Under the pieces are notes generated by a model, which worked only from the letters and a program-made list of their open reading frames with translations, did not search any database and was not told the DNA's origin. From an uncultured Acidobacteriaceae bacterium (lineage in GTDB: Bacteria > Acidobacteriota > Terriglobia > Terriglobales > Acidobacteriaceae): a stretch of DNA of 64,000 bases. Made by a program: the position numbers and the translations under genes. Below are positions 1 through 64,000 of the stretch, piece after piece; the first letter of the stretch is position 1; each line of letters opens with the position of its first letter. The DNA lies in contig CAVUYH010000012.1 in the NCBI GenBank assembly GCA_963745685.1, positions 82,808-146,807 on the forward strand, given 5' to 3'.

Positions 1-255
1 CATGAGCAGAATTTCGGTTTCCGGCGGTATGGGCAGCGGTTCCAGGAGGTGCTCAAAACCCTGGGCGGCAAAGACGCAGGTGATCAGCAGACCGGCGTTC
101 AACGCTTCTTCGATGAGATTGGGGCCCTCAATGCCGGCCAGACCGTGGCCCTCGCGACCGGGAAAAGCGAGGGCCCGGCGCAGTTCTTTCAGGCGCGCGT
201 TCTGCTTACTTTGTACAATGCGAACAGGCATCAGTGGTGGACCAAAACGTACTGA
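1..255 (+). CDS. 3' end of a hypothetical protein (truncated by window edge)
   Basis: Frame 1 is open from base 1 (HEQNFGFRRYGQRFQEVLKTLGG...) to TGA at 253-255; family not recognised. Confidence 0.6.
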   Translation, partial: HEQNFGFRRYGQRFQEVLKTLGGKDAGDQQTGVQRFFDEIGALNAGQTVALATGKSEGPAQFFQARVLLTLYNANRHQWWTKTY

Positions 256-399
256 GCCGATTCTATGCCGTTTTGCCATTATGAGGCAGACCTGCCGGGA
301 AGTTGTCCGGGTAGCTGCACTGCAACTTGCACCATGGCTGGTGCTGTGATAGTTTCCGTCTTTACAGCGTCTCCAATTCGGCTCTTAAGGCAGGCCTGA

Positions 400-1044
400 T
401 TGTCCGCGGAAATTTTACGCGTCCATCCCGACGAACCTCAACCGGACCGGATCGATTACATCGTCTCCTGCCTGCTGCAGGGCGATGTTGTCGCGCTGCC
501 GACCGACACGTTTTACGGTCTGGCCGTAGACCCGGTGAACCTGTACGCGGTTGAGCAAATTTACAAAATCAAGACCCGCCAGAAACATAAGCCGCTGTCG
601 CTGCTGATTTCGAGCTTGTCGCAGGCTTACGAGCTGGCGCGGGACACCGATCCGTTGCTGGACAAGCTGGCAGACCGCTTCTGGCCCGGGCCGCTGACAA
701 TTATTGTCCGTGCCGGCACAAAACTGCCGCTGCGTTCTACGGCGAACACGGGCAATGTGGCGCTGAGGATTCCGGATTCGGCAATTCCGCGAGCGGTGGT
801 GGATAAATTGGGCTTGCCCATTACGGCCACTTCGGCAAATCTGCAGGGAGCCGCGGAGTGCACCCATGCGGCGGCTGTTCGTGACCAGATTGGCGACCGC
901 ATTCCGCTGATTATTGACGGCGGCCCGACCGGGCGCGCCGCGCCCACCACAATCATCGATCTTTCCCTGGGCCCCGGCCGATGGGAGATTCTGCGCGAGG
1001 GCGCCATTCCCACGTATGAGATTGTGATGGTATTGCAGCGCTAG
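400..1044 (+). CDS. tsaC: L-threonylcarbamoyladenylate synthase (YrdC/TsaC, single domain)
   Basis: VALPTDTFYGL, KPLSLLI, FWPGPLT and ITATSAN motifs; 214 aa; TTG start. Confidence 0.93.
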   Translation: MSAEILRVHPDEPQPDRIDYIVSCLLQGDVVALPTDTFYGLAVDPVNLYAVEQIYKIKTRQKHKPLSLLISSLSQAYELARDTDPLLDKLADRFWPGPLTIIVRAGTKLPLRSTANTGNVALRIPDSAIPRAVVDKLGLPITATSANLQGAAECTHAAAVRDQIGDRIPLIIDGGPTGRAAPTTIIDLSLGPGRWEILREGAIPTYEIVMVLQR

Positions 1045-1246
1045 CTGGCTGCAGCGTTAGCTGGCCGTGGCGATAGTTGATTTCAGCGACTACTGACTGC
1101 AACACATTACCATTGACGGCACGAGTGTGACCGGGGACAAAGAAAGAACGGCATCAGCAGTTCTGTCGTCGACGGCTAATCCAGCGTCCGCTGATGGCGG
1201 TGAGATGGTTTCGCGGTCACAGCCCCAGGGGGCTCGTGAGTCTAAG

Positions 1247-1879
1247 ATGATGGCCATGACGATCCCAGCCGGTATGAAACCGCGTTCCCGGAAACTGCGG
1301 GGGCTGCTGGTACTGCTGCTTCTCCTGGCGGCCATTGCTGCCGCGGGGTGGTGCCGCTGGGTCTATGTGCAGATTGAGTCTTATGCCAACCAGGACCAGG
1401 CTGCGCCATCGGATGCGATCGGCGTGTTTGGCGCGGCGGAGTACGACGGGCGGCCGTCGCCGGTGTACCGGGCCAGGCTGGATCGCGCGTTTCAACTCTA
1501 CAAGCGCGGGATTGCCCCGCTGATCATTACGCTGGGTGGCGCTGGCGGAGATGCCTACTCTGAAGGCGGCGTGGGGCGTCAGTACCTGATCGGCAAAGGC
1601 GTGCCGGAGCAGGAGATTATTGCCGAGACACAGAGCCGCAATACGGAAGAGTCTGCGAAGCGCATTGCCGTGATTGCCCGAACCAACGGGCTGCGCAGGC
1701 TGGTGATTGTGAGCGACGGAACCCACCTGTTCCGTATCCACGAAATTTGCGCGGCTGAGGGGCTGAACGTGCTGACGTCGCCGCGGCCCGTGGTGCCGGT
1801 GGAAGGCGGCGTGAGCGAGTTCGACCGGATTCTGCATGAAATGCTGAGTTACACGGCGTGGCGGATGCACGTGCATTGA
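1247..1879 (+). CDS. YdcF/DUF218 family protein with N-terminal membrane anchor
   Basis: Hydrophobic N-terminus, DAIGVFGAA, SRNTEESA and IVSDGTHLFR motifs; ATG at 1247 preferred over the longer ORF start at 1127. Confidence 0.85.
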   Translation: MMAMTIPAGMKPRSRKLRGLLVLLLLLAAIAAAGWCRWVYVQIESYANQDQAAPSDAIGVFGAAEYDGRPSPVYRARLDRAFQLYKRGIAPLIITLGGAGGDAYSEGGVGRQYLIGKGVPEQEIIAETQSRNTEESAKRIAVIARTNGLRRLVIVSDGTHLFRIHEICAAEGLNVLTSPRPVVPVEGGVSEFDRILHEMLSYTAWRMHVH

Positions 1880-1887
1880 AGCAGCGG

Positions 1888-1931
1888 GTTAGCCGCGCTG
1901 GGCGCACGTCAGCGAGTTAGCAAGTTAGCGA
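1888..1931 (+). repeat. Octamer array (GTTAGCRA type)
   Basis: GTTAGCCGCGCT, then GTCAGCGA GTTAGCAA GTTAGCGA. Confidence 0.7.
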
Positions 1932-1965
1932 CACTACGCGTCAGGCTGCCTGACTTGCTTCATCG

Positions 1966-2880
1966 CTAGTGCACGATCCCATGAAGCGGCGGTACTGGCG
2001 GGGGTGGTCGCATTGTGGCCAGGACGAGGATGGCGAAGACTGCGGCGGCGGCTGTCGAAAGGAAATTGACGGCGTCGTTGTTGAGCCAGCTAATTTTCTC
2101 AAGCGTGGCTCCCAGCAGGCTGTCGAAGAACAGGCCGAAGACGCCGCCGGCACAACTCAATATAAGCATTGTGCGGTCGCCGCTGAGCGCCCAGGTTCCG
2201 GCAGCGGCTACCAGTGCTGCGGCGATGATACCGGCCAGCGTGCCGGCGAGAGTGACGGCGCCGTCTGTGCCGGGATCGACTTTGCGCAGCGTTGTGATCA
2301 TGCGCGGGCTGCCTCCGAAGACCTGACCAATCTCGGATGAAGCTGTGTCCGCGGCTGCCTCAGCCAATGCGGCCAGGGCAATTGTAAAGAGCGGCGCGGG
2401 TATGAGCGTGGTGTTTGCAAAGCCGTGCGAATCGATGAGCCAGGACTGGAAGAACTCGCTCGACGCAATGGCGGCTACCCCGAGATTGGCAGCTACCTGC
2501 GAGGGGGATCGGCCGCGCTTGCTTTCAGCCCTGCCGAGGCGCTCCTTCTTGTGGCGGCCGAGCTTGGTTGTGACAAAAGTGATGGCAACTACCGCGAGCA
2601 CCGGAATAAAAGCAGTGTGCCAGGGCAGGTACGGAAAGTAGGTGCTGGAGAACATGAGGCTGGCGAGGATGGCCGCGCCGGTGAATGCAGCCCACGGTGT
2701 AGCCGCATGGAGTTTCCATGTGACGAGGCCAAAGAGCGCGGCGAGACCGAGCGTCCAGATGGCGACGGGAGCCGACTGCAGGCTCCACCAATGAGCTTCA
2801 AGCAAGACGTGCGCGCCTATTCCCGGCAGGACGGCGAGAAGAACCAACTTGGATTGCCAGCGCAGATCTGTTTGGGCCAC
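1966..2880 (-). CDS. DUF92 (TMEM19-like) membrane protein
   Basis: Multiple TM segments; RSPSQVAANLG, AEAAADTASSEIG, PGTDGAVT and DSLLGATLE motifs. Confidence 0.88.
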   Translation of the reverse strand: MAQTDLRWQSKLVLLAVLPGIGAHVLLEAHWWSLQSAPVAIWTLGLAALFGLVTWKLHAATPWAAFTGAAILASLMFSSTYFPYLPWHTAFIPVLAVVAITFVTTKLGRHKKERLGRAESKRGRSPSQVAANLGVAAIASSEFFQSWLIDSHGFANTTLIPAPLFTIALAALAEAAADTASSEIGQVFGGSPRMITTLRKVDPGTDGAVTLAGTLAGIIAAALVAAAGTWALSGDRTMLILSCAGGVFGLFFDSLLGATLEKISWLNNDAVNFLSTAAAAVFAILVLATMRPPPPVPPLHGIVH

Positions 2881-2960
2881 GATTCATCGTAACCTGACCG
2901 GAATCGCCCGCAACGGGATCGCCGCGAGAGGTAGAGGTAGCGATGCCGGCTGGGTTTAAC

Positions 2961-2975
2961 AATCACGTTGTGATT
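2961..2975. promoter_or_regulatory. Inverted repeat AATCAC-GTT-GTGATT, putative operator between divergent DUF92 and GH genes
   Basis: Perfect 6-3-6 palindrome overlapping a possible -35 (TTGTGA 2968-2973) with TAGTAT at 2990-2995. Confidence 0.35.
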
Positions 2976-3111
2976 ATTGACGCCTGGGATAGTATTGTTG
3001 GTGCTCTTCGCTCAGGTTCTCTCTTGAACTGTGCGTTGGGCTGTCTTCGCTGAAGAACTTGTACTGGAACGTCAGCATTAAACGCTGGGTCGAATCGATC
3101 CTGAGGACGCC

Positions 3112-4371
3112 ATGAAAACGAAACATTTTGCTATCGCGCTTCTTGTTGCTTCAATTGCGTTGCCAGTGGCAGCGCAACGCCGCGTGCCGAAGGACCTGAG
3201 CGGCGTGCGGGGATTCAATTATCAGAGTGCCGAAACCACGGGACACGCTGAGATGTGGGCGCAGTACAATCCGGCGGTCACGGAGCGCGACCTGGATTAT
3301 GCCAAGCGGCTTAACCTGAATCAGATTCGCGTGTTTGTGCCATATGCGGCGTGGGAGCACGACAAGGAAGGACTGAGACGCGATTTGCAGCACTTTGTGC
3401 GCGCCGCGCACGCGCGCGGCATGGGCGTGATGCCGACGATGATGTATCGGTTCGGCGAGTTTCGAGACAAATCAAAGTGGGAGAATGCGCGCCCGTTCGT
3501 TACCGATCTGGTGGCCGACATCGGAAAGGAGCCGGGGCTGGAGATATGGGACGTGGAGAACGAGCCCGAGTGCTGCAAGCTGCCGCCCACTCCGGATAAT
3601 CGTCTACGGATGGAACACGCCATGTATATGGCCAAAATGTTTCATGAGATCGACCCGGTAACGCCGGTGACAATTGGTGCGACGTTCGCAGAAAACATGA
3701 TCGAGATGGGCGATGCGGTGGATGTGTTGTCGTTCCACGATTACCTGACGACGCGAGCCGCCATTCGCGCCGACATTGCCAAGGCGAAAGCGTACGCGGC
3801 CAAGGTTGGAAAGCCGCTGATCAACACTGAGATTGCCTGCATTGCCCGCGCAAATCCATATGACGTGGCCATCCAGGAGCACATGGACGCGCACGTCGGC
3901 TGGTACATCTGGGAGCTGATGATTACCGGACAATGGGGCACGGTGCACGGCGTGTTCTATCCGGACGGAACGGTGCGCGATCCTTCGATCGTTGCAGCGC
4001 TGATGGGGTTTTTCCGCAATCGCGGCGAAAAGATTGTTGAGGATGTTCCCGACCGCGAGAACCATCTGACTGAAGCCGTAACGAACAACAAGAAATGGCT
4101 TGCTGATCAGAATGCGGATTGGAATGCCGGTCTCGATCTTGCCGAAGTATCGGTGAACCTGCTGGAGGCCTCGCAACTGATCGCGATGCACGATCTGCCG
4201 TCGCGCAAGGTGATGTTGATGCGGAGCGGCGCGCCGGACTTGCCTGCATTGCGCGCGATGCTGGAAAAGTATACGGCGCTGCTGGAGCCGTACCAACTCG
4301 CTCCCGGTGATCCACGCCGCAGCAGGTCAGGACCGCCTCCGGGCGTGATCCCGGCTGCGCCGAAGAACTGA
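3112..4371 (+). CDS. Secreted clan GH-A glycoside hydrolase (GH5-like)
   Basis: Signal peptide; RGFNY, WDVENEP (acid/base Glu), SFHDY and INTE (nucleophile Glu) motifs. Confidence 0.8.
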   Translation: MKTKHFAIALLVASIALPVAAQRRVPKDLSGVRGFNYQSAETTGHAEMWAQYNPAVTERDLDYAKRLNLNQIRVFVPYAAWEHDKEGLRRDLQHFVRAAHARGMGVMPTMMYRFGEFRDKSKWENARPFVTDLVADIGKEPGLEIWDVENEPECCKLPPTPDNRLRMEHAMYMAKMFHEIDPVTPVTIGATFAENMIEMGDAVDVLSFHDYLTTRAAIRADIAKAKAYAAKVGKPLINTEIACIARANPYDVAIQEHMDAHVGWYIWELMITGQWGTVHGVFYPDGTVRDPSIVAALMGFFRNRGEKIVEDVPDRENHLTEAVTNNKKWLADQNADWNAGLDLAEVSVNLLEASQLIAMHDLPSRKVMLMRSGAPDLPALRAMLEKYTALLEPYQLAPGDPRRSRSGPPPGVIPAAPKN

Positions 4372-4387
4372 AGCCTTTCAAGCACAG

Positions 4388-4426
4388 AACCCCGCGGCCC
4401 GTGGTGGTTGCGGGGTTTTGCTTTTG
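4388..4426 (+). terminator. Rho-independent terminator
   Basis: AACCCCGCGGCC/GGTTGCGGGGTT stem followed by TTGCTTTTG, just after the GH stop. Confidence 0.7.
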
Positions 4427-4454
4427 TATAATCGCCGCAACCTGCTGAGGGAGA

Positions 4455-5111
4455 TTGCCTTTGAAGCCACGCGGAGCTGTGGGAACCGGAGTGCGGCGGC
4501 GCGGGCGCGAGAACTGGGGCCTTTCGCCTGCGGATATGCGCACATTGCGGTCGCTGAATACTCCGGCGCGCATCCAGAAGTTCGTTGATGCGTTGACTTA
4601 TCAGTACGCCGATACGGCGTGGTCTCCGCAGCGCGTATTGCGCGATCGCAAAGGGCATTGTCTTGAGGGCGCTCTGTTGGCTGCGGCGGCGCTGCGCGTC
4701 AATGGGTATCCGCCGCTGCTGATGGACCTGGAGGCGGTGCATGACGACGATCATGTGCTGGCCATTTATCGCGAGCGCGGGTTGTGGGGAAGCATCGCCA
4801 AGTCGAATTTCGCGGGTCTGCGGTTTCGCGCGCCAATCTATCGTACGTTGCGCGAACTGGCGCTGAGCTATTTTGAAAACTATTACAACCTGCGTGGCGA
4901 GCGCACGTTGCGCGCCTACTCCGTGCCGGTGAACCTGGCGCGGCTGGACGGCAAGCGTTGGATGACGTCGGAAGAGGATGTGTGGTGTGTTACCGATCTG
5001 CTTGTGGATGCAAGGCACTATGCGCTGATGCCCGACAAGGTGGCGCGTCAGCTTCCGCGCGTGGACCGGCGCAGCTTCGAGTCGGGAATGCATGGATGGG
5101 TGAAGCACTGA
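4455..5111 (+). CDS. Conserved hypothetical protein, transglutaminase-like Cys-His type
   Basis: GHCLEGALLAAAAL and DDDHVLAIY motifs (Cys and His candidates); start uncertain. Confidence 0.7.
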   Translation: MPLKPRGAVGTGVRRRGRENWGLSPADMRTLRSLNTPARIQKFVDALTYQYADTAWSPQRVLRDRKGHCLEGALLAAAALRVNGYPPLLMDLEAVHDDDHVLAIYRERGLWGSIAKSNFAGLRFRAPIYRTLRELALSYFENYYNLRGERTLRAYSVPVNLARLDGKRWMTSEEDVWCVTDLLVDARHYALMPDKVARQLPRVDRRSFESGMHGWVKH

Positions 5112-5163
5112 AGGCAGCGGGTTAGAGCGCTGCGCGCGAGTTAGCGAGTTAGCAAGTCAGCAG
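5112..5163 (+). repeat. Octamer array (GTTAGCRA type)
   Basis: AAGGCAGCGGGTTAG..., then GTTAGCGA GTTAGCAA GTCAGCAG. Confidence 0.7.
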
Positions 5164-5165
5164 CG

Positions 5166-6011
5166 CTATTGCGGCTGGCTTCCGTTGTCGAAGTGGATGG
5201 TGGATTCGCTGGCAAAGCGATGGTAGTTCTTGAAGTCGATTCGATTGTCGTACGAGTGCGTGCCGTCTTCCATGTGGACGAGAGAACGTGACGGCAGGGA
5301 GTAATTCTTGCCGGCAATCTGCTGCGGAGCGTATTCGACCTTGCGCTCGACGACATGGATTGGATAATTGAGTGGCATGTCGAATTTGGAGCTGATCTCA
5401 ACTACCTCCATGGACGCGGGATCGACGTAAATTTCACCGGAGTAGGAAACTTGAATCTCTTTGTCGCTGTCTCCGTAAACTATGCTGGTGCCGGCTTCCT
5501 TGGGGACATGAAAACCGAAAACGTCAACGGGGTGGCCGTGCAGTTTCTCTGCGTGTTCCCACGTAAAGGTGGTGTGCGACGCCGGATCGAAGACCTCGGA
5601 GAGAACGCTGCCGAACTCGCCCGCGCTGATGGCTCCGCCCAGACTCAGATGTTCTTTGCCAACCGCCTTTTTGCCGTTGAAGGTCAGGACGTCGTAGCTC
5701 TCCCTGCCACCGACGTAAGTGAGCTGCTCTTCGATGATGTCGCTTGAAAAGCCCATACTGTTTGCCATCGCGGCGATTGGACTCCGGCCTGAAACTCCGG
5801 CGCCAATGTTGCTATCCGGCGTTTTGGAGATGACGCGATGAGTGATCTGCGTACAGATAAAGTCGGGCAGTAGGCGGGTATACTGCAGCGCGGCAGTGCG
5901 CGCCGTCTCGATGACCTTGGACTGGTCAGGGGAGAGCTGCCCGGACTCGGCGGCAAAACTGCTGCGAGCCATGAGCACCAGAGCGACGGTGGCGAATTTA
6001 AGGCAGGTCAC
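5166..6011 (-). CDS. Exported hypothetical protein, paralog 1 of a tandem pair
   Basis: LPDFICTQ, EEQLTYVGG, GEFGS and FDPASHT shared with the adjacent paralog; GTG at 6011 preceded by GGAGG. Confidence 0.8.
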   Translation of the reverse strand: MTCLKFATVALVLMARSSFAAESGQLSPDQSKVIETARTAALQYTRLLPDFICTQITHRVISKTPDSNIGAGVSGRSPIAAMANSMGFSSDIIEEQLTYVGGRESYDVLTFNGKKAVGKEHLSLGGAISAGEFGSVLSEVFDPASHTTFTWEHAEKLHGHPVDVFGFHVPKEAGTSIVYGDSDKEIQVSYSGEIYVDPASMEVVEISSKFDMPLNYPIHVVERKVEYAPQQIAGKNYSLPSRSLVHMEDGTHSYDNRIDFKNYHRFASESTIHFDNGSQPQ

Positions 6012-6107
6012 AAATTCTGCCTCCGCACAACGCCGGAGAGTTGTGTCTGGGTAATAATAGCGCCTTTTGCAGTGAGGCGTGAAGGCGGCGGCCATCACTC
6101 TATGCGG

Positions 6108-6914
6108 TTATTGCGGGTTTTCATTGTCAAAGTGAATCGTGGACTCGGAAGAGAAGTGGTGATAGTTTTTGAAGTCGATCTGGTTGTCATAGACTCGCGT
6201 GCGCTCTTCCAGGTGCACCTCGGAGTGGGCAGGAAGGCAGTACTTCTTGCCGGCGATGTCCTGATCGGCGTATGTGATTTTGCGTGTGACATTCCGGATG
6301 GGGAAAGTGCCCGGCACATCGAGCGTGGAGGAGATTTCAAGAACGTCTTTCGTCTCAGGGTCGATGATTACTTTGCCGGAATAAGAGACGACGATGGCAG
6401 TGTTGGTCGGTTGGTCAATGACGGTGGTGCCGGACTCTTTCGGAACGCGATACTTGAAGGCCCATGCGCGCCGGCCATCTACACGCTCTTCACGGTCCCA
6501 GCTAAAGACGGTGTGTGATGCAGGATCGAAGACCTGCGATGAGAGAGAGCCAAACTCGCCCCAGGAAATGGCACCGGTAAGTTGCCCGTGAACGGCGCTG
6601 GGTGCCACTTTACCGTCCACGGTGAGAACGACGTATCTTTCTTTTCCGCCGACGTAGGTGAGCTGTTCCTCAATGACGTCGCTGGATTGCGGCTGTAAAC
6701 CGATCAAGGTACCGAAAGAAGTGCGAGCCGCAATATCGCGGCGGGTGACCTGCGTGCAAATGAAGTCGGGCAACTTATGCGCATATTGGAGCGCATAAGC
6801 GCGAGTGTCTTCAAGCACGCTCGTTTGGTCGGTGGAGAGTTTCGACGATCCCGCAATGACGGAGATGGGAGCAGCTAGCAAGAGAAGGATCGCGACAACC
6901 TTCAGGCACTTCAC
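6108..6914 (-). CDS. Exported hypothetical protein, paralog 2 of a tandem pair
   Basis: Same conserved blocks, ending FKNYHHFSSESTIHFD; GTG at 6914 preceded by GGAGG. Confidence 0.8.
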   Translation of the reverse strand: MKCLKVVAILLLLAAPISVIAGSSKLSTDQTSVLEDTRAYALQYAHKLPDFICTQVTRRDIAARTSFGTLIGLQPQSSDVIEEQLTYVGGKERYVVLTVDGKVAPSAVHGQLTGAISWGEFGSLSSQVFDPASHTVFSWDREERVDGRRAWAFKYRVPKESGTTVIDQPTNTAIVVSYSGKVIIDPETKDVLEISSTLDVPGTFPIRNVTRKITYADQDIAGKKYCLPAHSEVHLEERTRVYDNQIDFKNYHHFSSESTIHFDNENPQ

Positions 6915-7075
6915 GAATTCCGCCTCCCCAAACGTTGTGAAAATATCGTCCGCGCCATAATAGTCCATTTTGGTCAAAACGCATGGGGCGCCAATGCGGC
7001 GAGCAGGCCTTTTGTAGTAAAAGAGCTAACGTACGTGGCGTTTGTATTGAAGGTCGCCGCTAAGCGGGGTGAGAG

Positions 7076-9445
7076 ATGCATCGGAACCGAATTGCATTTG
7101 CCGTTTTTATTGCCATTATTTCTGTCGTTGTGTCAGTTCAGGGCCAAAGGTCTGTACAGCAGAAGGTGATCGAACGAAGGGGCCAGACGATTGTTCTTGA
7201 GCCGTACGCGCCGAACATCGTGCGTGTCACGCTCAGTCTGCAGCCGGAACCCGCGAAAGCAGCGCCGGGCTTTGGAATTGTTGCCAAGCCCGCGGATGCA
7301 GGATGGAAATCGAGCCAGACAGAAGAGGCAGATGTGTACTCAAGCGACCGCATGACGGTGACGGTGGACAGGCCGCGTCCCAGCGGCAGGCCGCGTGTGC
7401 AGACGCAGGTGGACATTAGCAAATACTTCAACGGGTCGACGCCCGGCGCGCACATCACGTTTACCACTCCGGACGGCGGGACGCTGCTGGAGATGAAGGG
7501 GTGGTCACAGGCCGTTCCGAACCATAAAGACGGTACGGCGCTCCTGGAGTACCAGCGGCGGCCGAGCGATCCGGCTTTTTATACGGTCGGCGCAACCTTT
7601 GCTTCGCCCGATGACGAGCACTATTACGGACTCGGCCAGAATCAAGAGGGCTTCCTCGATCATCGTGGACACGCGGTGCGGTGCTGGAACGACTACCTGG
7701 CAACGGCGGGGCCGAGCTATTGTATTCCATTCATGGTGACCAACAAAGGCTACGGGGTGCTGTGGGACAATCCGTCGCGCACCACGATCGAACCGGGATT
7801 CAACGAAGAGACGCGCTGGAAATCGGAAGTCGGCGAGCGCGTTTCGTTTTTCGTGATTGCCGGAAAGACGAGCGACGAAATCTTCGCCGGATATCGCTTG
7901 CTGACCGGGCCCGCTCCAATGCTGCCCAAAGCAGCGTATGGATACATCCAGTGCAAGCAGCGCTACGCGAGCCAGGACGAATTGCTTGCCGTAGCGAAGG
8001 GATATCGCGAGCGCCATTTGCCGGCGGACGTGCTGGTGGTGGACTGGTTCTATTACACCAAGATGGGGCAGATGGATCTGGACCCGAAGTTCTGGCCCGA
8101 TCCGAAAGGGATGAATAAGAAGCTGCACGAAATGGGATACGAAACCATGATCAGCGTGTGGCCGCGCTTTGTGCCTGAGTCTCGGTATTATGCGGAGCTA
8201 AAGGACAAGGGCTGGTTCATTCATCTGGCGGACGGTACGCCTATCAATGGGCTGCCGTACGACCGCGCGGGTTCGGACATCGATACCACAAACCCTGATG
8301 CGGCGAAGTGGTACTGGAATACGATCCGCGACAACATTTTGAGCCAGGGTTTCGACTCTCTGTGGGCGGACGAGACAGAGCCGGACCTGCCGCCGGATGG
8401 CGCCTATTTCCACGTTGGGCCGGGAACCCAGTTTTTCAATGTGTATCCGCTGTTTCACGTAGGGGCGCTCTACGACGGCTTCCGGCGTGACGAACCGGCA
8501 AAGCGGGCGCTGATTCTTTCGCGCGACGCTTACCTGGGAGTGCAAAGCAAGGGCGCCATCGTGTGGTCGTCGGATATCCATCCGACGTGGGACACATTGC
8601 GGCGGCAGATTGCCACCGGGCTGGACGTGACGGCATCGGGCATTCCGTACTGGTCAAACGACACCGGCGGATGGCAGTATCTACCGGCTGTGCACAAACC
8701 GGCGCGGAAGCCGCTGCTTGACCCGGAGGACGCGCGCGCTACTGTGGGCGGATACGACGATTATCCGGAGCTGTATACACGCTGGTTCCAGTACGCCACG
8801 TTTCTGCCGATTTTCCGGACGCACGGCAGTCGGCCCGCGAATGAGGTTTGGTCGTACGGAAAGCAGGCGGAGCCGATTCTGGAAAAGTACCTTCGCCTGC
8901 GTTATGAGCTGATGCCTTACATCTACTCGCTTGGTTACCGCACGTGGATGACGGGCGCGCCGATCATGCGTGCCTTGCCGCTGGATTTCGCGGGCGACGC
9001 CAAGGTTGCCGATATTCGAGATGAGTATATGTTGGGCCCGGCGTTCCTGGTGGCTCCGGTGACGGAGCAGGGTACGACGAGCAGAGATGTTTATCTGCCG
9101 GCGGGAACCGACTGGTACAACTGGTGGACCGGTGAGCGCGTAAAAGGCGGCCAAACGATTGCTGTGGCGGCGCCAATCGATACCATTCCGCTGTTTGTGC
9201 GGGCGGGGTCAATTGTGCCGCTGGGCAGCGCAGTTGAAAGCACGCACGAGAAGCAGACGATTGCGAAGCTGAGGGTGTTTCCGGGCGCGGATGCCGACTT
9301 TACCTTGTTTGACGACGATGGGAGCACCTACGCGTATGAAAATGGCGGTGGTACGGTAACCCGTCTGCACTGGGACGAGGCAGGACAACGGCTAACCAGT
9401 AACGGAGCGGCGGTGGAAGCTGGGCTCCTGGAGGTCGCGAAGTAG
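7076..9445 (+). CDS. Glycoside hydrolase family 31 (alpha-xylosidase/glucosidase-like), secreted
   Basis: Signal peptide; LVVDWFYY, LWADETEPD (nucleophile Asp), WSNDTGG, RWFQYATFLPIFRTHG and IPLFVRAGSI motifs. Confidence 0.92.
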   Translation: MHRNRIAFAVFIAIISVVVSVQGQRSVQQKVIERRGQTIVLEPYAPNIVRVTLSLQPEPAKAAPGFGIVAKPADAGWKSSQTEEADVYSSDRMTVTVDRPRPSGRPRVQTQVDISKYFNGSTPGAHITFTTPDGGTLLEMKGWSQAVPNHKDGTALLEYQRRPSDPAFYTVGATFASPDDEHYYGLGQNQEGFLDHRGHAVRCWNDYLATAGPSYCIPFMVTNKGYGVLWDNPSRTTIEPGFNEETRWKSEVGERVSFFVIAGKTSDEIFAGYRLLTGPAPMLPKAAYGYIQCKQRYASQDELLAVAKGYRERHLPADVLVVDWFYYTKMGQMDLDPKFWPDPKGMNKKLHEMGYETMISVWPRFVPESRYYAELKDKGWFIHLADGTPINGLPYDRAGSDIDTTNPDAAKWYWNTIRDNILSQGFDSLWADETEPDLPPDGAYFHVGPGTQFFNVYPLFHVGALYDGFRRDEPAKRALILSRDAYLGVQSKGAIVWSSDIHPTWDTLRRQIATGLDVTASGIPYWSNDTGGWQYLPAVHKPARKPLLDPEDARATVGGYDDYPELYTRWFQYATFLPIFRTHGSRPANEVWSYGKQAEPILEKYLRLRYELMPYIYSLGYRTWMTGAPIMRALPLDFAGDAKVADIRDEYMLGPAFLVAPVTEQGTTSRDVYLPAGTDWYNWWTGERVKGGQTIAVAAPIDTIPLFVRAGSIVPLGSAVESTHEKQTIAKLRVFPGADADFTLFDDDGSTYAYENGGGTVTRLHWDEAGQRLTSNGAAVEAGLLEVAK

Positions 9446-9640
9446 CGAGTCGGCAGGCCAGCAAATCAGCCAAGCCAGTGGGTCAGCGGGCCAGCGCTCG
9501 GGGGTGATACCGGAGTACCTCCGCGCCGCGTCTAAAGGACATACGCGCATGGAGTTGCTGACTGAGCGCTGACGGGACCGATGCGTGCTTTTGCCCGGTC
9601 CGGCTGATTTACAATCTGAAAGTAAGCAGGAAAGATCTGA

Positions 9641-11167
9641 ATGAGTCTTTTTCCCATGAGTTCAGGCAGGGCGCGTGTGCGTCTGTTTCAGGCGGGTGCG
9701 GCATTGGTGGCGGCAGCTTTAGTGGCCGGATGCGGCAACAACTACCGTCCGGTGGTGACGCCGATTAATCCGAGCGGCCCGTCGGCGCAGCCTATTTCCT
9801 ATGCGGTGGTGATTTCTTCGCCTTCGCCCACCACATCGGGCATCGTAACGATTCTGGACTACTCCGGCGACACGGTGATGGCGATTGCGCCCATTGGGCC
9901 GGGCCCCAGGACGTTTGTGCTGGATCAGCTCGGCGCCACAGGATACACAGTCAACAGCGACGGAACGCTGGCCAATTTTCCCATTACGACGTCGCTGCAG
10001 GCGAAGATGGTGACCTACTCCACGCTGGCCTCGAACGCGCAGCCGTTGAATTTTCTGGCGCCGTCTGCCGGGCTTTGGGCCACAGACCTGACCGGCAACA
10101 TGGTCGATATCTTTCAGTTAAGTCCCGCCTCTTTCAAGCTGGCGATTCCGGTTCCGCCAACGCCGGTCGCAATCGTCGGCAGCCCAACGCTGTCGGGCCA
10201 GCGCGAGTACGTTGTGAGCCAGAACTTTGCTGATCCGACGGGCCTGGCTTGTAACACTTCGCCTGCTACGCAGCCCACGGGTGTGATTACGCCGATCGAG
10301 ATCCAGTCCTATACGACAGATCCGCCGATTCCGGTGGGCCAGTGCCCGGTTTATGCATTGCCTAGCCCTGACACGAAGCGCATCTTCGTATTGAACCGTG
10401 GAAGCGACACGGTTTCGGTCATCAACGGGCAGACCAACGCATTGAACCAGTGCACACCGTTTATCGACGGCCAGACGGGACGCACGGTGACCTGCCATCC
10501 TACGCTGCCGCTTTCAACTGCGTCCCTTACGCCCTTGAATAAGCCGGTCAACTGCGATATCACCGCGACTCCAACCTGCGGATTTCCCGCGACCGCAGAG
10601 CCCGTTTACGCTGAGTACAACGCGGCCACGAGCCAGCTTGTGGTGGCCAACTACGCGGGCGGGACCATCAGTGTGATTGATGTGAGCCTGGATCAGTTTG
10701 GGAACGACAGCCCGACTTTCGGCACCACATATACGATTCCGGTGGGCAAGAATCCCGCCAGCGTGACCGTTCTATACGACGGCAGCCGCGCTTATACGGC
10801 CAACCAGACGGACGGCACAGTAACGATTGCCAACCTGACGAGCCATACGGTTGAGAAGACTATGACCGTGGTGGGGCATCCGCGCACGATTGTCTCCACG
10901 CAGAACTCACTGTACGGCAAGGTGTATGTCGCTTCGCCAGACTCGCCCTATGTGACCATCCTGTCGGTTGCGACTGATCTGGTGGATACCACGGTTCTGG
11001 TCCAGGGCAATGTGTTGGACATTCGCACGACAACGCAGAACGGTATCAGTGGTAATGCGAACGTTACAAGCCGAACGCCGGGATACGGCCAGCCATGCAA
11101 TATGCCGGGACTTCCGACGCCCACAGGCACCCAGACACCACTGCAGGCCTGCCAGGCGATTCCGTAA
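9641..11167 (+). CDS. YncE-like beta-propeller lipoprotein
   Basis: Lipobox LVAGC; repeated YVAN/YTAN...GTISVID and TIPVGKNP blades. Confidence 0.75.
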   Translation: MSLFPMSSGRARVRLFQAGAALVAAALVAGCGNNYRPVVTPINPSGPSAQPISYAVVISSPSPTTSGIVTILDYSGDTVMAIAPIGPGPRTFVLDQLGATGYTVNSDGTLANFPITTSLQAKMVTYSTLASNAQPLNFLAPSAGLWATDLTGNMVDIFQLSPASFKLAIPVPPTPVAIVGSPTLSGQREYVVSQNFADPTGLACNTSPATQPTGVITPIEIQSYTTDPPIPVGQCPVYALPSPDTKRIFVLNRGSDTVSVINGQTNALNQCTPFIDGQTGRTVTCHPTLPLSTASLTPLNKPVNCDITATPTCGFPATAEPVYAEYNAATSQLVVANYAGGTISVIDVSLDQFGNDSPTFGTTYTIPVGKNPASVTVLYDGSRAYTANQTDGTVTIANLTSHTVEKTMTVVGHPRTIVSTQNSLYGKVYVASPDSPYVTILSVATDLVDTTVLVQGNVLDIRTTTQNGISGNANVTSRTPGYGQPCNMPGLPTPTGTQTPLQACQAIP

Positions 11168-11172
11168 AAGCA

Positions 11173-11268
11173 GTTGACAAGTTTACGAGTTGACCAGTTT
11201 CCGGGTTCCAGGTCTTTCGTGGTGGGACACATCAACTTGTAAACTCGTCAACTAGTCAACTTGTAGAC
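11173..11268. repeat. Two facing octamer arrays (GTTKACRA type)
   Basis: GTTGACAA GTTTACGA GTTGACCA, and the reverse array TTGTAAAC TCGTCAAC TAGTCAAC TTGTAGAC. Confidence 0.85.
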
Positions 11269-12039
11269 TTGGAAACCGTCTCCAAAACGCGTGTAGATTT
11301 GCTGCTGGTTGAGCGGGGGCTCGTTCCCAGCCGCGAACGGGCGCGCGCGTACATTCTGGCGGGCCGCGTTCTCATTAACGAACAGAAAATAGACAAGCCG
11401 GGGACCGCGGTTGCCGGTGATGCAGCGGTGCGGCTGTTGGGCGACGATATGCCCTATGTGAGCCGAGGCGGGCTCAAGTTGGCGGGGGCTCTGGAGCACT
11501 GGCACATTACCGTGGAGGACAGAGCCTGCATCGATGTCGGCGCTTCGACAGGCGGATTTACCGATTGCCTGCTGCAGCATGGCGCGGCGCAGGTAACCGC
11601 AGTGGACACCGGCTTTGGGCAAATTGCGATGAAGCTTCGCAACGATCCGCGTGTCCGGCTGATGGAGCGCACGAATGCACGGCTTCTCGACGCGGGTGCG
11701 CTTGCCGCAAAGGAAGGCGAGCCTGATTTGACGCTGCTGGTGATGGACGTTTCCTTCATTTCCGCAACGCTGCTGCTGGAGCGGGTGCTGGCTGCGGCGC
11801 CGGCGCTGACGGAAGCAGTTGTGCTGGTGAAGCCGCAGTTTGAGGCGGGGCGGGAACACGTGGGCAAGGGCGGCATTGTGCGCGATCCTGAAGCGCACGA
11901 ACTGGCGATAGCCAAAGTGGCCGATTGCGTGCGCGGATTGGGATGGAATGTGGTCGAGACGATTCCGTCGCCAATTACCGGGGCAGAAGGCAACAGGGAG
12001 TTTCTGCTTTACGCCAAGCGGAGCAAGACAGCAAGTTAG
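11269..12039 (+). CDS. tlyA: TlyA family rRNA methyltransferase
   Basis: S4-like N-terminus (RVDLLLVERGL), YVSRGGLKL, DVGASTGGFTDCLLQ, MDVSFIS, VKPQFEAG and GNREFL motifs. Confidence 0.95.
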   Translation: METVSKTRVDLLLVERGLVPSRERARAYILAGRVLINEQKIDKPGTAVAGDAAVRLLGDDMPYVSRGGLKLAGALEHWHITVEDRACIDVGASTGGFTDCLLQHGAAQVTAVDTGFGQIAMKLRNDPRVRLMERTNARLLDAGALAAKEGEPDLTLLVMDVSFISATLLLERVLAAAPALTEAVVLVKPQFEAGREHVGKGGIVRDPEAHELAIAKVADCVRGLGWNVVETIPSPITGAEGNREFLLYAKRSKTAS

Positions 12040-12086
12040 CCGCGCTCCGCGCGTGTTTGCGAGTTAGCAGGTTAGCCAGTTGGCGA
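12035..12086 (+). repeat. Octamer array (GTTAGCRA type)
   Basis: GTTAGCCGCGCT (identical to 1888-1899), then GTTTGCGA GTTAGCAG GTTAGCCA GTTGGCGA. Confidence 0.75.
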
Positions 12087-12164
12087 AGCGGGCTGGAGCG
12101 CGGAGCCAATTGCAAGACCGTATATTCAACGTTTGCGCCACGCTGATCCATTACACTTGATCGC

Positions 12165-13022
12165 ATGGCTCGGGTCGCAATTGTTTCAAAACCGCACAAG
12201 GAAGAGCTGAGCCGGATTCTGCCGGAACTGGTGGAATGGCTGCGCGGGCACGGCATGGAGCCGCTGCTGGATCGCGAGGGTGCGCTGCATACGGATGCGG
12301 CTCCGGCTGCAGACCGCATCGAAATGGTGGCGTGGAATCCTGACCTTGTAATTGTGTTGGGCGGAGACGGAACGCTGCTGGCCGCAGCGCGCGTCTTTGC
12401 AGCTTCGGGCACGCCGATTCTGAGTGTGAACCTGGGCTACCTGGGCTTTCTTACAGAGATCAAGCTGGGGGACCTGTACCCTACGCTCGAAAGCTGGTGT
12501 GCGGGTTGCCACGAATTGGACGAGCGGACGATGCTTCACGCTGCGCTGTGGCGCGATGGTAAGCAGCACTCCTGCTATGAAGCGCTCAATGAAGTGGTGG
12601 TATCGAAAGGCGATATTGCCCGCATGGGCGAGTTCGCAGTAGAGCTCGATGGCAAAAGCGTGGCGCGGTTCCGGGCCGACGGTGTGATTGTGTCCACGCC
12701 TACCGGATCCACGGCCTACACTCTGGCGGCAAACGGTCCAATCCTGACACCGGATGTGGATGCGCTGGTGGTGACGCCGATCTGCCCTCATCTGCTGACG
12801 CTGCGTCCAATCGTTGTGCGCGGCGACGCGAGTTTGAATGTGAAGGTAGTTGGAATTCCCAACCTGGCGCTGTTGACGGTGGACGGCCAACAGGCTGTGG
12901 AGTTGCGGCTCGAGGACGAACTCCGCTGCCGTCGTTCGCAGCATACGGTAAAGCTGGTGCGCATGAACGAAAGCGGCTTCTTTGAAGCGCTGCGAAGCAA
13001 GCTTAGCTGGGGAGAGCGGTAA
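12165..13022 (+). CDS. nadK: NAD(+) kinase
   Basis: LGGDGTLL, NLGYLGFL, ALNEVVV, ADGVIVSTPTGSTAY and PICPH motifs. Confidence 0.96.
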   Translation: MARVAIVSKPHKEELSRILPELVEWLRGHGMEPLLDREGALHTDAAPAADRIEMVAWNPDLVIVLGGDGTLLAAARVFAASGTPILSVNLGYLGFLTEIKLGDLYPTLESWCAGCHELDERTMLHAALWRDGKQHSCYEALNEVVVSKGDIARMGEFAVELDGKSVARFRADGVIVSTPTGSTAYTLAANGPILTPDVDALVVTPICPHLLTLRPIVVRGDASLNVKVVGIPNLALLTVDGQQAVELRLEDELRCRRSQHTVKLVRMNESGFFEALRSKLSWGER

Positions 13023-13026
13023 GGCA

Positions 13027-13211
13027 GTTTACAAGTTTACGAGTTGACAAGTTTCCAGGTTTCTGACGCATCGGGAACGCTTTGCTGTCGATTTTTTGGA
13101 GATATATTTCGGCTGCAAAGCGTTCAATGGCATTAAGGGTGTCGAATTCTATGCCTTGTAAACTCGTAAACCCGTCGACTTATAAACTCGTAAACTTGTT
13201 AACTTGTCAAC
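13027..13211. repeat. Two facing octamer arrays (3 plus 7 units)
   Basis: GTTTACAA GTTTACGA GTTGACAA at 13027-13050; seven reverse units at 13156-13211. Confidence 0.9.
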
Positions 13212-13216
13212 GGCCT

Positions 13217-13762
13217 TTAATGCGTTAGCTCTTGCAGCAGCACTTTGGCTTTTGCGGCGAGGGTGCTTGCTCCGTCTACATCGCCGGATTTGAGGGCTTC
13301 GCGGGCCTGCTTTAGATATTCGCGGATGTGCGCGGCGGTGGTCTGTTCCTGGTCGCTCAGCTGGCGGGTGATGCCGTTAAGACCGCGTTCGATGTCGTTG
13401 AGAGCGGTCTCCGTCTGGTCGCGGGCGCCCGCAGGGTCGCCGGAAGAGAGCTGGCCGATCGCGCTTACGGCAGGCTCACCGGAAGACGCCTGTTGCGTTT
13501 CGGGCTGGGGCGGCGTAGCGGGCTGCTTCTTGTGCCTGGGCGGCTGCTTTGCCGAATGGTACGGCAATTTAGTTTCAGAGACCTGCGGCTTGTTGGGGAT
13601 GGTAACTTCGGGCGGCGGCAACTGGGTAGGCGGCGGCTCACTTGAACTCGTGTTAATTTTGGGCGCGATCTGAGGCGCAACGGGCTTTTGGTTCCGGTGG
13701 AACCAGCACCCGGTAAGAAACAAGGGGAGTACCCACGCGACGATCTTGGCAGGCATCTTCAT
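13217..13762 (-). CDS. Pro-rich lipoprotein with helical C-terminus, last gene of the two-component operon
   Basis: Lipobox LFLTGC; 4-nt overlap with the kinase stop. Confidence 0.75.
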   Translation of the reverse strand: MKMPAKIVAWVLPLFLTGCWFHRNQKPVAPQIAPKINTSSSEPPPTQLPPPEVTIPNKPQVSETKLPYHSAKQPPRHKKQPATPPQPETQQASSGEPAVSAIGQLSSGDPAGARDQTETALNDIERGLNGITRQLSDQEQTTAAHIREYLKQAREALKSGDVDGASTLAAKAKVLLQELTH

Positions 13763-15675
13763 CCCGCAAGCCCTTTCTCAATTTCAACATGCGCCGGTTG
13801 CAGATGCCGGCGTCCCCAGTCGGTGGCTGAGAGCGGAATTCGCAATCTGAACTCCGTGCCACGTTCTGGTCTTGATTGTACGTCGATGCTGCCGTGATGT
13901 AACTGGATAATGCGGTACGTCATGGTTAGACCGATACCGCTGCCTTCCGTTTTGGTGGTGAAGTAGAGATCGAAAATTTTCTCTCGAATCTCGTCGGGAA
14001 TTCCCGTCCCTTCATCGGAGATGCGCAGGATGGCGGATTTTCTATCCTCTTCCAGAACAACTTCGAGCTTTCCGCCTTCGGGCATGGATTGTGCCCCATT
14101 TTGAATCACATTGAGGACCGCCTGTTTGAGCAGATCGGCGTCAACGTTGGCAATGAGCGGTGCGGGCGGCATCGAGGTGACGAGCTTAACGTTGCGCGTC
14201 GGCAGTTCCGCTGCGGCAAGTGACAGCACATCTCCGACGATGGTGCGCAGATCCTGCTCGCGCAATTCCAGCTCGACGGGTCGCGAGAAATCTACCAGCA
14301 TCTGCACCACGCGATCGAGCCGGTGAATTTCGCTTTCGATTACTTCGAGGTGGCGAGCCGCGGGTGGGCTGGTGTCGCCCAGCTTGTTTTTGAGCAGTTC
14401 GAGGTGCACGACGATGGCGTTGATGGGGTTTTTAACTTCGTGCCCGACGCCGGAGGTAAGTCGGCCGATGGCTGCCATGCGACGCGAGAGTTCGAGCTCC
14501 GATTCAATCGCTTCAGCGGTTTCAAGATCGTGCAGCGTAACCAGGGCGCCCAGACCTTGCCGGGTATTTTCGTCGTGGATAAATTCGAGTGAGGCCTGGA
14601 TGCGGTGCCCCGCGTCTGTGCGGACTTCTTCATTCACCAGCGTCGCTCCTGCGTCGTAGGCGTCGCCCAGAAAGCGGCCGAGCACGGTAGAGGAGTTAAA
14701 GAGGTCGTGTGCGTGAAGGCCAAGGATGGATTCGCGGGGAAGCTCGAGGAATCGACGGGCTGCTTCCGACACAAGCACGGCGCGGCCGTCGGCGGTGAAC
14801 AGCACGATGCCGTCCTGCAGGTTGCCGAGAATCTGATCGAGGTTCTCCTTCAGCGCAGAGAAGACTTCTTCAACATTGCGCATGCGCTGGCCAATGCGCT
14901 CGATCTTGGTGGATACCTGCGCGGCCGTGTCCAGATTGGGGCGTGGCTTGGGCTCGTTTGCCGGCAATGATTCGCCGGCTGCAGTCGCGGCGGAGGTCCA
15001 GTAGTCGAGGCGGCGGCTGATCCGCTCCATCGGCTCAAGCGCGATATTACTCAGCAGAAAGGCGGCCATCAGCGCGGTAATGAGCGCAGCGCCCATTAGC
15101 GACACAGCCTCCGTTCGCCAGGGCGCGTAAAAGGCTGCCAGCAGCGTGGTGCGGATGCCGACGTGAACCGTGGCGAACGGCTCACCGTTGTTATCGAGGG
15201 GAACGACGACGTCGTAAACCCGGGGCGGGCCAAAGATCAGGGGAATCAGTTGGAACGAACTCGTATTGAGCAACTGTGTGAAGTCAGGCCTGACGGGGAG
15301 CGGCTTGTCTTCATTCTCCGGTGAAGTGCTCAACAACGTAATGGAATGGCTGTCGCCAATGTTGACGTCGTAAACAGTGAGCGAATAGAGGTTTACGGAG
15401 TGAACCACCGACTTCAGTTCATCGTTGCTGCGCACGGCGGAAACCATCAGCGCGCGAAGCTCGCCGGGATCATTGGGGTTGACCGTCTGGTCGCGGAGAG
15501 CTTCAAGCGCGTGTTGAAGTGCGAACCTGATCTGCTCTGCCACCATCAGATTCGTGTCATACGACTGCTTGACAGCGGCATTCAGCATCTGGCTCGCGTA
15601 GATCAGCGACTCCGCCGCCGCGATGATGAACACCAGGGCCGTGATGGCCAGAACGAGTTTGGTCTTTAGACGCAT
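13759..15675 (-). CDS. Membrane sensor histidine kinase with PAS domain
   Basis: Two TM segments, H-box GHEVKNPI, N-box NVIQNGAQS, DEGTGIP, FTTK and GSGIGL motifs. Confidence 0.93.
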   Translation of the reverse strand: MRLKTKLVLAITALVFIIAAAESLIYASQMLNAAVKQSYDTNLMVAEQIRFALQHALEALRDQTVNPNDPGELRALMVSAVRSNDELKSVVHSVNLYSLTVYDVNIGDSHSITLLSTSPENEDKPLPVRPDFTQLLNTSSFQLIPLIFGPPRVYDVVVPLDNNGEPFATVHVGIRTTLLAAFYAPWRTEAVSLMGAALITALMAAFLLSNIALEPMERISRRLDYWTSAATAAGESLPANEPKPRPNLDTAAQVSTKIERIGQRMRNVEEVFSALKENLDQILGNLQDGIVLFTADGRAVLVSEAARRFLELPRESILGLHAHDLFNSSTVLGRFLGDAYDAGATLVNEEVRTDAGHRIQASLEFIHDENTRQGLGALVTLHDLETAEAIESELELSRRMAAIGRLTSGVGHEVKNPINAIVVHLELLKNKLGDTSPPAARHLEVIESEIHRLDRVVQMLVDFSRPVELELREQDLRTIVGDVLSLAAAELPTRNVKLVTSMPPAPLIANVDADLLKQAVLNVIQNGAQSMPEGGKLEVVLEEDRKSAILRISDEGTGIPDEIREKIFDLYFTTKTEGSGIGLTMTYRIIQLHHGSIDVQSRPERGTEFRLRIPLSATDWGRRHLQPAHVEIEKGLAG

Positions 15676-15678
15676 GAC

Positions 15679-17088
15679 TCAGTCGGCGATATTTTCTTGG
15701 CGGCTGCGGCTGTATTCCTTGAGCTTGTTGTGCAGGGTCTTCAGGCTGACGCCAAGGATTTCGGCGGCGCGCGTCTTGTTTTGTCCTGTTGCTTCGAGAG
15801 TTCGCTGGATCAGCAGACGTTCGGCCTCGTCCACGGTGGTGCCAACATGCATCGGAATCATACTCTGATTGGAGCTTTGCGCGGCAGCCGGTTGCTGTTT
15901 GGCAAAGCCCGGCGCCAGGTGTCCCACGTCGAGCGGCGCGCCGTCTGGGCATAGGATCACGGCACGCTCAACGGTGTTGCGCAGTTCGCGCACATTGCCG
16001 GGCCAGCCGTAATTCATCATGCGGTCGATCATGGATTGCGCAACGCCGGAAACGCGACGATTATGCTTCTCATTCATCTGCGCCAGTATGGTTTCCGCCA
16101 TCAGTGGCAGATCTTCCATGTGCTCGCGCAACGGCGGCATGTGAATGTTGAAGACGTTTAAGCGGTAGAAAAGGTCGGCGCGCAGATGGCCTTCGGCAAC
16201 AGCAGTGTCCGGGTCGCGATTGGTGGCGGCCAGCACGCGAACATCGATCTCCTGCTCATTGCGCGCGCCAAGGCGCCGCAGCTTGCGCTCTTCAAGCACG
16301 CGGAGAAGCTTGGCCTGCGTTCCGTTGGGCATTTCGCCAACTTCGTCGAGCAGCAGGCTGCCACCTGCGGCAAGCTCGAAGCACCCGGAACGGCGTTCCA
16401 CGGCTCCGGTGAATGCGCCTTTTTCGTGGCCGAAGATTTCACTCTCGATGAGTGTTTCAGGAATGGCCGCGCAGTTAACGCCGACGAACGGCTTGGTCTT
16501 GCGCGGGCTAAGTTCGTGCAATGTGCGTGCGACCAGTTCCTTGCCGGTGCCGCTTTCGCCGGTGATGAGCACGTGGACGTTCGAGGGTGCGATCTGCTCG
16601 ATGAGGCCGAAGATTTCGCGCATGGCCTTGGAGTTGCCCACCAGGGAGCCGAGTACGCCGCTCTCACGCAGACGGCGACGCGCTACTTCAAGCTCGATCT
16701 CAGTTTGGCGCTGGCGCGTGGCGTTGCCTAGTATGGTGCGCAGGCGTGTGGCGTCCACCGGCTTCTGCAGGAAGTCGTATGCGCCCAGCTTCATGGCCTC
16801 GACGGCGAGTTGGATGGATCCCATTGCGGTAAGTACAACAACAGACAGATTCGAGTTCAGGCCGTTGCCCTGTTCGGCCAGCCGGGTCAGCAGGCCGATA
16901 CCATCCAGACGGGGCATCTTCAAATCGGTGACCACGATGGCCGGAGTCCAAGCCAGGATCTTATCCCAGGCTTCGATGCCATCCCGCGCAGTTTCAGTGC
17001 GGTAGCCCCAGCCGGAGATCAGTTCGGCCAGGCCCATGAGCGCGTTGGGCTCGTCTTCGGCAATGAGGACTTTTACGGCATTCTGCAT
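15679..17088 (-). CDS. Sigma54-dependent response regulator (NtrC family)
   Basis: REC domain (AEDE, DLKMP), GESGTGKE, ESEIFGHEKGAFTGA (GAFTGA), FYRLNV, WPGNVREL and a Fis-type HTH; ATG at 17088 preferred. Confidence 0.95.
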   Translation of the reverse strand: MQNAVKVLIAEDEPNALMGLAELISGWGYRTETARDGIEAWDKILAWTPAIVVTDLKMPRLDGIGLLTRLAEQGNGLNSNLSVVVLTAMGSIQLAVEAMKLGAYDFLQKPVDATRLRTILGNATRQRQTEIELEVARRRLRESGVLGSLVGNSKAMREIFGLIEQIAPSNVHVLITGESGTGKELVARTLHELSPRKTKPFVGVNCAAIPETLIESEIFGHEKGAFTGAVERRSGCFELAAGGSLLLDEVGEMPNGTQAKLLRVLEERKLRRLGARNEQEIDVRVLAATNRDPDTAVAEGHLRADLFYRLNVFNIHMPPLREHMEDLPLMAETILAQMNEKHNRRVSGVAQSMIDRMMNYGWPGNVRELRNTVERAVILCPDGAPLDVGHLAPGFAKQQPAAAQSSNQSMIPMHVGTTVDEAERLLIQRTLEATGQNKTRAAEILGVSLKTLHNKLKEYSRSRQENIAD

Positions 17089-17125
17089 ATGAGTTTTGCG
17101 GCCCGTGGAATCAACTGAGTCTATT

Positions 17126-19027
17126 CTATGCATCCGCGCCGGATTGTCCGGCTTTTTCGGTTAGTTCGGCCCAACGGGCATATAGGTCGTCATTCTCCAG
17201 TTGGGCAGCATCGAGCTCTGCCAAAGCCTGCTGGAGTGCGGCGGCATCGGTGGCGATTTCCGGGTCTTCAACACGGTCGCGGGCTGCTGCAAGCCGCTCG
17301 TCGGAAGTTTCGACGTGCTGCTCGATGGAGGCGTATTCGCGCACTTCAAGATAAGAGAGCTTTCTTTTGGCAGGGTTGGCGGTCTTGGAATTCGACACGG
17401 ACGCAGGCAGGGCGCCCTCGTCGCCTTGTAACCTTGTAACCTTGTAACCTGCTTTTGGCGTCTGTGCTGACTGCTCCTGCTCGGCGATCCAGTCTTCCCA
17501 TTGCGCGTAGTCGGCAAAGCGGCCGATGTGGCCGCGGCCATCGAGACCGAGAACGATGGTTGAGACGCGGTTGAGCATGTAGCGGTCGTGAGTGACGAGC
17601 ACGAGCGCGCCGGGAAATTCGAGCAGATTGTCTTCGAGAATTTCGAGCGTGGCCAGGTCGAGATCGTTTGTTGGCTCGTCGAGGAGGAGAACGTCGGCGG
17701 GCTCAAGCATCAGCTTGGCAATGAGCACGCGGGCGCGCTCGCCTCCTGAGAGGTTGCGGACCGGTTGGTTGAGCTGTTCGCCGGTAAAGAGGAAACGCGA
17801 CGCCCAACTGGCGACGTGAATGGTGCGGCCCTGATAGTTGACGCCATCGCCCTCAGGCGCGAGAGCGCGCCGGAGCGTGAGGCTCTCGTCAAGATCGCGC
17901 ATCTGGCTCAGGTAGACAAGACGCAGTGCGTCGGCGCGGCGAATGGCGCCTTGCGCGGGCTGAATCTCACCGCGCAGCAAGCGCAGCAGCGTGGTTTTGC
18001 CGCTGCCGTTGGGGCCAACGAGACCCACCTTCATGCCGGCCGTGAGAATGAAATCGAAGCCGTCAAATAAGAGCCGCGGTTGTAAAAGCCCGGGTTGATC
18101 GGCTGCGTATTCGCCGGCGGGCACCGCGCAGGCAACGCCTTCGAACTCAACCAGCCGCTTGGTTTTGCGCTCGGAGGCTTCAAAATCAATGCCGGCGAAA
18201 TTGACGTTGGTGCGCGAGTCCATGGCCGCCAACTTGCCGATCATCGCGTTGGCTGTGTCGATGCGCGCTTTGGATTTTGTGGTGCGGGCCTTGGGGCCGC
18301 GGCGAAGCCATTCAATTTCAGTGCGGACGCGGTTGCGCAGGCTCTCCTGCTGGCGGGCTTGCGATTCGAGATACGCCTGTTTTTCTTCGAGAAATCGGCT
18401 GAAGGTCCCTTTCACGCGCAGCAGGCCCTCAGCGAATACGCGATTCAGCTCGATGATTTGCGTCGAGGTGCTTTCGAGGAAGTAGCGATCGTGACTTACC
18501 GTGACGACGGCGAATGAGGCGTTTGCGAGCAGTTCCTCCAGCCATTCAATGCCGGCAAGATCAAGGTGGTTCGTGGGCTCATCGAGCAGCAACACGTCCG
18601 GCGCGCCGATCAGGGCTTCCATGATGGCGAGCCGCTTGCGCCAGCCGCCGGAGAGCGATGCAGCCTCCGCGGTGAGGTCGTCAAAGCCGGTGCGGCCGGC
18701 CAGCTCGCGCAGACGGCCTTCACGCTCGGTTTCGTTCACGTTTGCGGCGGTTAGCGCATTCTCAAGCACTTGGCGGACCGTCAGGCCGGCAGCGAAGCGG
18801 GAGTCCTGCGGCACGTAGGCGGCGCGGGCGCGTTTGCGCACGGCGAGCTCGCCGGAATCGGGCTCCACCTGGCCGGCAAGCAGGGCCAGCAGCGTGGATT
18901 TGCCCGCGCCGTTTGGGCCGATGAGGCCGATTCGGTCGCCATCCTCAACCGTGAGCGAGATGTTTTGAAACAAGGGAGTTGCGCCGAATTGTTTAGTGAC
19001 GGATTGGATGTTGAGGATCGGGGGCAT
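17126..19027 (-). CDS. uup: ABC-F family ATPase (Uup-like)
   Basis: Two ABC cassettes (GPNGAGKST, LSGGW, DEPTNHLD; GPNGSGKTT, LSGGE, DEPTNDLD), no TM segments, C-terminal KRKLSY coiled coil; ATG at 19027. Confidence 0.85.
   Translation of the reverse strand: MPPILNIQSVTKQFGATPLFQNISLTVEDGDRIGLIGPNGAGKSTLLALLAGQVEPDSGELAVRKRARAAYVPQDSRFAAGLTVRQVLENALTAANVNETEREGRLRELAGRTGFDDLTAEAASLSGGWRKRLAIMEALIGAPDVLLLDEPTNHLDLAGIEWLEELLANASFAVVTVSHDRYFLESTSTQIIELNRVFAEGLLRVKGTFSRFLEEKQAYLESQARQQESLRNRVRTEIEWLRRGPKARTTKSKARIDTANAMIGKLAAMDSRTNVNFAGIDFEASERKTKRLVEFEGVACAVPAGEYAADQPGLLQPRLLFDGFDFILTAGMKVGLVGPNGSGKTTLLRLLRGEIQPAQGAIRRADALRLVYLSQMRDLDESLTLRRALAPEGDGVNYQGRTIHVASWASRFLFTGEQLNQPVRNLSGGERARVLIAKLMLEPADVLLLDEPTNDLDLATLEILEDNLLEFPGALVLVTHDRYMLNRVSTIVLGLDGRGHIGRFADYAQWEDWIAEQEQSAQTPKAGYKVTRLQGDEGALPASVSNSKTANPAKRKLSYLEVREYASIEQHVETSDERLAAARDRVEDPEIATDAAALQQALAELDAAQLENDDLYARWAELTEKAGQSGADA
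17424..17450 (-). repeat. GGTTACAA x3 inside the ABC-F coding sequence
   Basis: CCTTGTAA repeated three times on the + strand (24 nt, frame-preserving). Confidence 0.85.
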
Positions 19028-19117
19028 CTCTTCAAGATTACTGTGTTGGGCTGGGCACCGACGGCGGCGCTTGGACTTCGCTACAATGTATCGGCGATTA
19101 TTGGAGTAGACGCATTT

Positions 19118-21292
19118 ATGAAGAAAATCCATTCATTCTGGACGAGGACTGTCTTGTCGCAAATTTCAACGCTGGTTACCGCGGGCGCCGTTGCACTTTC
19201 ATCGGGCGTTTCAGGCGCGCAGAATGCGCCGGCTGCATTTGGCCCATCGAATCCGTTCTATGCGCCCAGCACGCTTCCATTTCATGCACCGCCCTTCGAC
19301 AAAATCAAGGACGCGGACTATCAGCCTGCAATTGAGGCTGGGATTGCGCAGAGCATCGCTGAGAATGAGGCAATCGCGAACGATCCTGCTGCCCCGACAT
19401 TTGAGAACACGTTCGTGGCGATGGAGAAGAGCGGACGGCTGATCGATCGTGTGATGTCCGCCTTCAACGGCGTTACCGGCGCGGATATGAATCCCGTGCT
19501 GCAAAAGACGCAGGACGAAGTTGCGCCGAAGCTTGCTGCCATGCAAGATGCGATTCTGCTGAATCCGAAATTGTTTGCGCGCGTTGAGAAGATCTACAAC
19601 GAGCGGCATTCGCTCAAGCTGGACCCGGAAGCGCTGCGGCTGGTGGAGTACGACTATCAACAGTTTGTGCGCGCCGGTGCGCGGCTTTCCGATGCGGACA
19701 AGGCCGAGCTGAAAAAGCTGAATGAAGAGGAAGCGAACCTGAGCACGGCATTTATTTCCAAGTTGCTGGCTGCTGCCAAGGCCGGTGCGTATGTGACCGC
19801 TGACAAGAGCGCGCTTGCCGGCCTGAGCGATGCGCAACTTGCCGCAGCCGCGGATGCTGCGAAGGAGCGCAAGGTTGAGGGCTACGTAATTCCGCTGCAG
19901 AACACGACGCAGCAGCCTGACTTGCAAGAGCTCACCCATCGCGACACGCGCAAGGCGCTGTTTGAGGACGGATGGACGCGCGCGGAGCGCGGCGATGCCA
20001 ACGACACGCGGGCCACGATTGCGCGGCTGGCGCAGTTGCGGGCGCAGAAGGCGAAGCTGCTCGGCTATCCAAACTATGCGGCCTGGAAATTGACGAACCA
20101 GATGGCCAAGACGCCCCAGGCGGCGCTCAAGTTTATGGATGCGCTGGTGCCGGCTTCAACGTCGAAAGCTGAAGGCGAAGGCAAAGATATTCAGGCTCTG
20201 ATCGATAAACAAAACGGCGGGTTCAAGCTCGAGCCGTGGGACTGGAACTTCTACGCCGAGCAGGTGCGCAAGGCCAAGTACGATCTTGATGAATCGCAGA
20301 TTAAGCCCTACTTCGAATTGAACAACGTGCTGCACAACGGCGTGTTCTATGCCGCGACGCAGCTATACGGCATCACGTTCGAGCAACGCTCCGATATCCC
20401 TGTCTACAACCCCGACGTGCAGGTGTACGAGGTGTTCGACGCGGACGGCAAGCCGCTGGCGCTTTGGTATTGCGACTACTTCAAGCGCGACAGCAAGAAT
20501 GGCGGCGCGTGGATGGATTCGTTCGTGGGCCAGTCGAAGCTGCTGGGCACGCTGCCGGTGGTGTACAACGTAGCCAACTTTACCAAGCCCGCGGCGGGTG
20601 AGCCGGCGCTGCTGAGCTACTCCGATGTGACGACCATGTTCCACGAGTTCGGTCATGCGCTGCACGGCATGTTTGCGAACACTACCTATCCAAGCCTGTC
20701 GGGCACGGCGGTGCCGCGCGATTTTGTCGAGTTTCCATCGCAGTTCAATGAGCACTGGGCGCTGAATCCGAAGGTGTTTGCGAACTACGCCAAGCATTAC
20801 AAGACGGGCGAGCCCATGCCGGCGGAACTGGTGGCGAAGATCAAGAAGTCGCAGACGTTTAACCAGGGCTACATGCTGACGGAACTGCTGGCGGCTGCGC
20901 AGCTCGACATGCAGTGGCATACGCTGGGGGCCGATGCTCCTTTGCAGGATCCGGACAAGTTTGAAAAGGCGGCGCTCGAAAAAGTGCACATGGCGCTCAG
21001 TACGGTGCCTCCGCGTTACCGGTCCAGCTACTTCATGCACATCTGGGGCAATGGGTACGGAGCGGGATACTACGCGTACCTGTGGTGCGAGATGCTGGAC
21101 GACGACGCTTATCAATGGTTTGAGGATAACGGCGGCCTGACACGCGCCAACGGTGATCGGCTGCGCAAGATGATTCTGTCGATCGGCAACACTGAGGATC
21201 TCGAAAAGGCCTACGTCGCGTGGAGAGGACGGGAGCCTGATACGAAGCCGATGCTGAATGAGCGTGGGCTTGTGTCGCACACATCTAAATAA
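19118..21292 (+). CDS. dcp: M3 family peptidyl-dipeptidase
   Basis: KNGGAWM, TMFHEFGHALH (HEXXH), DFVEFPSQ and GYGAGYYAYLW motifs; ATG at 19118 after GGAG. Confidence 0.92.
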   Translation: MKKIHSFWTRTVLSQISTLVTAGAVALSSGVSGAQNAPAAFGPSNPFYAPSTLPFHAPPFDKIKDADYQPAIEAGIAQSIAENEAIANDPAAPTFENTFVAMEKSGRLIDRVMSAFNGVTGADMNPVLQKTQDEVAPKLAAMQDAILLNPKLFARVEKIYNERHSLKLDPEALRLVEYDYQQFVRAGARLSDADKAELKKLNEEEANLSTAFISKLLAAAKAGAYVTADKSALAGLSDAQLAAAADAAKERKVEGYVIPLQNTTQQPDLQELTHRDTRKALFEDGWTRAERGDANDTRATIARLAQLRAQKAKLLGYPNYAAWKLTNQMAKTPQAALKFMDALVPASTSKAEGEGKDIQALIDKQNGGFKLEPWDWNFYAEQVRKAKYDLDESQIKPYFELNNVLHNGVFYAATQLYGITFEQRSDIPVYNPDVQVYEVFDADGKPLALWYCDYFKRDSKNGGAWMDSFVGQSKLLGTLPVVYNVANFTKPAAGEPALLSYSDVTTMFHEFGHALHGMFANTTYPSLSGTAVPRDFVEFPSQFNEHWALNPKVFANYAKHYKTGEPMPAELVAKIKKSQTFNQGYMLTELLAAAQLDMQWHTLGADAPLQDPDKFEKAALEKVHMALSTVPPRYRSSYFMHIWGNGYGAGYYAYLWCEMLDDDAYQWFEDNGGLTRANGDRLRKMILSIGNTEDLEKAYVAWRGREPDTKPMLNERGLVSHTSK

Positions 21293-21356
21293 ATTTCGCA
21301 CCGCGGGGGCAGCGCAATCCGCTGCTCTCGCGACTCGTAAGGATAGGACTGTAATC

Positions 21357-21680
21357 ATGCTAAATATGGAGATAACTGCCGCGGACGCCGCGGCGCTTCT
21401 GAAAGAAAAAGGCGCAAAGCTGGTGGATGTGCGCGAGCCATGGGAGTTTGCAAAGACCAGCATCGAGGGCAGCCTGTTGATGCCGATGGGAGAAGTGCCA
21501 GGGCGCGCCAATGCGGAACTTGATCCCGAGGAGCGGCTGCTGGTGCTGTGCCATCACGGTGTGCGCTCAATGAACGTGACCGTGTGGATGCGCAACCAGG
21601 GCTTTGAGCAGGCGCAATCGGTCCGCGGCGGCATTGATGCGTGGTCGCGCGAAGTGGATCCTCACCTGCCGCGTTACTAG
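21357..21680 (+). CDS. Single-domain rhodanese
   Basis: LVDVREPWE, CHHGVRS and GGIDAWS motifs. Confidence 0.9.
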   Translation: MLNMEITAADAAALLKEKGAKLVDVREPWEFAKTSIEGSLLMPMGEVPGRANAELDPEERLLVLCHHGVRSMNVTVWMRNQGFEQAQSVRGGIDAWSREVDPHLPRY

Positions 21681-22465
21681 TGCCCCAATCCAAAGCACCA
21701 CGCGAATTGGATCAGCCCATTGTCGATGCCGGGGTTCATCGTCGCAGTGTTATCGCTCGAAATGTGATGGTAGCGGTATTCGATGCGCATGGATCTTGTC
21801 TTCGAGCGATGAAGTTCGATGCCGGTGCCGATGTCGAACGTGAAGTTGAATGAGCCGGCGCCTGTGATCGGAATTGGCTGGGTGGAATACATGTATCCAC
21901 CGTGGCCATCGACGAACGGCTGTATTTTGCGCTTGGGGAATAGACTCGACCGAAAACCGACGGGAGAAAGGGCCTCGCCCGCCGTCCAGCGGCGTCCGCA
22001 GGTTGCGACAATCGTTTCTGTTCCGGTGCCAGGCACGGTGATTGTTTCAGAAAATGGTTGGCAGGCGCGGAATGTGGGCTCAGTGAATGTGTGGTCAAAC
22101 GTTGCTGGCGGGTTTGTGGAATCAATTGTGTAGTGAATGATTTGAAGCGGATCGCTTTCAAGGGCAACGGGCGCGAACTCGGCGCTATATTGCAAGTTCA
22201 CGATCCGACTGATGAACAGCTGACGTTCGTAGGAGACTCCAATATGCAGGAGCCGGCGGTCACTTGCGTCGCCAAGCAGAATGTGGCTGGAGTTTGGCGA
22301 GTATGCGCCGAAGACTCCCAGGGTGTTTCGTCGTGCGTAGTAGGAAGAATCAGAACGGGCCTGGGCTTGGATGGGAACCGTGCAGATGGTTAATTCCGCT
22401 GGAAGAGCTACCAAGACAAATAAACAATAAACAAGTTGAATGAATGAATATTTATTTCTAAGCAT
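21677..22465 (-). CDS. Outer-membrane beta-barrel, acyloxyacyl hydrolase/PagL-like
   Basis: Alternating beta pattern, FNFTFDIGTGIE and IEYRYHHISS...NPGID (PagL-type H-x-S); start uncertain. Confidence 0.7.
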   Translation of the reverse strand: MLRNKYSFIQLVYCLFVLVALPAELTICTVPIQAQARSDSSYYARRNTLGVFGAYSPNSSHILLGDASDRRLLHIGVSYERQLFISRIVNLQYSAEFAPVALESDPLQIIHYTIDSTNPPATFDHTFTEPTFRACQPFSETITVPGTGTETIVATCGRRWTAGEALSPVGFRSSLFPKRKIQPFVDGHGGYMYSTQPIPITGAGSFNFTFDIGTGIELHRSKTRSMRIEYRYHHISSDNTATMNPGIDNGLIQFAWCFGLGH

Positions 22466-22555
22466 TTTATGGAGATCTTCCTTTCCTTCCGGCGGGCCGT
22501 CGGGTAAGCCTATACTCTTGTTTTGAATGTGAATTCATTGTAAGGGAGCTACCAT

Positions 22556-23926
22556 ATGTCTTCTACGGCGGTTGATTTTGCACGCCAGAATTACCCTCGT
22601 TTTCTTGAGGAGCTGAAGTCGCTGTTGCGCATTCCTTCCATATCTACTTTGCCGGAACACGCGGGTGATTGCCGCAAGGCCGCTGAAACACTGGCCGTCG
22701 AGCTGAAGCGCATCGGCATGGAAAACGTTCGCCTGATCGAAACCAGCGGGCATCCGCTGGTGTACGCGGACTGGCTGCATGCCGCAGGCAAGCCAACGGT
22801 GCTGGTGTATGGCCACTACGATGTGCAGCCCCCCGATCCGCTGGACGAGTGGCTTTCACCGCCGTTTGAGCCGACGATTCGCGACGGCAATATCTACGCG
22901 CGCGGCGCAGTCGACGACAAGGGCCAGGTGGTGGCGCAGGTAAAGGCGCTGGAGTCGCTGATGGCCACCGGCGGCAAGCTGCCCCTGAATGTGCGCGTGC
23001 TGCTGGAAGGCGAAGAGGAAGTGGGCGGAGAGGGAATTGCGAAGTTTGTTGCTTCAAAGCCGCCGGAACTGAAGGCCGATTTCGCGCTGGTGTCCGACAC
23101 CGAGCTGTTTGCGCCGGGGCTTCCGACGCTATGCGTGGGGCTGCGCGGCATGATCTACACCGAGCTTGAAGTAAAGAGCTCGCGCACCGATCTGCACTCC
23201 GGCATGTATGGTGGCGCGGCGCCCAACGCGTTTGTTTCGCTGGTACACATTCTGGCCAAGCTCAAGGACGAGAACGGCCACATTCTCATTCCCGGCTTTT
23301 ATGACGATGTGATTCCGCCCAGCGCGGAGGAACTGTCCGCGTGGAAGAGCCTGCCTTTCGACGAAGAGAAGTATCGCGCGGACGAAGTCGGCTCAAAGCA
23401 GCTTGTGGGCGAAGCGGGCTACAGCGTGATGGAGCGGACGTGGGCGCGGCCCACGGTTGACGTACACGGCATTCCAGGCGGCTTTACCGGCGCAGGTGCG
23501 AAGACCGTAATCCCCGCCAAGGCGACGGCCAAAGTGTCGATGCGCCTGGTTCCGGGCATGACGCCGGCAAAGGCTTTTGCCTTGTACAAGAGTTACGTTG
23601 AAAAGATTGCACCGAAAGAAGTGGACGTGGATGTGCGGCTGATTCACTCCGGCGATCCGTGCCTGATTTCGGTGAACAACAAATACATTCAGGCGGCGAC
23701 GCGCGCGCTGCACGAGGTATGGGGCAAGGACACGGTGTTCATCCGCTCGGGCGGATCGATTCCGATTGTCGGCGACTTTGACCGTCATCTCGGATTGCCG
23801 AGCGTGATGATGGGCTTCGGCCTGCCGGACGATAACCTGCATGCACCCAACGAGAAATTCCACCTCAAGAACTTCGAACTGGGCATCGTATCGCTGATCC
23901 GGTTCATGGAGGAGGCGGGCGCCTGA
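22556..23926 (+). CDS. M20/M25/M40 family dipeptidase
   Basis: YGHYDVQP, ARGAVDDKG, EGEEEVG, DLHSG and DNLHAPNE motifs. Confidence 0.93.
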   Translation: MSSTAVDFARQNYPRFLEELKSLLRIPSISTLPEHAGDCRKAAETLAVELKRIGMENVRLIETSGHPLVYADWLHAAGKPTVLVYGHYDVQPPDPLDEWLSPPFEPTIRDGNIYARGAVDDKGQVVAQVKALESLMATGGKLPLNVRVLLEGEEEVGGEGIAKFVASKPPELKADFALVSDTELFAPGLPTLCVGLRGMIYTELEVKSSRTDLHSGMYGGAAPNAFVSLVHILAKLKDENGHILIPGFYDDVIPPSAEELSAWKSLPFDEEKYRADEVGSKQLVGEAGYSVMERTWARPTVDVHGIPGGFTGAGAKTVIPAKATAKVSMRLVPGMTPAKAFALYKSYVEKIAPKEVDVDVRLIHSGDPCLISVNNKYIQAATRALHEVWGKDTVFIRSGGSIPIVGDFDRHLGLPSVMMGFGLPDDNLHAPNEKFHLKNFELGIVSLIRFMEEAGA

Positions 23927-23949
23927 GGCCGAATTCCGAAGCGGACGCA

Positions 23950-24588
23950 GTGGGGATCGTTCTCGCAGGAGGACGGTCTACCCGCATGGGTATGGACAAA
24001 GCCACAGTCGAATTTGACGGGCGCCCGCTGATTGCTCACGCGCTGGGGATTCTGCAGGAGGCTGGCCTTCCGGTATGGATTGCCGGGGCTCGTCCAGATC
24101 TCCGGAACCTGGCTCCGACTATTGACGATTTTGGTTCTTCTCTGGGGCCGCTTGGGGGTATTTGCGGTGCTCTGCAGGTTACTTCAGTATCCACGGCTGT
24201 TTTTGTGCCTGTCGACCTGCCGCTGCTCCCGTCCGCACTGATCAGGATCATGCAGGATATTGCGCACGTTACCGGTCACGCGGTGGTGGTTCCCTCGGTA
24301 AACGGGTTTGTGCAGACGTTCCCTGCGGTGTTAAGCCGTGCGGTGCTCCCTTTCTTCCAGGCAGAACTCGAAGCGGGGCGCGGCGGGTGTTTTTCGGCAT
24401 TCCACGCGGCTGCAAAAGCGCTCGGTCAACAGGTGCTTGTTGTCCGCACAGAGTTGCTCGTGCAAGCGGGACAGTTGCAGCATCCCGACGGATCGCCGGC
24501 AGTGCGATGGTTCTTCAACATCAATTCCGTCACGGATCTGCAGCGGGCACAGGCATTCAGGCGCGGTAAAGTTGCTCAGCGGGCGTAG
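23950..24588 (+). CDS. mobA: Molybdenum cofactor guanylyltransferase
   Basis: IVLAGGRSTRMGMDKA, GPLGGI, VPVDLP and FFNINS motifs; the true start may be CTG at 23923. Confidence 0.88.
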   Translation: MGIVLAGGRSTRMGMDKATVEFDGRPLIAHALGILQEAGLPVWIAGARPDLRNLAPTIDDFGSSLGPLGGICGALQVTSVSTAVFVPVDLPLLPSALIRIMQDIAHVTGHAVVVPSVNGFVQTFPAVLSRAVLPFFQAELEAGRGGCFSAFHAAAKALGQQVLVVRTELLVQAGQLQHPDGSPAVRWFFNINSVTDLQRAQAFRRGKVAQRA

Positions 24589-24630
24589 GGCCCCAACTGC
24601 GAGCTTTTCGCGTAAGCTGGGGTTATTGTC

Positions 24631-25479
24631 ATGAGCGACACGCCGCCCAACCCGGGACCCGAGGACGCGCTGCCGAAAGAACTGGCGGCCCCGATTGAAA
24701 ACTCGACAGCGGTGGATCACGGGCCCATTATCACATTCAGTCACGTCAACATGTCATTCGGCGGGCGTCCGATTCTTGAGGACATAAGCTTTACGGTCCA
24801 GAGAGGGCATACCTTATGCATCCTGGGCCGCAGCGGCGTGGGCAAGTCAGTAACGCTGCGCCTGCTGATGGGTTTCCTTAAGCCGGACTCCGGTTCGATC
24901 CGCATGGAGAATCAGGAGATCACTGAACTGGATGAAGATGGCATGCGCGAGATTCGCAAGCGCGTAACAATGGTTTTCCAGAACGGCGCGCTGTTCGACT
25001 CATTGAGTGTCCGCGAAAACGTGGCTTTCCCGCTACGCGAGCGCGGCGGACTGGCTGAGGATCAAATTGACCAGATCGTGAACAGACTGATTGAAATGGT
25101 GGGCGCGGACGACGTTGCGGTGAATCTGCCTGCGAGCCTTTCAACCGGGCGCAAGCGCGCCGTGGCGATTGCGCGCGCGCTGGCTGCTCAGCCTGACGTG
25201 GTTCTATACGACGAGCCGACCACGATGGTCGATCCTCTGATCGCCAAGCGACTGGGAAATCTGATTCAGCGTTTGAAAAAGCAGCTCGGGTTTACGAGCA
25301 TTGTCGTTACGCATGACATGCGTTTCGCGGAGCGGCTGGCGGACACAGTATTGTTCCTTCACCAGGGTCGCGCAGCATACTTTGGGCCACTCGCGGGATT
25401 CATTACTTCGGGGGATACAAACATTCAACAGTTTCTAACTTTGGACGCCTACGAGTTACCTTTGTCACCTGGGGATTGA
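24631..25479 (+). CDS. ABC transporter ATP-binding protein (MlaF/Mkl-like)
   Basis: GRSGVGKS, VFQNGALFDSL, LSTGRKRAV, YDEPT and VTHDM motifs. Confidence 0.88.
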   Translation: MSDTPPNPGPEDALPKELAAPIENSTAVDHGPIITFSHVNMSFGGRPILEDISFTVQRGHTLCILGRSGVGKSVTLRLLMGFLKPDSGSIRMENQEITELDEDGMREIRKRVTMVFQNGALFDSLSVRENVAFPLRERGGLAEDQIDQIVNRLIEMVGADDVAVNLPASLSTGRKRAVAIARALAAQPDVVLYDEPTTMVDPLIAKRLGNLIQRLKKQLGFTSIVVTHDMRFAERLADTVLFLHQGRAAYFGPLAGFITSGDTNIQQFLTLDAYELPLSPGD

Positions 25480-25963
25480 ACTTCAGGTAACTTAAGTTGT
25501 AGATACGGGGTATTGCGATACTGAGCCGGTAGGCGGATTCTATTGATAAGTAATAATCTCACTTGCGTTGGCGTTGCAGAGCGTGGGAAGCACCTTTGCA
25601 CGTGTGACAGGTTTGCATGCTTTCCTTGTTAGCATGAGGGTATCGCTTGTTAATTTCCGCACTCCGCTGATTCCTCTGCAATGAGCGCGGATTGTTCCGT
25701 TCGCATTAATCCTCAGAACGTTTAACCCTGACTGTCGCACTCGTATTCAATTGACACCTGCGCCAAGGCGCAGACCTGGAAGACCGGGTCTGCAGAAGTA
25801 GAAAGCTGGAGTGTATCTGAGGGTTTTTATGTTGTAGCAAATAGCACAAAGACGACCACTTCAGAGTAATCTGCACTACTTTTGTTGCATTGCAATTTTG
25901 CAGCAGGGTATCGCACCCTGATTCAGCCCTAGCTCTTTGAACCCTTGAGGTCTGCGTAAGCAA

Positions 25964-27478
25964 ATGGCAACATCACAATTCTGGCAAAGGCTTTCTGCCT
26001 CGGTCTCTTCCCTTGAACGGGAAGCGCCCCTGTCGGCAGAATCCTCGCGCCCCACACGCGGAACCGCAAAATTCTGGATGGCTTTCGACTTCATAACGAT
26101 TGTTGTGTCGGCGGCTGCCGCCACAATGTTCGAGTTGAAGATAGGGTTGGTCGATATCGCGGAGCGGTTCTGGGGTGGCACGCTGTTCTGGCATGACCCG
26201 ATGTGGAACCTGCTGGTGCTGCTGGCTGTTTTCACCGTCTCGTTGATTCTGACGAGCAAGCGTCTGCACCTGTACACGCCTGAACGAATTTCAAACACAT
26301 TGAATGAGCAGCGGATGAGCCTGCAGGCCTGCTTTACCGCCGGCCTGGTGCTTACCGGGACACTTTACCTGGACAGGGCGGTGGATGTTCCCCGCACCGT
26401 GGTGCTCCTCACAGTTGGATTGGTTACAGCTTCGCTGTGCGTACGCCGGCTGCTTTATCGAGGAATGCTTTATAACCGCTATGACCGCGGCGTGGGCACG
26501 CGCAACGTGGTGATTGTGGGCACCGGGCCGGAGGCGCATGCACTCCGCCATCACCTGGAGAGCATCCGGCATCTCGGTTACACCTTCAAGGGCTTTGTCG
26601 AAATGCCCGGTTCCGGTTCGGCGAACACGAACAGGACACTGGAAACCATTGGCAACTACGACATGCTGTTTCAGCAAGCCCGGGCGCTGTTTGTGGATGA
26701 GATCTTCTTTACGTCGCCCTGCGAGCACGGCCTGATGCAGAATACTCTGGAGCTTGCGCGGATGCAGGGCGTTGATGTTCGTATTATTCCGGACATGTAT
26801 GACGGGCTGGCATGGAACAGTCCAATTGAATACATTGGACAGTTTCCAACCATTCCTTTGCATCGCGGGCATGTGCCGGAACTTGGGCTCATCTTCAAGC
26901 GCGGCTTTGATGTTGTGTTCTCTGTCTTATTTCTGCTGGTGTTCTCTCCTTTGCTTCTTATCATTGCCATCGCCGTAAAAATGGATTCGGCGGGGCCGGC
27001 GCTGTACCGGTCAGAACGGATCGGCAAGAAGGGGCGCGCGTTTCGCTGCATCAAGTTCCGGACCATGGTGCGGGACGCAGACAAGCGCCGCGCCGAGGTG
27101 GCGCATATGAACGAGCGCGATGGCGTGCTGTTCAAAATCTCGAACGATCCGCGGATCACCAAACTGGGTCACTTTCTGCGCAAATATTCGCTGGATGAGC
27201 TGCCGCAGTTCTTCAACGTGCTGAAGGGTGACATGAGTATAGTGGGGCCGCGGCCGCCAATCGCCAGCGAAGTAAAGGAATACAAGCTGAGCCATCTTCG
27301 CAGGCTCGATGTAACGCCGGGGATCACGGGGCTCTGGCAGGTGCAGGGACGCCAGGATCCTTCGTTCGCCAGCTATGTTTCGATGGACGTGAATTACATT
27401 GACAACTGGAGCATCTGGCTCGATTTCAAAATCATCATCCGCACTATCGGCGTGGTCTTTTCCGGGACGGGCTCGTAA
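25964..27478 (+). CDS. Polyprenyl-phosphate sugar phosphotransferase (WcaJ/WbaP family)
   Basis: N-terminal TM segments; KRGFDV, KFRTM, DPRITKLGHFLRKYSLDELPQF, VGPRP and PGITGLWQV motifs. Confidence 0.92.
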   Translation: MATSQFWQRLSASVSSLEREAPLSAESSRPTRGTAKFWMAFDFITIVVSAAAATMFELKIGLVDIAERFWGGTLFWHDPMWNLLVLLAVFTVSLILTSKRLHLYTPERISNTLNEQRMSLQACFTAGLVLTGTLYLDRAVDVPRTVVLLTVGLVTASLCVRRLLYRGMLYNRYDRGVGTRNVVIVGTGPEAHALRHHLESIRHLGYTFKGFVEMPGSGSANTNRTLETIGNYDMLFQQARALFVDEIFFTSPCEHGLMQNTLELARMQGVDVRIIPDMYDGLAWNSPIEYIGQFPTIPLHRGHVPELGLIFKRGFDVVFSVLFLLVFSPLLLIIAIAVKMDSAGPALYRSERIGKKGRAFRCIKFRTMVRDADKRRAEVAHMNERDGVLFKISNDPRITKLGHFLRKYSLDELPQFFNVLKGDMSIVGPRPPIASEVKEYKLSHLRRLDVTPGITGLWQVQGRQDPSFASYVSMDVNYIDNWSIWLDFKIIIRTIGVVFSGTGS

Positions 27479-27502
27479 GTCTTTTCGCGGAGGAAGGACA
27501 AG

Positions 27503-27535
27503 AAGGCCGCCTCATCCGCCGGGGCGGCTTTTTGT
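27503..27535 (+). terminator. Rho-independent terminator
   Basis: AAGGCCGCCTC/GGGGCGGCTTT stem with a T-tail. Confidence 0.7.
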
Positions 27536-27556
27536 GTCGCGCTGTAGACTAAGAGT

Positions 27557-29200
27557 GTGAAGATCGCGATTGCCCAGATCGATCCGACGGTCGGGGACTT
27601 TACCGGAAATGTTGAGAAGATTGTCGCCGCAAGCCGGCGTGCGGCCGATCTTGGCGCGCGTCTTACGGTGTTTTCAGAGCTGGCCATCTGCGGCTATCCG
27701 CCTGCCGACTTTCTTGAGAAACCAAGCTTCCTGGCGCGCTGTCGAAGCGCAGTGGATGAGCTGGCCGCAGCCACCAGCGGATTGAAGACCGCGGTGCTGG
27801 CAGGCGTGGCATTGCCCGCCGTGGGCGACAGCGGTAAGCCGGCGGTGAATGCGGCGGTATTGCTTGATGGTGGAAATCTGCTCCTGGAGCAGCATAAACG
27901 CCTGCTGCCGTTCTACGACGTGTTTGACGAGCAGCGCTACTTTGATGCGGCACGTTCGCAACAAGTGGTTGAGCTTGATGACACGCGGCTGGCGGTGACG
28001 ATCTGCGAGGACGCCTGGAACGACAAGAACTTCTGGCCGCGGCGTCTTTACGCTGTCGATCCGATGGAAGAACTGATGCGGCAGCATCCCGACGTGCATA
28101 TCAATTTGTCGTCGTCGCCGTTCTGGCACGGCAAGCGCGCGATGCGGCGCAGGATGCTGGCGGCGATTGCGAAGCGCGACAGCGTGCCGGTTCTGATGTC
28201 GAACCAGGTGGGCGGCAACGACAGTCTGATCTTCGACGGATCGTCGTTCGCTTTGAATGCGCGTGGAGAACTGATTGCGCAATGCGCGTCTTTCAACGAA
28301 GACCTGGTGGTGCTCGATCCGTTTGAAACACAGCCTATCGACGCACCTGAGGATGACGATACCGAGGCTGCCTATCGTGCTCTCGTACTGGGCACACGCG
28401 ACTATGTGCGCAAGTGCGGCTTCAAGAAAGTGCTGGTAGGGCTGAGCGGTGGAATCGATTCGGCGCTGGTGGCGGCTATTGCGACTGAAGCGTTGGGACC
28501 GGAAAACGTAATGTGCATCGGCATGCCCAGCCCGTATTCTTCCAGCGGGTCGATTGATGACAGCCGGCAACTGGCTGCGAACCTGGGCATCCGCTTCGAG
28601 GTGATCGGGATCAGCGATTTGTTCGCTGGGTTTACGCACGCGCTGGCGCCGCTGTTCGAAGGCGCCAAGCCCGACACCACGGAAGAAAACATCCAGCCGA
28701 GAATTCGCGGTACGCTGCTGATGGCTCTCTCAAACAAGTTCTCTGCGCTGGTGCTCACCACGGGGAACAAGTCTGAGATGGCGGTAGGGTATTGCACGCT
28801 CTACGGCGACATGGTGGGCGCGCTAGCGGTGATCGGCGACCTGGTGAAGACGCGCGTTTATGCGGTCTGCCGCTGGCTTAACCGCGAGCGGGAAGTGATT
28901 CCGTGGCCGATCCTGGAAAAGCCGCCCTCTGCGGAACTGTGCCCTGGGCAGAAGGATACCGATTCGCTGCCTCCCTACGATGTGCTTGACCCGATTGTGG
29001 AGGCTTACGTGGAGCGGTACGAAACGCCCGAGCGGATTGCCGAAGCAAACGGATACCCGCTAGCGCTCGTCCAACAGGTGGTGCGGTTGGTGGAGCGGTC
29101 AGAGTACAAACGCCAGCAGGCCGCGCCGGTTCTGAAGGTTACGCCCAAGTCGTTTGGGATGGGACGCCGGTTCCCCATCGCAGTCAAAGTGCAGGTATAA
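27557..29200 (+). CDS. nadE: Glutamine-dependent NAD+ synthetase
   Basis: Nitrilase domain (FSEL, HKRLLP, TICEDAW) plus GLSGGIDS, TGNKSE, GYCTLYGD and PSAEL motifs. Confidence 0.95.
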   Translation: MKIAIAQIDPTVGDFTGNVEKIVAASRRAADLGARLTVFSELAICGYPPADFLEKPSFLARCRSAVDELAAATSGLKTAVLAGVALPAVGDSGKPAVNAAVLLDGGNLLLEQHKRLLPFYDVFDEQRYFDAARSQQVVELDDTRLAVTICEDAWNDKNFWPRRLYAVDPMEELMRQHPDVHINLSSSPFWHGKRAMRRRMLAAIAKRDSVPVLMSNQVGGNDSLIFDGSSFALNARGELIAQCASFNEDLVVLDPFETQPIDAPEDDDTEAAYRALVLGTRDYVRKCGFKKVLVGLSGGIDSALVAAIATEALGPENVMCIGMPSPYSSSGSIDDSRQLAANLGIRFEVIGISDLFAGFTHALAPLFEGAKPDTTEENIQPRIRGTLLMALSNKFSALVLTTGNKSEMAVGYCTLYGDMVGALAVIGDLVKTRVYAVCRWLNREREVIPWPILEKPPSAELCPGQKDTDSLPPYDVLDPIVEAYVERYETPERIAEANGYPLALVQQVVRLVERSEYKRQQAAPVLKVTPKSFGMGRRFPIAVKVQV

Positions 29201-29253
29201 GCTAGAATTTAGATTGCCCCCGGGGAATTTGCCGCGAAATAAGGAGAAAACGC

Positions 29254-30261
29254 TTGACTCGTCAGTACGCACGTATCGCCGGCGCCGCTGCGCTGGCCGT
29301 TTTGGCCCTCAGCTTTATGCAAGCTTCAGCGCAGACACAGGTGCCAGCCGCGCCTGCACAGACACCCACCACGCCCTCCGCACCGGCGCCTGCCGCGCCT
29401 GCACCTGCGGCGCCTGTTTTTCCCAAGCCGAACCCGGAGTTCTTTACGGCTACCTCGCCCTCCATCGATACCATCAATGCCTTTCTCGAGGCCAGCTGGG
29501 GTTACGAAGAAAACCGTGTCTGGCAGGTTGAAGCTATCCTGAAGACGGCAATCGACGGAGTAAGCAAGGTGATTGTGTACATCGGCGACAAGACCGGCAA
29601 GGAGAAGCCGACGGCGCTGCAATTTTTTGCCATGCCCGATGGCAAGCACATCATCACCGGCAACGATATTGTTGCGTTCGGCGAAAAGCCATATGCGGAT
29701 TTTCGTGCCAAGCTGCAGCAGGAAGCGACTGGGCCGGCAAGAGGCGCGGCGTCGAAGGATCTTGAACTGGTAGAGTTCGCCGATTTCCAGTGCCCGCATT
29801 GCAAGGAAGCACAGGCGAACATGGAAAAACTGGCTGCGGATTTCCCGAAGGCCCGCATCGTGTACCAGAACGATCCAATTGCTTCGATCCATCCTCAGGC
29901 CCCCAAGGCTGCTGCTTACGGAGTATGCGTAGCCAAGATGAACGGCAGCACCGCATTTTTCAAGTTCGTCTCAGATGTGTACGACGCACAGGACGGTCTG
30001 GCAACACCCGACGGAGCCACGATGACGTTGAACAGCGCATTGGCCAAGTCATCGCTGGATCCGGCGAAGGTTGCAGCCTGCGCTGACTCTGCGGAGACCA
30101 AGGCTGAAGTAGATGCTTCAGTGAAGCTGGCCGCGGATCTGGGAATTGGACAAGTGCCAACGCTGGTGATCAACGGCCGTGAGGTTCCGGCCAATGTGCC
30201 GTACGACACTTTGAAGAAGATCGTCGCTTACCAGGCCAAGCTCGATGGCATTACCCTGTAA
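29254..30261 (+). CDS. Periplasmic DsbA/thioredoxin-fold protein
   Basis: Signal peptide, Pro/Ala linker, EFADFQCPHC (CXXC) and VPTLVING cis-Pro loop; TTG start after AGGAG. Confidence 0.88.
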   Translation: MTRQYARIAGAAALAVLALSFMQASAQTQVPAAPAQTPTTPSAPAPAAPAPAAPVFPKPNPEFFTATSPSIDTINAFLEASWGYEENRVWQVEAILKTAIDGVSKVIVYIGDKTGKEKPTALQFFAMPDGKHIITGNDIVAFGEKPYADFRAKLQQEATGPARGAASKDLELVEFADFQCPHCKEAQANMEKLAADFPKARIVYQNDPIASIHPQAPKAAAYGVCVAKMNGSTAFFKFVSDVYDAQDGLATPDGATMTLNSALAKSSLDPAKVAACADSAETKAEVDASVKLAADLGIGQVPTLVINGREVPANVPYDTLKKIVAYQAKLDGITL

Positions 30262-30282
30262 TTTCATTAAGACGGTCAAAGC

Positions 30283-30309
30283 AAGGGGCGCAGCTTCGGC
30301 TGCGCTCTT
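30283..30309. terminator. Terminator between convergent dsbA-like and secretin genes
   Basis: AAGGGGCGCAGC-TTCG-GCTGCGCTCTT hairpin with a UUCG loop. Confidence 0.75.
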
Positions 30310-30326
30310 CTGTTCTGTGCGGAGAA

Positions 30327-32288
30327 TTACTGTGTCTGCGATGCGCGCTCGATGCGCAGCATGCGCGTGTGTCCGCCGGGCTGTGTATAGCGGATCACGT
30401 GCGGCGTGATCACGATAAGCAAGCTGGCGAAGCTTTTTTGCGTATCCTTGTCGGTCACGTTGCTCATCCCGGGAATCTCGCTCAGTCCCGGAGTGCCGCT
30501 GATGGCGCGGCTCTCGGCTTTATCCAGATCGCTTGCTACGACCACGGCTGAACCTTCCTTGATGGTGACGACGCCGGAGTAGGAGCGGTTGTTCAGAATC
30601 GGATTGCCATTGATGGAAGCGCCGGAAAGCGCTGTGACCTGCAGATCGACGGTCAGCGCCACGCGGTCATCGCGCATCACGTTGGCGGTGGTCTTCAGGG
30701 TCATGCCCAGATCCTGGTATTGAACCTGCGGAATGTTCGGAATGGAACCCTGCAGCGACGCGAGGATGGACGAAAGGCTGCCGGAGTTCCCAGCGGATGT
30801 AAGGCCGGGAATGTTGGGAACGCTGTTAGAAAGGCCTGAAAACGATGAGGTCTGGATAGGATAGCGCTGGCCCAGTTTCAGCGTTCCCGCTTCACCATCG
30901 CCAAGCCGAAGCTGCAGGGCATCCAGTTCGCGCGAGTCAGACGAAGTGAGATTGAAGTATGCCTTTGCCGGACCAGGCGAAAGTGCGGATTGCGTGATTC
31001 CGCCGCCGAAGAGCGCGAGGCCATTAGAGAAAACTGGACTGGTGACCTGGCCTGAAGCGAGCAGTATGCCGAGAATCGCCAGCGTATCGCCGGGAGCGGC
31101 GAGACCTGAAGAGATGATCTGCTGAACAAGAGCCGCATTCTGGCTCAGGATGGACTGCTCTTCGGCATAAACGTTGAAGGCGGCAAAACTTTGCGGCGGT
31201 TGAATGCCGAGATTGCGCTCGCTGAGGTGCGCCACCTGGATCAGCTTGACGTCGAGGATCACCTGGTTGCGTCCGTCCATGAGGGCGCGAATCGTGGAGT
31301 TGAATGCCTCGATATCATTTTTGGGAGCGCGGACGACGATGGCGCCGGCGGAGTGGTCAATGTCCGCCTGCTTCATGTTGAAGACTTGCTTGGCCAGCGT
31401 GCTCACAGCCGTCATGTCTTCGTCCTTCAGGCCGGGAAGATAGATTGTTTCCAGCACCTGCCGGGTGAACTCCTGGCGTTTGGCAACCGTGTCCTCGGCC
31501 ACCAGCACGCGATGTGCATCGAGCGGCACGTAGAACGTATGCGTTACCATGCTGACGGCATGCGCCGCAGATTCAAAGCCGGCGTCGTCGGTGTCGAGCC
31601 GAGCGGGCGTGGAGCGCACGCTCTCATCCAACATGGGATCGATGCCGTAGGCCTTGAACACTTCTTCAACAATCTGTCGCTGGTTGGAGCGGAGATGAAA
31701 GCTGTGCCGGTCAGGCGACGACTGTAGGCTTACGGATTCGCCGAGGTTAGGAGCAGGCTGCGTATTGATTGGTACGGGCTGCTGGCGAGCAACGTCGTCG
31801 CCAAGCTCGTAAAGGTGCTGTGTTGCAGCAACGTTGTTCGGATCGAGTTGCAGCGCACGCACCAATGCGGCGCGAGCGCCATCGGTGTCGGATCGCAGGC
31901 GGTCTTTGGCGGCGGTCTGGATGAGCGCGGTGACAGCGTGGTTGCGGGCAACATCGCCGGCAAGCCGGTAGTTGTTGTTGGCGGGGTCGAGCGTGGCCGC
32001 CTCGTTGTAGTCCTTCAGCGCTTCTTCAAATTGCTCGGCCATGAAGAGCTTGCTCGCATCCAGATACAGCCTGGCTGCGCGGCGACGATCGCGATCGCGC
32101 GGCCGTGCAGCATCTGCGCCGACAACGGTGGTGGGTTGGATGGTCTGCGGGGTGGGTGAGGGCGATGCAGGTGCCGCTTGCGCTGCAGCGGAAGCGCGAA
32201 GCATCGCAAGCGAAAGCGCAACGGTCACGGATGCGGTCAACATGTTGCGCCAGGATGAGATGAGGAACTGCGAACGCGGCCGCATCAC
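30327..32288 (-). CDS. Secretin (GspD/PilQ-like) with N-terminal TPR
   Basis: TPR helices, QVILDVKLIQV, YQDLGMTLKT and PGLSEIPG secretin motifs, LLIVITPHVIR. Confidence 0.82.
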   Translation of the reverse strand: MMRPRSQFLISSWRNMLTASVTVALSLAMLRASAAAQAAPASPSPTPQTIQPTTVVGADAARPRDRDRRRAARLYLDASKLFMAEQFEEALKDYNEAATLDPANNNYRLAGDVARNHAVTALIQTAAKDRLRSDTDGARAALVRALQLDPNNVAATQHLYELGDDVARQQPVPINTQPAPNLGESVSLQSSPDRHSFHLRSNQRQIVEEVFKAYGIDPMLDESVRSTPARLDTDDAGFESAAHAVSMVTHTFYVPLDAHRVLVAEDTVAKRQEFTRQVLETIYLPGLKDEDMTAVSTLAKQVFNMKQADIDHSAGAIVVRAPKNDIEAFNSTIRALMDGRNQVILDVKLIQVAHLSERNLGIQPPQSFAAFNVYAEEQSILSQNAALVQQIISSGLAAPGDTLAILGILLASGQVTSPVFSNGLALFGGGITQSALSPGPAKAYFNLTSSDSRELDALQLRLGDGEAGTLKLGQRYPIQTSSFSGLSNSVPNIPGLTSAGNSGSLSSILASLQGSIPNIPQVQYQDLGMTLKTTANVMRDDRVALTVDLQVTALSGASINGNPILNNRSYSGVVTIKEGSAVVVASDLDKAESRAISGTPGLSEIPGMSNVTDKDTQKSFASLLIVITPHVIRYTQPGGHTRMLRIERASQTQ

Positions 32289-33022
32289 CGGGCCGCCTGA
32301 GTGTGCGCCAGCAAGGCAGCCAGGGATGTGGCACAGACCTCGGGCTCGTGCTTGTACAGGTCGTCGAAGCTGAAGTGCCCTGTTGCCACCGCAATGACGG
32401 GCAGTGAGTTTGCATGGGCAGCTTCAATGTCGCGCGGAGTGTCGCCGACGACGCAAACGGTAGCGTCGAGGCCGGCCATTTCTCTTGCCTTGGCAGCTGC
32501 CTGGCCAATCAGCTCCGAGCGCACAGAAAATTTATCGCTGAATCCGCCGAACTTGAACCACTCGCGAAGGCCGGCCTGCTCAATCTTGATCCAGCCAATG
32601 GCTTCAAGGTTGCCGCTGGCGATGCCCAGGTACGCTCCTTTGGCAGCGAGGTACCGCAGGGCCTCTTCCACGCCCGGCATGCGGATAAGATCCATCTGGC
32701 TGCGCTGCTCGGCTACAGCGTGGCGCATGGCATCCAGTACGGCCTCGGCGCGTTCTTCCATGACCTTGGCTGGGATGCCAGCTTGCTGGCAAGCCTCGCG
32801 GAGTATGGCGGTATCGGTATTGCCCGCGAGTTGGATGCCTGCGAACGAGAGTTCGAACCCCGTGACCCGTTTGAACGACGTGGCAAAGGAGTTGAAATGA
32901 ATGCGGTCGCGGCTGCGCATGAGCGTGCCGTCGATATCAAAGAGATAGGCTGCCTGGGCGTCCCAGGCAAAGCCCTGCTGAATGGTAATACGGTCTTGTT
33001 GGGTAGTTGGAGTGGTCAGCAT
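32285..33022 (-). CDS. HAD family hydrolase
   Basis: YLFDIDGTL, ASGNL and VVGDTPRDI motifs. Confidence 0.9.
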   Translation of the reverse strand: MLTTPTTQQDRITIQQGFAWDAQAAYLFDIDGTLMRSRDRIHFNSFATSFKRVTGFELSFAGIQLAGNTDTAILREACQQAGIPAKVMEERAEAVLDAMRHAVAEQRSQMDLIRMPGVEEALRYLAAKGAYLGIASGNLEAIGWIKIEQAGLREWFKFGGFSDKFSVRSELIGQAAAKAREMAGLDATVCVVGDTPRDIEAAHANSLPVIAVATGHFSFDDLYKHEPEVCATSLAALLAHTQAAR

Positions 33023-33057
33023 GATTTCGGCTTGGCGCCGTCAGCCCTGGCTCCAGG

Positions 33058-33345
33058 TCATCCCTGGCGGTAGCCGTGGCGGAAGGCGCTAAACACAGGA
33101 CGTTCGCTGCGCACCGGACGCTTGAGTTCGGTGCGAACTTCAGAAAGATCAAGGCCTAGCTCTGCCATGGCGCGGCTCAGCGTGTTGCGGTGAATACCCA
33201 GCTCTTCCGCCGCCTTGCACTGGTTTCCCCGGTGCGCAACCAAGACTTCCCTTAAATATTGTTTTTTAAACTCCCGAACGGCTTCCTCATAGGGAATGCC
33301 GCTGGAGTGCATTTGTGTGACCAGGCTATCCAGTTCTCGTCTCAC
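33058..33345 (-). CDS. Fis-type helix-turn-helix protein
   Basis: GNQCKAAEELGIHRNTLSR HTH motif in a 95-aa protein. Confidence 0.85.
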   Translation of the reverse strand: MRRELDSLVTQMHSSGIPYEEAVREFKKQYLREVLVAHRGNQCKAAEELGIHRNTLSRAMAELGLDLSEVRTELKRPVRSERPVFSAFRHGYRQG

Positions 33346-33410
33346 GTCTACCTCATGAACTTCCTATACTAAATCCGCGTTTTCCGGTGCGCCATAGTTT
33401 TATTTCAGTT

Positions 33411-33950
33411 TTATGAACCGGGCGGATGCATCCATTCCGGCGCGCGCTTCTGCATCTCGTCGATGCCGTGACGGACGCGATTGGCAAGCTCGCCGGGGCT
33501 CAGGTGCGTGGTCACGTGGCACGCTCCATAAAAGTATTTGGGCAGCTCTGCTTCAGCCAGCCAGGGCGACTTTGGAAAGAAGGCCAGCACTACCAGGATG
33601 CTCACCATCACCAGCAGGGCGCCCTGCGCAAAACCAAACACCGCGCCGGCAAGCCGATCGAGGCAACCCAGGCCAATCTTGTGCACCACTTTCGAAATGA
33701 AATGGCCGACCAGACCGGCAATGGCCATAATGACCAGCGCGATGAGCAGAAATCCGATTGCGTCGGCGACAGCTTCAATCCGCACGATGGGCAGTAGAAA
33801 GCTGGCGATGCGGCCGTAGTTCCACGCGGCAATCAGCAGGCCAAAGACAAGGCCCCCGAGTGAGCACACCGAGCGCAGCAGGCCCTGAGTGATGCCGCCG
33901 ATGGTTGCCGCTGTAAGCACAATTACGATGGCCCAATCCACCCACGTCAT
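33411..33950 (-). CDS. cvpA: Colicin V production family protein
   Basis: MTWVDWAIV, four TM segments and LDRLAGAVFG motif; adjacent to a pur gene. Confidence 0.9.
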   Translation of the reverse strand: MTWVDWAIVIVLTAATIGGITQGLLRSVCSLGGLVFGLLIAAWNYGRIASFLLPIVRIEAVADAIGFLLIALVIMAIAGLVGHFISKVVHKIGLGCLDRLAGAVFGFAQGALLVMVSILVVLAFFPKSPWLAEAELPKYFYGACHVTTHLSPGELANRVRHGIDEMQKRAPEWMHPPGS

Positions 33951-34011
33951 ATCGCCCTCCTGGTTTGGCAGTCGTGATTTGTTGCGGTCGGGTTCGTCGC
34001 AGTCCGTGTTG

Positions 34012-34905
34012 CTACAGGGTTAGTTCACGTCCTGTGAGGCGGCGGAAGGCCTCAAGATATTTGGCCTGTGTTCGTTCCACCACTTCAAGAGGCAGGCCGG
34101 GAGCAGGGGCCTGCTTGTTCCACCGGATCGATTCAAGATAATCGCGCACAAACTGCTTGTCGAATGAGGCCTGCGCGCCGCCGGGTTTCCACGCCGTGCC
34201 TTCCCAGAAGCGGGAAGAGTCTGGCGTTAGAACTTCGTCAGCAAGGATGATTTGATTGCCCACTCTACCGAACTCAAACTTTGTGTCGGCAAGGATCAGG
34301 CCGCACGATTTTGCGTGTTGATGTGCCTTGCGGTAGAGGCCAAGCGTAAGATCGCGCAGCGAAGCGGCATCTGCAGCGCCTACCACCGCCGCCGTTGCTT
34401 CGAAGGAAATGTTCTCGTCGTGCGAGCCGTCCTGGCTCTTCGTCGCCGGTGTAAAGATCGGCTCCGGCAACTGCGATCCGTCAAGCAAGCCTGCCGGCAA
34501 CGGAATTCCACACACTGTGCCGGCCGCCCGGTACTCCTTCCAGCCTGAGCCGGCCAGATAACCGCGCGCGACACACTCGACGGGGAACATGGCGGCGCGC
34601 TTTACAAGCATCGAGCGGCCTTCGAGCTGATCAGCGAACGGCAGTAACTCGGCGGGAAACTCACTGACGCTGGTGGCAAGCAGGTGGTTTGGCGCAATGT
34701 CACTTAGCAGCTCAAACCAGAAGAGCGAAATCTGCGTAAGAATTTTGCCTTTACCGGGGATGCCCGTGGCCAGCACGTGATCGAAGGCGGAGATGCGGTC
34801 AGTGGCAACCAACAGCAACGCATCGCCGACAACGTATAGGTCGCGCACCTTGCCGCGTGCGATCAAAGGTATTTCGCCGAGATTTGTTTTGAGCAATGCG
34901 GTCAC
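34012..34905 (-). CDS. purC: SAICAR synthetase
   Basis: RGKVRDLY, ATDRISAFD, ECVARGYLAGS, ADTKFEFG, DEVLTPDSSRFW and DKQFVRDY motifs. Confidence 0.97.
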   Translation of the reverse strand: MTALLKTNLGEIPLIARGKVRDLYVVGDALLLVATDRISAFDHVLATGIPGKGKILTQISLFWFELLSDIAPNHLLATSVSEFPAELLPFADQLEGRSMLVKRAAMFPVECVARGYLAGSGWKEYRAAGTVCGIPLPAGLLDGSQLPEPIFTPATKSQDGSHDENISFEATAAVVGAADAASLRDLTLGLYRKAHQHAKSCGLILADTKFEFGRVGNQIILADEVLTPDSSRFWEGTAWKPGGAQASFDKQFVRDYLESIRWNKQAPAPGLPLEVVERTQAKYLEAFRRLTGRELTL

Positions 34906-35485
34906 CGGAGAGTCCTGCCTTGGAGGGAACTGAATCTCCGATTTTCGAGCGGCGGCCGGGCTTTGTCAATGCGCGAAATGACACGCAAGGCCTTTCAATC
35001 CAATATTTCTGCGGCTGGGGGATTGAGCTGGAATGCAGGAGCTTTGAGGCTGGGGAGAATGCAGGCAAGCTGATCGAAACGGCCGGGGAAAAAATATGCA
35101 CAGAACTGTGTGATGGCCGTCACGGACCGAATTTTCTTCTTGGGAGAAACTTCGATTGTCAACATTGGTTCAGAGAGCGAGTACGAAAGCTCTCTTTGAG
35201 CCGGTTGTCACGAGGCAGCAGTGGAAAGGGGAAGCCGCGGCTAGCTTCGTTTGTGCAGGGATCACCAGTAGCCGCGCGCTACCGACCTCCAGCGTCGGCT
35301 ACTGGTACCCACTTATCTTGGTTTTATTCAAGCGCCTCCGAAGCGACGTTTTCCTTTGGGGGCGGTTATTTTGCCCAAAACAGCCTGAATGAACATTGCC
35401 AACGTTATGTATGGGCATTTGCCTTGTGATTCCTCGTGAACACGCGGCTGCTGCGGCCCGCCTCCGTTCGCGGTATGCTCACACT

Positions 35486-36487
35486 ATGGTTCGCTTCACG
35501 GTGCTGGCCTCGGGGTCGAAGGGCAACGCCACGGTTGTCACCGGTGGCAGCACACGAATCCTGGTCGACTGCGGACTGAGCTGCCGAGAGTTGTTCCGGC
35601 GCATGCGGCTGGCCGGCGAAGAACCGGAGACTCTGGACGCCATCGTCATCACCCACGAGCACATGGACCACGTGAATGGGCTGGCTGTGACAGCCCGCAA
35701 GCTGGGGATTCCCGTGTACTTTACTGAGGCCACGCACCGCGCCTGGATGCGTTGGCTGTTGCCGCGGCGCCAGATGACCTATGCGCAATGGCTGGAGCAG
35801 TGCCGCAAACTCGCAGCCGAGCGTCAGGCCGAAGCCGAGGCGGCTACTCAGGAAGGCGAACAGGACGACCAGGAGGCCGAAGCGCAACTGGAGTGCGTGG
35901 CGGCTGAGGCGGCGGCGACTCCGGTCGCTGACGCGGCAAAAACTCCCTCTGACGGCACTCCCTTGCGCAAGGAGGACCCAACTTGGTTACCGGCAGTGGA
36001 ATACTTCCAGGCGGGCGAGTGCTTCGAGATCGGCGATATTGCCGTAAGCCCTTTTACGATTCCGCACGATGCAGCGGACCCGGTTGGCTTTGTGTTCCGG
36101 GCCGAAGGCATCCGAATGGCCTGCGCGACCGACCTGGGGTACATTCCTCCCAACGTGAAAGCCCAGCTGAAAGGCGTGGATCTACTGTTGCTCGAGTCGA
36201 ACCACGACCTTGAGATGCTGCGGGATGGCCCCTACCCCTGGTCAGTTAAACAAAGGGTACTCTCTCGCGTTGGACACCTATCCAACGAGGCGACGGCGGA
36301 TTATCTTGAGAAGGTATACGATGGGCAGGCCGCTTACGTGATTCTGGCTCATCTATCTGAAAGCAATAATCTTCCGGAGCTTGCGCGGGTGACGGCCGAA
36401 CGTGCCTTGAATGGGCGGGCAAGCTTGTTGGCCAACCGGCTGCTGCTGGCTGCCCAGCACGAACCGCTTTCAGCTATCTCTTTTTAA
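35486..36487 (+). CDS. MBL-fold metallo-hydrolase (YycJ/WalJ-like) with a long internal insertion
   Basis: LASGSKGN, THEHMDH, HDAADP, ESNHD, GHLSN and LAHLSESNN motifs; ATG at 35486. Confidence 0.88.
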   Translation: MVRFTVLASGSKGNATVVTGGSTRILVDCGLSCRELFRRMRLAGEEPETLDAIVITHEHMDHVNGLAVTARKLGIPVYFTEATHRAWMRWLLPRRQMTYAQWLEQCRKLAAERQAEAEAATQEGEQDDQEAEAQLECVAAEAAATPVADAAKTPSDGTPLRKEDPTWLPAVEYFQAGECFEIGDIAVSPFTIPHDAADPVGFVFRAEGIRMACATDLGYIPPNVKAQLKGVDLLLLESNHDLEMLRDGPYPWSVKQRVLSRVGHLSNEATADYLEKVYDGQAAYVILAHLSESNNLPELARVTAERALNGRASLLANRLLLAAQHEPLSAISF

Positions 36488-36510
36488 ACGAAGCAGGTTA
36501 CAATGGTAAG

Positions 36511-36660
36511 ACACGGGCATCCTATATGCAGAAGCGACCGGCGAGGTGGGATGCCGCGGTTGGCGTATGCCAGGGCAAGTAAATCTGACCTGAGGCTTTG
36601 TTGAATCAGTCCCGGGCGCCAGAGCATCCGTAAGTAAAGGGACAGCATTGCCCCTGAGGT
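36511..36660 (+). ncRNA. Candidate structured RNA or long leader (family unassigned)
   Basis: Follows TACAAT (36499-36504); stems GGCATCCTAT/GTGGGATGCC, CAGGGCAA/TTGCCCCTG, GTCCC/GGGAC, and alternative GGATGC/GCATCC plus TTGGCG/CGCCAG. Confidence 0.4.
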
Positions 36661-36706
36661 CCTGAGCAAACCGAACCATTAACCATTCATTTTTTGGTGA
36701 GTCCTT

Positions 36707-37174
36707 ATGTCTATGGCTAAGAGCAGATGCACCGATCGAGTCGTAGGCGCCATCCTGGCAAGTTGGCGTTATGACATATCCGGAATTACTCCGGATATGC
36801 GCAGGGACTACGAGCAGCATTTTGTTGAATGTACCCACTGCAGCGCACGTCAGAAATTTCATCGCAGTCTTGACGGGGCTTTAGCTGTCCTTACTTCTCT
36901 ATCGGCACTTTTCTTTCTTTTTGCACTGGCAGCACTCAAGCACATTAAGCCGTTGGAACACGTGGCCTTTAACTTCTTCGGGCTGGACGTGGCCGACATG
37001 TATCACATGCTCTTTTCGGCAGGAATTGCCGGACTTTGCTTCTCTCTGATCGCACTGGCGCTCGTATTAACGGCCACACCGGCGCCGAAGTATTTCGGAG
37101 GCATCGCTGCGGAACGCGCCAGGCTGATTGAAGAGCGGCTGCCCGATTCGATCAAATCCATCAGGCTGCGGTAA
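36707..37174 (+). CDS. Membrane protein with an N-terminal HxxxCxxC (ZAS-like) motif
   Basis: HFVECTHC followed by two hydrophobic helices; own terminator. Confidence 0.75.
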   Translation: MSMAKSRCTDRVVGAILASWRYDISGITPDMRRDYEQHFVECTHCSARQKFHRSLDGALAVLTSLSALFFLFALAALKHIKPLEHVAFNFFGLDVADMYHMLFSAGIAGLCFSLIALALVLTATPAPKYFGGIAAERARLIEERLPDSIKSIRLR

Positions 37175-37200
37175 GAGCGGCAGCGTTGCCGATGAACTAC

Positions 37201-37226
37201 AAAGGCCTCCCGAGCGGGAGGCCTTT
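37201..37226. terminator. Rho-independent terminator
   Basis: Perfect AAAGGCCTCCCG/CGGGAGGCCTTT hairpin. Confidence 0.8.
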
Positions 37227-37269
37227 GCGCGTTTAGCGATAGCGCTGCAGTTGATTCTCGAATCGCATC

Positions 37270-37290
37270 GTAATAACATATGTAATAACA
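37270..37290 (+). promoter_or_regulatory. Putative TA autoregulatory operator
   Basis: Direct repeat GTAATAACA-TAT-GTAATAACA in an AT-rich patch 22 nt upstream of the antitoxin ATG. Confidence 0.5.
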
Positions 37291-37312
37291 GAAGCGATGA
37301 GGGGAGGTCGAG

Positions 37313-37537
37313 ATGCTCGTACTTAAGCTAACGCAGATCGGGAACTCCGTCGGCTTTGTGCTGCCCAAGGAAGCTGCCGCGCGGCTGAAGGTGGAGAAGG
37401 GCGATGTGCTCTATCTGACTGAAGCTCCCGGGGGCTATCACCTGACTCCGTACGACCCGGAATTCGAGCAGCAGACGAGCGAAGCCGAACGAATCATGAA
37501 AAAGCGCCGCAACGTGCTGCGCGCCCTTTCGAAATAG
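37313..37537 (+). CDS. AbrB/MazE-fold antitoxin
   Basis: LKLTQIGNSVGFVLPKE motif, 74 aa, directly upstream of a Doc toxin. Confidence 0.9.
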   Translation: MLVLKLTQIGNSVGFVLPKEAAARLKVEKGDVLYLTEAPGGYHLTPYDPEFEQQTSEAERIMKKRRNVLRALSK

Positions 37538-37540
37538 CTC

Positions 37541-37924
37541 ATGCTCTGGGTCTGGGTGCTGGAAAGCACAGCGCGCGCAATCCACGACGCACAACTGGCA
37601 GAGCATGGCGGTCGTGTGGGACTGCTTGAAGAGGGACGACTTGCTTCAGCGCTGGCCCATCCGAAGAACCTTGCTGCCTATAACGAGAAAACTGACGCGG
37701 CCGCGCTGGCAGCGGCATACGCCTCTGCAATTTCCCGCAACCATCCGTTTGTGGACGGCAACAAGCGCACAGCATTCGTAGTGATGGAACTGTTTCTCCA
37801 TTTGAACGGCTATGTGCTCGAGGCCGATGATGCCGAGTGCATTTCCGCAATGGAGACGCTTGCCGCTGGCGAACTGTCCGAATCCGATTTGACTACGTGG
37901 ATTCGAGAGCGGATTACTTATTGA
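37541..37924 (+). CDS. doc: Death-on-curing (Doc/Fic) toxin
   Basis: [11 protein letters not shown] motif; 127 aa. Confidence 0.92.
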
Positions 37925-39527
37925 GCGGTACGCGGATGTCGCCGCCGGTCATCTCCTTCGGCAGTCCGATATTCAGCAGGTTTAAAAGTGTCGGCGAAAT
38001 GTCGCGTAAGGAGCCATCATTGCGGAGGCGGTAATTCCTGGCCTCTTCACTCACATAGATCAACGGAACCGGATTGGTGGTATGCGCAGTGTGTGGCCCG
38101 CCGGTAACCGGGTCCACCATCTGCTCCGCGTTGCCGTGATCGGCCGAGATAAGCCAGCTGCCGTTCTTCTCCCTGATCGCCTTGTAGACGCGGCCGAGCT
38201 GCGCGTCCACCGCTTCAATCGCTTTGATGGTGGGCTCGAGCTTGCCGGAGTGTCCCACCATGTCCGCATTGGCAAAGTTGGCTACCACCAGGTCAAAGGC
38301 AGTGTCGTTGATTGCCTTGACGATTGCGTCGCCGATGGCCTCAGCCTTCATCTCGGGGGCCAGATCGTACGTGGCCACTTTGAGCGAGGGAATCATGACG
38401 CGATCTTCGCCGGGGAATGGAGTTTCGATGCCGCCGTTGAAAAAGTAGGTGACGTGCGCGAACTTCTCAGTCTCAGCCACGCGCAAATTGCGCAGCTGAT
38501 TCTGCGAGAGAATGTTGGCCAGGATATTATCCAGCGACTCCGGCGGCATGACGACTGGCAACTCGTAGAGCTTGTCGTATTGGGTCATGCACAGGTAGTA
38601 CAGGTCCTTGGGAATTTCGCTGCGTGGAATGACTTGATCGAGCGATTCCGAGCCTTCAAGATTGCGGCCGCCCTGCTTGTTGAGGCCGCTTTCGCGCGTC
38701 AGCACGCGGGTAATCTGGCGGGCACGATCAGCGCGGAAGTTGAAATTGATGCAGACGTCTTCATCGCGGATCTGGGCGATCGGCTTTCCCGCGGCGTCGG
38801 TCACAACAAAGGGGACGAGGAACTCGTCGGTGGTTCCGCCGTTGTAGCATTCCTTGATGCGTGCCACGGGGTCAGGATAGGCGCCGCCTTCGGCTTTGCC
38901 GCTGACCATGGCGTCATATGCTTTGCGCTCGCGCTCCCAGCGTTTGTCGCGATCCATGGCGTAGTAGCGGCCGTTGATGGAGGCGACCTTGCCAACGCCA
39001 TACTCGCGCATCTTCTGCTCAAGCTGGGCAATGAAGCTCGCGCCGGAGGTGGGCCCGGTGTCGCGGCCGTCCATAAATGCGTGCACGTAGGCGCGCTCCA
39101 CTCCGTACTCGCGTGCAATGCGGAGCAGCGCATACAGGTGCTCCTGGTGCGAGTGGACGCCGCCGTCGGAGAGTAATCCTAGGAGATGCAATTGACGTTC
39201 GCCTTCGCGCGCACGTTTCATGGCTTGCACAATGGCGGCGTTCTTGGCGAACTCACCGTTGGCAATTTGCATGTCGATGCGGGTAATGTCCATCTGCACG
39301 ATGCGTCCAGCGCCAATATTCAGGTGGCCCACTTCGCTATTGCCCATCTGTCCGTCCGGCAGGCCGACAAAATGCTCTGAAGCGCGAATCAATGTGTTCG
39401 GAAACTCGCGCAAGAGTGTGTCATACGTGGGTTTGCGAGCAAGCGCGATGGCATTGTTGGCGGTTTCGGCGCAATAACCCCATCCATCGAGGATGGTAAG
39501 GACAAGTGGGTGCTTTGTGCTGGACAC
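37914..39527 (-). CDS. gpmI: 2,3-bisphosphoglycerate-independent phosphoglycerate mutase
   Basis: [47 protein letters not shown] and ADHGNAE motifs. Confidence 0.97.
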
Positions 39528-39608
39528 GTAAGAGAATACCTCTGTATCAATCGGAGTTCTTCTCTAGGATAACCTGCCACGTTGCGCTGTGCGGTGATTG
39601 GAATTCTT

Positions 39609-39669
39609 GCTATCCCACCTTAGCCGCTGCGCGATGAAGCTGCGCACCGGCGAAGATGGGGCACCCGGC
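39609..39669. repeat. REP-like palindrome, CCCAC...ATGGGGCACCC family
   Basis: GCTATCCCAC-[hairpin]-GATGGGGCACCCGGC; same ends as copies at 41641, 45316 and 53384. Confidence 0.75.
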
Positions 39670-39787
39670 TTTTGTGCGTTGCACATTCAAATTCTGTGTG
39701 CTTTGGGCCGCACATCAAGCGGCTCCGACTTGGTACATCCCCCAGGAAGGAGCTGTCGGCGTGCAGGCGCCAAGGAATGCCAATGAG

Positions 39788-39825
39788 ACACGAAGGGCGG
39801 AGGTTTGCGCCTCCGCCCTTCGTGT
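39788..39825 (-). terminator. Long terminator hairpin downstream of eno
   Basis: 16-bp perfect stem ACACGAAGGGCGGAGG/CCTCCGCCCTTCGTGT. Confidence 0.75.
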
Positions 39826-39845
39826 TCTTCAAGCTGACAAGCAGC

Positions 39846-41261
<1,416 letters not shown>

Positions 41262-41507
41262 TCAATGCTGAGAACGAAAAAGAACGGGGTATATACCGTT
41301 CCGATTCTAACAAGTCAGGCGGCGTAGCCCGGTGTGGTCCCGGTCACATTGAGATGATGTATCGGGCTGGGCGGTTCGGCAATGGCAATGGAGCGGTTGC
41401 AGACCAAAAACTTTGAAATTGAATCGGAGTGGACGGCAGGGCGCCGTGGCTCTCATCTGCCGAGGGGGTATGAATCACGAAAGGTTTCTGATTGAGATTT
41501 GTTCGAT

Positions 41508-41723
41508 CCCATGTCCGAAAATCCGGACATACACCCCACTGACGAAGACCTGTCAGCGGGGACCCCGGACATGGGGCACCCTCCATTGTGCGAGAGGCAA
41601 GGAGCGGGGCACCCGGCAAGAACGGAGAGCGGACGGCATTGCTATCCCACCCTTGCGCGATGAAACTTGCGCAAGGATGGGGCACCCTCCATTGTGCGAG
41701 AGGCCGGGAGTGGGGCACCCGGC
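41508..41723. repeat. Composite REP cluster with a nested hairpin and a 47-nt direct repeat
   Basis: Four GGGGCACCC ends; direct repeats at 41571-41617 and 41677-41723; CCGGACAT duplicated around a 34-nt hairpin. Confidence 0.8.
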
Positions 41724-41977
41724 TTTGGTGGGAAACCGACTGGTCTGTAGAGTTACTCAGTTGATTCGTGTACTGCCGGGCACCTTTCTCCGCGTCCCTG
41801 TTTTAGCCGCTATCTACCTGCGCTAGCCTTAAGTTGGGCGAGATGCCCATTATGCACACGCCGGAACGCGTATTGACGCGTGATGTAACTCTTTGCTGTG
41901 CAAAGGGTCTAAAGAATATAGGCAATTCTCGCCAGGGAAGCCCGTGCGCGTTTCGGGCTCCGGAAATGGAGATTCGC

Positions 41978-42943
41978 ATGAACCGGTCGATTCTTGTCTG
42001 CGCGTTGATGTTGGCAACCGCTGCTTCGCTCGCAGCGCAGCAGGCCGGCCAGTCCGACCCGTACCAGGGAACTTCAAAACCGCCGTCGAACGACACTATT
42101 ATTTCGGATTCTCCGGCGGATACTGCGCCTGTGCCAATGGCCGCGCCGGTTGCGAAGCCTTCGCCCGCGCATGCGTATGTGCAGCCGGTGCAGACGCAGG
42201 ATCGGGTGCAGGCAGAGGCCGAACAGCCTGCGCCGGTAAACACGGCCAGTAACACCTCCGCGGACGGCACTGATAATGGCATTGTGCAGATCGCTCCCGA
42301 TCCTCCGGCAGGCCCGAGCCTGAGCCAGCGAGCCGCGGCCGATCCCGACGGCGATATTGTGCATCCGCGCCCGCTAGGGCCGAATGAACTCGGCGAGGGT
42401 ACGGTCATTCGCGTTCGCCTGTTGAATACGGTCTCGACTGCTTTCAGCGAGGACGGCGAGTCATTCCGCAGCCGTGTGGCTTCTGACGTGGTGCAGGACG
42501 ACCACGTGCTGATTCCCGCGGGTTCGGAAATCGATGGGCGCATCACGCATGTGTCCACGGGCAGTTTTGGCGGTCATGGATCGATGCACCTGGTTCCCGA
42601 GACAGTTATTCTCCCTGATGGTTCGCGCTTCAGGATGTACGGCCAGGTCACGGCAACGCCCGGCTCTAATACCAGAGTCGGCGATGAGGGCTCGATTAAT
42701 CCCGGCTCGCGCGTAAAGCGCGACAGCATTGAGTATGGCGGCGCTGTCGGCGCCGGAGCGGTAACCGGCGCTGTTCTGGGCGGCCCCGCAGGCGCACTGG
42801 CTGGCTCGCTGGTGGGTGCGGGAATTATTACTGCGCATCTGCTGATTAGCCATCCGCAGGCCACGCTCGACGAAGGCACCTATTTGCAGTTCGCGCTGAC
42901 GGAACGGTTGAATCTGGTTCCTGCGGCGGCGAACGGCAACTGA
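41978..42943 (+). CDS. Exported protein with a VirB10/TrbI-like beta region and glycine zipper
   Basis: Signal peptide, low-complexity linker, GTVIRVRL...IPAGSEIDGRI and GGAVGAGAVTGAVLGG motifs; ATG at 41978. Confidence 0.7.
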   Translation: MNRSILVCALMLATAASLAAQQAGQSDPYQGTSKPPSNDTIISDSPADTAPVPMAAPVAKPSPAHAYVQPVQTQDRVQAEAEQPAPVNTASNTSADGTDNGIVQIAPDPPAGPSLSQRAAADPDGDIVHPRPLGPNELGEGTVIRVRLLNTVSTAFSEDGESFRSRVASDVVQDDHVLIPAGSEIDGRITHVSTGSFGGHGSMHLVPETVILPDGSRFRMYGQVTATPGSNTRVGDEGSINPGSRVKRDSIEYGGAVGAGAVTGAVLGGPAGALAGSLVGAGIITAHLLISHPQATLDEGTYLQFALTERLNLVPAAANGN

Positions 42944-43013
42944 AGCGTACGCAATTAGATCAGCCACACCTGTGTGGTGTCCCGCGAAATTCGTAGCAGA
43001 AGTCGCAAAGAGT

Positions 43014-43203
43014 AACCGCAGTCATTCATGGCGCGCTGCACCACCCGAAGAGCATGAAAATCAACCGCGGATCCCTCATCGCTGCGCTCTGTCGGGATGA
43101 CAGCTCTGAGGTCGGTGTGGGTTTCTGGCACCCGAGATATTTTCGGGGCAGATCCTCGGACTCCGTTTGGCCTGAAAGCGGCCAAACTCCTCTCAGGATG
43201 ACA
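43014..43203. repeat. Composite REP cluster upstream of murA
   Basis: 48-nt AACCGCAGTCAT...GAAAAT unit plus two GATCC...GGATGACA palindromes. Confidence 0.7.
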
Positions 43204-43292
43204 ACTGCATCTATGCTGCAAACTTTAGAGACAGTACACTAGTGGTGTCCCAGGTCTCGATTTTGGGACTTGGGAAAGCACGCTAGACAGCT

Positions 43293-44597
43293 ATGGATAA
43301 GTTCGTCATTCGCGGCGGGAATCCGCTCGTAGGCACAATTCGCGTTTCGGGCGCAAAGAACTCGGCGCTGCCATGCATGGCCGCAGCCATTCTGACAGAG
43401 GACGAGGTCACGCTCGAAAACATTCCGCAGGTGCGCGACATTGAGACCGAACGCAAACTGCTCGCGTCCATGGGCGCAGTTGTCGGGCTGCGCGAAGGCA
43501 GCGCACGCGATCGCATGACCATCAGTTGCCGTTCGTTGTCTGATCCGGTGGCGCGGTATGAAATTGTGAAGACGATGCGCGCCAGTTCGCTGGTGCTGGG
43601 GCCGCTGGTGGCACGCGCTGGAGTGGCGCGCGTAGCAATGCCCGGCGGATGCGCAATCGGCGGTAGACCGATTGATTTGCACATCAAGGGCCTTGAGAAA
43701 ATGGGTGCCGCCATTACGCAGCAGCACGGCTATCTTGAAGCGCGCGCAACCCGGTTGCAGGGCGCGCACCTGGTGTTCGACAAAATCACGGTGACGGGCA
43801 CGGAAGACCTGTTGATGGCCGCGGTGCTGGCCGAGGGCGAAACGTTGATGGAGAATTGCGCGCGCGAACCCGAAGTGACGGATCTGGCTGCGCTGCTTAC
43901 GGCGATGGGCGCCAAAATCGAAGGCGCAGGCACCGCGACAATTCGTGTGAAAGGCGTAAGCAGCCTGCATGGCGCGAGCTACCGCATCAATCCCGACCGC
44001 ATTGAAGCGGGAACATTTTTGATTGCCGGCGCCATCACCGGAGGCGACCTTACAGTGGCCAACTGCAATCCCGCGCATCTGGGTGCGGTGTTGAACAAGT
44101 TAAAAGAGGCAGGCGTGCGCGTTGAGATTGCCGGCCCCGATGCTGTGCGCGTGCAGGCGGCGGAGCGGCTTCGCGCGGCGGACATTTCCACCGAGGAATA
44201 CCCGGGCTTTCCGACCGACATGCAGGCGCAGTACATGGCCCTTGCCACGCAAGCTGAGGGTACCAGCCAGGTGCGGGAAAACATTTTTGAGAATCGCTTT
44301 ATGCATGTGCAGGAACTGGTGCGCATGGGCGCGAATATCAAGGTGGATGGAAGCGCGGCAACTGTGCGCGGTCCATCGAAGCTTTCTGCGGCCGCGGTGA
44401 TGTGCTCGGATCTGCGCGCGTCTGCTTCGCTTGTTTTAGCCGCGCTGGTGGCCGATGGCGAATCGATTCTCGACCGCGTGTATCACATGGATCGCGGCTA
44501 CGAGCATATCGAGGAGAAGCTGCGCGGCGTAGGCGCGGAGATCGCGCGCATGGGCAATGTTTTTCCGGCGCGTGAAGAGGTTGCGAGCGAAGCATAA
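43293..44597 (+). CDS. murA: UDP-N-acetylglucosamine 1-carboxyvinyltransferase
   Basis: SGAKNSAL, MRASSL, PGGCAIGGRPIDLH (active-site Cys), DRIEAGT, PGFPTDMQ and SDLRASA motifs. Confidence 0.98.
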   Translation: MDKFVIRGGNPLVGTIRVSGAKNSALPCMAAAILTEDEVTLENIPQVRDIETERKLLASMGAVVGLREGSARDRMTISCRSLSDPVARYEIVKTMRASSLVLGPLVARAGVARVAMPGGCAIGGRPIDLHIKGLEKMGAAITQQHGYLEARATRLQGAHLVFDKITVTGTEDLLMAAVLAEGETLMENCAREPEVTDLAALLTAMGAKIEGAGTATIRVKGVSSLHGASYRINPDRIEAGTFLIAGAITGGDLTVANCNPAHLGAVLNKLKEAGVRVEIAGPDAVRVQAAERLRAADISTEEYPGFPTDMQAQYMALATQAEGTSQVRENIFENRFMHVQELVRMGANIKVDGSAATVRGPSKLSAAAVMCSDLRASASLVLAALVADGESILDRVYHMDRGYEHIEEKLRGVGAEIARMGNVFPAREEVASEA

Positions 44598-44633
44598 TCT
44601 GCGCGAACTGAAGTCAAGAACAAAGGCAAGAAC

Positions 44634-44880
44634 AACCGCAGTCATACATGGCGCGAAGCGCCACTCAAGGCCACGAAAATAACCCCCAGGGGCTAAAGCC
44701 CTCAATTGCCCGGCCTTCTTCGGCACGACTGAAGTCGTGCCCTTTTACAAGACTTCTTTCGAACGGATCTATTTTCAGGGCAGATCCTTCGCTCCGCACA
44801 GGATGACACTTCATTGGTTGGCCGCGATCCAGCAGCCTGAAGGCTGCTGCTCCCTCCGATCCTTTGCTCCGCTCAGGATT
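44634..44880. repeat. Composite REP cluster downstream of murA
   Basis: 47-nt copy of the upstream unit, GGGC-TAAA-GCCC, GGCACGAC-TGAA-GTCGTGCC and two GATCCTT...CAGGAT palindromes. Confidence 0.75.
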
Positions 44881-44977
44881 CTCCGCAACTATTTTTGCTT
44901 CTCAGCGTTGATACGAACGAGACCCGGAACAAATCATTAACTCCGGTAACGCTGAAATGTTGAAGGAGATCACTACC

Positions 44978-45274
44978 GTGAAAAAGATTGCACTGACTTT
45001 GCTGCTTGCGCTTTCAATGGCCCCAGTGGCCGCGTTGGCAGAGGTTGGAATTGCAGTTCGTGTTGGGCCGCCCGCGCCCATCGTTGAACACTACGGCCCT
45101 GCGCCTCATCCCGGCTATGTTTGGATTGCTGGTTATCACCGCTGGGACGGTGCGCGTTACGTGTGGACCCCGGGATATTGGACTGCGCCGCCGCGGCCGC
45201 GCGCCGTGTGGGTTCCGCATCACTGGGTCCATCGTCGCGGCGGCTGGGTGCTGATTGAAGGGCACTGGCGCTAG
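44978..45274 (+). CDS. Secreted YXWGXW-repeat protein
   Basis: Signal peptide; GYVWIAGYHRW, YVWTPGYW and WVPHHW repeats; GTG after AAGGAG. Confidence 0.88.
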   Translation: MKKIALTLLLALSMAPVAALAEVGIAVRVGPPAPIVEHYGPAPHPGYVWIAGYHRWDGARYVWTPGYWTAPPRPRAVWVPHHWVHRRGGWVLIEGHWR

Positions 45275-45315
45275 AGCGTTTTCGGCCGGACCGTTGACGG
45301 CCGAGAGGGGCATCC

Positions 45316-45363
45316 GTGGTCTTCCACCCTTCCCGCAAAAAAACGCGGGAAGGATGGGGTACT
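45316..45363. repeat. REP-like palindrome, CCCAC...ATGGGGCAC family variant
   Basis: GTGGTCTTCCACCCTTCCCGC-AAAAAAAC-GCGGGAAGGATGGGGTAC, between convergent genes. Confidence 0.7.
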
Positions 45364-45468
45364 CAGAACTTTGTTAATACTTGAATTGAAAATGCGCTCA
45401 TCAACGGCGCGCTTGTTGAGAAGCGAAAGCGGGGCGCTTGCCCCGCTCTCATTGTTTACAGGTCGCGA

Positions 45469-46305
45469 TTACTGGATCTCGATCACGTCTGTAGCTGAAG
45501 CCGCTGCTGCTTCCGCTCGCTCCATCACTTTTTCGGCAATCGCGTAGAATTCCGCAGCCTGAGGGCTCTTCGGCCCTGCGAGCGCAACGGGCAGGCCGCG
45601 ATCGCCGCCTTCGCGGATGGCGGGCACCAGTTCGATGGAGCCGAGGAAGGGTACGTTGAACTGTTTGGCTGTGCGCTCCGCACCGCCCTTGGAGAAGATA
45701 TCGATCTGCTCGTGGCAATGCGGGCAGGTGAAGTGGCTCATGTTTTCCACCATGCCGAGCACTTCCACGTTCACTTGTGCAAACATCTCAAGCGCCTTGC
45801 GCGCATCTTCAAGGCTCACATCGCTAGGTGTGGATACAACAACGGCACCGGTGAGCGGCACGGTCTGCACCAGCGAGATCACCACATCACCAGTGCCCGG
45901 GGGCAGATCGATTACGAGGTAATCCAGTTCACCCCACTCCACCTGTTGAAGGAACTGGCGGATGATCTGATGCAGCATCGGTCCGCGCATTACCATCGGC
46001 TTGTCGCCGGGGGAGATGTAGCCGATGGAGATGGTCTTGATGCCGTGCGTGTCGTTGGGCTGAATCATGTTGCCTGCGCCCACGCGCGGCTGCTGCGACG
46101 ACCCCATCATCAGTGGCACGTTGGGCCCGTAGACGTCAGCGTCGATCAAGCCGACGCGCTTGCCGAGTTTTGAGAGCGCTATGGCCAGGTTCACCGCGAT
46201 GGTGGTTTTACCTACGCCGCCCTTGCCGGAACCGACAGCGATAATCTTTGAAACACCGGGCAAAGCTACCGGCGAAGGCATGGCATGCGAATGGGCCATC
46301 AGCAA
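45469..46305 (-). CDS. mrp: Mrp/NBP35 (ApbC) Fe-S cluster carrier ATPase
   Basis: GKGGVGKTT, DADVYGP, MRGPM, DLPPGTGD and ENMSHFTCPHC motifs. Confidence 0.94.
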   Translation of the reverse strand: MLMAHSHAMPSPVALPGVSKIIAVGSGKGGVGKTTIAVNLAIALSKLGKRVGLIDADVYGPNVPLMMGSSQQPRVGAGNMIQPNDTHGIKTISIGYISPGDKPMVMRGPMLHQIIRQFLQQVEWGELDYLVIDLPPGTGDVVISLVQTVPLTGAVVVSTPSDVSLEDARKALEMFAQVNVEVLGMVENMSHFTCPHCHEQIDIFSKGGAERTAKQFNVPFLGSIELVPAIREGGDRGLPVALAGPKSPQAAEFYAIAEKVMERAEAAAASATDVIEIQ

Positions 46306-46430
46306 TACTCCTTTTCAAACTTCTCTTGCGTTGGATTCGATCTTGAAGCGAAACTTTGGCCGCACACTCGCGCAATGAGGTGCGGCCTGACTCGATTTTA
46401 CAGGAATGGCTGATCGTTATAAGTTCAGGG

Positions 46431-46976
46431 CTATTCCTGGCCCGTTGCGTCCTGCGCTGCGGTGGCCAGGCGCTCCTGGTGGCGGCGCGCGTTTTCGCGT
46501 TCGCGATGTTCGCGGCGGCGCAGCGCATCGGCATGGCGGCGAATTTCGTCGGGCGTTTCAGGCAGAAGTTGTGGAACGTTCTGCAGGCGACCATGCTCGT
46601 CCACTGCGACAAACACCAGGTACGCGCTTGCCACATGGACAACTCCGCCAGTGCGCGTATTCTCCGCCCACACTTTTACGCCCACTTCCATTGAGCTTGT
46701 GAAGGCGCGATTCACGCTCGATTTGAGCGTGAGCAGATCGCCCAATCGCACCGGGCGAATAAAGTCGATGTGATCCATTGCGGCCGTTACTACATGCGTT
46801 CTGGAGTGTCGATAAGCCGCCATGGCGCCGGTCAGATCGATGAAGTGCATCAGGCGTCCACCCAGGAGGTTCCCCAGGGTATTGGTGTCGTTGGGAAGGA
46901 TAATCTCAGTCATTTCCGACTGCGTGCTGGCCACGGTGCGCACCATGCGGTTACTCTCTAGCTCGTTCATCGGCAA
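46431..46976 (-). CDS. Hotdog-fold acyl-CoA thioesterase
   Basis: PNDTNTLGNLLGG, VTAAMD and AYLVFVAVD motifs. Confidence 0.9.
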   Translation of the reverse strand: MPMNELESNRMVRTVASTQSEMTEIILPNDTNTLGNLLGGRLMHFIDLTGAMAAYRHSRTHVVTAAMDHIDFIRPVRLGDLLTLKSSVNRAFTSSMEVGVKVWAENTRTGGVVHVASAYLVFVAVDEHGRLQNVPQLLPETPDEIRRHADALRRREHRERENARRHQERLATAAQDATGQE

Positions 46977-47128
46977 TCACTCCGTACATGGGCTGCCAGT
47001 TACTGCCGCGAAGTTACAATGGGAGTGCCGGCGGGGGTTCTTCCTGGCAACACTGTTCCAGTTTGGGCAATCCCCGCCAATTAAGCAAATCCCATAAGAC
47101 CAGGCGTATTTTTGCCGGATCCGGACAA

Positions 47129-47440
47129 ATGGACAAGATTGCATCTCTCAGAGAAATTCTGGCGTTGGACCCCAAAAACAGTTTTGCCCGTTACGGAATT
47201 GCCATGGAACTGGTGAACCGTGGGGAGACCGAAGCGGCGCTTGAGGAGTATTCCACGCTTTTGGCCAACGACCCGGATTACACGGCGGGTTACTTCATGT
47301 CAGCGCAAACCTTGAGCGCGGCGGGCAGGGCCACAGAAGCTATCGAGCGCCTGAAGGCGGGAATCGCAAGCGCTGCGCGCTCCGGTAACAGGCATGCAAT
47401 CAGCGAGATGCAAGCTATGCTCGACGAGTTAGAGCACTGA
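47129..47440 (+). CDS. Small tetratricopeptide-repeat protein
   Basis: ARYGIAMEL, DPDYTAGY and AQTL TPR pattern; ATG at 47129. Confidence 0.82.
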   Translation: MDKIASLREILALDPKNSFARYGIAMELVNRGETEAALEEYSTLLANDPDYTAGYFMSAQTLSAAGRATEAIERLKAGIASAARSGNRHAISEMQAMLDELEH

Positions 47441-47524
47441 TAAGATTTCTGCCGAGATAGCTGCAACTTAATTGCGCCCTTAGGGTTCAGATACACAGGC
47501 GGCGGTATGTCCACTGCTCCCAAG

Positions 47525-47542
47525 GTTTAGACTGGTCTAAAC
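47525..47542. promoter_or_regulatory. Perfect 18-bp inverted repeat, putative GntR/HutC-type operator
   Basis: GTTTAGAC-TG-GTCTAAAC; each half fits GT-N-TA-N-AC. Confidence 0.4.
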
Positions 47543-47665
47543 ACGATCATTAATCGACCGGCTAACGCGGGAAATGTGGCACAATATCCGAATTCCCTCC
47601 GGGCCTGGCACTTTGCGGTATAAAAAGTAGTCTATCGTCCTACTTGGAGCGTCTAAGAAACTATT

Positions 47666-48670
47666 ATGGCGAAATACTCCATCGTTGTGCCGTTCCACAA
47701 TGAAGAGGAAAACGTCACCGTTCTGTATGCACGCCTGAAGCAGGTGATGGAACAGGTGTCAGACAGTTTTGAGATTGTGCTGGTTGATGACGGCTCAAGG
47801 GACCGCACCTACAAGCTGCTGGAAGAAATCGCCGCGGTTGACAGCCGCGTGCTTGTAGTCAAGCTGCGGCGAAACTTTGGCCAGACCTCGGCGCTGGCGG
47901 CCGGTTTCGATCATGCGTCCGGCGAGTACATCCTGGCCATGGATGGCGATCTGCAACACGACCCTAATGACATTCCTGCATTCATTGAGAAGCTTGATGA
48001 GGGCTACGATGTCGTTTCCGGCTGGCGCAAAGACCGCATTGACAACTTCGTGATGCGCCGCATTCCATCGCGCTGTGCAAACTGGCTGATGGCCAAATTC
48101 TCCGGTGTGGATATTCACGACTTTGGAACAACGTTCAAGGCATATCGCCGCGAGGTCATCCAGAGCATCCCGCTCTACGGCGAAATGCACCGTTTCATTC
48201 CTGCGCTCGCCAGCTGGTACGGCGCGTCCATCTGCGAGATTCCGATTCGCAACGTAAATCGCGAAGCAGGTAAGAGCCATTACGGGATCGGCCGCACATT
48301 CCGCGTGTTCTTCGACCTGATGACCATCCGCTTCCTCCTTCGGTACATGAGCCGCCCGCTCCATTTCTTCGGCGGCATTGGAATGCTGGCCCTGACGGGC
48401 GGGTCGATCATGGGGCTGATTCTGCTTGGGATGAAAGTTCTGAATCCGGCAATGAGCGTGATGCAAAATCACGGCCCGATGCTCGTCTTCGGTTCGGTGA
48501 TGATTGTTGCAGGTATTCAACTGCTCGCCATTGGGCTGCTGGGTGAGTTGCAGGTGCGCCATTACTTCACAAGCCAGCATCCTTCTTCGTACACGGTGGA
48601 TCGGCTTGTCCGCCTTGTATCGTCCGAAGAACGGAATTTGTTGTCCGAAAGCAAGGAAGACAACTTCTAA
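47666..48670 (+). CDS. GT2 glycosyltransferase (ArnC/Ppm1-like)
   Basis: VVPFHNEEEN, VDDGSRD, RNFGQTSA, MDGDLQHDP and two C-terminal TM segments. Confidence 0.92.
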   Translation: MAKYSIVVPFHNEEENVTVLYARLKQVMEQVSDSFEIVLVDDGSRDRTYKLLEEIAAVDSRVLVVKLRRNFGQTSALAAGFDHASGEYILAMDGDLQHDPNDIPAFIEKLDEGYDVVSGWRKDRIDNFVMRRIPSRCANWLMAKFSGVDIHDFGTTFKAYRREVIQSIPLYGEMHRFIPALASWYGASICEIPIRNVNREAGKSHYGIGRTFRVFFDLMTIRFLLRYMSRPLHFFGGIGMLALTGGSIMGLILLGMKVLNPAMSVMQNHGPMLVFGSVMIVAGIQLLAIGLLGELQVRHYFTSQHPSSYTVDRLVRLVSSEERNLLSESKEDNF

Positions 48671-48671
48671 G

Positions 48672-48706
48672 AACAGGGAACAGACAGCAGGGAACAGGGA
48701 TCAGGA
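48672..48706 (+). repeat. Heptamer tandem array (AACAGGG-like x5)
   Basis: AACAGGG AACAGAC AGCAGGG AACAGGG ATCAGGA, right after the stop. Confidence 0.7.
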
Positions 48707-48811
48707 GAAGCCGCCAATGGCGGCTTCACTGTTTTAGTTTCGTGAATCTCTGGCGTGGAATAGAAATATCCTTGCCCGGATGCTGCCTGAAGGTTCATCC
48801 TTACCTTTGCT

Positions 48812-56820: not shown

Positions 56821-58128
56821 GTGTCGAAAGTCAAAGGTGCGGCATCACTGCAGGAGCATTCGAACGCGTTTGTGCCGGGTTCATCGGCGCGACGCCCTCT
56901 GCGCATTGCGCTCTTCGGTTTTGGAACGGTAGGCAGCTCGGTTGCGCGCATCCTGTCGGAGTCAAAGCCCGACGTTTTGAAGCTGACCTACATCTTCAAT
57001 CGCAGCGTGGCGCGCAAGCGTGTGGAGTGGGTTCCCTCCGACGTGGTGTGGACCGAAGATGCGGAGGCCGTGCTCAATTCAGACGCCGACGTGATTGTGG
57101 AGCTTGTAGGCGGGCTCGATCCGGCTGGAGGCTGGGTTCGTCGCGCCCTGGATGCGGGCAAGAGCGTGATTACGGCGAACAAGAAGCTGATCGCATTTCA
57201 TGGCATTGAACTCGAGCGGCTGGCCGCAGCGAAAGGCGGGCATCTGAAATATGGCGCTGCCGTCGCCGGGGGCATTCCCGTGATTCCGGGACTTGAGCAG
57301 GGTCTTGCAGGCGATCGGATCGAACGCATCGAAGGCATTCTGAACGGCACCTGCAACTTCATCCTGAGCAAGATGGATGAGGGCGCCGAGTACGCAGCGG
57401 TGCTGGCCGAGGCGCAGGCCAAGGGTTACGCGGAAGCTGATCCGACGGAAGACGTTGGTGGATACGATGCGCGCGCGAAACTGGCAATCCTGATGCGGCT
57501 GGCGTTGCGCGTGGTGGTAGATCCGGAAGAGATCAAGCCGCAGGCCATCACTTCGGTTTCGGCGGTGGACTTCAGTTATGCGCGCGACCTGGGATGTACC
57601 ATCCGCCAGATTGCGCGTGCGCACAGAACCAACGGCAGCCTGGCGGCCACGGTGGCGCCTATGCTGGTGGATCTGCGCTCGCCGCTGGCCTGGTCGCGCG
57701 GAACTGAAAACATGGTTGTGTTTACCGGCCATTACGGCGGCGACGTTGTCTTCTCTGGCCACGGCGCGGGTGGCCATCCCACGGCGGTGGCGGTGGTAAG
57801 CGATCTGCTCGCACTCGCCCATGATTCCCGCCGCGTTGAAATTCCTTCGGTACCGGCTCGGCTGGGAGCTGAATTTGAGGTTCCGCACTACATCCGGTTT
57901 ACGGTCAACGACCGCCCCGGCATTGTGGCTGAGATTACAGGAGCGCTGGCCCGCGAGCGGATCAACATTCGCGCCATCGTGCAAAAGCCGGGTTATCCGG
58001 CGCACGCGCTGCCGTTCGTGGTCACGGTGGAACCGTGCAAGTCTTCGGCAATGGAGCGCGCCCTTGGAGTGATAGGCAAAATGGATTGCCACATTTCAGA
58101 ACCGCTCGACCTGCAGATGCTGGAATAG
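56821..58128 (+). CDS. hom: Homoserine dehydrogenase with ACT domain
   Basis: GFGTVG, TANKK, AAVAGGIP, GILNGTCNFIL, GYAEADP and DRPGIVAEI motifs. Confidence 0.94.
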   Translation: MSKVKGAASLQEHSNAFVPGSSARRPLRIALFGFGTVGSSVARILSESKPDVLKLTYIFNRSVARKRVEWVPSDVVWTEDAEAVLNSDADVIVELVGGLDPAGGWVRRALDAGKSVITANKKLIAFHGIELERLAAAKGGHLKYGAAVAGGIPVIPGLEQGLAGDRIERIEGILNGTCNFILSKMDEGAEYAAVLAEAQAKGYAEADPTEDVGGYDARAKLAILMRLALRVVVDPEEIKPQAITSVSAVDFSYARDLGCTIRQIARAHRTNGSLAATVAPMLVDLRSPLAWSRGTENMVVFTGHYGGDVVFSGHGAGGHPTAVAVVSDLLALAHDSRRVEIPSVPARLGAEFEVPHYIRFTVNDRPGIVAEITGALARERINIRAIVQKPGYPAHALPFVVTVEPCKSSAMERALGVIGKMDCHISEPLDLQMLE

Positions 58129-58198
58129 AATCGAGCAAGGCAGCCGAAAGATTCCGCGGCTGGCCAATAGAGGATTTCCCGAACTTCGAGGTCGCACT

Positions 58199-58405
58199 GT
58201 GATTGGAACTGAATATCGATGTGAAATCTGTGGCGAGGATAGCGATAATCCCATTCGCTGGATCGTAATCCGCTGCGACAGCAGCCAACTGACTATCTAC
58301 AAATGGACGAAAGAGGCTGCCGATGCACCGGGCGCACGGCATTACTGTGGCGAAGCTCACGCGCAGGTCTACGTGAGCCGCTGGCTTGAGGCTGCCTGTT
58401 CCTGA
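58199..58405 (+). CDS. Small putative Zn-binding protein
   Basis: CEIC...HYCGEAH in 68 aa; GTG after GAGG. Confidence 0.7.
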   Translation: MIGTEYRCEICGEDSDNPIRWIVIRCDSSQLTIYKWTKEAADAPGARHYCGEAHAQVYVSRWLEAACS

Positions 58406-58414
58406 AGTTCCGAA

Positions 58415-59494
58415 CTAACCGCGGGGTATAAACGGGGCAGCCCCGGTAGATTCGCGAACCACAAGTTCGGGCGTCATCACGATCTCAGCAGGGAACACCT
58501 TTTCGCGATCCGCAATGCGCTGCAGCAGCACCTGCGCTCCGCGCCTGCCCATCTCGCTGAGCGGCTGGCGTATCGTGGTGAGCGCCGGCATGGCGTACGC
58601 GGCAGACTGAATATCGTCAAAGCCAATCACTGAAACATTCGTCGGCACTCGCAGGCCAACGTCGTTCAGGGCGCGGATGGCGCCAATCGCCGCAATGTCG
58701 TTGAAGCAGAAGACGGCCGTGAAGTCGGTGGTCTTCTTCAATAGCGCTTTCATCGGCCTGTAGCCGATCTCCGGCGCCATGGGGTGATAGCCCGTCTTCA
58801 TTGACCAACTGTCTGAGTCGATGCGGATGATCAGCGAGGGGTCCAGCCGGATGCCGTACTCATGGGCAACCTGCTGAATGCTCTCCCACCGATATTCAGA
58901 GTCGGGAATCGCGCGCGGGCCGCGCATGATCGCGATCTTCCTGTGCCCAAGCTCGTACAAGTGACTCAACGCGAGCTTCGCTGCCTGGTAGTGATCCAGG
59001 ACGATGTTGGTCACGTTTTCATTGGCGATATGCGCCGAAATGGCCACCACCGGAATCGGCACGGCTATCTTATCGGCCTTGGTGTTCAAGAGCAGGAAGC
59101 CATCGACAGAGCGCTCCACCAGCATTCCGGGATATTTCTCAATCAACTCGTTTTTCCAGTCGTGGCAGGCGGTGAAGTAAAAGTAATGAGCAGCCGAGAG
59201 CTCTTCAACCACGCCGCTCATCACGCGCGTGAAGTAGCCTTCGCTCAGGTCCGGCGCCAGCACGCCCACGCTCATTGAGCGGCTTTGCCGCAGCGAGCGC
59301 GCAAAGTAATTGGGGCGATAATCAAAGCGCGCTGCCGCGTCGTGCACGCGCTTTCGTGTCTCCGGCGGGATCGACTTTGCCGACGGGGAATTGTTCAGCA
59401 CAAGCGAGACTGTAGTTTGCGAAAGTTGCAGATGCTCAGCGAGCATCCTCAGATTCATATGCCCGGTCTGTCCAGACTTCTTGCTCTTGACCAT
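58415..59494 (-). CDS. LacI family transcriptional regulator
   Basis: HTH LAEHLQLSQTTVSLVLN, YRPNYFARSL, FCFNDIAAIG, GFDDI and LTTIRQP motifs; ATG at 59494 (or 59458). Confidence 0.93.
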   Translation of the reverse strand: MVKSKKSGQTGHMNLRMLAEHLQLSQTTVSLVLNNSPSAKSIPPETRKRVHDAAARFDYRPNYFARSLRQSRSMSVGVLAPDLSEGYFTRVMSGVVEELSAAHYFYFTACHDWKNELIEKYPGMLVERSVDGFLLLNTKADKIAVPIPVVAISAHIANENVTNIVLDHYQAAKLALSHLYELGHRKIAIMRGPRAIPDSEYRWESIQQVAHEYGIRLDPSLIIRIDSDSWSMKTGYHPMAPEIGYRPMKALLKKTTDFTAVFCFNDIAAIGAIRALNDVGLRVPTNVSVIGFDDIQSAAYAMPALTTIRQPLSEMGRRGAQVLLQRIADREKVFPAEIVMTPELVVRESTGAAPFIPRG

Positions 59495-59527
59495 GCTTGG
59501 AGTTTTAACACTTCTTGTTCGAAGTCG

Positions 59528-59537
59528 TAAACGTTTA
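59528..59537. promoter_or_regulatory. LacI-type operator candidate TAAACGTTTA
   Basis: Perfect 10-bp palindrome with the central CG typical of LacI sites, just upstream of the LacI gene. Confidence 0.5.
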
Positions 59538-59609
59538 TTCATCGCGAGTACATCGATTTGGCGTCAGATTGTGGTAAGCCGCCGCTCCTATGTGTGCGAC
59601 GTGGCCTCG

Positions 59610-62039
59610 CTAGCGCGTTTCAATTATGTTTTCGCCCGGCTTGAGCGGCCACGTCTTACCTTCGAATTCAAAGCTGCCTGTCAGCTTGTCTGGTAGTAAG
59701 ACGGTCGCTCTAAGTCCAGCGTTCATACGAGTGAACTGCACTCGTATCATTCCGTTGGGATGAGGAAAGGTTGCCGTGAGCGAGGGTAGAGAGCCGAGAT
59801 GAGGGGCAACGCGCACAGTCGCAAACCCCGGGCTGGCCGGCTCAATGCCTGCTACCACTGAAAGCAGATCGTAGATGGGGTGCGAAGTCCATGCATGCGA
59901 ATCGGAACGCGAGTCGCCTGGGATCTCCGGCCAGGTGCTGAAGTGCAGCGGGAGCAACTTGCGCCATGGAGCAATCGAATCAAGATAGCTGTCGGCCATG
60001 CCGGTATGTTCCAGCGCGCGCGCCAGGTAGAAGCGGAAGTAGTATGACGCGCTCAACGTCCCGTTCGGGGTAGTGCCCGGCTCGATGGCCAGCACCTTTT
60101 GCATAACCTCTCTCTGATGCTCCTTCGGAACCACATCGAACAGCACGCCAAGGATGTTGGCTTGCTGGCTGAAATAACTGCGCTCGGGAGTATCGGCCAG
60201 CATGCCGCGTTCGGCGTTCCAGCACTGGCTATAGAGACCAGACCGCACATGCGCAGCGCGCGCCTGGTAACGAGCGGCCAACTGCGGATCGCCAAGCCCT
60301 GCTTCAAGCGCTGCTTCATCTTCAAGCGCGCCGAGATACTGGAGCGTCGTCATGCACGACTCGCCTTTTGAGTCGTAGGTGGGAATCGTTCCCGATGGAA
60401 CCCAGTCAATGAAGCTCCACCACGGCAGCTGTTTCAGCAAACCGTCGGGCTGTTCATAGTGGGCGAACCAATCGAGTACGGAGCGTGTGCCTGGCAGAAG
60501 CTGTCGCGCCGGTTCGGGGTCGGGGCGGTACATCCAATAATCGCGAACCATGCCGATCCACAGCAGCGAAAAGGTCGGAATCGTCTGCGGCAGCGAACTT
60601 GGATAGCGGCTGCGCGTAATACCGTCAGGAAACCGTGAGTCGTCGAACGCTGCAAGAGCCTGCCGCGCCAGCCGGTCGTCACCGGCCACTGCATAGGAGA
60701 TGAGCGCCTGAATGCGGGTGTCGCCGATGTACTGCAGTTGCTCGTAGTACGGCGTGTCCATGTAGGTTTCGTGCGCGTCGAGGCGCGCTGTGCGCCAGCT
60801 AATGTCCCAGATCTGCTTCAGCTCCGTGTCGGGCGATTCGAAGGTTGCGCGCTCTTGGAAGGGATAGGCCGTGAACGCAGCTTTCAGCGATTCAAGCGTG
60901 AGCGGATCGTCCGCGGTCTGAATGTCGAGATCGAGATAACGCCACGTGCGCCACCACAGCGGCTCGAATGTGCGGTGCGCACCACCATCAGGCAGAAAGC
61001 TGTCTCTCAAGCCCAAAGCCACGCGATCGCCCACATCGTTGCGGTCCCCTTTGTGCCGCTGCTTGTCGTAGAGGCCCTCGGAGTAGGTAAGCCAGATCTT
61101 CGCGCCCTTGCCGCCGGAGAGTGTCAGTGCTGGATAGGCAGTTGTGAGCATCTGGCGATCCAGCATGAGATGAGTATGACTGTGCGCGGCAATCTTCTTG
61201 CCGGCGATCTCCGGTGACGGCGCCTCGTCTGCACGGCCGAAGTGCTTCACGCCCTCCACGGAATCCATCCGAACCAGCGCTCCGGCATTCGTAGGCGAAT
61301 ACTCCATGGGCGGCAGCGTATCCGGAATGAGGTCCCAGGCATTGTTGCCGGTTTTGGAGCTGGAGTGAGCGCGGCTATTATCTGCGTCCATGGCATCGCG
61401 CATCGGTGTTCCCACCGCGACCCAGTTTGAGCTTGCCGCCGGCTCGGACTGCCAGTTCCAGTCGTACCGCGCTGCGTCAATCTGCTCGCCGGGGCCTGAG
61501 GCAAAATACGTTCTCAGGTTCACCGAGCTGCGATCGAGCCCCGTATGTCCCGGCTCGATTTCCACTTGCCACCCCTCGGGCGTGCTGATTCCTGCCGCAC
61601 CCGTAGCTTCGCTCTCCAGCAGGAAGGCGGTGCGGTCGCTCATTTGGGAAACGGGCGCAAAGATGCCCCAGTTCCAGACGGTCGCGGTGATTGAGTTTTG
61701 CCCCGCATGCAGCAGCGGAGCCAGGTCGAACCGTTCGTAGCGCCAGTGCGCCAGGTCGCCGCGTGCGGGCCCGTCGCCCACTCGCTGCCCGTTCACATAG
61801 AGAATAAAGCGGTTATCGGCGCTTACCCGCACTAGATAGCTGGCCGGCGCCGAGGGCAGGGAAAACGCCCGCCTGAAATGCAGCACGATGGGCTCGCGCA
61901 GCGGCGCCGTGGGGTGAGTGACCCACGAAGCGTACCACTCGCGCTGCGGCTGGTCCGGCGGAGGGGCGTTCTGGGCTCGAGTTGCAAAGCTGAAAGCGAT
62001 GGACAGGGCGACGATGGTGACACTAATCTTGTTGCGCAT
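59610..62039 (-). CDS. Alpha-L-rhamnosidase family protein (GH78)
   Basis: Signal peptide; SADNRFILYVNG, ETYMDTPYYEQLQYIGD, TTLQYL and SDSHAW motifs. Confidence 0.85.
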   Translation of the reverse strand: MRNKISVTIVALSIAFSFATRAQNAPPPDQPQREWYASWVTHPTAPLREPIVLHFRRAFSLPSAPASYLVRVSADNRFILYVNGQRVGDGPARGDLAHWRYERFDLAPLLHAGQNSITATVWNWGIFAPVSQMSDRTAFLLESEATGAAGISTPEGWQVEIEPGHTGLDRSSVNLRTYFASGPGEQIDAARYDWNWQSEPAASSNWVAVGTPMRDAMDADNSRAHSSSKTGNNAWDLIPDTLPPMEYSPTNAGALVRMDSVEGVKHFGRADEAPSPEIAGKKIAAHSHTHLMLDRQMLTTAYPALTLSGGKGAKIWLTYSEGLYDKQRHKGDRNDVGDRVALGLRDSFLPDGGAHRTFEPLWWRTWRYLDLDIQTADDPLTLESLKAAFTAYPFQERATFESPDTELKQIWDISWRTARLDAHETYMDTPYYEQLQYIGDTRIQALISYAVAGDDRLARQALAAFDDSRFPDGITRSRYPSSLPQTIPTFSLLWIGMVRDYWMYRPDPEPARQLLPGTRSVLDWFAHYEQPDGLLKQLPWWSFIDWVPSGTIPTYDSKGESCMTTLQYLGALEDEAALEAGLGDPQLAARYQARAAHVRSGLYSQCWNAERGMLADTPERSYFSQQANILGVLFDVVPKEHQREVMQKVLAIEPGTTPNGTLSASYYFRFYLARALEHTGMADSYLDSIAPWRKLLPLHFSTWPEIPGDSRSDSHAWTSHPIYDLLSVVAGIEPASPGFATVRVAPHLGSLPSLTATFPHPNGMIRVQFTRMNAGLRATVLLPDKLTGSFEFEGKTWPLKPGENIIETR

Positions 62040-62162
62040 TATGGCGGACTTCCGTTCCAGCTCAACAGCTTACCGGAAACGGCTGCTGATACTCGGATTC
62101 TTTTGCCGCGCGGAACCATTGACTGAGGCTGTTTGTGGATTTTTCCTGTTCTATGCACTGCA

Positions 62163-62191
62163 TTTAGCAGTTCTGTAACCTGCTGTTCACA
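62163..62191 (+). promoter_or_regulatory. Possible Pho-box-like 11-bp periodic repeats upstream of pstC
   Basis: TTTAGCA (62163), TGTAACC (62174) and GTTCACA (62185) at exact 11-bp spacing. Confidence 0.35.
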
Positions 62192-62241
62192 TTTGGTCTT
62201 TAGCCTTAATTTTGGTGAACGCCAACGTGCCGGAAATCCGT

Positions 62242-63306
62242 ATGTCCCGAGTTCAACTGCAGCCGGAGCCGAACGAGCCGGGAGGCCGGTTGCCGACCGA
62301 GGCGCCCGCCACTGCGGAATCGGCGCAGCGGCGTTTTCTGCTGTCACGTGGCAATTCCGTCAATGCAGATCGGGTTTTTTCGTGGTTGATGCTCCTTTGC
62401 GGGCTTAGCATCTTTGTCATCGTTGCTCTCATCGCTTTTGAGCTGGTGGTCCGGTCGCAGTTGACCTGGCAGAAATTCGGGCTTGGCTTCTTCTATCGTT
62501 CGTTTACTGACCCTGACACGCATGTGACCACCTTCTGGGACCCGGTTAACCAGCTCTTCGGCGCCCGGCCTTTCGTGTACGGCACGCTCGTGACTTCCTT
62601 CGTGGCGCTGGTGCTGGCAGTTCCGTTGGCTATAGGCCTCGCGGTGTTCCTTACAGAAATGTGCCCGCGCGTTCTCCGCAGTCCGCTCGCCTTCCTCACG
62701 GAGCTGCTCGCTGCGATTCCCAGCGTGATCTACGGCCTGTGGGCCGTATTTGTGCTGGTGCCGATTTTGCGTGAGCATATCAACCCGCTTCTGATCAGCC
62801 TATTTGGCTGGACCAGCCTGTTCACAAATGACAACCCAACAGGGCTGGGTTTTATGTCCGCCGGCGTAATTCTGGCCATAATGATCCTGCCGATTATCTC
62901 TTCGCTCACGCGCGAGGTTATGACAGCCGTGCCGCACTCGCAGCGCGAAGCCGTTTTGGCACTGGGCGCAACGCGCTGGGAGATGATCCGCATGGGCGTG
63001 CTGCGTAACGCGCGCATCGGAATCGTCGGCGCTGTGATCCTGGGCCTGGGGCGCGCACTGGGCGAAACCATGGCCGTCGCCATGGTCATTGGCGCTACGC
63101 CGGAGATTCACAAATCATTGCTGTCCAACGGCAGCTCAATGGCCACCGTGATCGCCAACGAATACGCCGAGGCGGTCGGCGACATGCACTTGAGCGCGCT
63201 GACCGAAATCGGCCTGGCGCTCTTTATCGTGACCATCATTGTGAACTTCTTTGCACAGCTCTTGATCTGGGGCGTAACTCGGGGAACCCCCGCGCAGGCT
63301 CGCTAA
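62242..63306 (+). CDS. pstC: Phosphate ABC transporter permease PstC
   Basis: YGTLVTS, ELLAAIPSVIYGLW, LALGATRWE and ALGETMAV motifs. Confidence 0.95.
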   Translation: MSRVQLQPEPNEPGGRLPTEAPATAESAQRRFLLSRGNSVNADRVFSWLMLLCGLSIFVIVALIAFELVVRSQLTWQKFGLGFFYRSFTDPDTHVTTFWDPVNQLFGARPFVYGTLVTSFVALVLAVPLAIGLAVFLTEMCPRVLRSPLAFLTELLAAIPSVIYGLWAVFVLVPILREHINPLLISLFGWTSLFTNDNPTGLGFMSAGVILAIMILPIISSLTREVMTAVPHSQREAVLALGATRWEMIRMGVLRNARIGIVGAVILGLGRALGETMAVAMVIGATPEIHKSLLSNGSSMATVIANEYAEAVGDMHLSALTEIGLALFIVTIIVNFFAQLLIWGVTRGTPAQAR

Positions 63307-63333
63307 CGTGAATGGAAGGAAGCTGGGGACATA

Positions 63334-64000
63334 GTGGTGAGTAACGGCGGATTCAATTTCCGGGCGCAACTTCGGAACGTGACCGATCACACGGTCACGG
63401 CGCTTGCGATACTGGCAACGCTTATCGTTGTTGCTCCCCTGGTCGCGATCTTCGGTTATCTCGTCTACAAAGGAGCCAGTTCGCTTAACCTGGCCTTCTT
63501 TACGCAGGTCCCAAAGCCGGTGGGCGAGACCGGCGGCGGCATGGCAAACGCCATTCTCGGATCCGCAATCCTGCTAGGTATAGCCAGCGCAATCGGTATT
63601 CCCATCGGGATCGGCGGCGGCATTTTTCTTGCGGAGTTCGGGCGGGGCACCAAGCTGGCCAATGCCATTCGCTTTACGGCCGACGTGCTCAACGGCGTGC
63701 CATCCATCGTGATGGGGCTCGCGGCCTACTCTCTGATCGTGGTTCCCAAGATTCCATTCCTGCCGTTCACGGGACACTTTTCAGCAATGTCGGGCGGCGT
63801 GGCGCTGGGTTTCATGATGATCCCCACCGTGTGCCGAACCAGCGAAGAAATGCTGCTGATGGTGCCGAACTCCATCCGGGAAGCCGCACTCGGCCTCGGC
63901 GTACCCAACTGGCGCTCCGTGCTCTCCATCTCGGTCAAGACCGCATCCCCGGGCATCATCACCGGCTGCATGCTTGCCTTTGCGCGCGTTGCCGGAGAAA
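63334..64000 (+). CDS. pstA: Phosphate ABC transporter permease PstA (runs off the window; absent from the ORF track)
   Basis: Own frame-1 translation gives KPVGETGGGMANAILGS, DVLNGVPSIVMG, EAALGLG and AFARVAGE. Confidence 0.92.
   Translation, partial: MVSNGGFNFRAQLRNVTDHTVTALAILATLIVVAPLVAIFGYLVYKGASSLNLAFFTQVPKPVGETGGGMANAILGSAILLGIASAIGIPIGIGGGIFLAEFGRGTKLANAIRFTADVLNGVPSIVMGLAAYSLIVVPKIPFLPFTGHFSAMSGGVALGFMMIPTVCRTSEEMLLMVPNSIREAALGLGVPNWRSVLSISVKTASPGIITGCMLAFARVAGE

Follow-up and report, generated by a model that had tools for sequence, protein, structure and literature searches.

In the window, as we call the whole 64,000-nucleotide stretch of DNA analysed here, tandem arrays of eight-nucleotide units recur close behind the stop codons of genes, which raises the question of what kind of element they represent. 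The preliminary description saw in them either a non-autonomous repeat family or iterated binding sites for a DNA- or RNA-binding protein, loosely analogous to the STRR heptamers of cyanobacteria. We placed the arrays of the window relative to Pfam-supported gene models and analysed the genome to which they belong (G000), that of a 4.87 Mb soil acidobacterium of the genus Terracidiphilus. All the arrays first described were found in place, the AAG(G)CAG lead was present at the five cited sites (1878, 5111, 11168, 13021 and, on the minus strand, 17457), no transposase is attached, and the plus-strand arrays begin 0-3 nt past stop codons, as had been noticed for most of them. The loci of the window are the following; the last two lie outside the coordinates first described.

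1877..1965, plus strand: GTTAGC8 (S-type) element that fills the gap between two convergent genes, one for DUF218 (stop 1877-1879) and one for DUF92 (stop 1966-1968); lead AAGCAGCGG, GTTAGC unit, mini-hairpin CGCGCTGGGCGCA, array at 1908-1931, GTCAGG..CCTGAC mini-hairpin, degenerate tail
5109..5165, plus strand: GTTAGC8 (S-type) element after a transglutaminase-like gene (stop 5109-5111), adjoining the convergent gene 5166-6098; lead AAGGCAGCGG, GTTAG, GC mini-hairpin, array at 5136-5163
9446..9498, plus strand: degenerate NNCAGCNR octamer array straight after a GH31 stop (9443-9445); units GTCGGCAG GCCAGCAA ATCAGCCA AGCCAGTG GGTCAGCG GGCCAGCG
11168..11210, plus strand: GTTKAC8 (K-type) 5' arm, 1 nt past the TAA of a lactonase-like gene; lead AAGCAG, then GTTGACAA GTTTACGA GTTGACCA GTTTCCGG, GTTKACRA array at 11172-11210
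11232..11280, minus strand: GTTKAC8 3' arm (inverted array), partner of 11168-11210
12030..12092, plus strand: GTTAGC8 (S-type) array; GC mini-hairpin CGCGCTCCGCGCG, octamer array of GTTAGCRR type at 12055-12086; the tlyA stop TAG (12037-12039) doubles as the TAG of its first GTTAGC unit
13021..13066, plus strand: GTTKAC8 5' arm after nadK (stop TAA 13020-13022); lead AGGCAG, then GTTTACAA GTTTACGA GTTGACAA GTTTCCAG, array at 13026-13066
13155..13216, minus strand: GTTKAC8 arm, sense for the convergent gene 13217-13762 (stop TAA, lead AGGCCG); array at 13155-13211
17424..17457, minus strand: in-frame coding copy in an ABC-F linker; AAAAGCAG, three times GTTACAAG, then GCGACGAG, encoding KAGYKVTRLQGDE; perfect 3.4-copy array at 17424-17450
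48671..48705, plus strand: heptamer array GAACAGG, 5 copies, CAGKG7 type, of the same superfamily
49791..49815, plus strand: heptamer array CAGCTAT, 3.6 copies, AGCT7 family

A genome-wide period scan recovered 187 arrays of period 7 and 69 of period 8, about 93% of them intergenic, compared with 4-5 arrays at the control periods 5, 10 and 11; periods 6, 9 and 12 gave 38-44 arrays, mostly coding. The excess over chance was also seen in a tandem-unit scan, in which two or more units of (GTTNNCNN) occurred 267 times versus 134-157 times in order-3 Markov simulations, and arrays of at least three such units numbered 56. The octamers fall into the unit families GTTKACRA, GTTAGCRR and GGGAACRA, and the more numerous heptamers into CAGCTNT and CAGKGNN. 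All of these families have a purine-rich lead ending in GCAG in common, and octamers and heptamers are a single superfamily. The family was thus drawn too narrowly when it was described as octamers alone, since heptamer arrays built in the same way outnumber them about threefold and related octamer and 9-mer families are present in other Terracidiphilus genomes. The STRR analogy, on the other hand, was apt, because the 187 heptamer arrays show the same lead and the same placement rule.

Array orientation follows the upstream gene: among arrays within 12 nt of a stop codon, 99 are sense and 3 antisense. Of 1497 co-directional gaps 122 contain arrays, as do 41 of 455 convergent gaps, whereas divergent gaps have them in only 12 of 543 cases. 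An inverted partner was detected for about 60% of the arrays, and the order of partners within 200 nt is sense, then antisense (37:1, 38:1, 8:0 and 9:0); for the other 40% or so no partner was detected, and some of these precede an ordinary terminator. What the preliminary description overlooked is that the reverse arrays are the second arms of hairpins; the functional unit is an inverted array pair, a hairpin of fixed polarity, and not a solo array. Such a cassette opens 0-9 nt past the stop codon of the gene before it, with a purine-rich lead that ends in CAG. Its 5' arm comprises 3-10 tandem 7- or 8-nt units in a fixed sense form (NAG plus 4-5 nt), and the loop, 17-166 nt long (median about 50), is not conserved and is empty in most copies. 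The 3' arm repeats units of that family in inverted orientation and closes with CTGC(T)TT, either ahead of the next gene or, where the neighbour is convergent, at its stop codon. The AAGCAG lead, formerly taken as the opening of the array, is instead a truncated first unit plus the purine-rich base of the stem, complementary to the CTGC(T)TT tail. GTTAGC copies have a fixed composite layout of lead, GTTAGC, CGCGC..GCGCG mini-hairpin and array. Some gaps mix arms of different families, which pair only at CAG/CTG. A separate REP family is also present in the genome, often within array loops.

Both paired GTTKAC8 loci of the window fold well. The hairpin 11168-11210/11232-11280 reaches -47.2 kcal/mol (z -4.16; none of 200 shuffles does as well), and 13021-13066 pairs with 13155-13216 across a 90-nt loop, which has a small hairpin of its own, at -74.8 kcal/mol (z -6.03). 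Hairpins are found in nearly all gaps of the ribosomal-protein cluster, with z of -3 to -8. The three GTTAGC8 loci of the window fold no better than shuffles (z -0.86 at 1877..1965, +1.0 at 5109..5165 and -1.0 at 12030..12092). An ordinary terminator in the loop was found in 0 of 41 paired co-directional gaps, compared with 86 of 774 array-free gaps, and both arms should therefore share one transcript.

A minority of copies enclose a gene. All three genes for PF05635/TIGR02436 four-helix-bundle proteins in the genome, outside the window, sit within inverted arrays, one each of AGCT7, GTTKAC8 and GTTAGC8 type; the proteins match TIGR02436 and also PDB 2GSC (Xanthomonas). The window copies align to the arms of these cassettes, lead and GC mini-hairpin included, and the element at 1877..1965 aligns to the 5' arm of the S cassette. 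Across the genus, 27 of 33 PF05635 loci have inverted-repeat flanks scoring at least 16, versus 0 of 33 controls, with an arm period of 7 in 21 loci and of 8 in 3. A-type relatives with at least 65% identity have AGCT7 arms in all cases, and S-type relatives in two genomes (G015 and G024) have GYCAGCRA octamer arms, to which the degenerate units at 9446-9498 are similar. The arrays are therefore mostly gene-less copies of IVS-like or STRR-like hairpin cassettes (IVS, intervening sequence), whereas three copies with the same arms enclose a PF05635 gene. For this reason the term non-autonomous fits, with the correction that the repeating entity is the inverted pair.

Comparison of orthologous intergenic regions with the closest relative (G041) showed GTTKAC arms kept at the same gaps, including an arm orthologous to 13021..13066, next to loops that cannot be aligned; at about 30 dispersed loci one unit consensus is kept in both species although the loops have diverged beyond alignment. 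The ABC-F gene of the relative has an array of equal length at the same site with diverged units (ATTACGAA GGGACAAG GTTACAAG GGGACAGA), and this linker array is absent from 9 other genomes of the genus. The copy between L2 and S19 has disappeared on at least 4-5 occasions within the genus, and the element is dispensable.

Based on this architecture, the octamer arrays are in our assessment probably, though by no means certainly, arms of hairpin cassettes between genes, of the kind known from rRNA intervening sequences (IVS) and STRR/LSSR heptamers, with a stem duplex that RNase III would cut. The transcript of the flanking genes would include both arms, which would pair as an imperfect duplex of 20-40 bp; by analogy with the published intervening sequences of 23S rRNA, RNase III, whose gene is present in the genome, would cut this duplex, and the loop, with its small gene where there is one, would be excised. 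The upstream cistron would then retain a stem half right behind its stop codon, and the downstream cistron would gain a 5' end near its ribosome-binding site. The arms may evolve by whole-unit slippage, with one unit family kept or re-made per lineage, which would indicate a partner with sequence specificity, or else conversion among copies. The window copies lie outside 23S rRNA, the defining site of classical IVSs, which counts against this reading. So do the arrays with no detected partner, the gaps with arms of mixed families, the poor folding of the window's GTTAGC8 loci, the repeated loss of the L2-S19 copy, and the missing gene-bearing copies of CAGKG7 and GGGAAC8 and K-type gene of G041, as well as the pairing statistics given below. 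The octamers are a variant of the long-unexplained bacterial heptamer repeats. The preliminary remark that no described family of this kind was recognised holds for these unit sequences, which are uncatalogued, but not for the class, which is catalogued in general form as LSSR, STRR and Coxiella IVS heptamers.

An unlikely alternative is that the arrays are functionless by-products of DNA copying: units of 7-8 nt slip easily, arrays would expand in any non-coding space that tolerates them, template switching would create inverted copies, and selection would remove only what is harmful to neighbouring genes, so that a start at the stop codon merely marks the edge of constrained sequence. Polymerase slippage has been proposed in print for the heptamer excess (Mrazek 2007, as summarised in PMC4679880 and PMC4692102). 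Within the genus the arrays are scattered unevenly: a genome may have anywhere from 0 to 68 CAGCYNT triplets, triplets of GTTAGCRR are confined to 8 of 41 genomes, and GTTKACRA is present in 2 of about 46. G000 and G041 also differ in copy number and unit order, and the repeated losses between L2 and S19 fit as well. Arm mismatches on the transcribed strand have no excess of G:U over A:C (131 vs 143), and therefore fine-scale selection for RNA pairing is not visible; arm complementarity is only slightly higher with the own-locus partner (19.8) than with arms of other loci (17.7). But slippage has no strand preference, and yet 99 of 102 stop-adjacent arrays are sense and the order of partners is invariant. 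The depletion of arrays in divergent gaps, the unit consensus shared by dispersed loci of two species despite unalignable loops, and the tie to one gene family also argue against a by-product.

We regard as quite doubtful the proposal that the arrays are iterated DNA or RNA binding sites of the four-helix-bundle proteins, with the hairpin secondary. Every paralogue would have a 7- or 8-nt unit of its own to recognise, and would maintain or spread copies without a gene, as in a system of autonomous and non-autonomous elements. The presence of three such genes and three arm families in one genome, the covariation of protein subfamily with arm family across genomes and the conservation of the unit consensus across loci and between two species are consistent with it. 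So is a weak similarity of the proteins to Avd (27.8 bits, below the cut-off), a nucleic-acid- and reverse-transcriptase-binding partner in diversity-generating retroelements. The correlation of protein and arm is, however, trivial if the gene is passed on together with its arms in a single cassette. Moreover, neither CAGKG7 (about 40 arrays) nor GGGAAC8 has a gene-bearing copy in G000, the K-type gene was not found in G041 despite its GTTKAC8 arrays, and G010, G011 and G018 lack PF05635 genes, although arrays persist in G011 and G018.

It is improbable that the hairpins serve translational coupling or are looped-out inserts that operons tolerate. With the 5' arm beginning at the stop and the 3' arm finishing close to the next ribosome-binding site, folding would join stop to start, and the terminating ribosome would open the stem base. 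In support, the final AGGAGCT unit of the L2-S19 3' arm, which is base-paired within the stem, equals the empty site's Shine-Dalgarno sequence, the sole available start codon of tlyA (TTG at 11269) falls within the arm 11232..11280, nearly every gap of the ribosomal-protein cluster has a hairpin, and the stop-to-stem and stem-to-start distances total about 13-25 nt, similar to empty gaps. In most ribosomal-protein gaps, however, the Shine-Dalgarno sequence lies outside the stem, the octamer units do not resemble it, and many copies lie between convergent genes, four loci of the window included, where coupling is meaningless. That the hairpins act as intrinsic terminators in both directions, by virtue of an A-rich lead and a U-rich tail, is scarcely credible, because, in spite of their position downstream of genes, their rarity in divergent gaps, their AAAGCAG ... 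CTGCTTT ends and T runs after the 3' arm in several copies, a T-rich tail is present in only 2 of the 41 paired co-directional copies, the loop lengths are unlike those of terminators, nearly all gaps inside ribosomal-protein operons are filled with hairpins, and separate ordinary terminators follow solo arrays.

Among known systems, the REP/BIME elements of enterobacteria are likewise abundant intergenic palindromes of operonic and convergent gaps, often near stops, but they are fixed palindromes of about 35 nt tied to RAYT transposases and not tandem-repeat arms. REP stem-loops protect upstream mRNA, and those within 15 nt of a stop reportedly stall ribosomes, a finding credited to Liang, Rudd and Deutscher in 2015. 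The STRR heptamers of heterocystous cyanobacteria, said to go back to Mazel et al. in 1990, reportedly comprise several tandem families in the intergenic parts of operons (PMC4692102). Like the arrays here, they vary between relatives and can form stem-loops, and two STRR units rotate to CAGTCCC and CAGTCAA, near our CAGTGNN units. The phylum is a different one, the arrays here include octamers, no unit is identical, and neither a stop-codon placement nor an enclosed gene is known to have been defined for STRR. The heptamer-dominated long simple sequence repeats (LSSR) are a broader parallel (Mrazek et al. 2007).

The placement rule of the 187 heptamer arrays matches that published for the G-rich heptamers GGGAATC of Xanthomonas and GGGGAYT of Nostoc (Rehm et al. 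2015, PMC4692102). These too are tandem units of more than 6 nt dispersed in non-coding DNA, on the coding strand within 50 nt of a stop or overlapping it, directly ahead of the following gene when on the non-coding strand, scarce between divergent genes and at times in inverted pairs; copy number and sequence vary in relatives at the same gene pairs, and there is no transposase. In contrast to them, three families here have period 8, the units differ, several unrelated unit families with a common lead coexist, and there are a link to PF05635 and a strict arm order not reported there (PMC4692102). The quadruplex explanation of the Xanthomonas and Nostoc heptamers cannot apply to GTTKACRA and GTTAGCRR, since these have no G tracts. 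The TAACTGA direct repeats of marine Beggiatoaceae, Cyanobacteria and Bacteroidetes (MacGregor 2015, PMC4679880) are also heptamer arrays directly upstream of starts, in ribosomal-protein operons too, with a patchy phylogenetic distribution, and TAACTGA is the antisense form of CAGTTAT, in the same orientation as our 3' arms. Unlike our cassettes, they were described as solo arrays, with no partner arm, stop anchoring or enclosed gene.

Classical 23S rRNA IVSs with an S23p (PF05635) gene, as in Coxiella burnetii (Warrier et al. 2016, PMC4990558) and Leptospira (Ralph and McClelland 1993), lie in helix 25 or 45 of 23S rRNA and their cutting by RNase III is demonstrated, whereas the cassettes occupy gaps between protein-coding genes, usually contain no gene, have arms that are wholly tandem units and are only predicted to be cut. 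Both are regarded as selfish or without known function, and both have terminal inverted repeats with a stem of at least 20 bp and a loop that may hold a gene (PMC4990558). The Coxiella IVS has a 28-bp terminal stem, cut mid-stem by RNase III, and encloses a gene of the PF05635 family; as in the cassettes, its 5' stem region carries tandem CAG-containing heptamers, GACAGAT (that is, CAGATGA), whose number varies between strains (PMC4990558).

The octamer arrays of the window are arms of genus-wide, fast-changing hairpin cassettes anchored at stop codons, the cassette consisting of a lead, a 5' arm (sense array), a loop, a 3' arm (inverted array) and a tail. Most cassettes are gene-less; three copies in the source genome, Terracidiphilus G000, carry a gene of the PF05635 (four-helix-bundle, S23p) family. 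Sequence reading and Tandem Repeats Finder recovered every array that the preliminary description had listed, as follows.

Arrays of the window
1908-1931, GTTAGCRR-type array
5136-5163, GTTAGCRR-type array
9446-9498, degenerate octamer run
11172-11210, + strand, GTTKACRA-type array
11232-11280, inverted GTTKACRA array
12055-12086, GTTAGCRR-type array
13026-13066, + strand, GTTKACRA-type array
13155-13211, inverted GTTKACRA array
17424-17450, perfect array of 3.4 copies in the linker of an ABC-F gene

Based on Pfam-supported gene models, the + strand arrays begin 0-3 nt past the stops of six genes (DUF218, transglutaminase-like, GH31, lactonase-like, tlyA and nadK), and the array at 13155-13216 is sense relative to the convergent gene 13217-13762, lying directly after its stop. 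At 12037-12039, the stop of tlyA coincides with the TAG of a GTTAGC unit, and because this unit supplies the stop, the TlyA protein of G000 has a short C-terminal extension compared with that of G041, the closest relative. The same gene is without an ATG or GTG start, the sole candidate being a TTG at 11269 in the last unit of a 3' arm. The AAG(G)CAG opening noted earlier is indeed present at the arrays, but we reinterpret it as a purine-rich spacer followed by a truncated first unit.

The suspicion that these arrays form a dispersed family above chance holds for the genome as a whole. In the 4.87 Mb assembly, of which the window covers C12:82808-146807, 267 runs of at least two tandem (GTTNNCNN) units were observed, compared with 134-157 in order-3 Markov simulations, and 56 arrays have at least three such units. 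A sequence-blind periodicity scan, with array detection being threshold-dependent, gave array counts of 187 for period 7, 69 for period 8, 4-5 for each of periods 5, 10 and 11, and 38-44 (mostly coding) for periods 6, 9 and 12. Intergenic DNA makes up 17% of the genome yet holds about 93% of the period-7 and period-8 arrays. Since the period-7 count exceeds the period-8 count, the octamers are the minority partner within a larger heptamer and octamer set. This set comprises five unit families, all of which share the common form NAG plus 4-5 nt.

Unit families and approximate numbers of arrays
CAGCTNT heptamer (AGCT7), ~135 arrays
CAGKGNN, ~40 arrays
GTTKACRA octamer (GTTKAC8, K-type), ~32 arrays
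GGGAACRA octamer (GGGAAC8), ~17 arrays
GTTAGCRR octamer (GTTAGC8, S-type), ~13 arrays

Placement follows a strict rule. Within 12 nt of a stop there are 99 sense arrays and 3 antisense arrays, so the upstream gene determines array orientation. The median gap from stop to array is 2-3 nt, and TAA makes up 50% of the stops next to arrays versus 28.5% genome-wide. Arrays occur in 122 of 1497 co-directional gaps (8%), 41 of 455 convergent gaps (9%) and 12 of 543 divergent gaps (2%). These genome-wide positions come from a crude ORF and codon-score gene caller that tends to set starts too far upstream, which makes distances to downstream starts unreliable. For approximately 55-65% of the AGCT7, GTTKAC8 and GGGAAC8 arrays, an inverted partner lies no more than 200 nt away, and the order of the partners is sense then antisense in ratios of 37:1, 38:1, 8:0 and 9:0.

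Both GTTKAC pairs of the window form a stable stem of at least ~20 bp from their terminal inverted repeats. For the pair at 11160-11295, whose stem includes the TTG start of tlyA, the folding energy is -47.2 kcal/mol (z -4.16); for the pair at 13015-13225 it is -74.8 kcal/mol (z -6.03). None of the window's three GTTAGC8 loci folds better than shuffles (z -0.9, +1.0 and -1.0) or has such a stem; they have a common layout of lead, GTTAGC, CGCGC..GCGCG mini-hairpin and array. Among 42 pairs, loop length ranges from 17 to 166 nt, with a median of ~50 nt; apart from a short TTCGTGC-like motif present in some, the loops of different loci are not homologous. Genome-wide in G000, REP-type palindromes (CCCAC...ATGGGGCAC) lie within array-hairpin loops as nested palindromic elements, often directly following AGCT7 5' arms (e.g., C5:221133, C9:28729 and C15:40233). 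Separately, an 81-bp tandem repeat of 4.7 copies, 98% identical, is organised around a REP hairpin at 53384-53760 of the window.

The AGCT7 family has a further property, in that 93% of its units carry TGA, TAA or TAG (read AGC-T(GA/AA/AG)-N), i.e., one stop trinucleotide per 7 nt, and TGG is depleted (19 observed vs 64 expected). On the strand that leaves the loop, these trinucleotides block every reading frame, and closure of all three frames is seen on the mRNA strand in 57 of 58 3' arms. No such pattern emerged when the octamer families were tested; thus, a three-frame stop array holds for AGCT7, fails for the octamers and is rejected as a general explanation.

AGCT7 hairpins occupy nearly all gaps of the ribosomal-protein cluster from S7 to L17 (C9:39-63 kb of G000), with fold z of -3 to -8. 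Across the genus, the L2-S19 gap comes in two lengths. At 14-15 nt it reads TAG aggagctgagggtat ATG, a short form found in seven genomes (G001, G006, G007, G011, G013, G014 and G023). At 119-135 nt it forms a hairpin, in which the Shine-Dalgarno sequence of the short form recurs as the last AGGAGCT unit. At filled sites, the loops are homologous between species and the arms differ (e.g., CAGTGNN arms in G016), and the filled and empty states require at least five changes on the tree of the flanking genes. Because of these homologous loops, differing arms and state changes, the element at L2-S19 is regarded as old; it has been lost repeatedly, and each lineage has rewritten its arms. Comparison of empty and filled L2-S19 sites reveals no visible target-site duplication; with loops that are not homologous among loci, this excludes a MITE, which would have a conserved interior and such a duplication. 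In the L23-L2 gaps of eight Terracidiphilus genomes (L039-L055), a conserved block lies upstream of rplB (ATATCGGARCC, loop, GGYTCCGGAGAAACGGGGAGAGCGG ... CTCCAGGACAAAGACGATG), at which place G000 has an array hairpin instead; this block may be a ribosomal-protein leader structure.

The compared relatives are Terracidiphilus genomes, mostly metagenome bins from peat and soil. GTTKACRA triplets number 25 in G000 and zero in 40 relatives; none occur in four genomes with ~81% NadK identity; outside G000, the unit is found in G041 only (26 matches, up to 2 mismatches), whose NadK is 90% identical. Of 41 genomes, 8 have GTTAGCRR triplets and 20 have CAGCYNT triplets, the latter numbering 0-68 per genome. 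In orthologous gaps, G000 and G041 both have GTTKAC arms in identical orientation, with coding flanks that are 75-82% identical and loops that cannot be aligned. The coding copy in the ABC-F gene is common to G041, with equal length, an equal AAAAGCAG lead and diverged units; no copy occurs in nine other genomes. Hairpin selection alone does not explain why one unit consensus is kept at ~30 dispersed loci in two species. The nadK gap of the window behaves like the L2-S19 gap: it holds a CAGTGNN pair in G005, CAGGGNN arrays in G018 and L086, NRAGGGAC octamers in L092, and plain hairpins or nothing in other genomes. Further unit families seen at this locus in L082, L090 and L092 include a 9-nt GTTAGCGGA variant and TAGTCCCT octamers besides the NRAGGGAC type.

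All three PF05635 genes of G000 are located within inverted arrays, each of a different family. They are listed below.

PF05635 genes of G000
C13:206497-206814, AGCT7 arms
C9:151669-151980, GTTKAC8 arms, lead GAGCAG, tail CTGCTC
C6:61123-61440, between pheS and pheT, GTTAGC8 arms with a GC mini-hairpin in each

The copies in the window have empty loops, yet can be aligned with the arms that flank these three genes. The encoded proteins have matches to TIGR02436 ("four helix bundle protein") and, among known structures, to PDB 2GSC of Xanthomonas campestris; for one of them, similarity to Avd, a retroelement protein, stays below the threshold. The S-type cassette between pheS and pheT is also present in G041 (C5:361032-361349), an orthologous insertion in a conserved gene pair; this is the second PF05635 gene of G041. 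A K-type gene with GTTKAC8 arms was expected but not found in G041, a metagenome bin of unstated completeness. Among 33 PF05635 loci drawn from ~27 genomes of the genus, in which G021 and G044 have identical contig coordinates and PF05635 scores and are evidently one genome counted twice, the flanks form an inverted repeat scoring at least 16 at 27 loci, versus none of 33 reversed-sequence controls. The arm period is 7 at 21 loci and 8 at three. Protein subfamily and arm family correspond across these loci: relatives of the A-type protein (one PF05635 subfamily) at 65% identity or more all have AGCT7 arms, and S-type relatives in G015 and G024 have GYCAGCRA octamer arms.

The hairpins appear to sit within transcription units, because an ordinary terminator was present in the loop of none of 41 paired co-directional gaps, as compared with 86 of 774 array-free gaps, and few pairs have T-rich tails. 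By analogy with classical intervening sequences, the co-transcribed arms would pair to form a putative RNase III substrate; an RNase III gene is present in G000 at C12:25589-26044. Several features are evidence against a finely selected RNA structure. Arm mismatches show no excess of the RNA wobble signature (G:U 131 vs A:C 143), complementarity within a locus is only weakly above that of cross-locus pairs when locus-specific co-variation is sought, solo arrays exist, some gaps combine arms from different families, and the elements are repeatedly lost. The arrays might also be by-products of slippage, or putative binding sites for the four-helix-bundle protein, and neither of these is mutually exclusive with the other rivals. 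Translational coupling is a further rival. General masking of Shine-Dalgarno sequences is among the least supported explanations; masking or coupling fits L2-S19 and tlyA and fails in most ribosomal-protein gaps. Equally among the least supported are intrinsic terminators (short GC-rich stem, small loop, U tract), given the T-rich tails in just 2 of 41 pairs, the long loops and the hairpins that fill gaps inside ribosomal-protein operons.

Other identities were rejected. A search of the whole window with 4227 Rfam covariance models gave no match at gathering score. Integron attC sites (RYYYAAC ... GTTRRRY) have the opposite arm order, as the cassettes have GTT... first and ...AAC last, and the flanking genes are housekeeping genes. 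Rho-binding, boxA-like and tandem -35 (TTGACA) sites were dropped since the unit families are mutually unrelated.

Tandem heptamers in bacterial intergenic DNA have been known as STRR since 1990, and in many genomes no other long simple repeat is as common. To our knowledge, intergenic tandem heptamer repeats have no established function or origin. The G000 arrays share the defining features of LSSR/STRR repeats, namely head-to-tail units of 5-11 nt (mostly 7), above chance and non-coding. They also follow the placement rule described by Rehm et al. (2015, PMC4692102) for Xanthomonas and Nostoc heptamers, which lie on the coding strand at the stop and on the non-coding strand before the next gene, are rare between divergent genes, are seen as inverted copies and have no known function. 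MacGregor (2015, PMC4679880) reported TAACTGA repeats just 5' of start codons, also inside ribosomal-protein operons, and this unit is the antisense form of CAGTTAT. When compared with the described units CCCCAGT, TTGGTCA, CAACAGT, GGGAATC, GGGGAYT and TAACTGA, the octamers GTTKACRA, GTTAGCRR and GGGAACRA match no described family, and the first two are without G tracts for a quadruplex. The array class is therefore one of known yet unexplained repeats, of which the octamer, acidobacterial form is new. G000 shows that period 8 as well as 7 is possible for this repeat class, and that several unrelated unit families can obey one strict placement and polarity rule set by the upstream stop codon. 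These elements, at present unannotated, occupy hundreds of intergenic regions in soil Acidobacteria, nearly all ribosomal-protein operon gaps among them.

A close parallel to the gene-bearing cassettes is the intervening sequence (IVS) of the Coxiella 23S rRNA (Warrier et al., 2016, PMC4990558), which has a 28-bp terminal stem cut mid-stem by RNase III, encloses a gene of the same family as the G000 PF05635 genes, and contains tandem GACAGAT (= CAGATGA) heptamers in strain-dependent number. The IVS of the classical type is located in helix 25 or 45 of 23S rRNA, whereas the copies in the window are all between or within protein-coding genes; since the G000 assembly lacks a 23S rRNA gene, this comparison of insertion sites covers non-rRNA copies. 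In the literature searched, nothing but the heptamers described within the Coxiella element points to the link between arrays and PF05635. It is conceivable, though we consider it improbable, that PF05635/TIGR02436 proteins and tandem-repeat arms make up one widespread unrecognised element class, in which each paralogue recognises its own 7- or 8-nt unit, gene-bearing copies maintain, convert or spread gene-less ones, and the 23S rRNA IVS, STRRs and Xanthomonas heptamers are manifestations. Overall, the G000 data add evidence for a link to IVS-type cassettes, in that arrays forming the arms of hairpins around an IVS four-helix-bundle gene join the STRR/LSSR repeats, the rRNA IVS and the PF05635 family.
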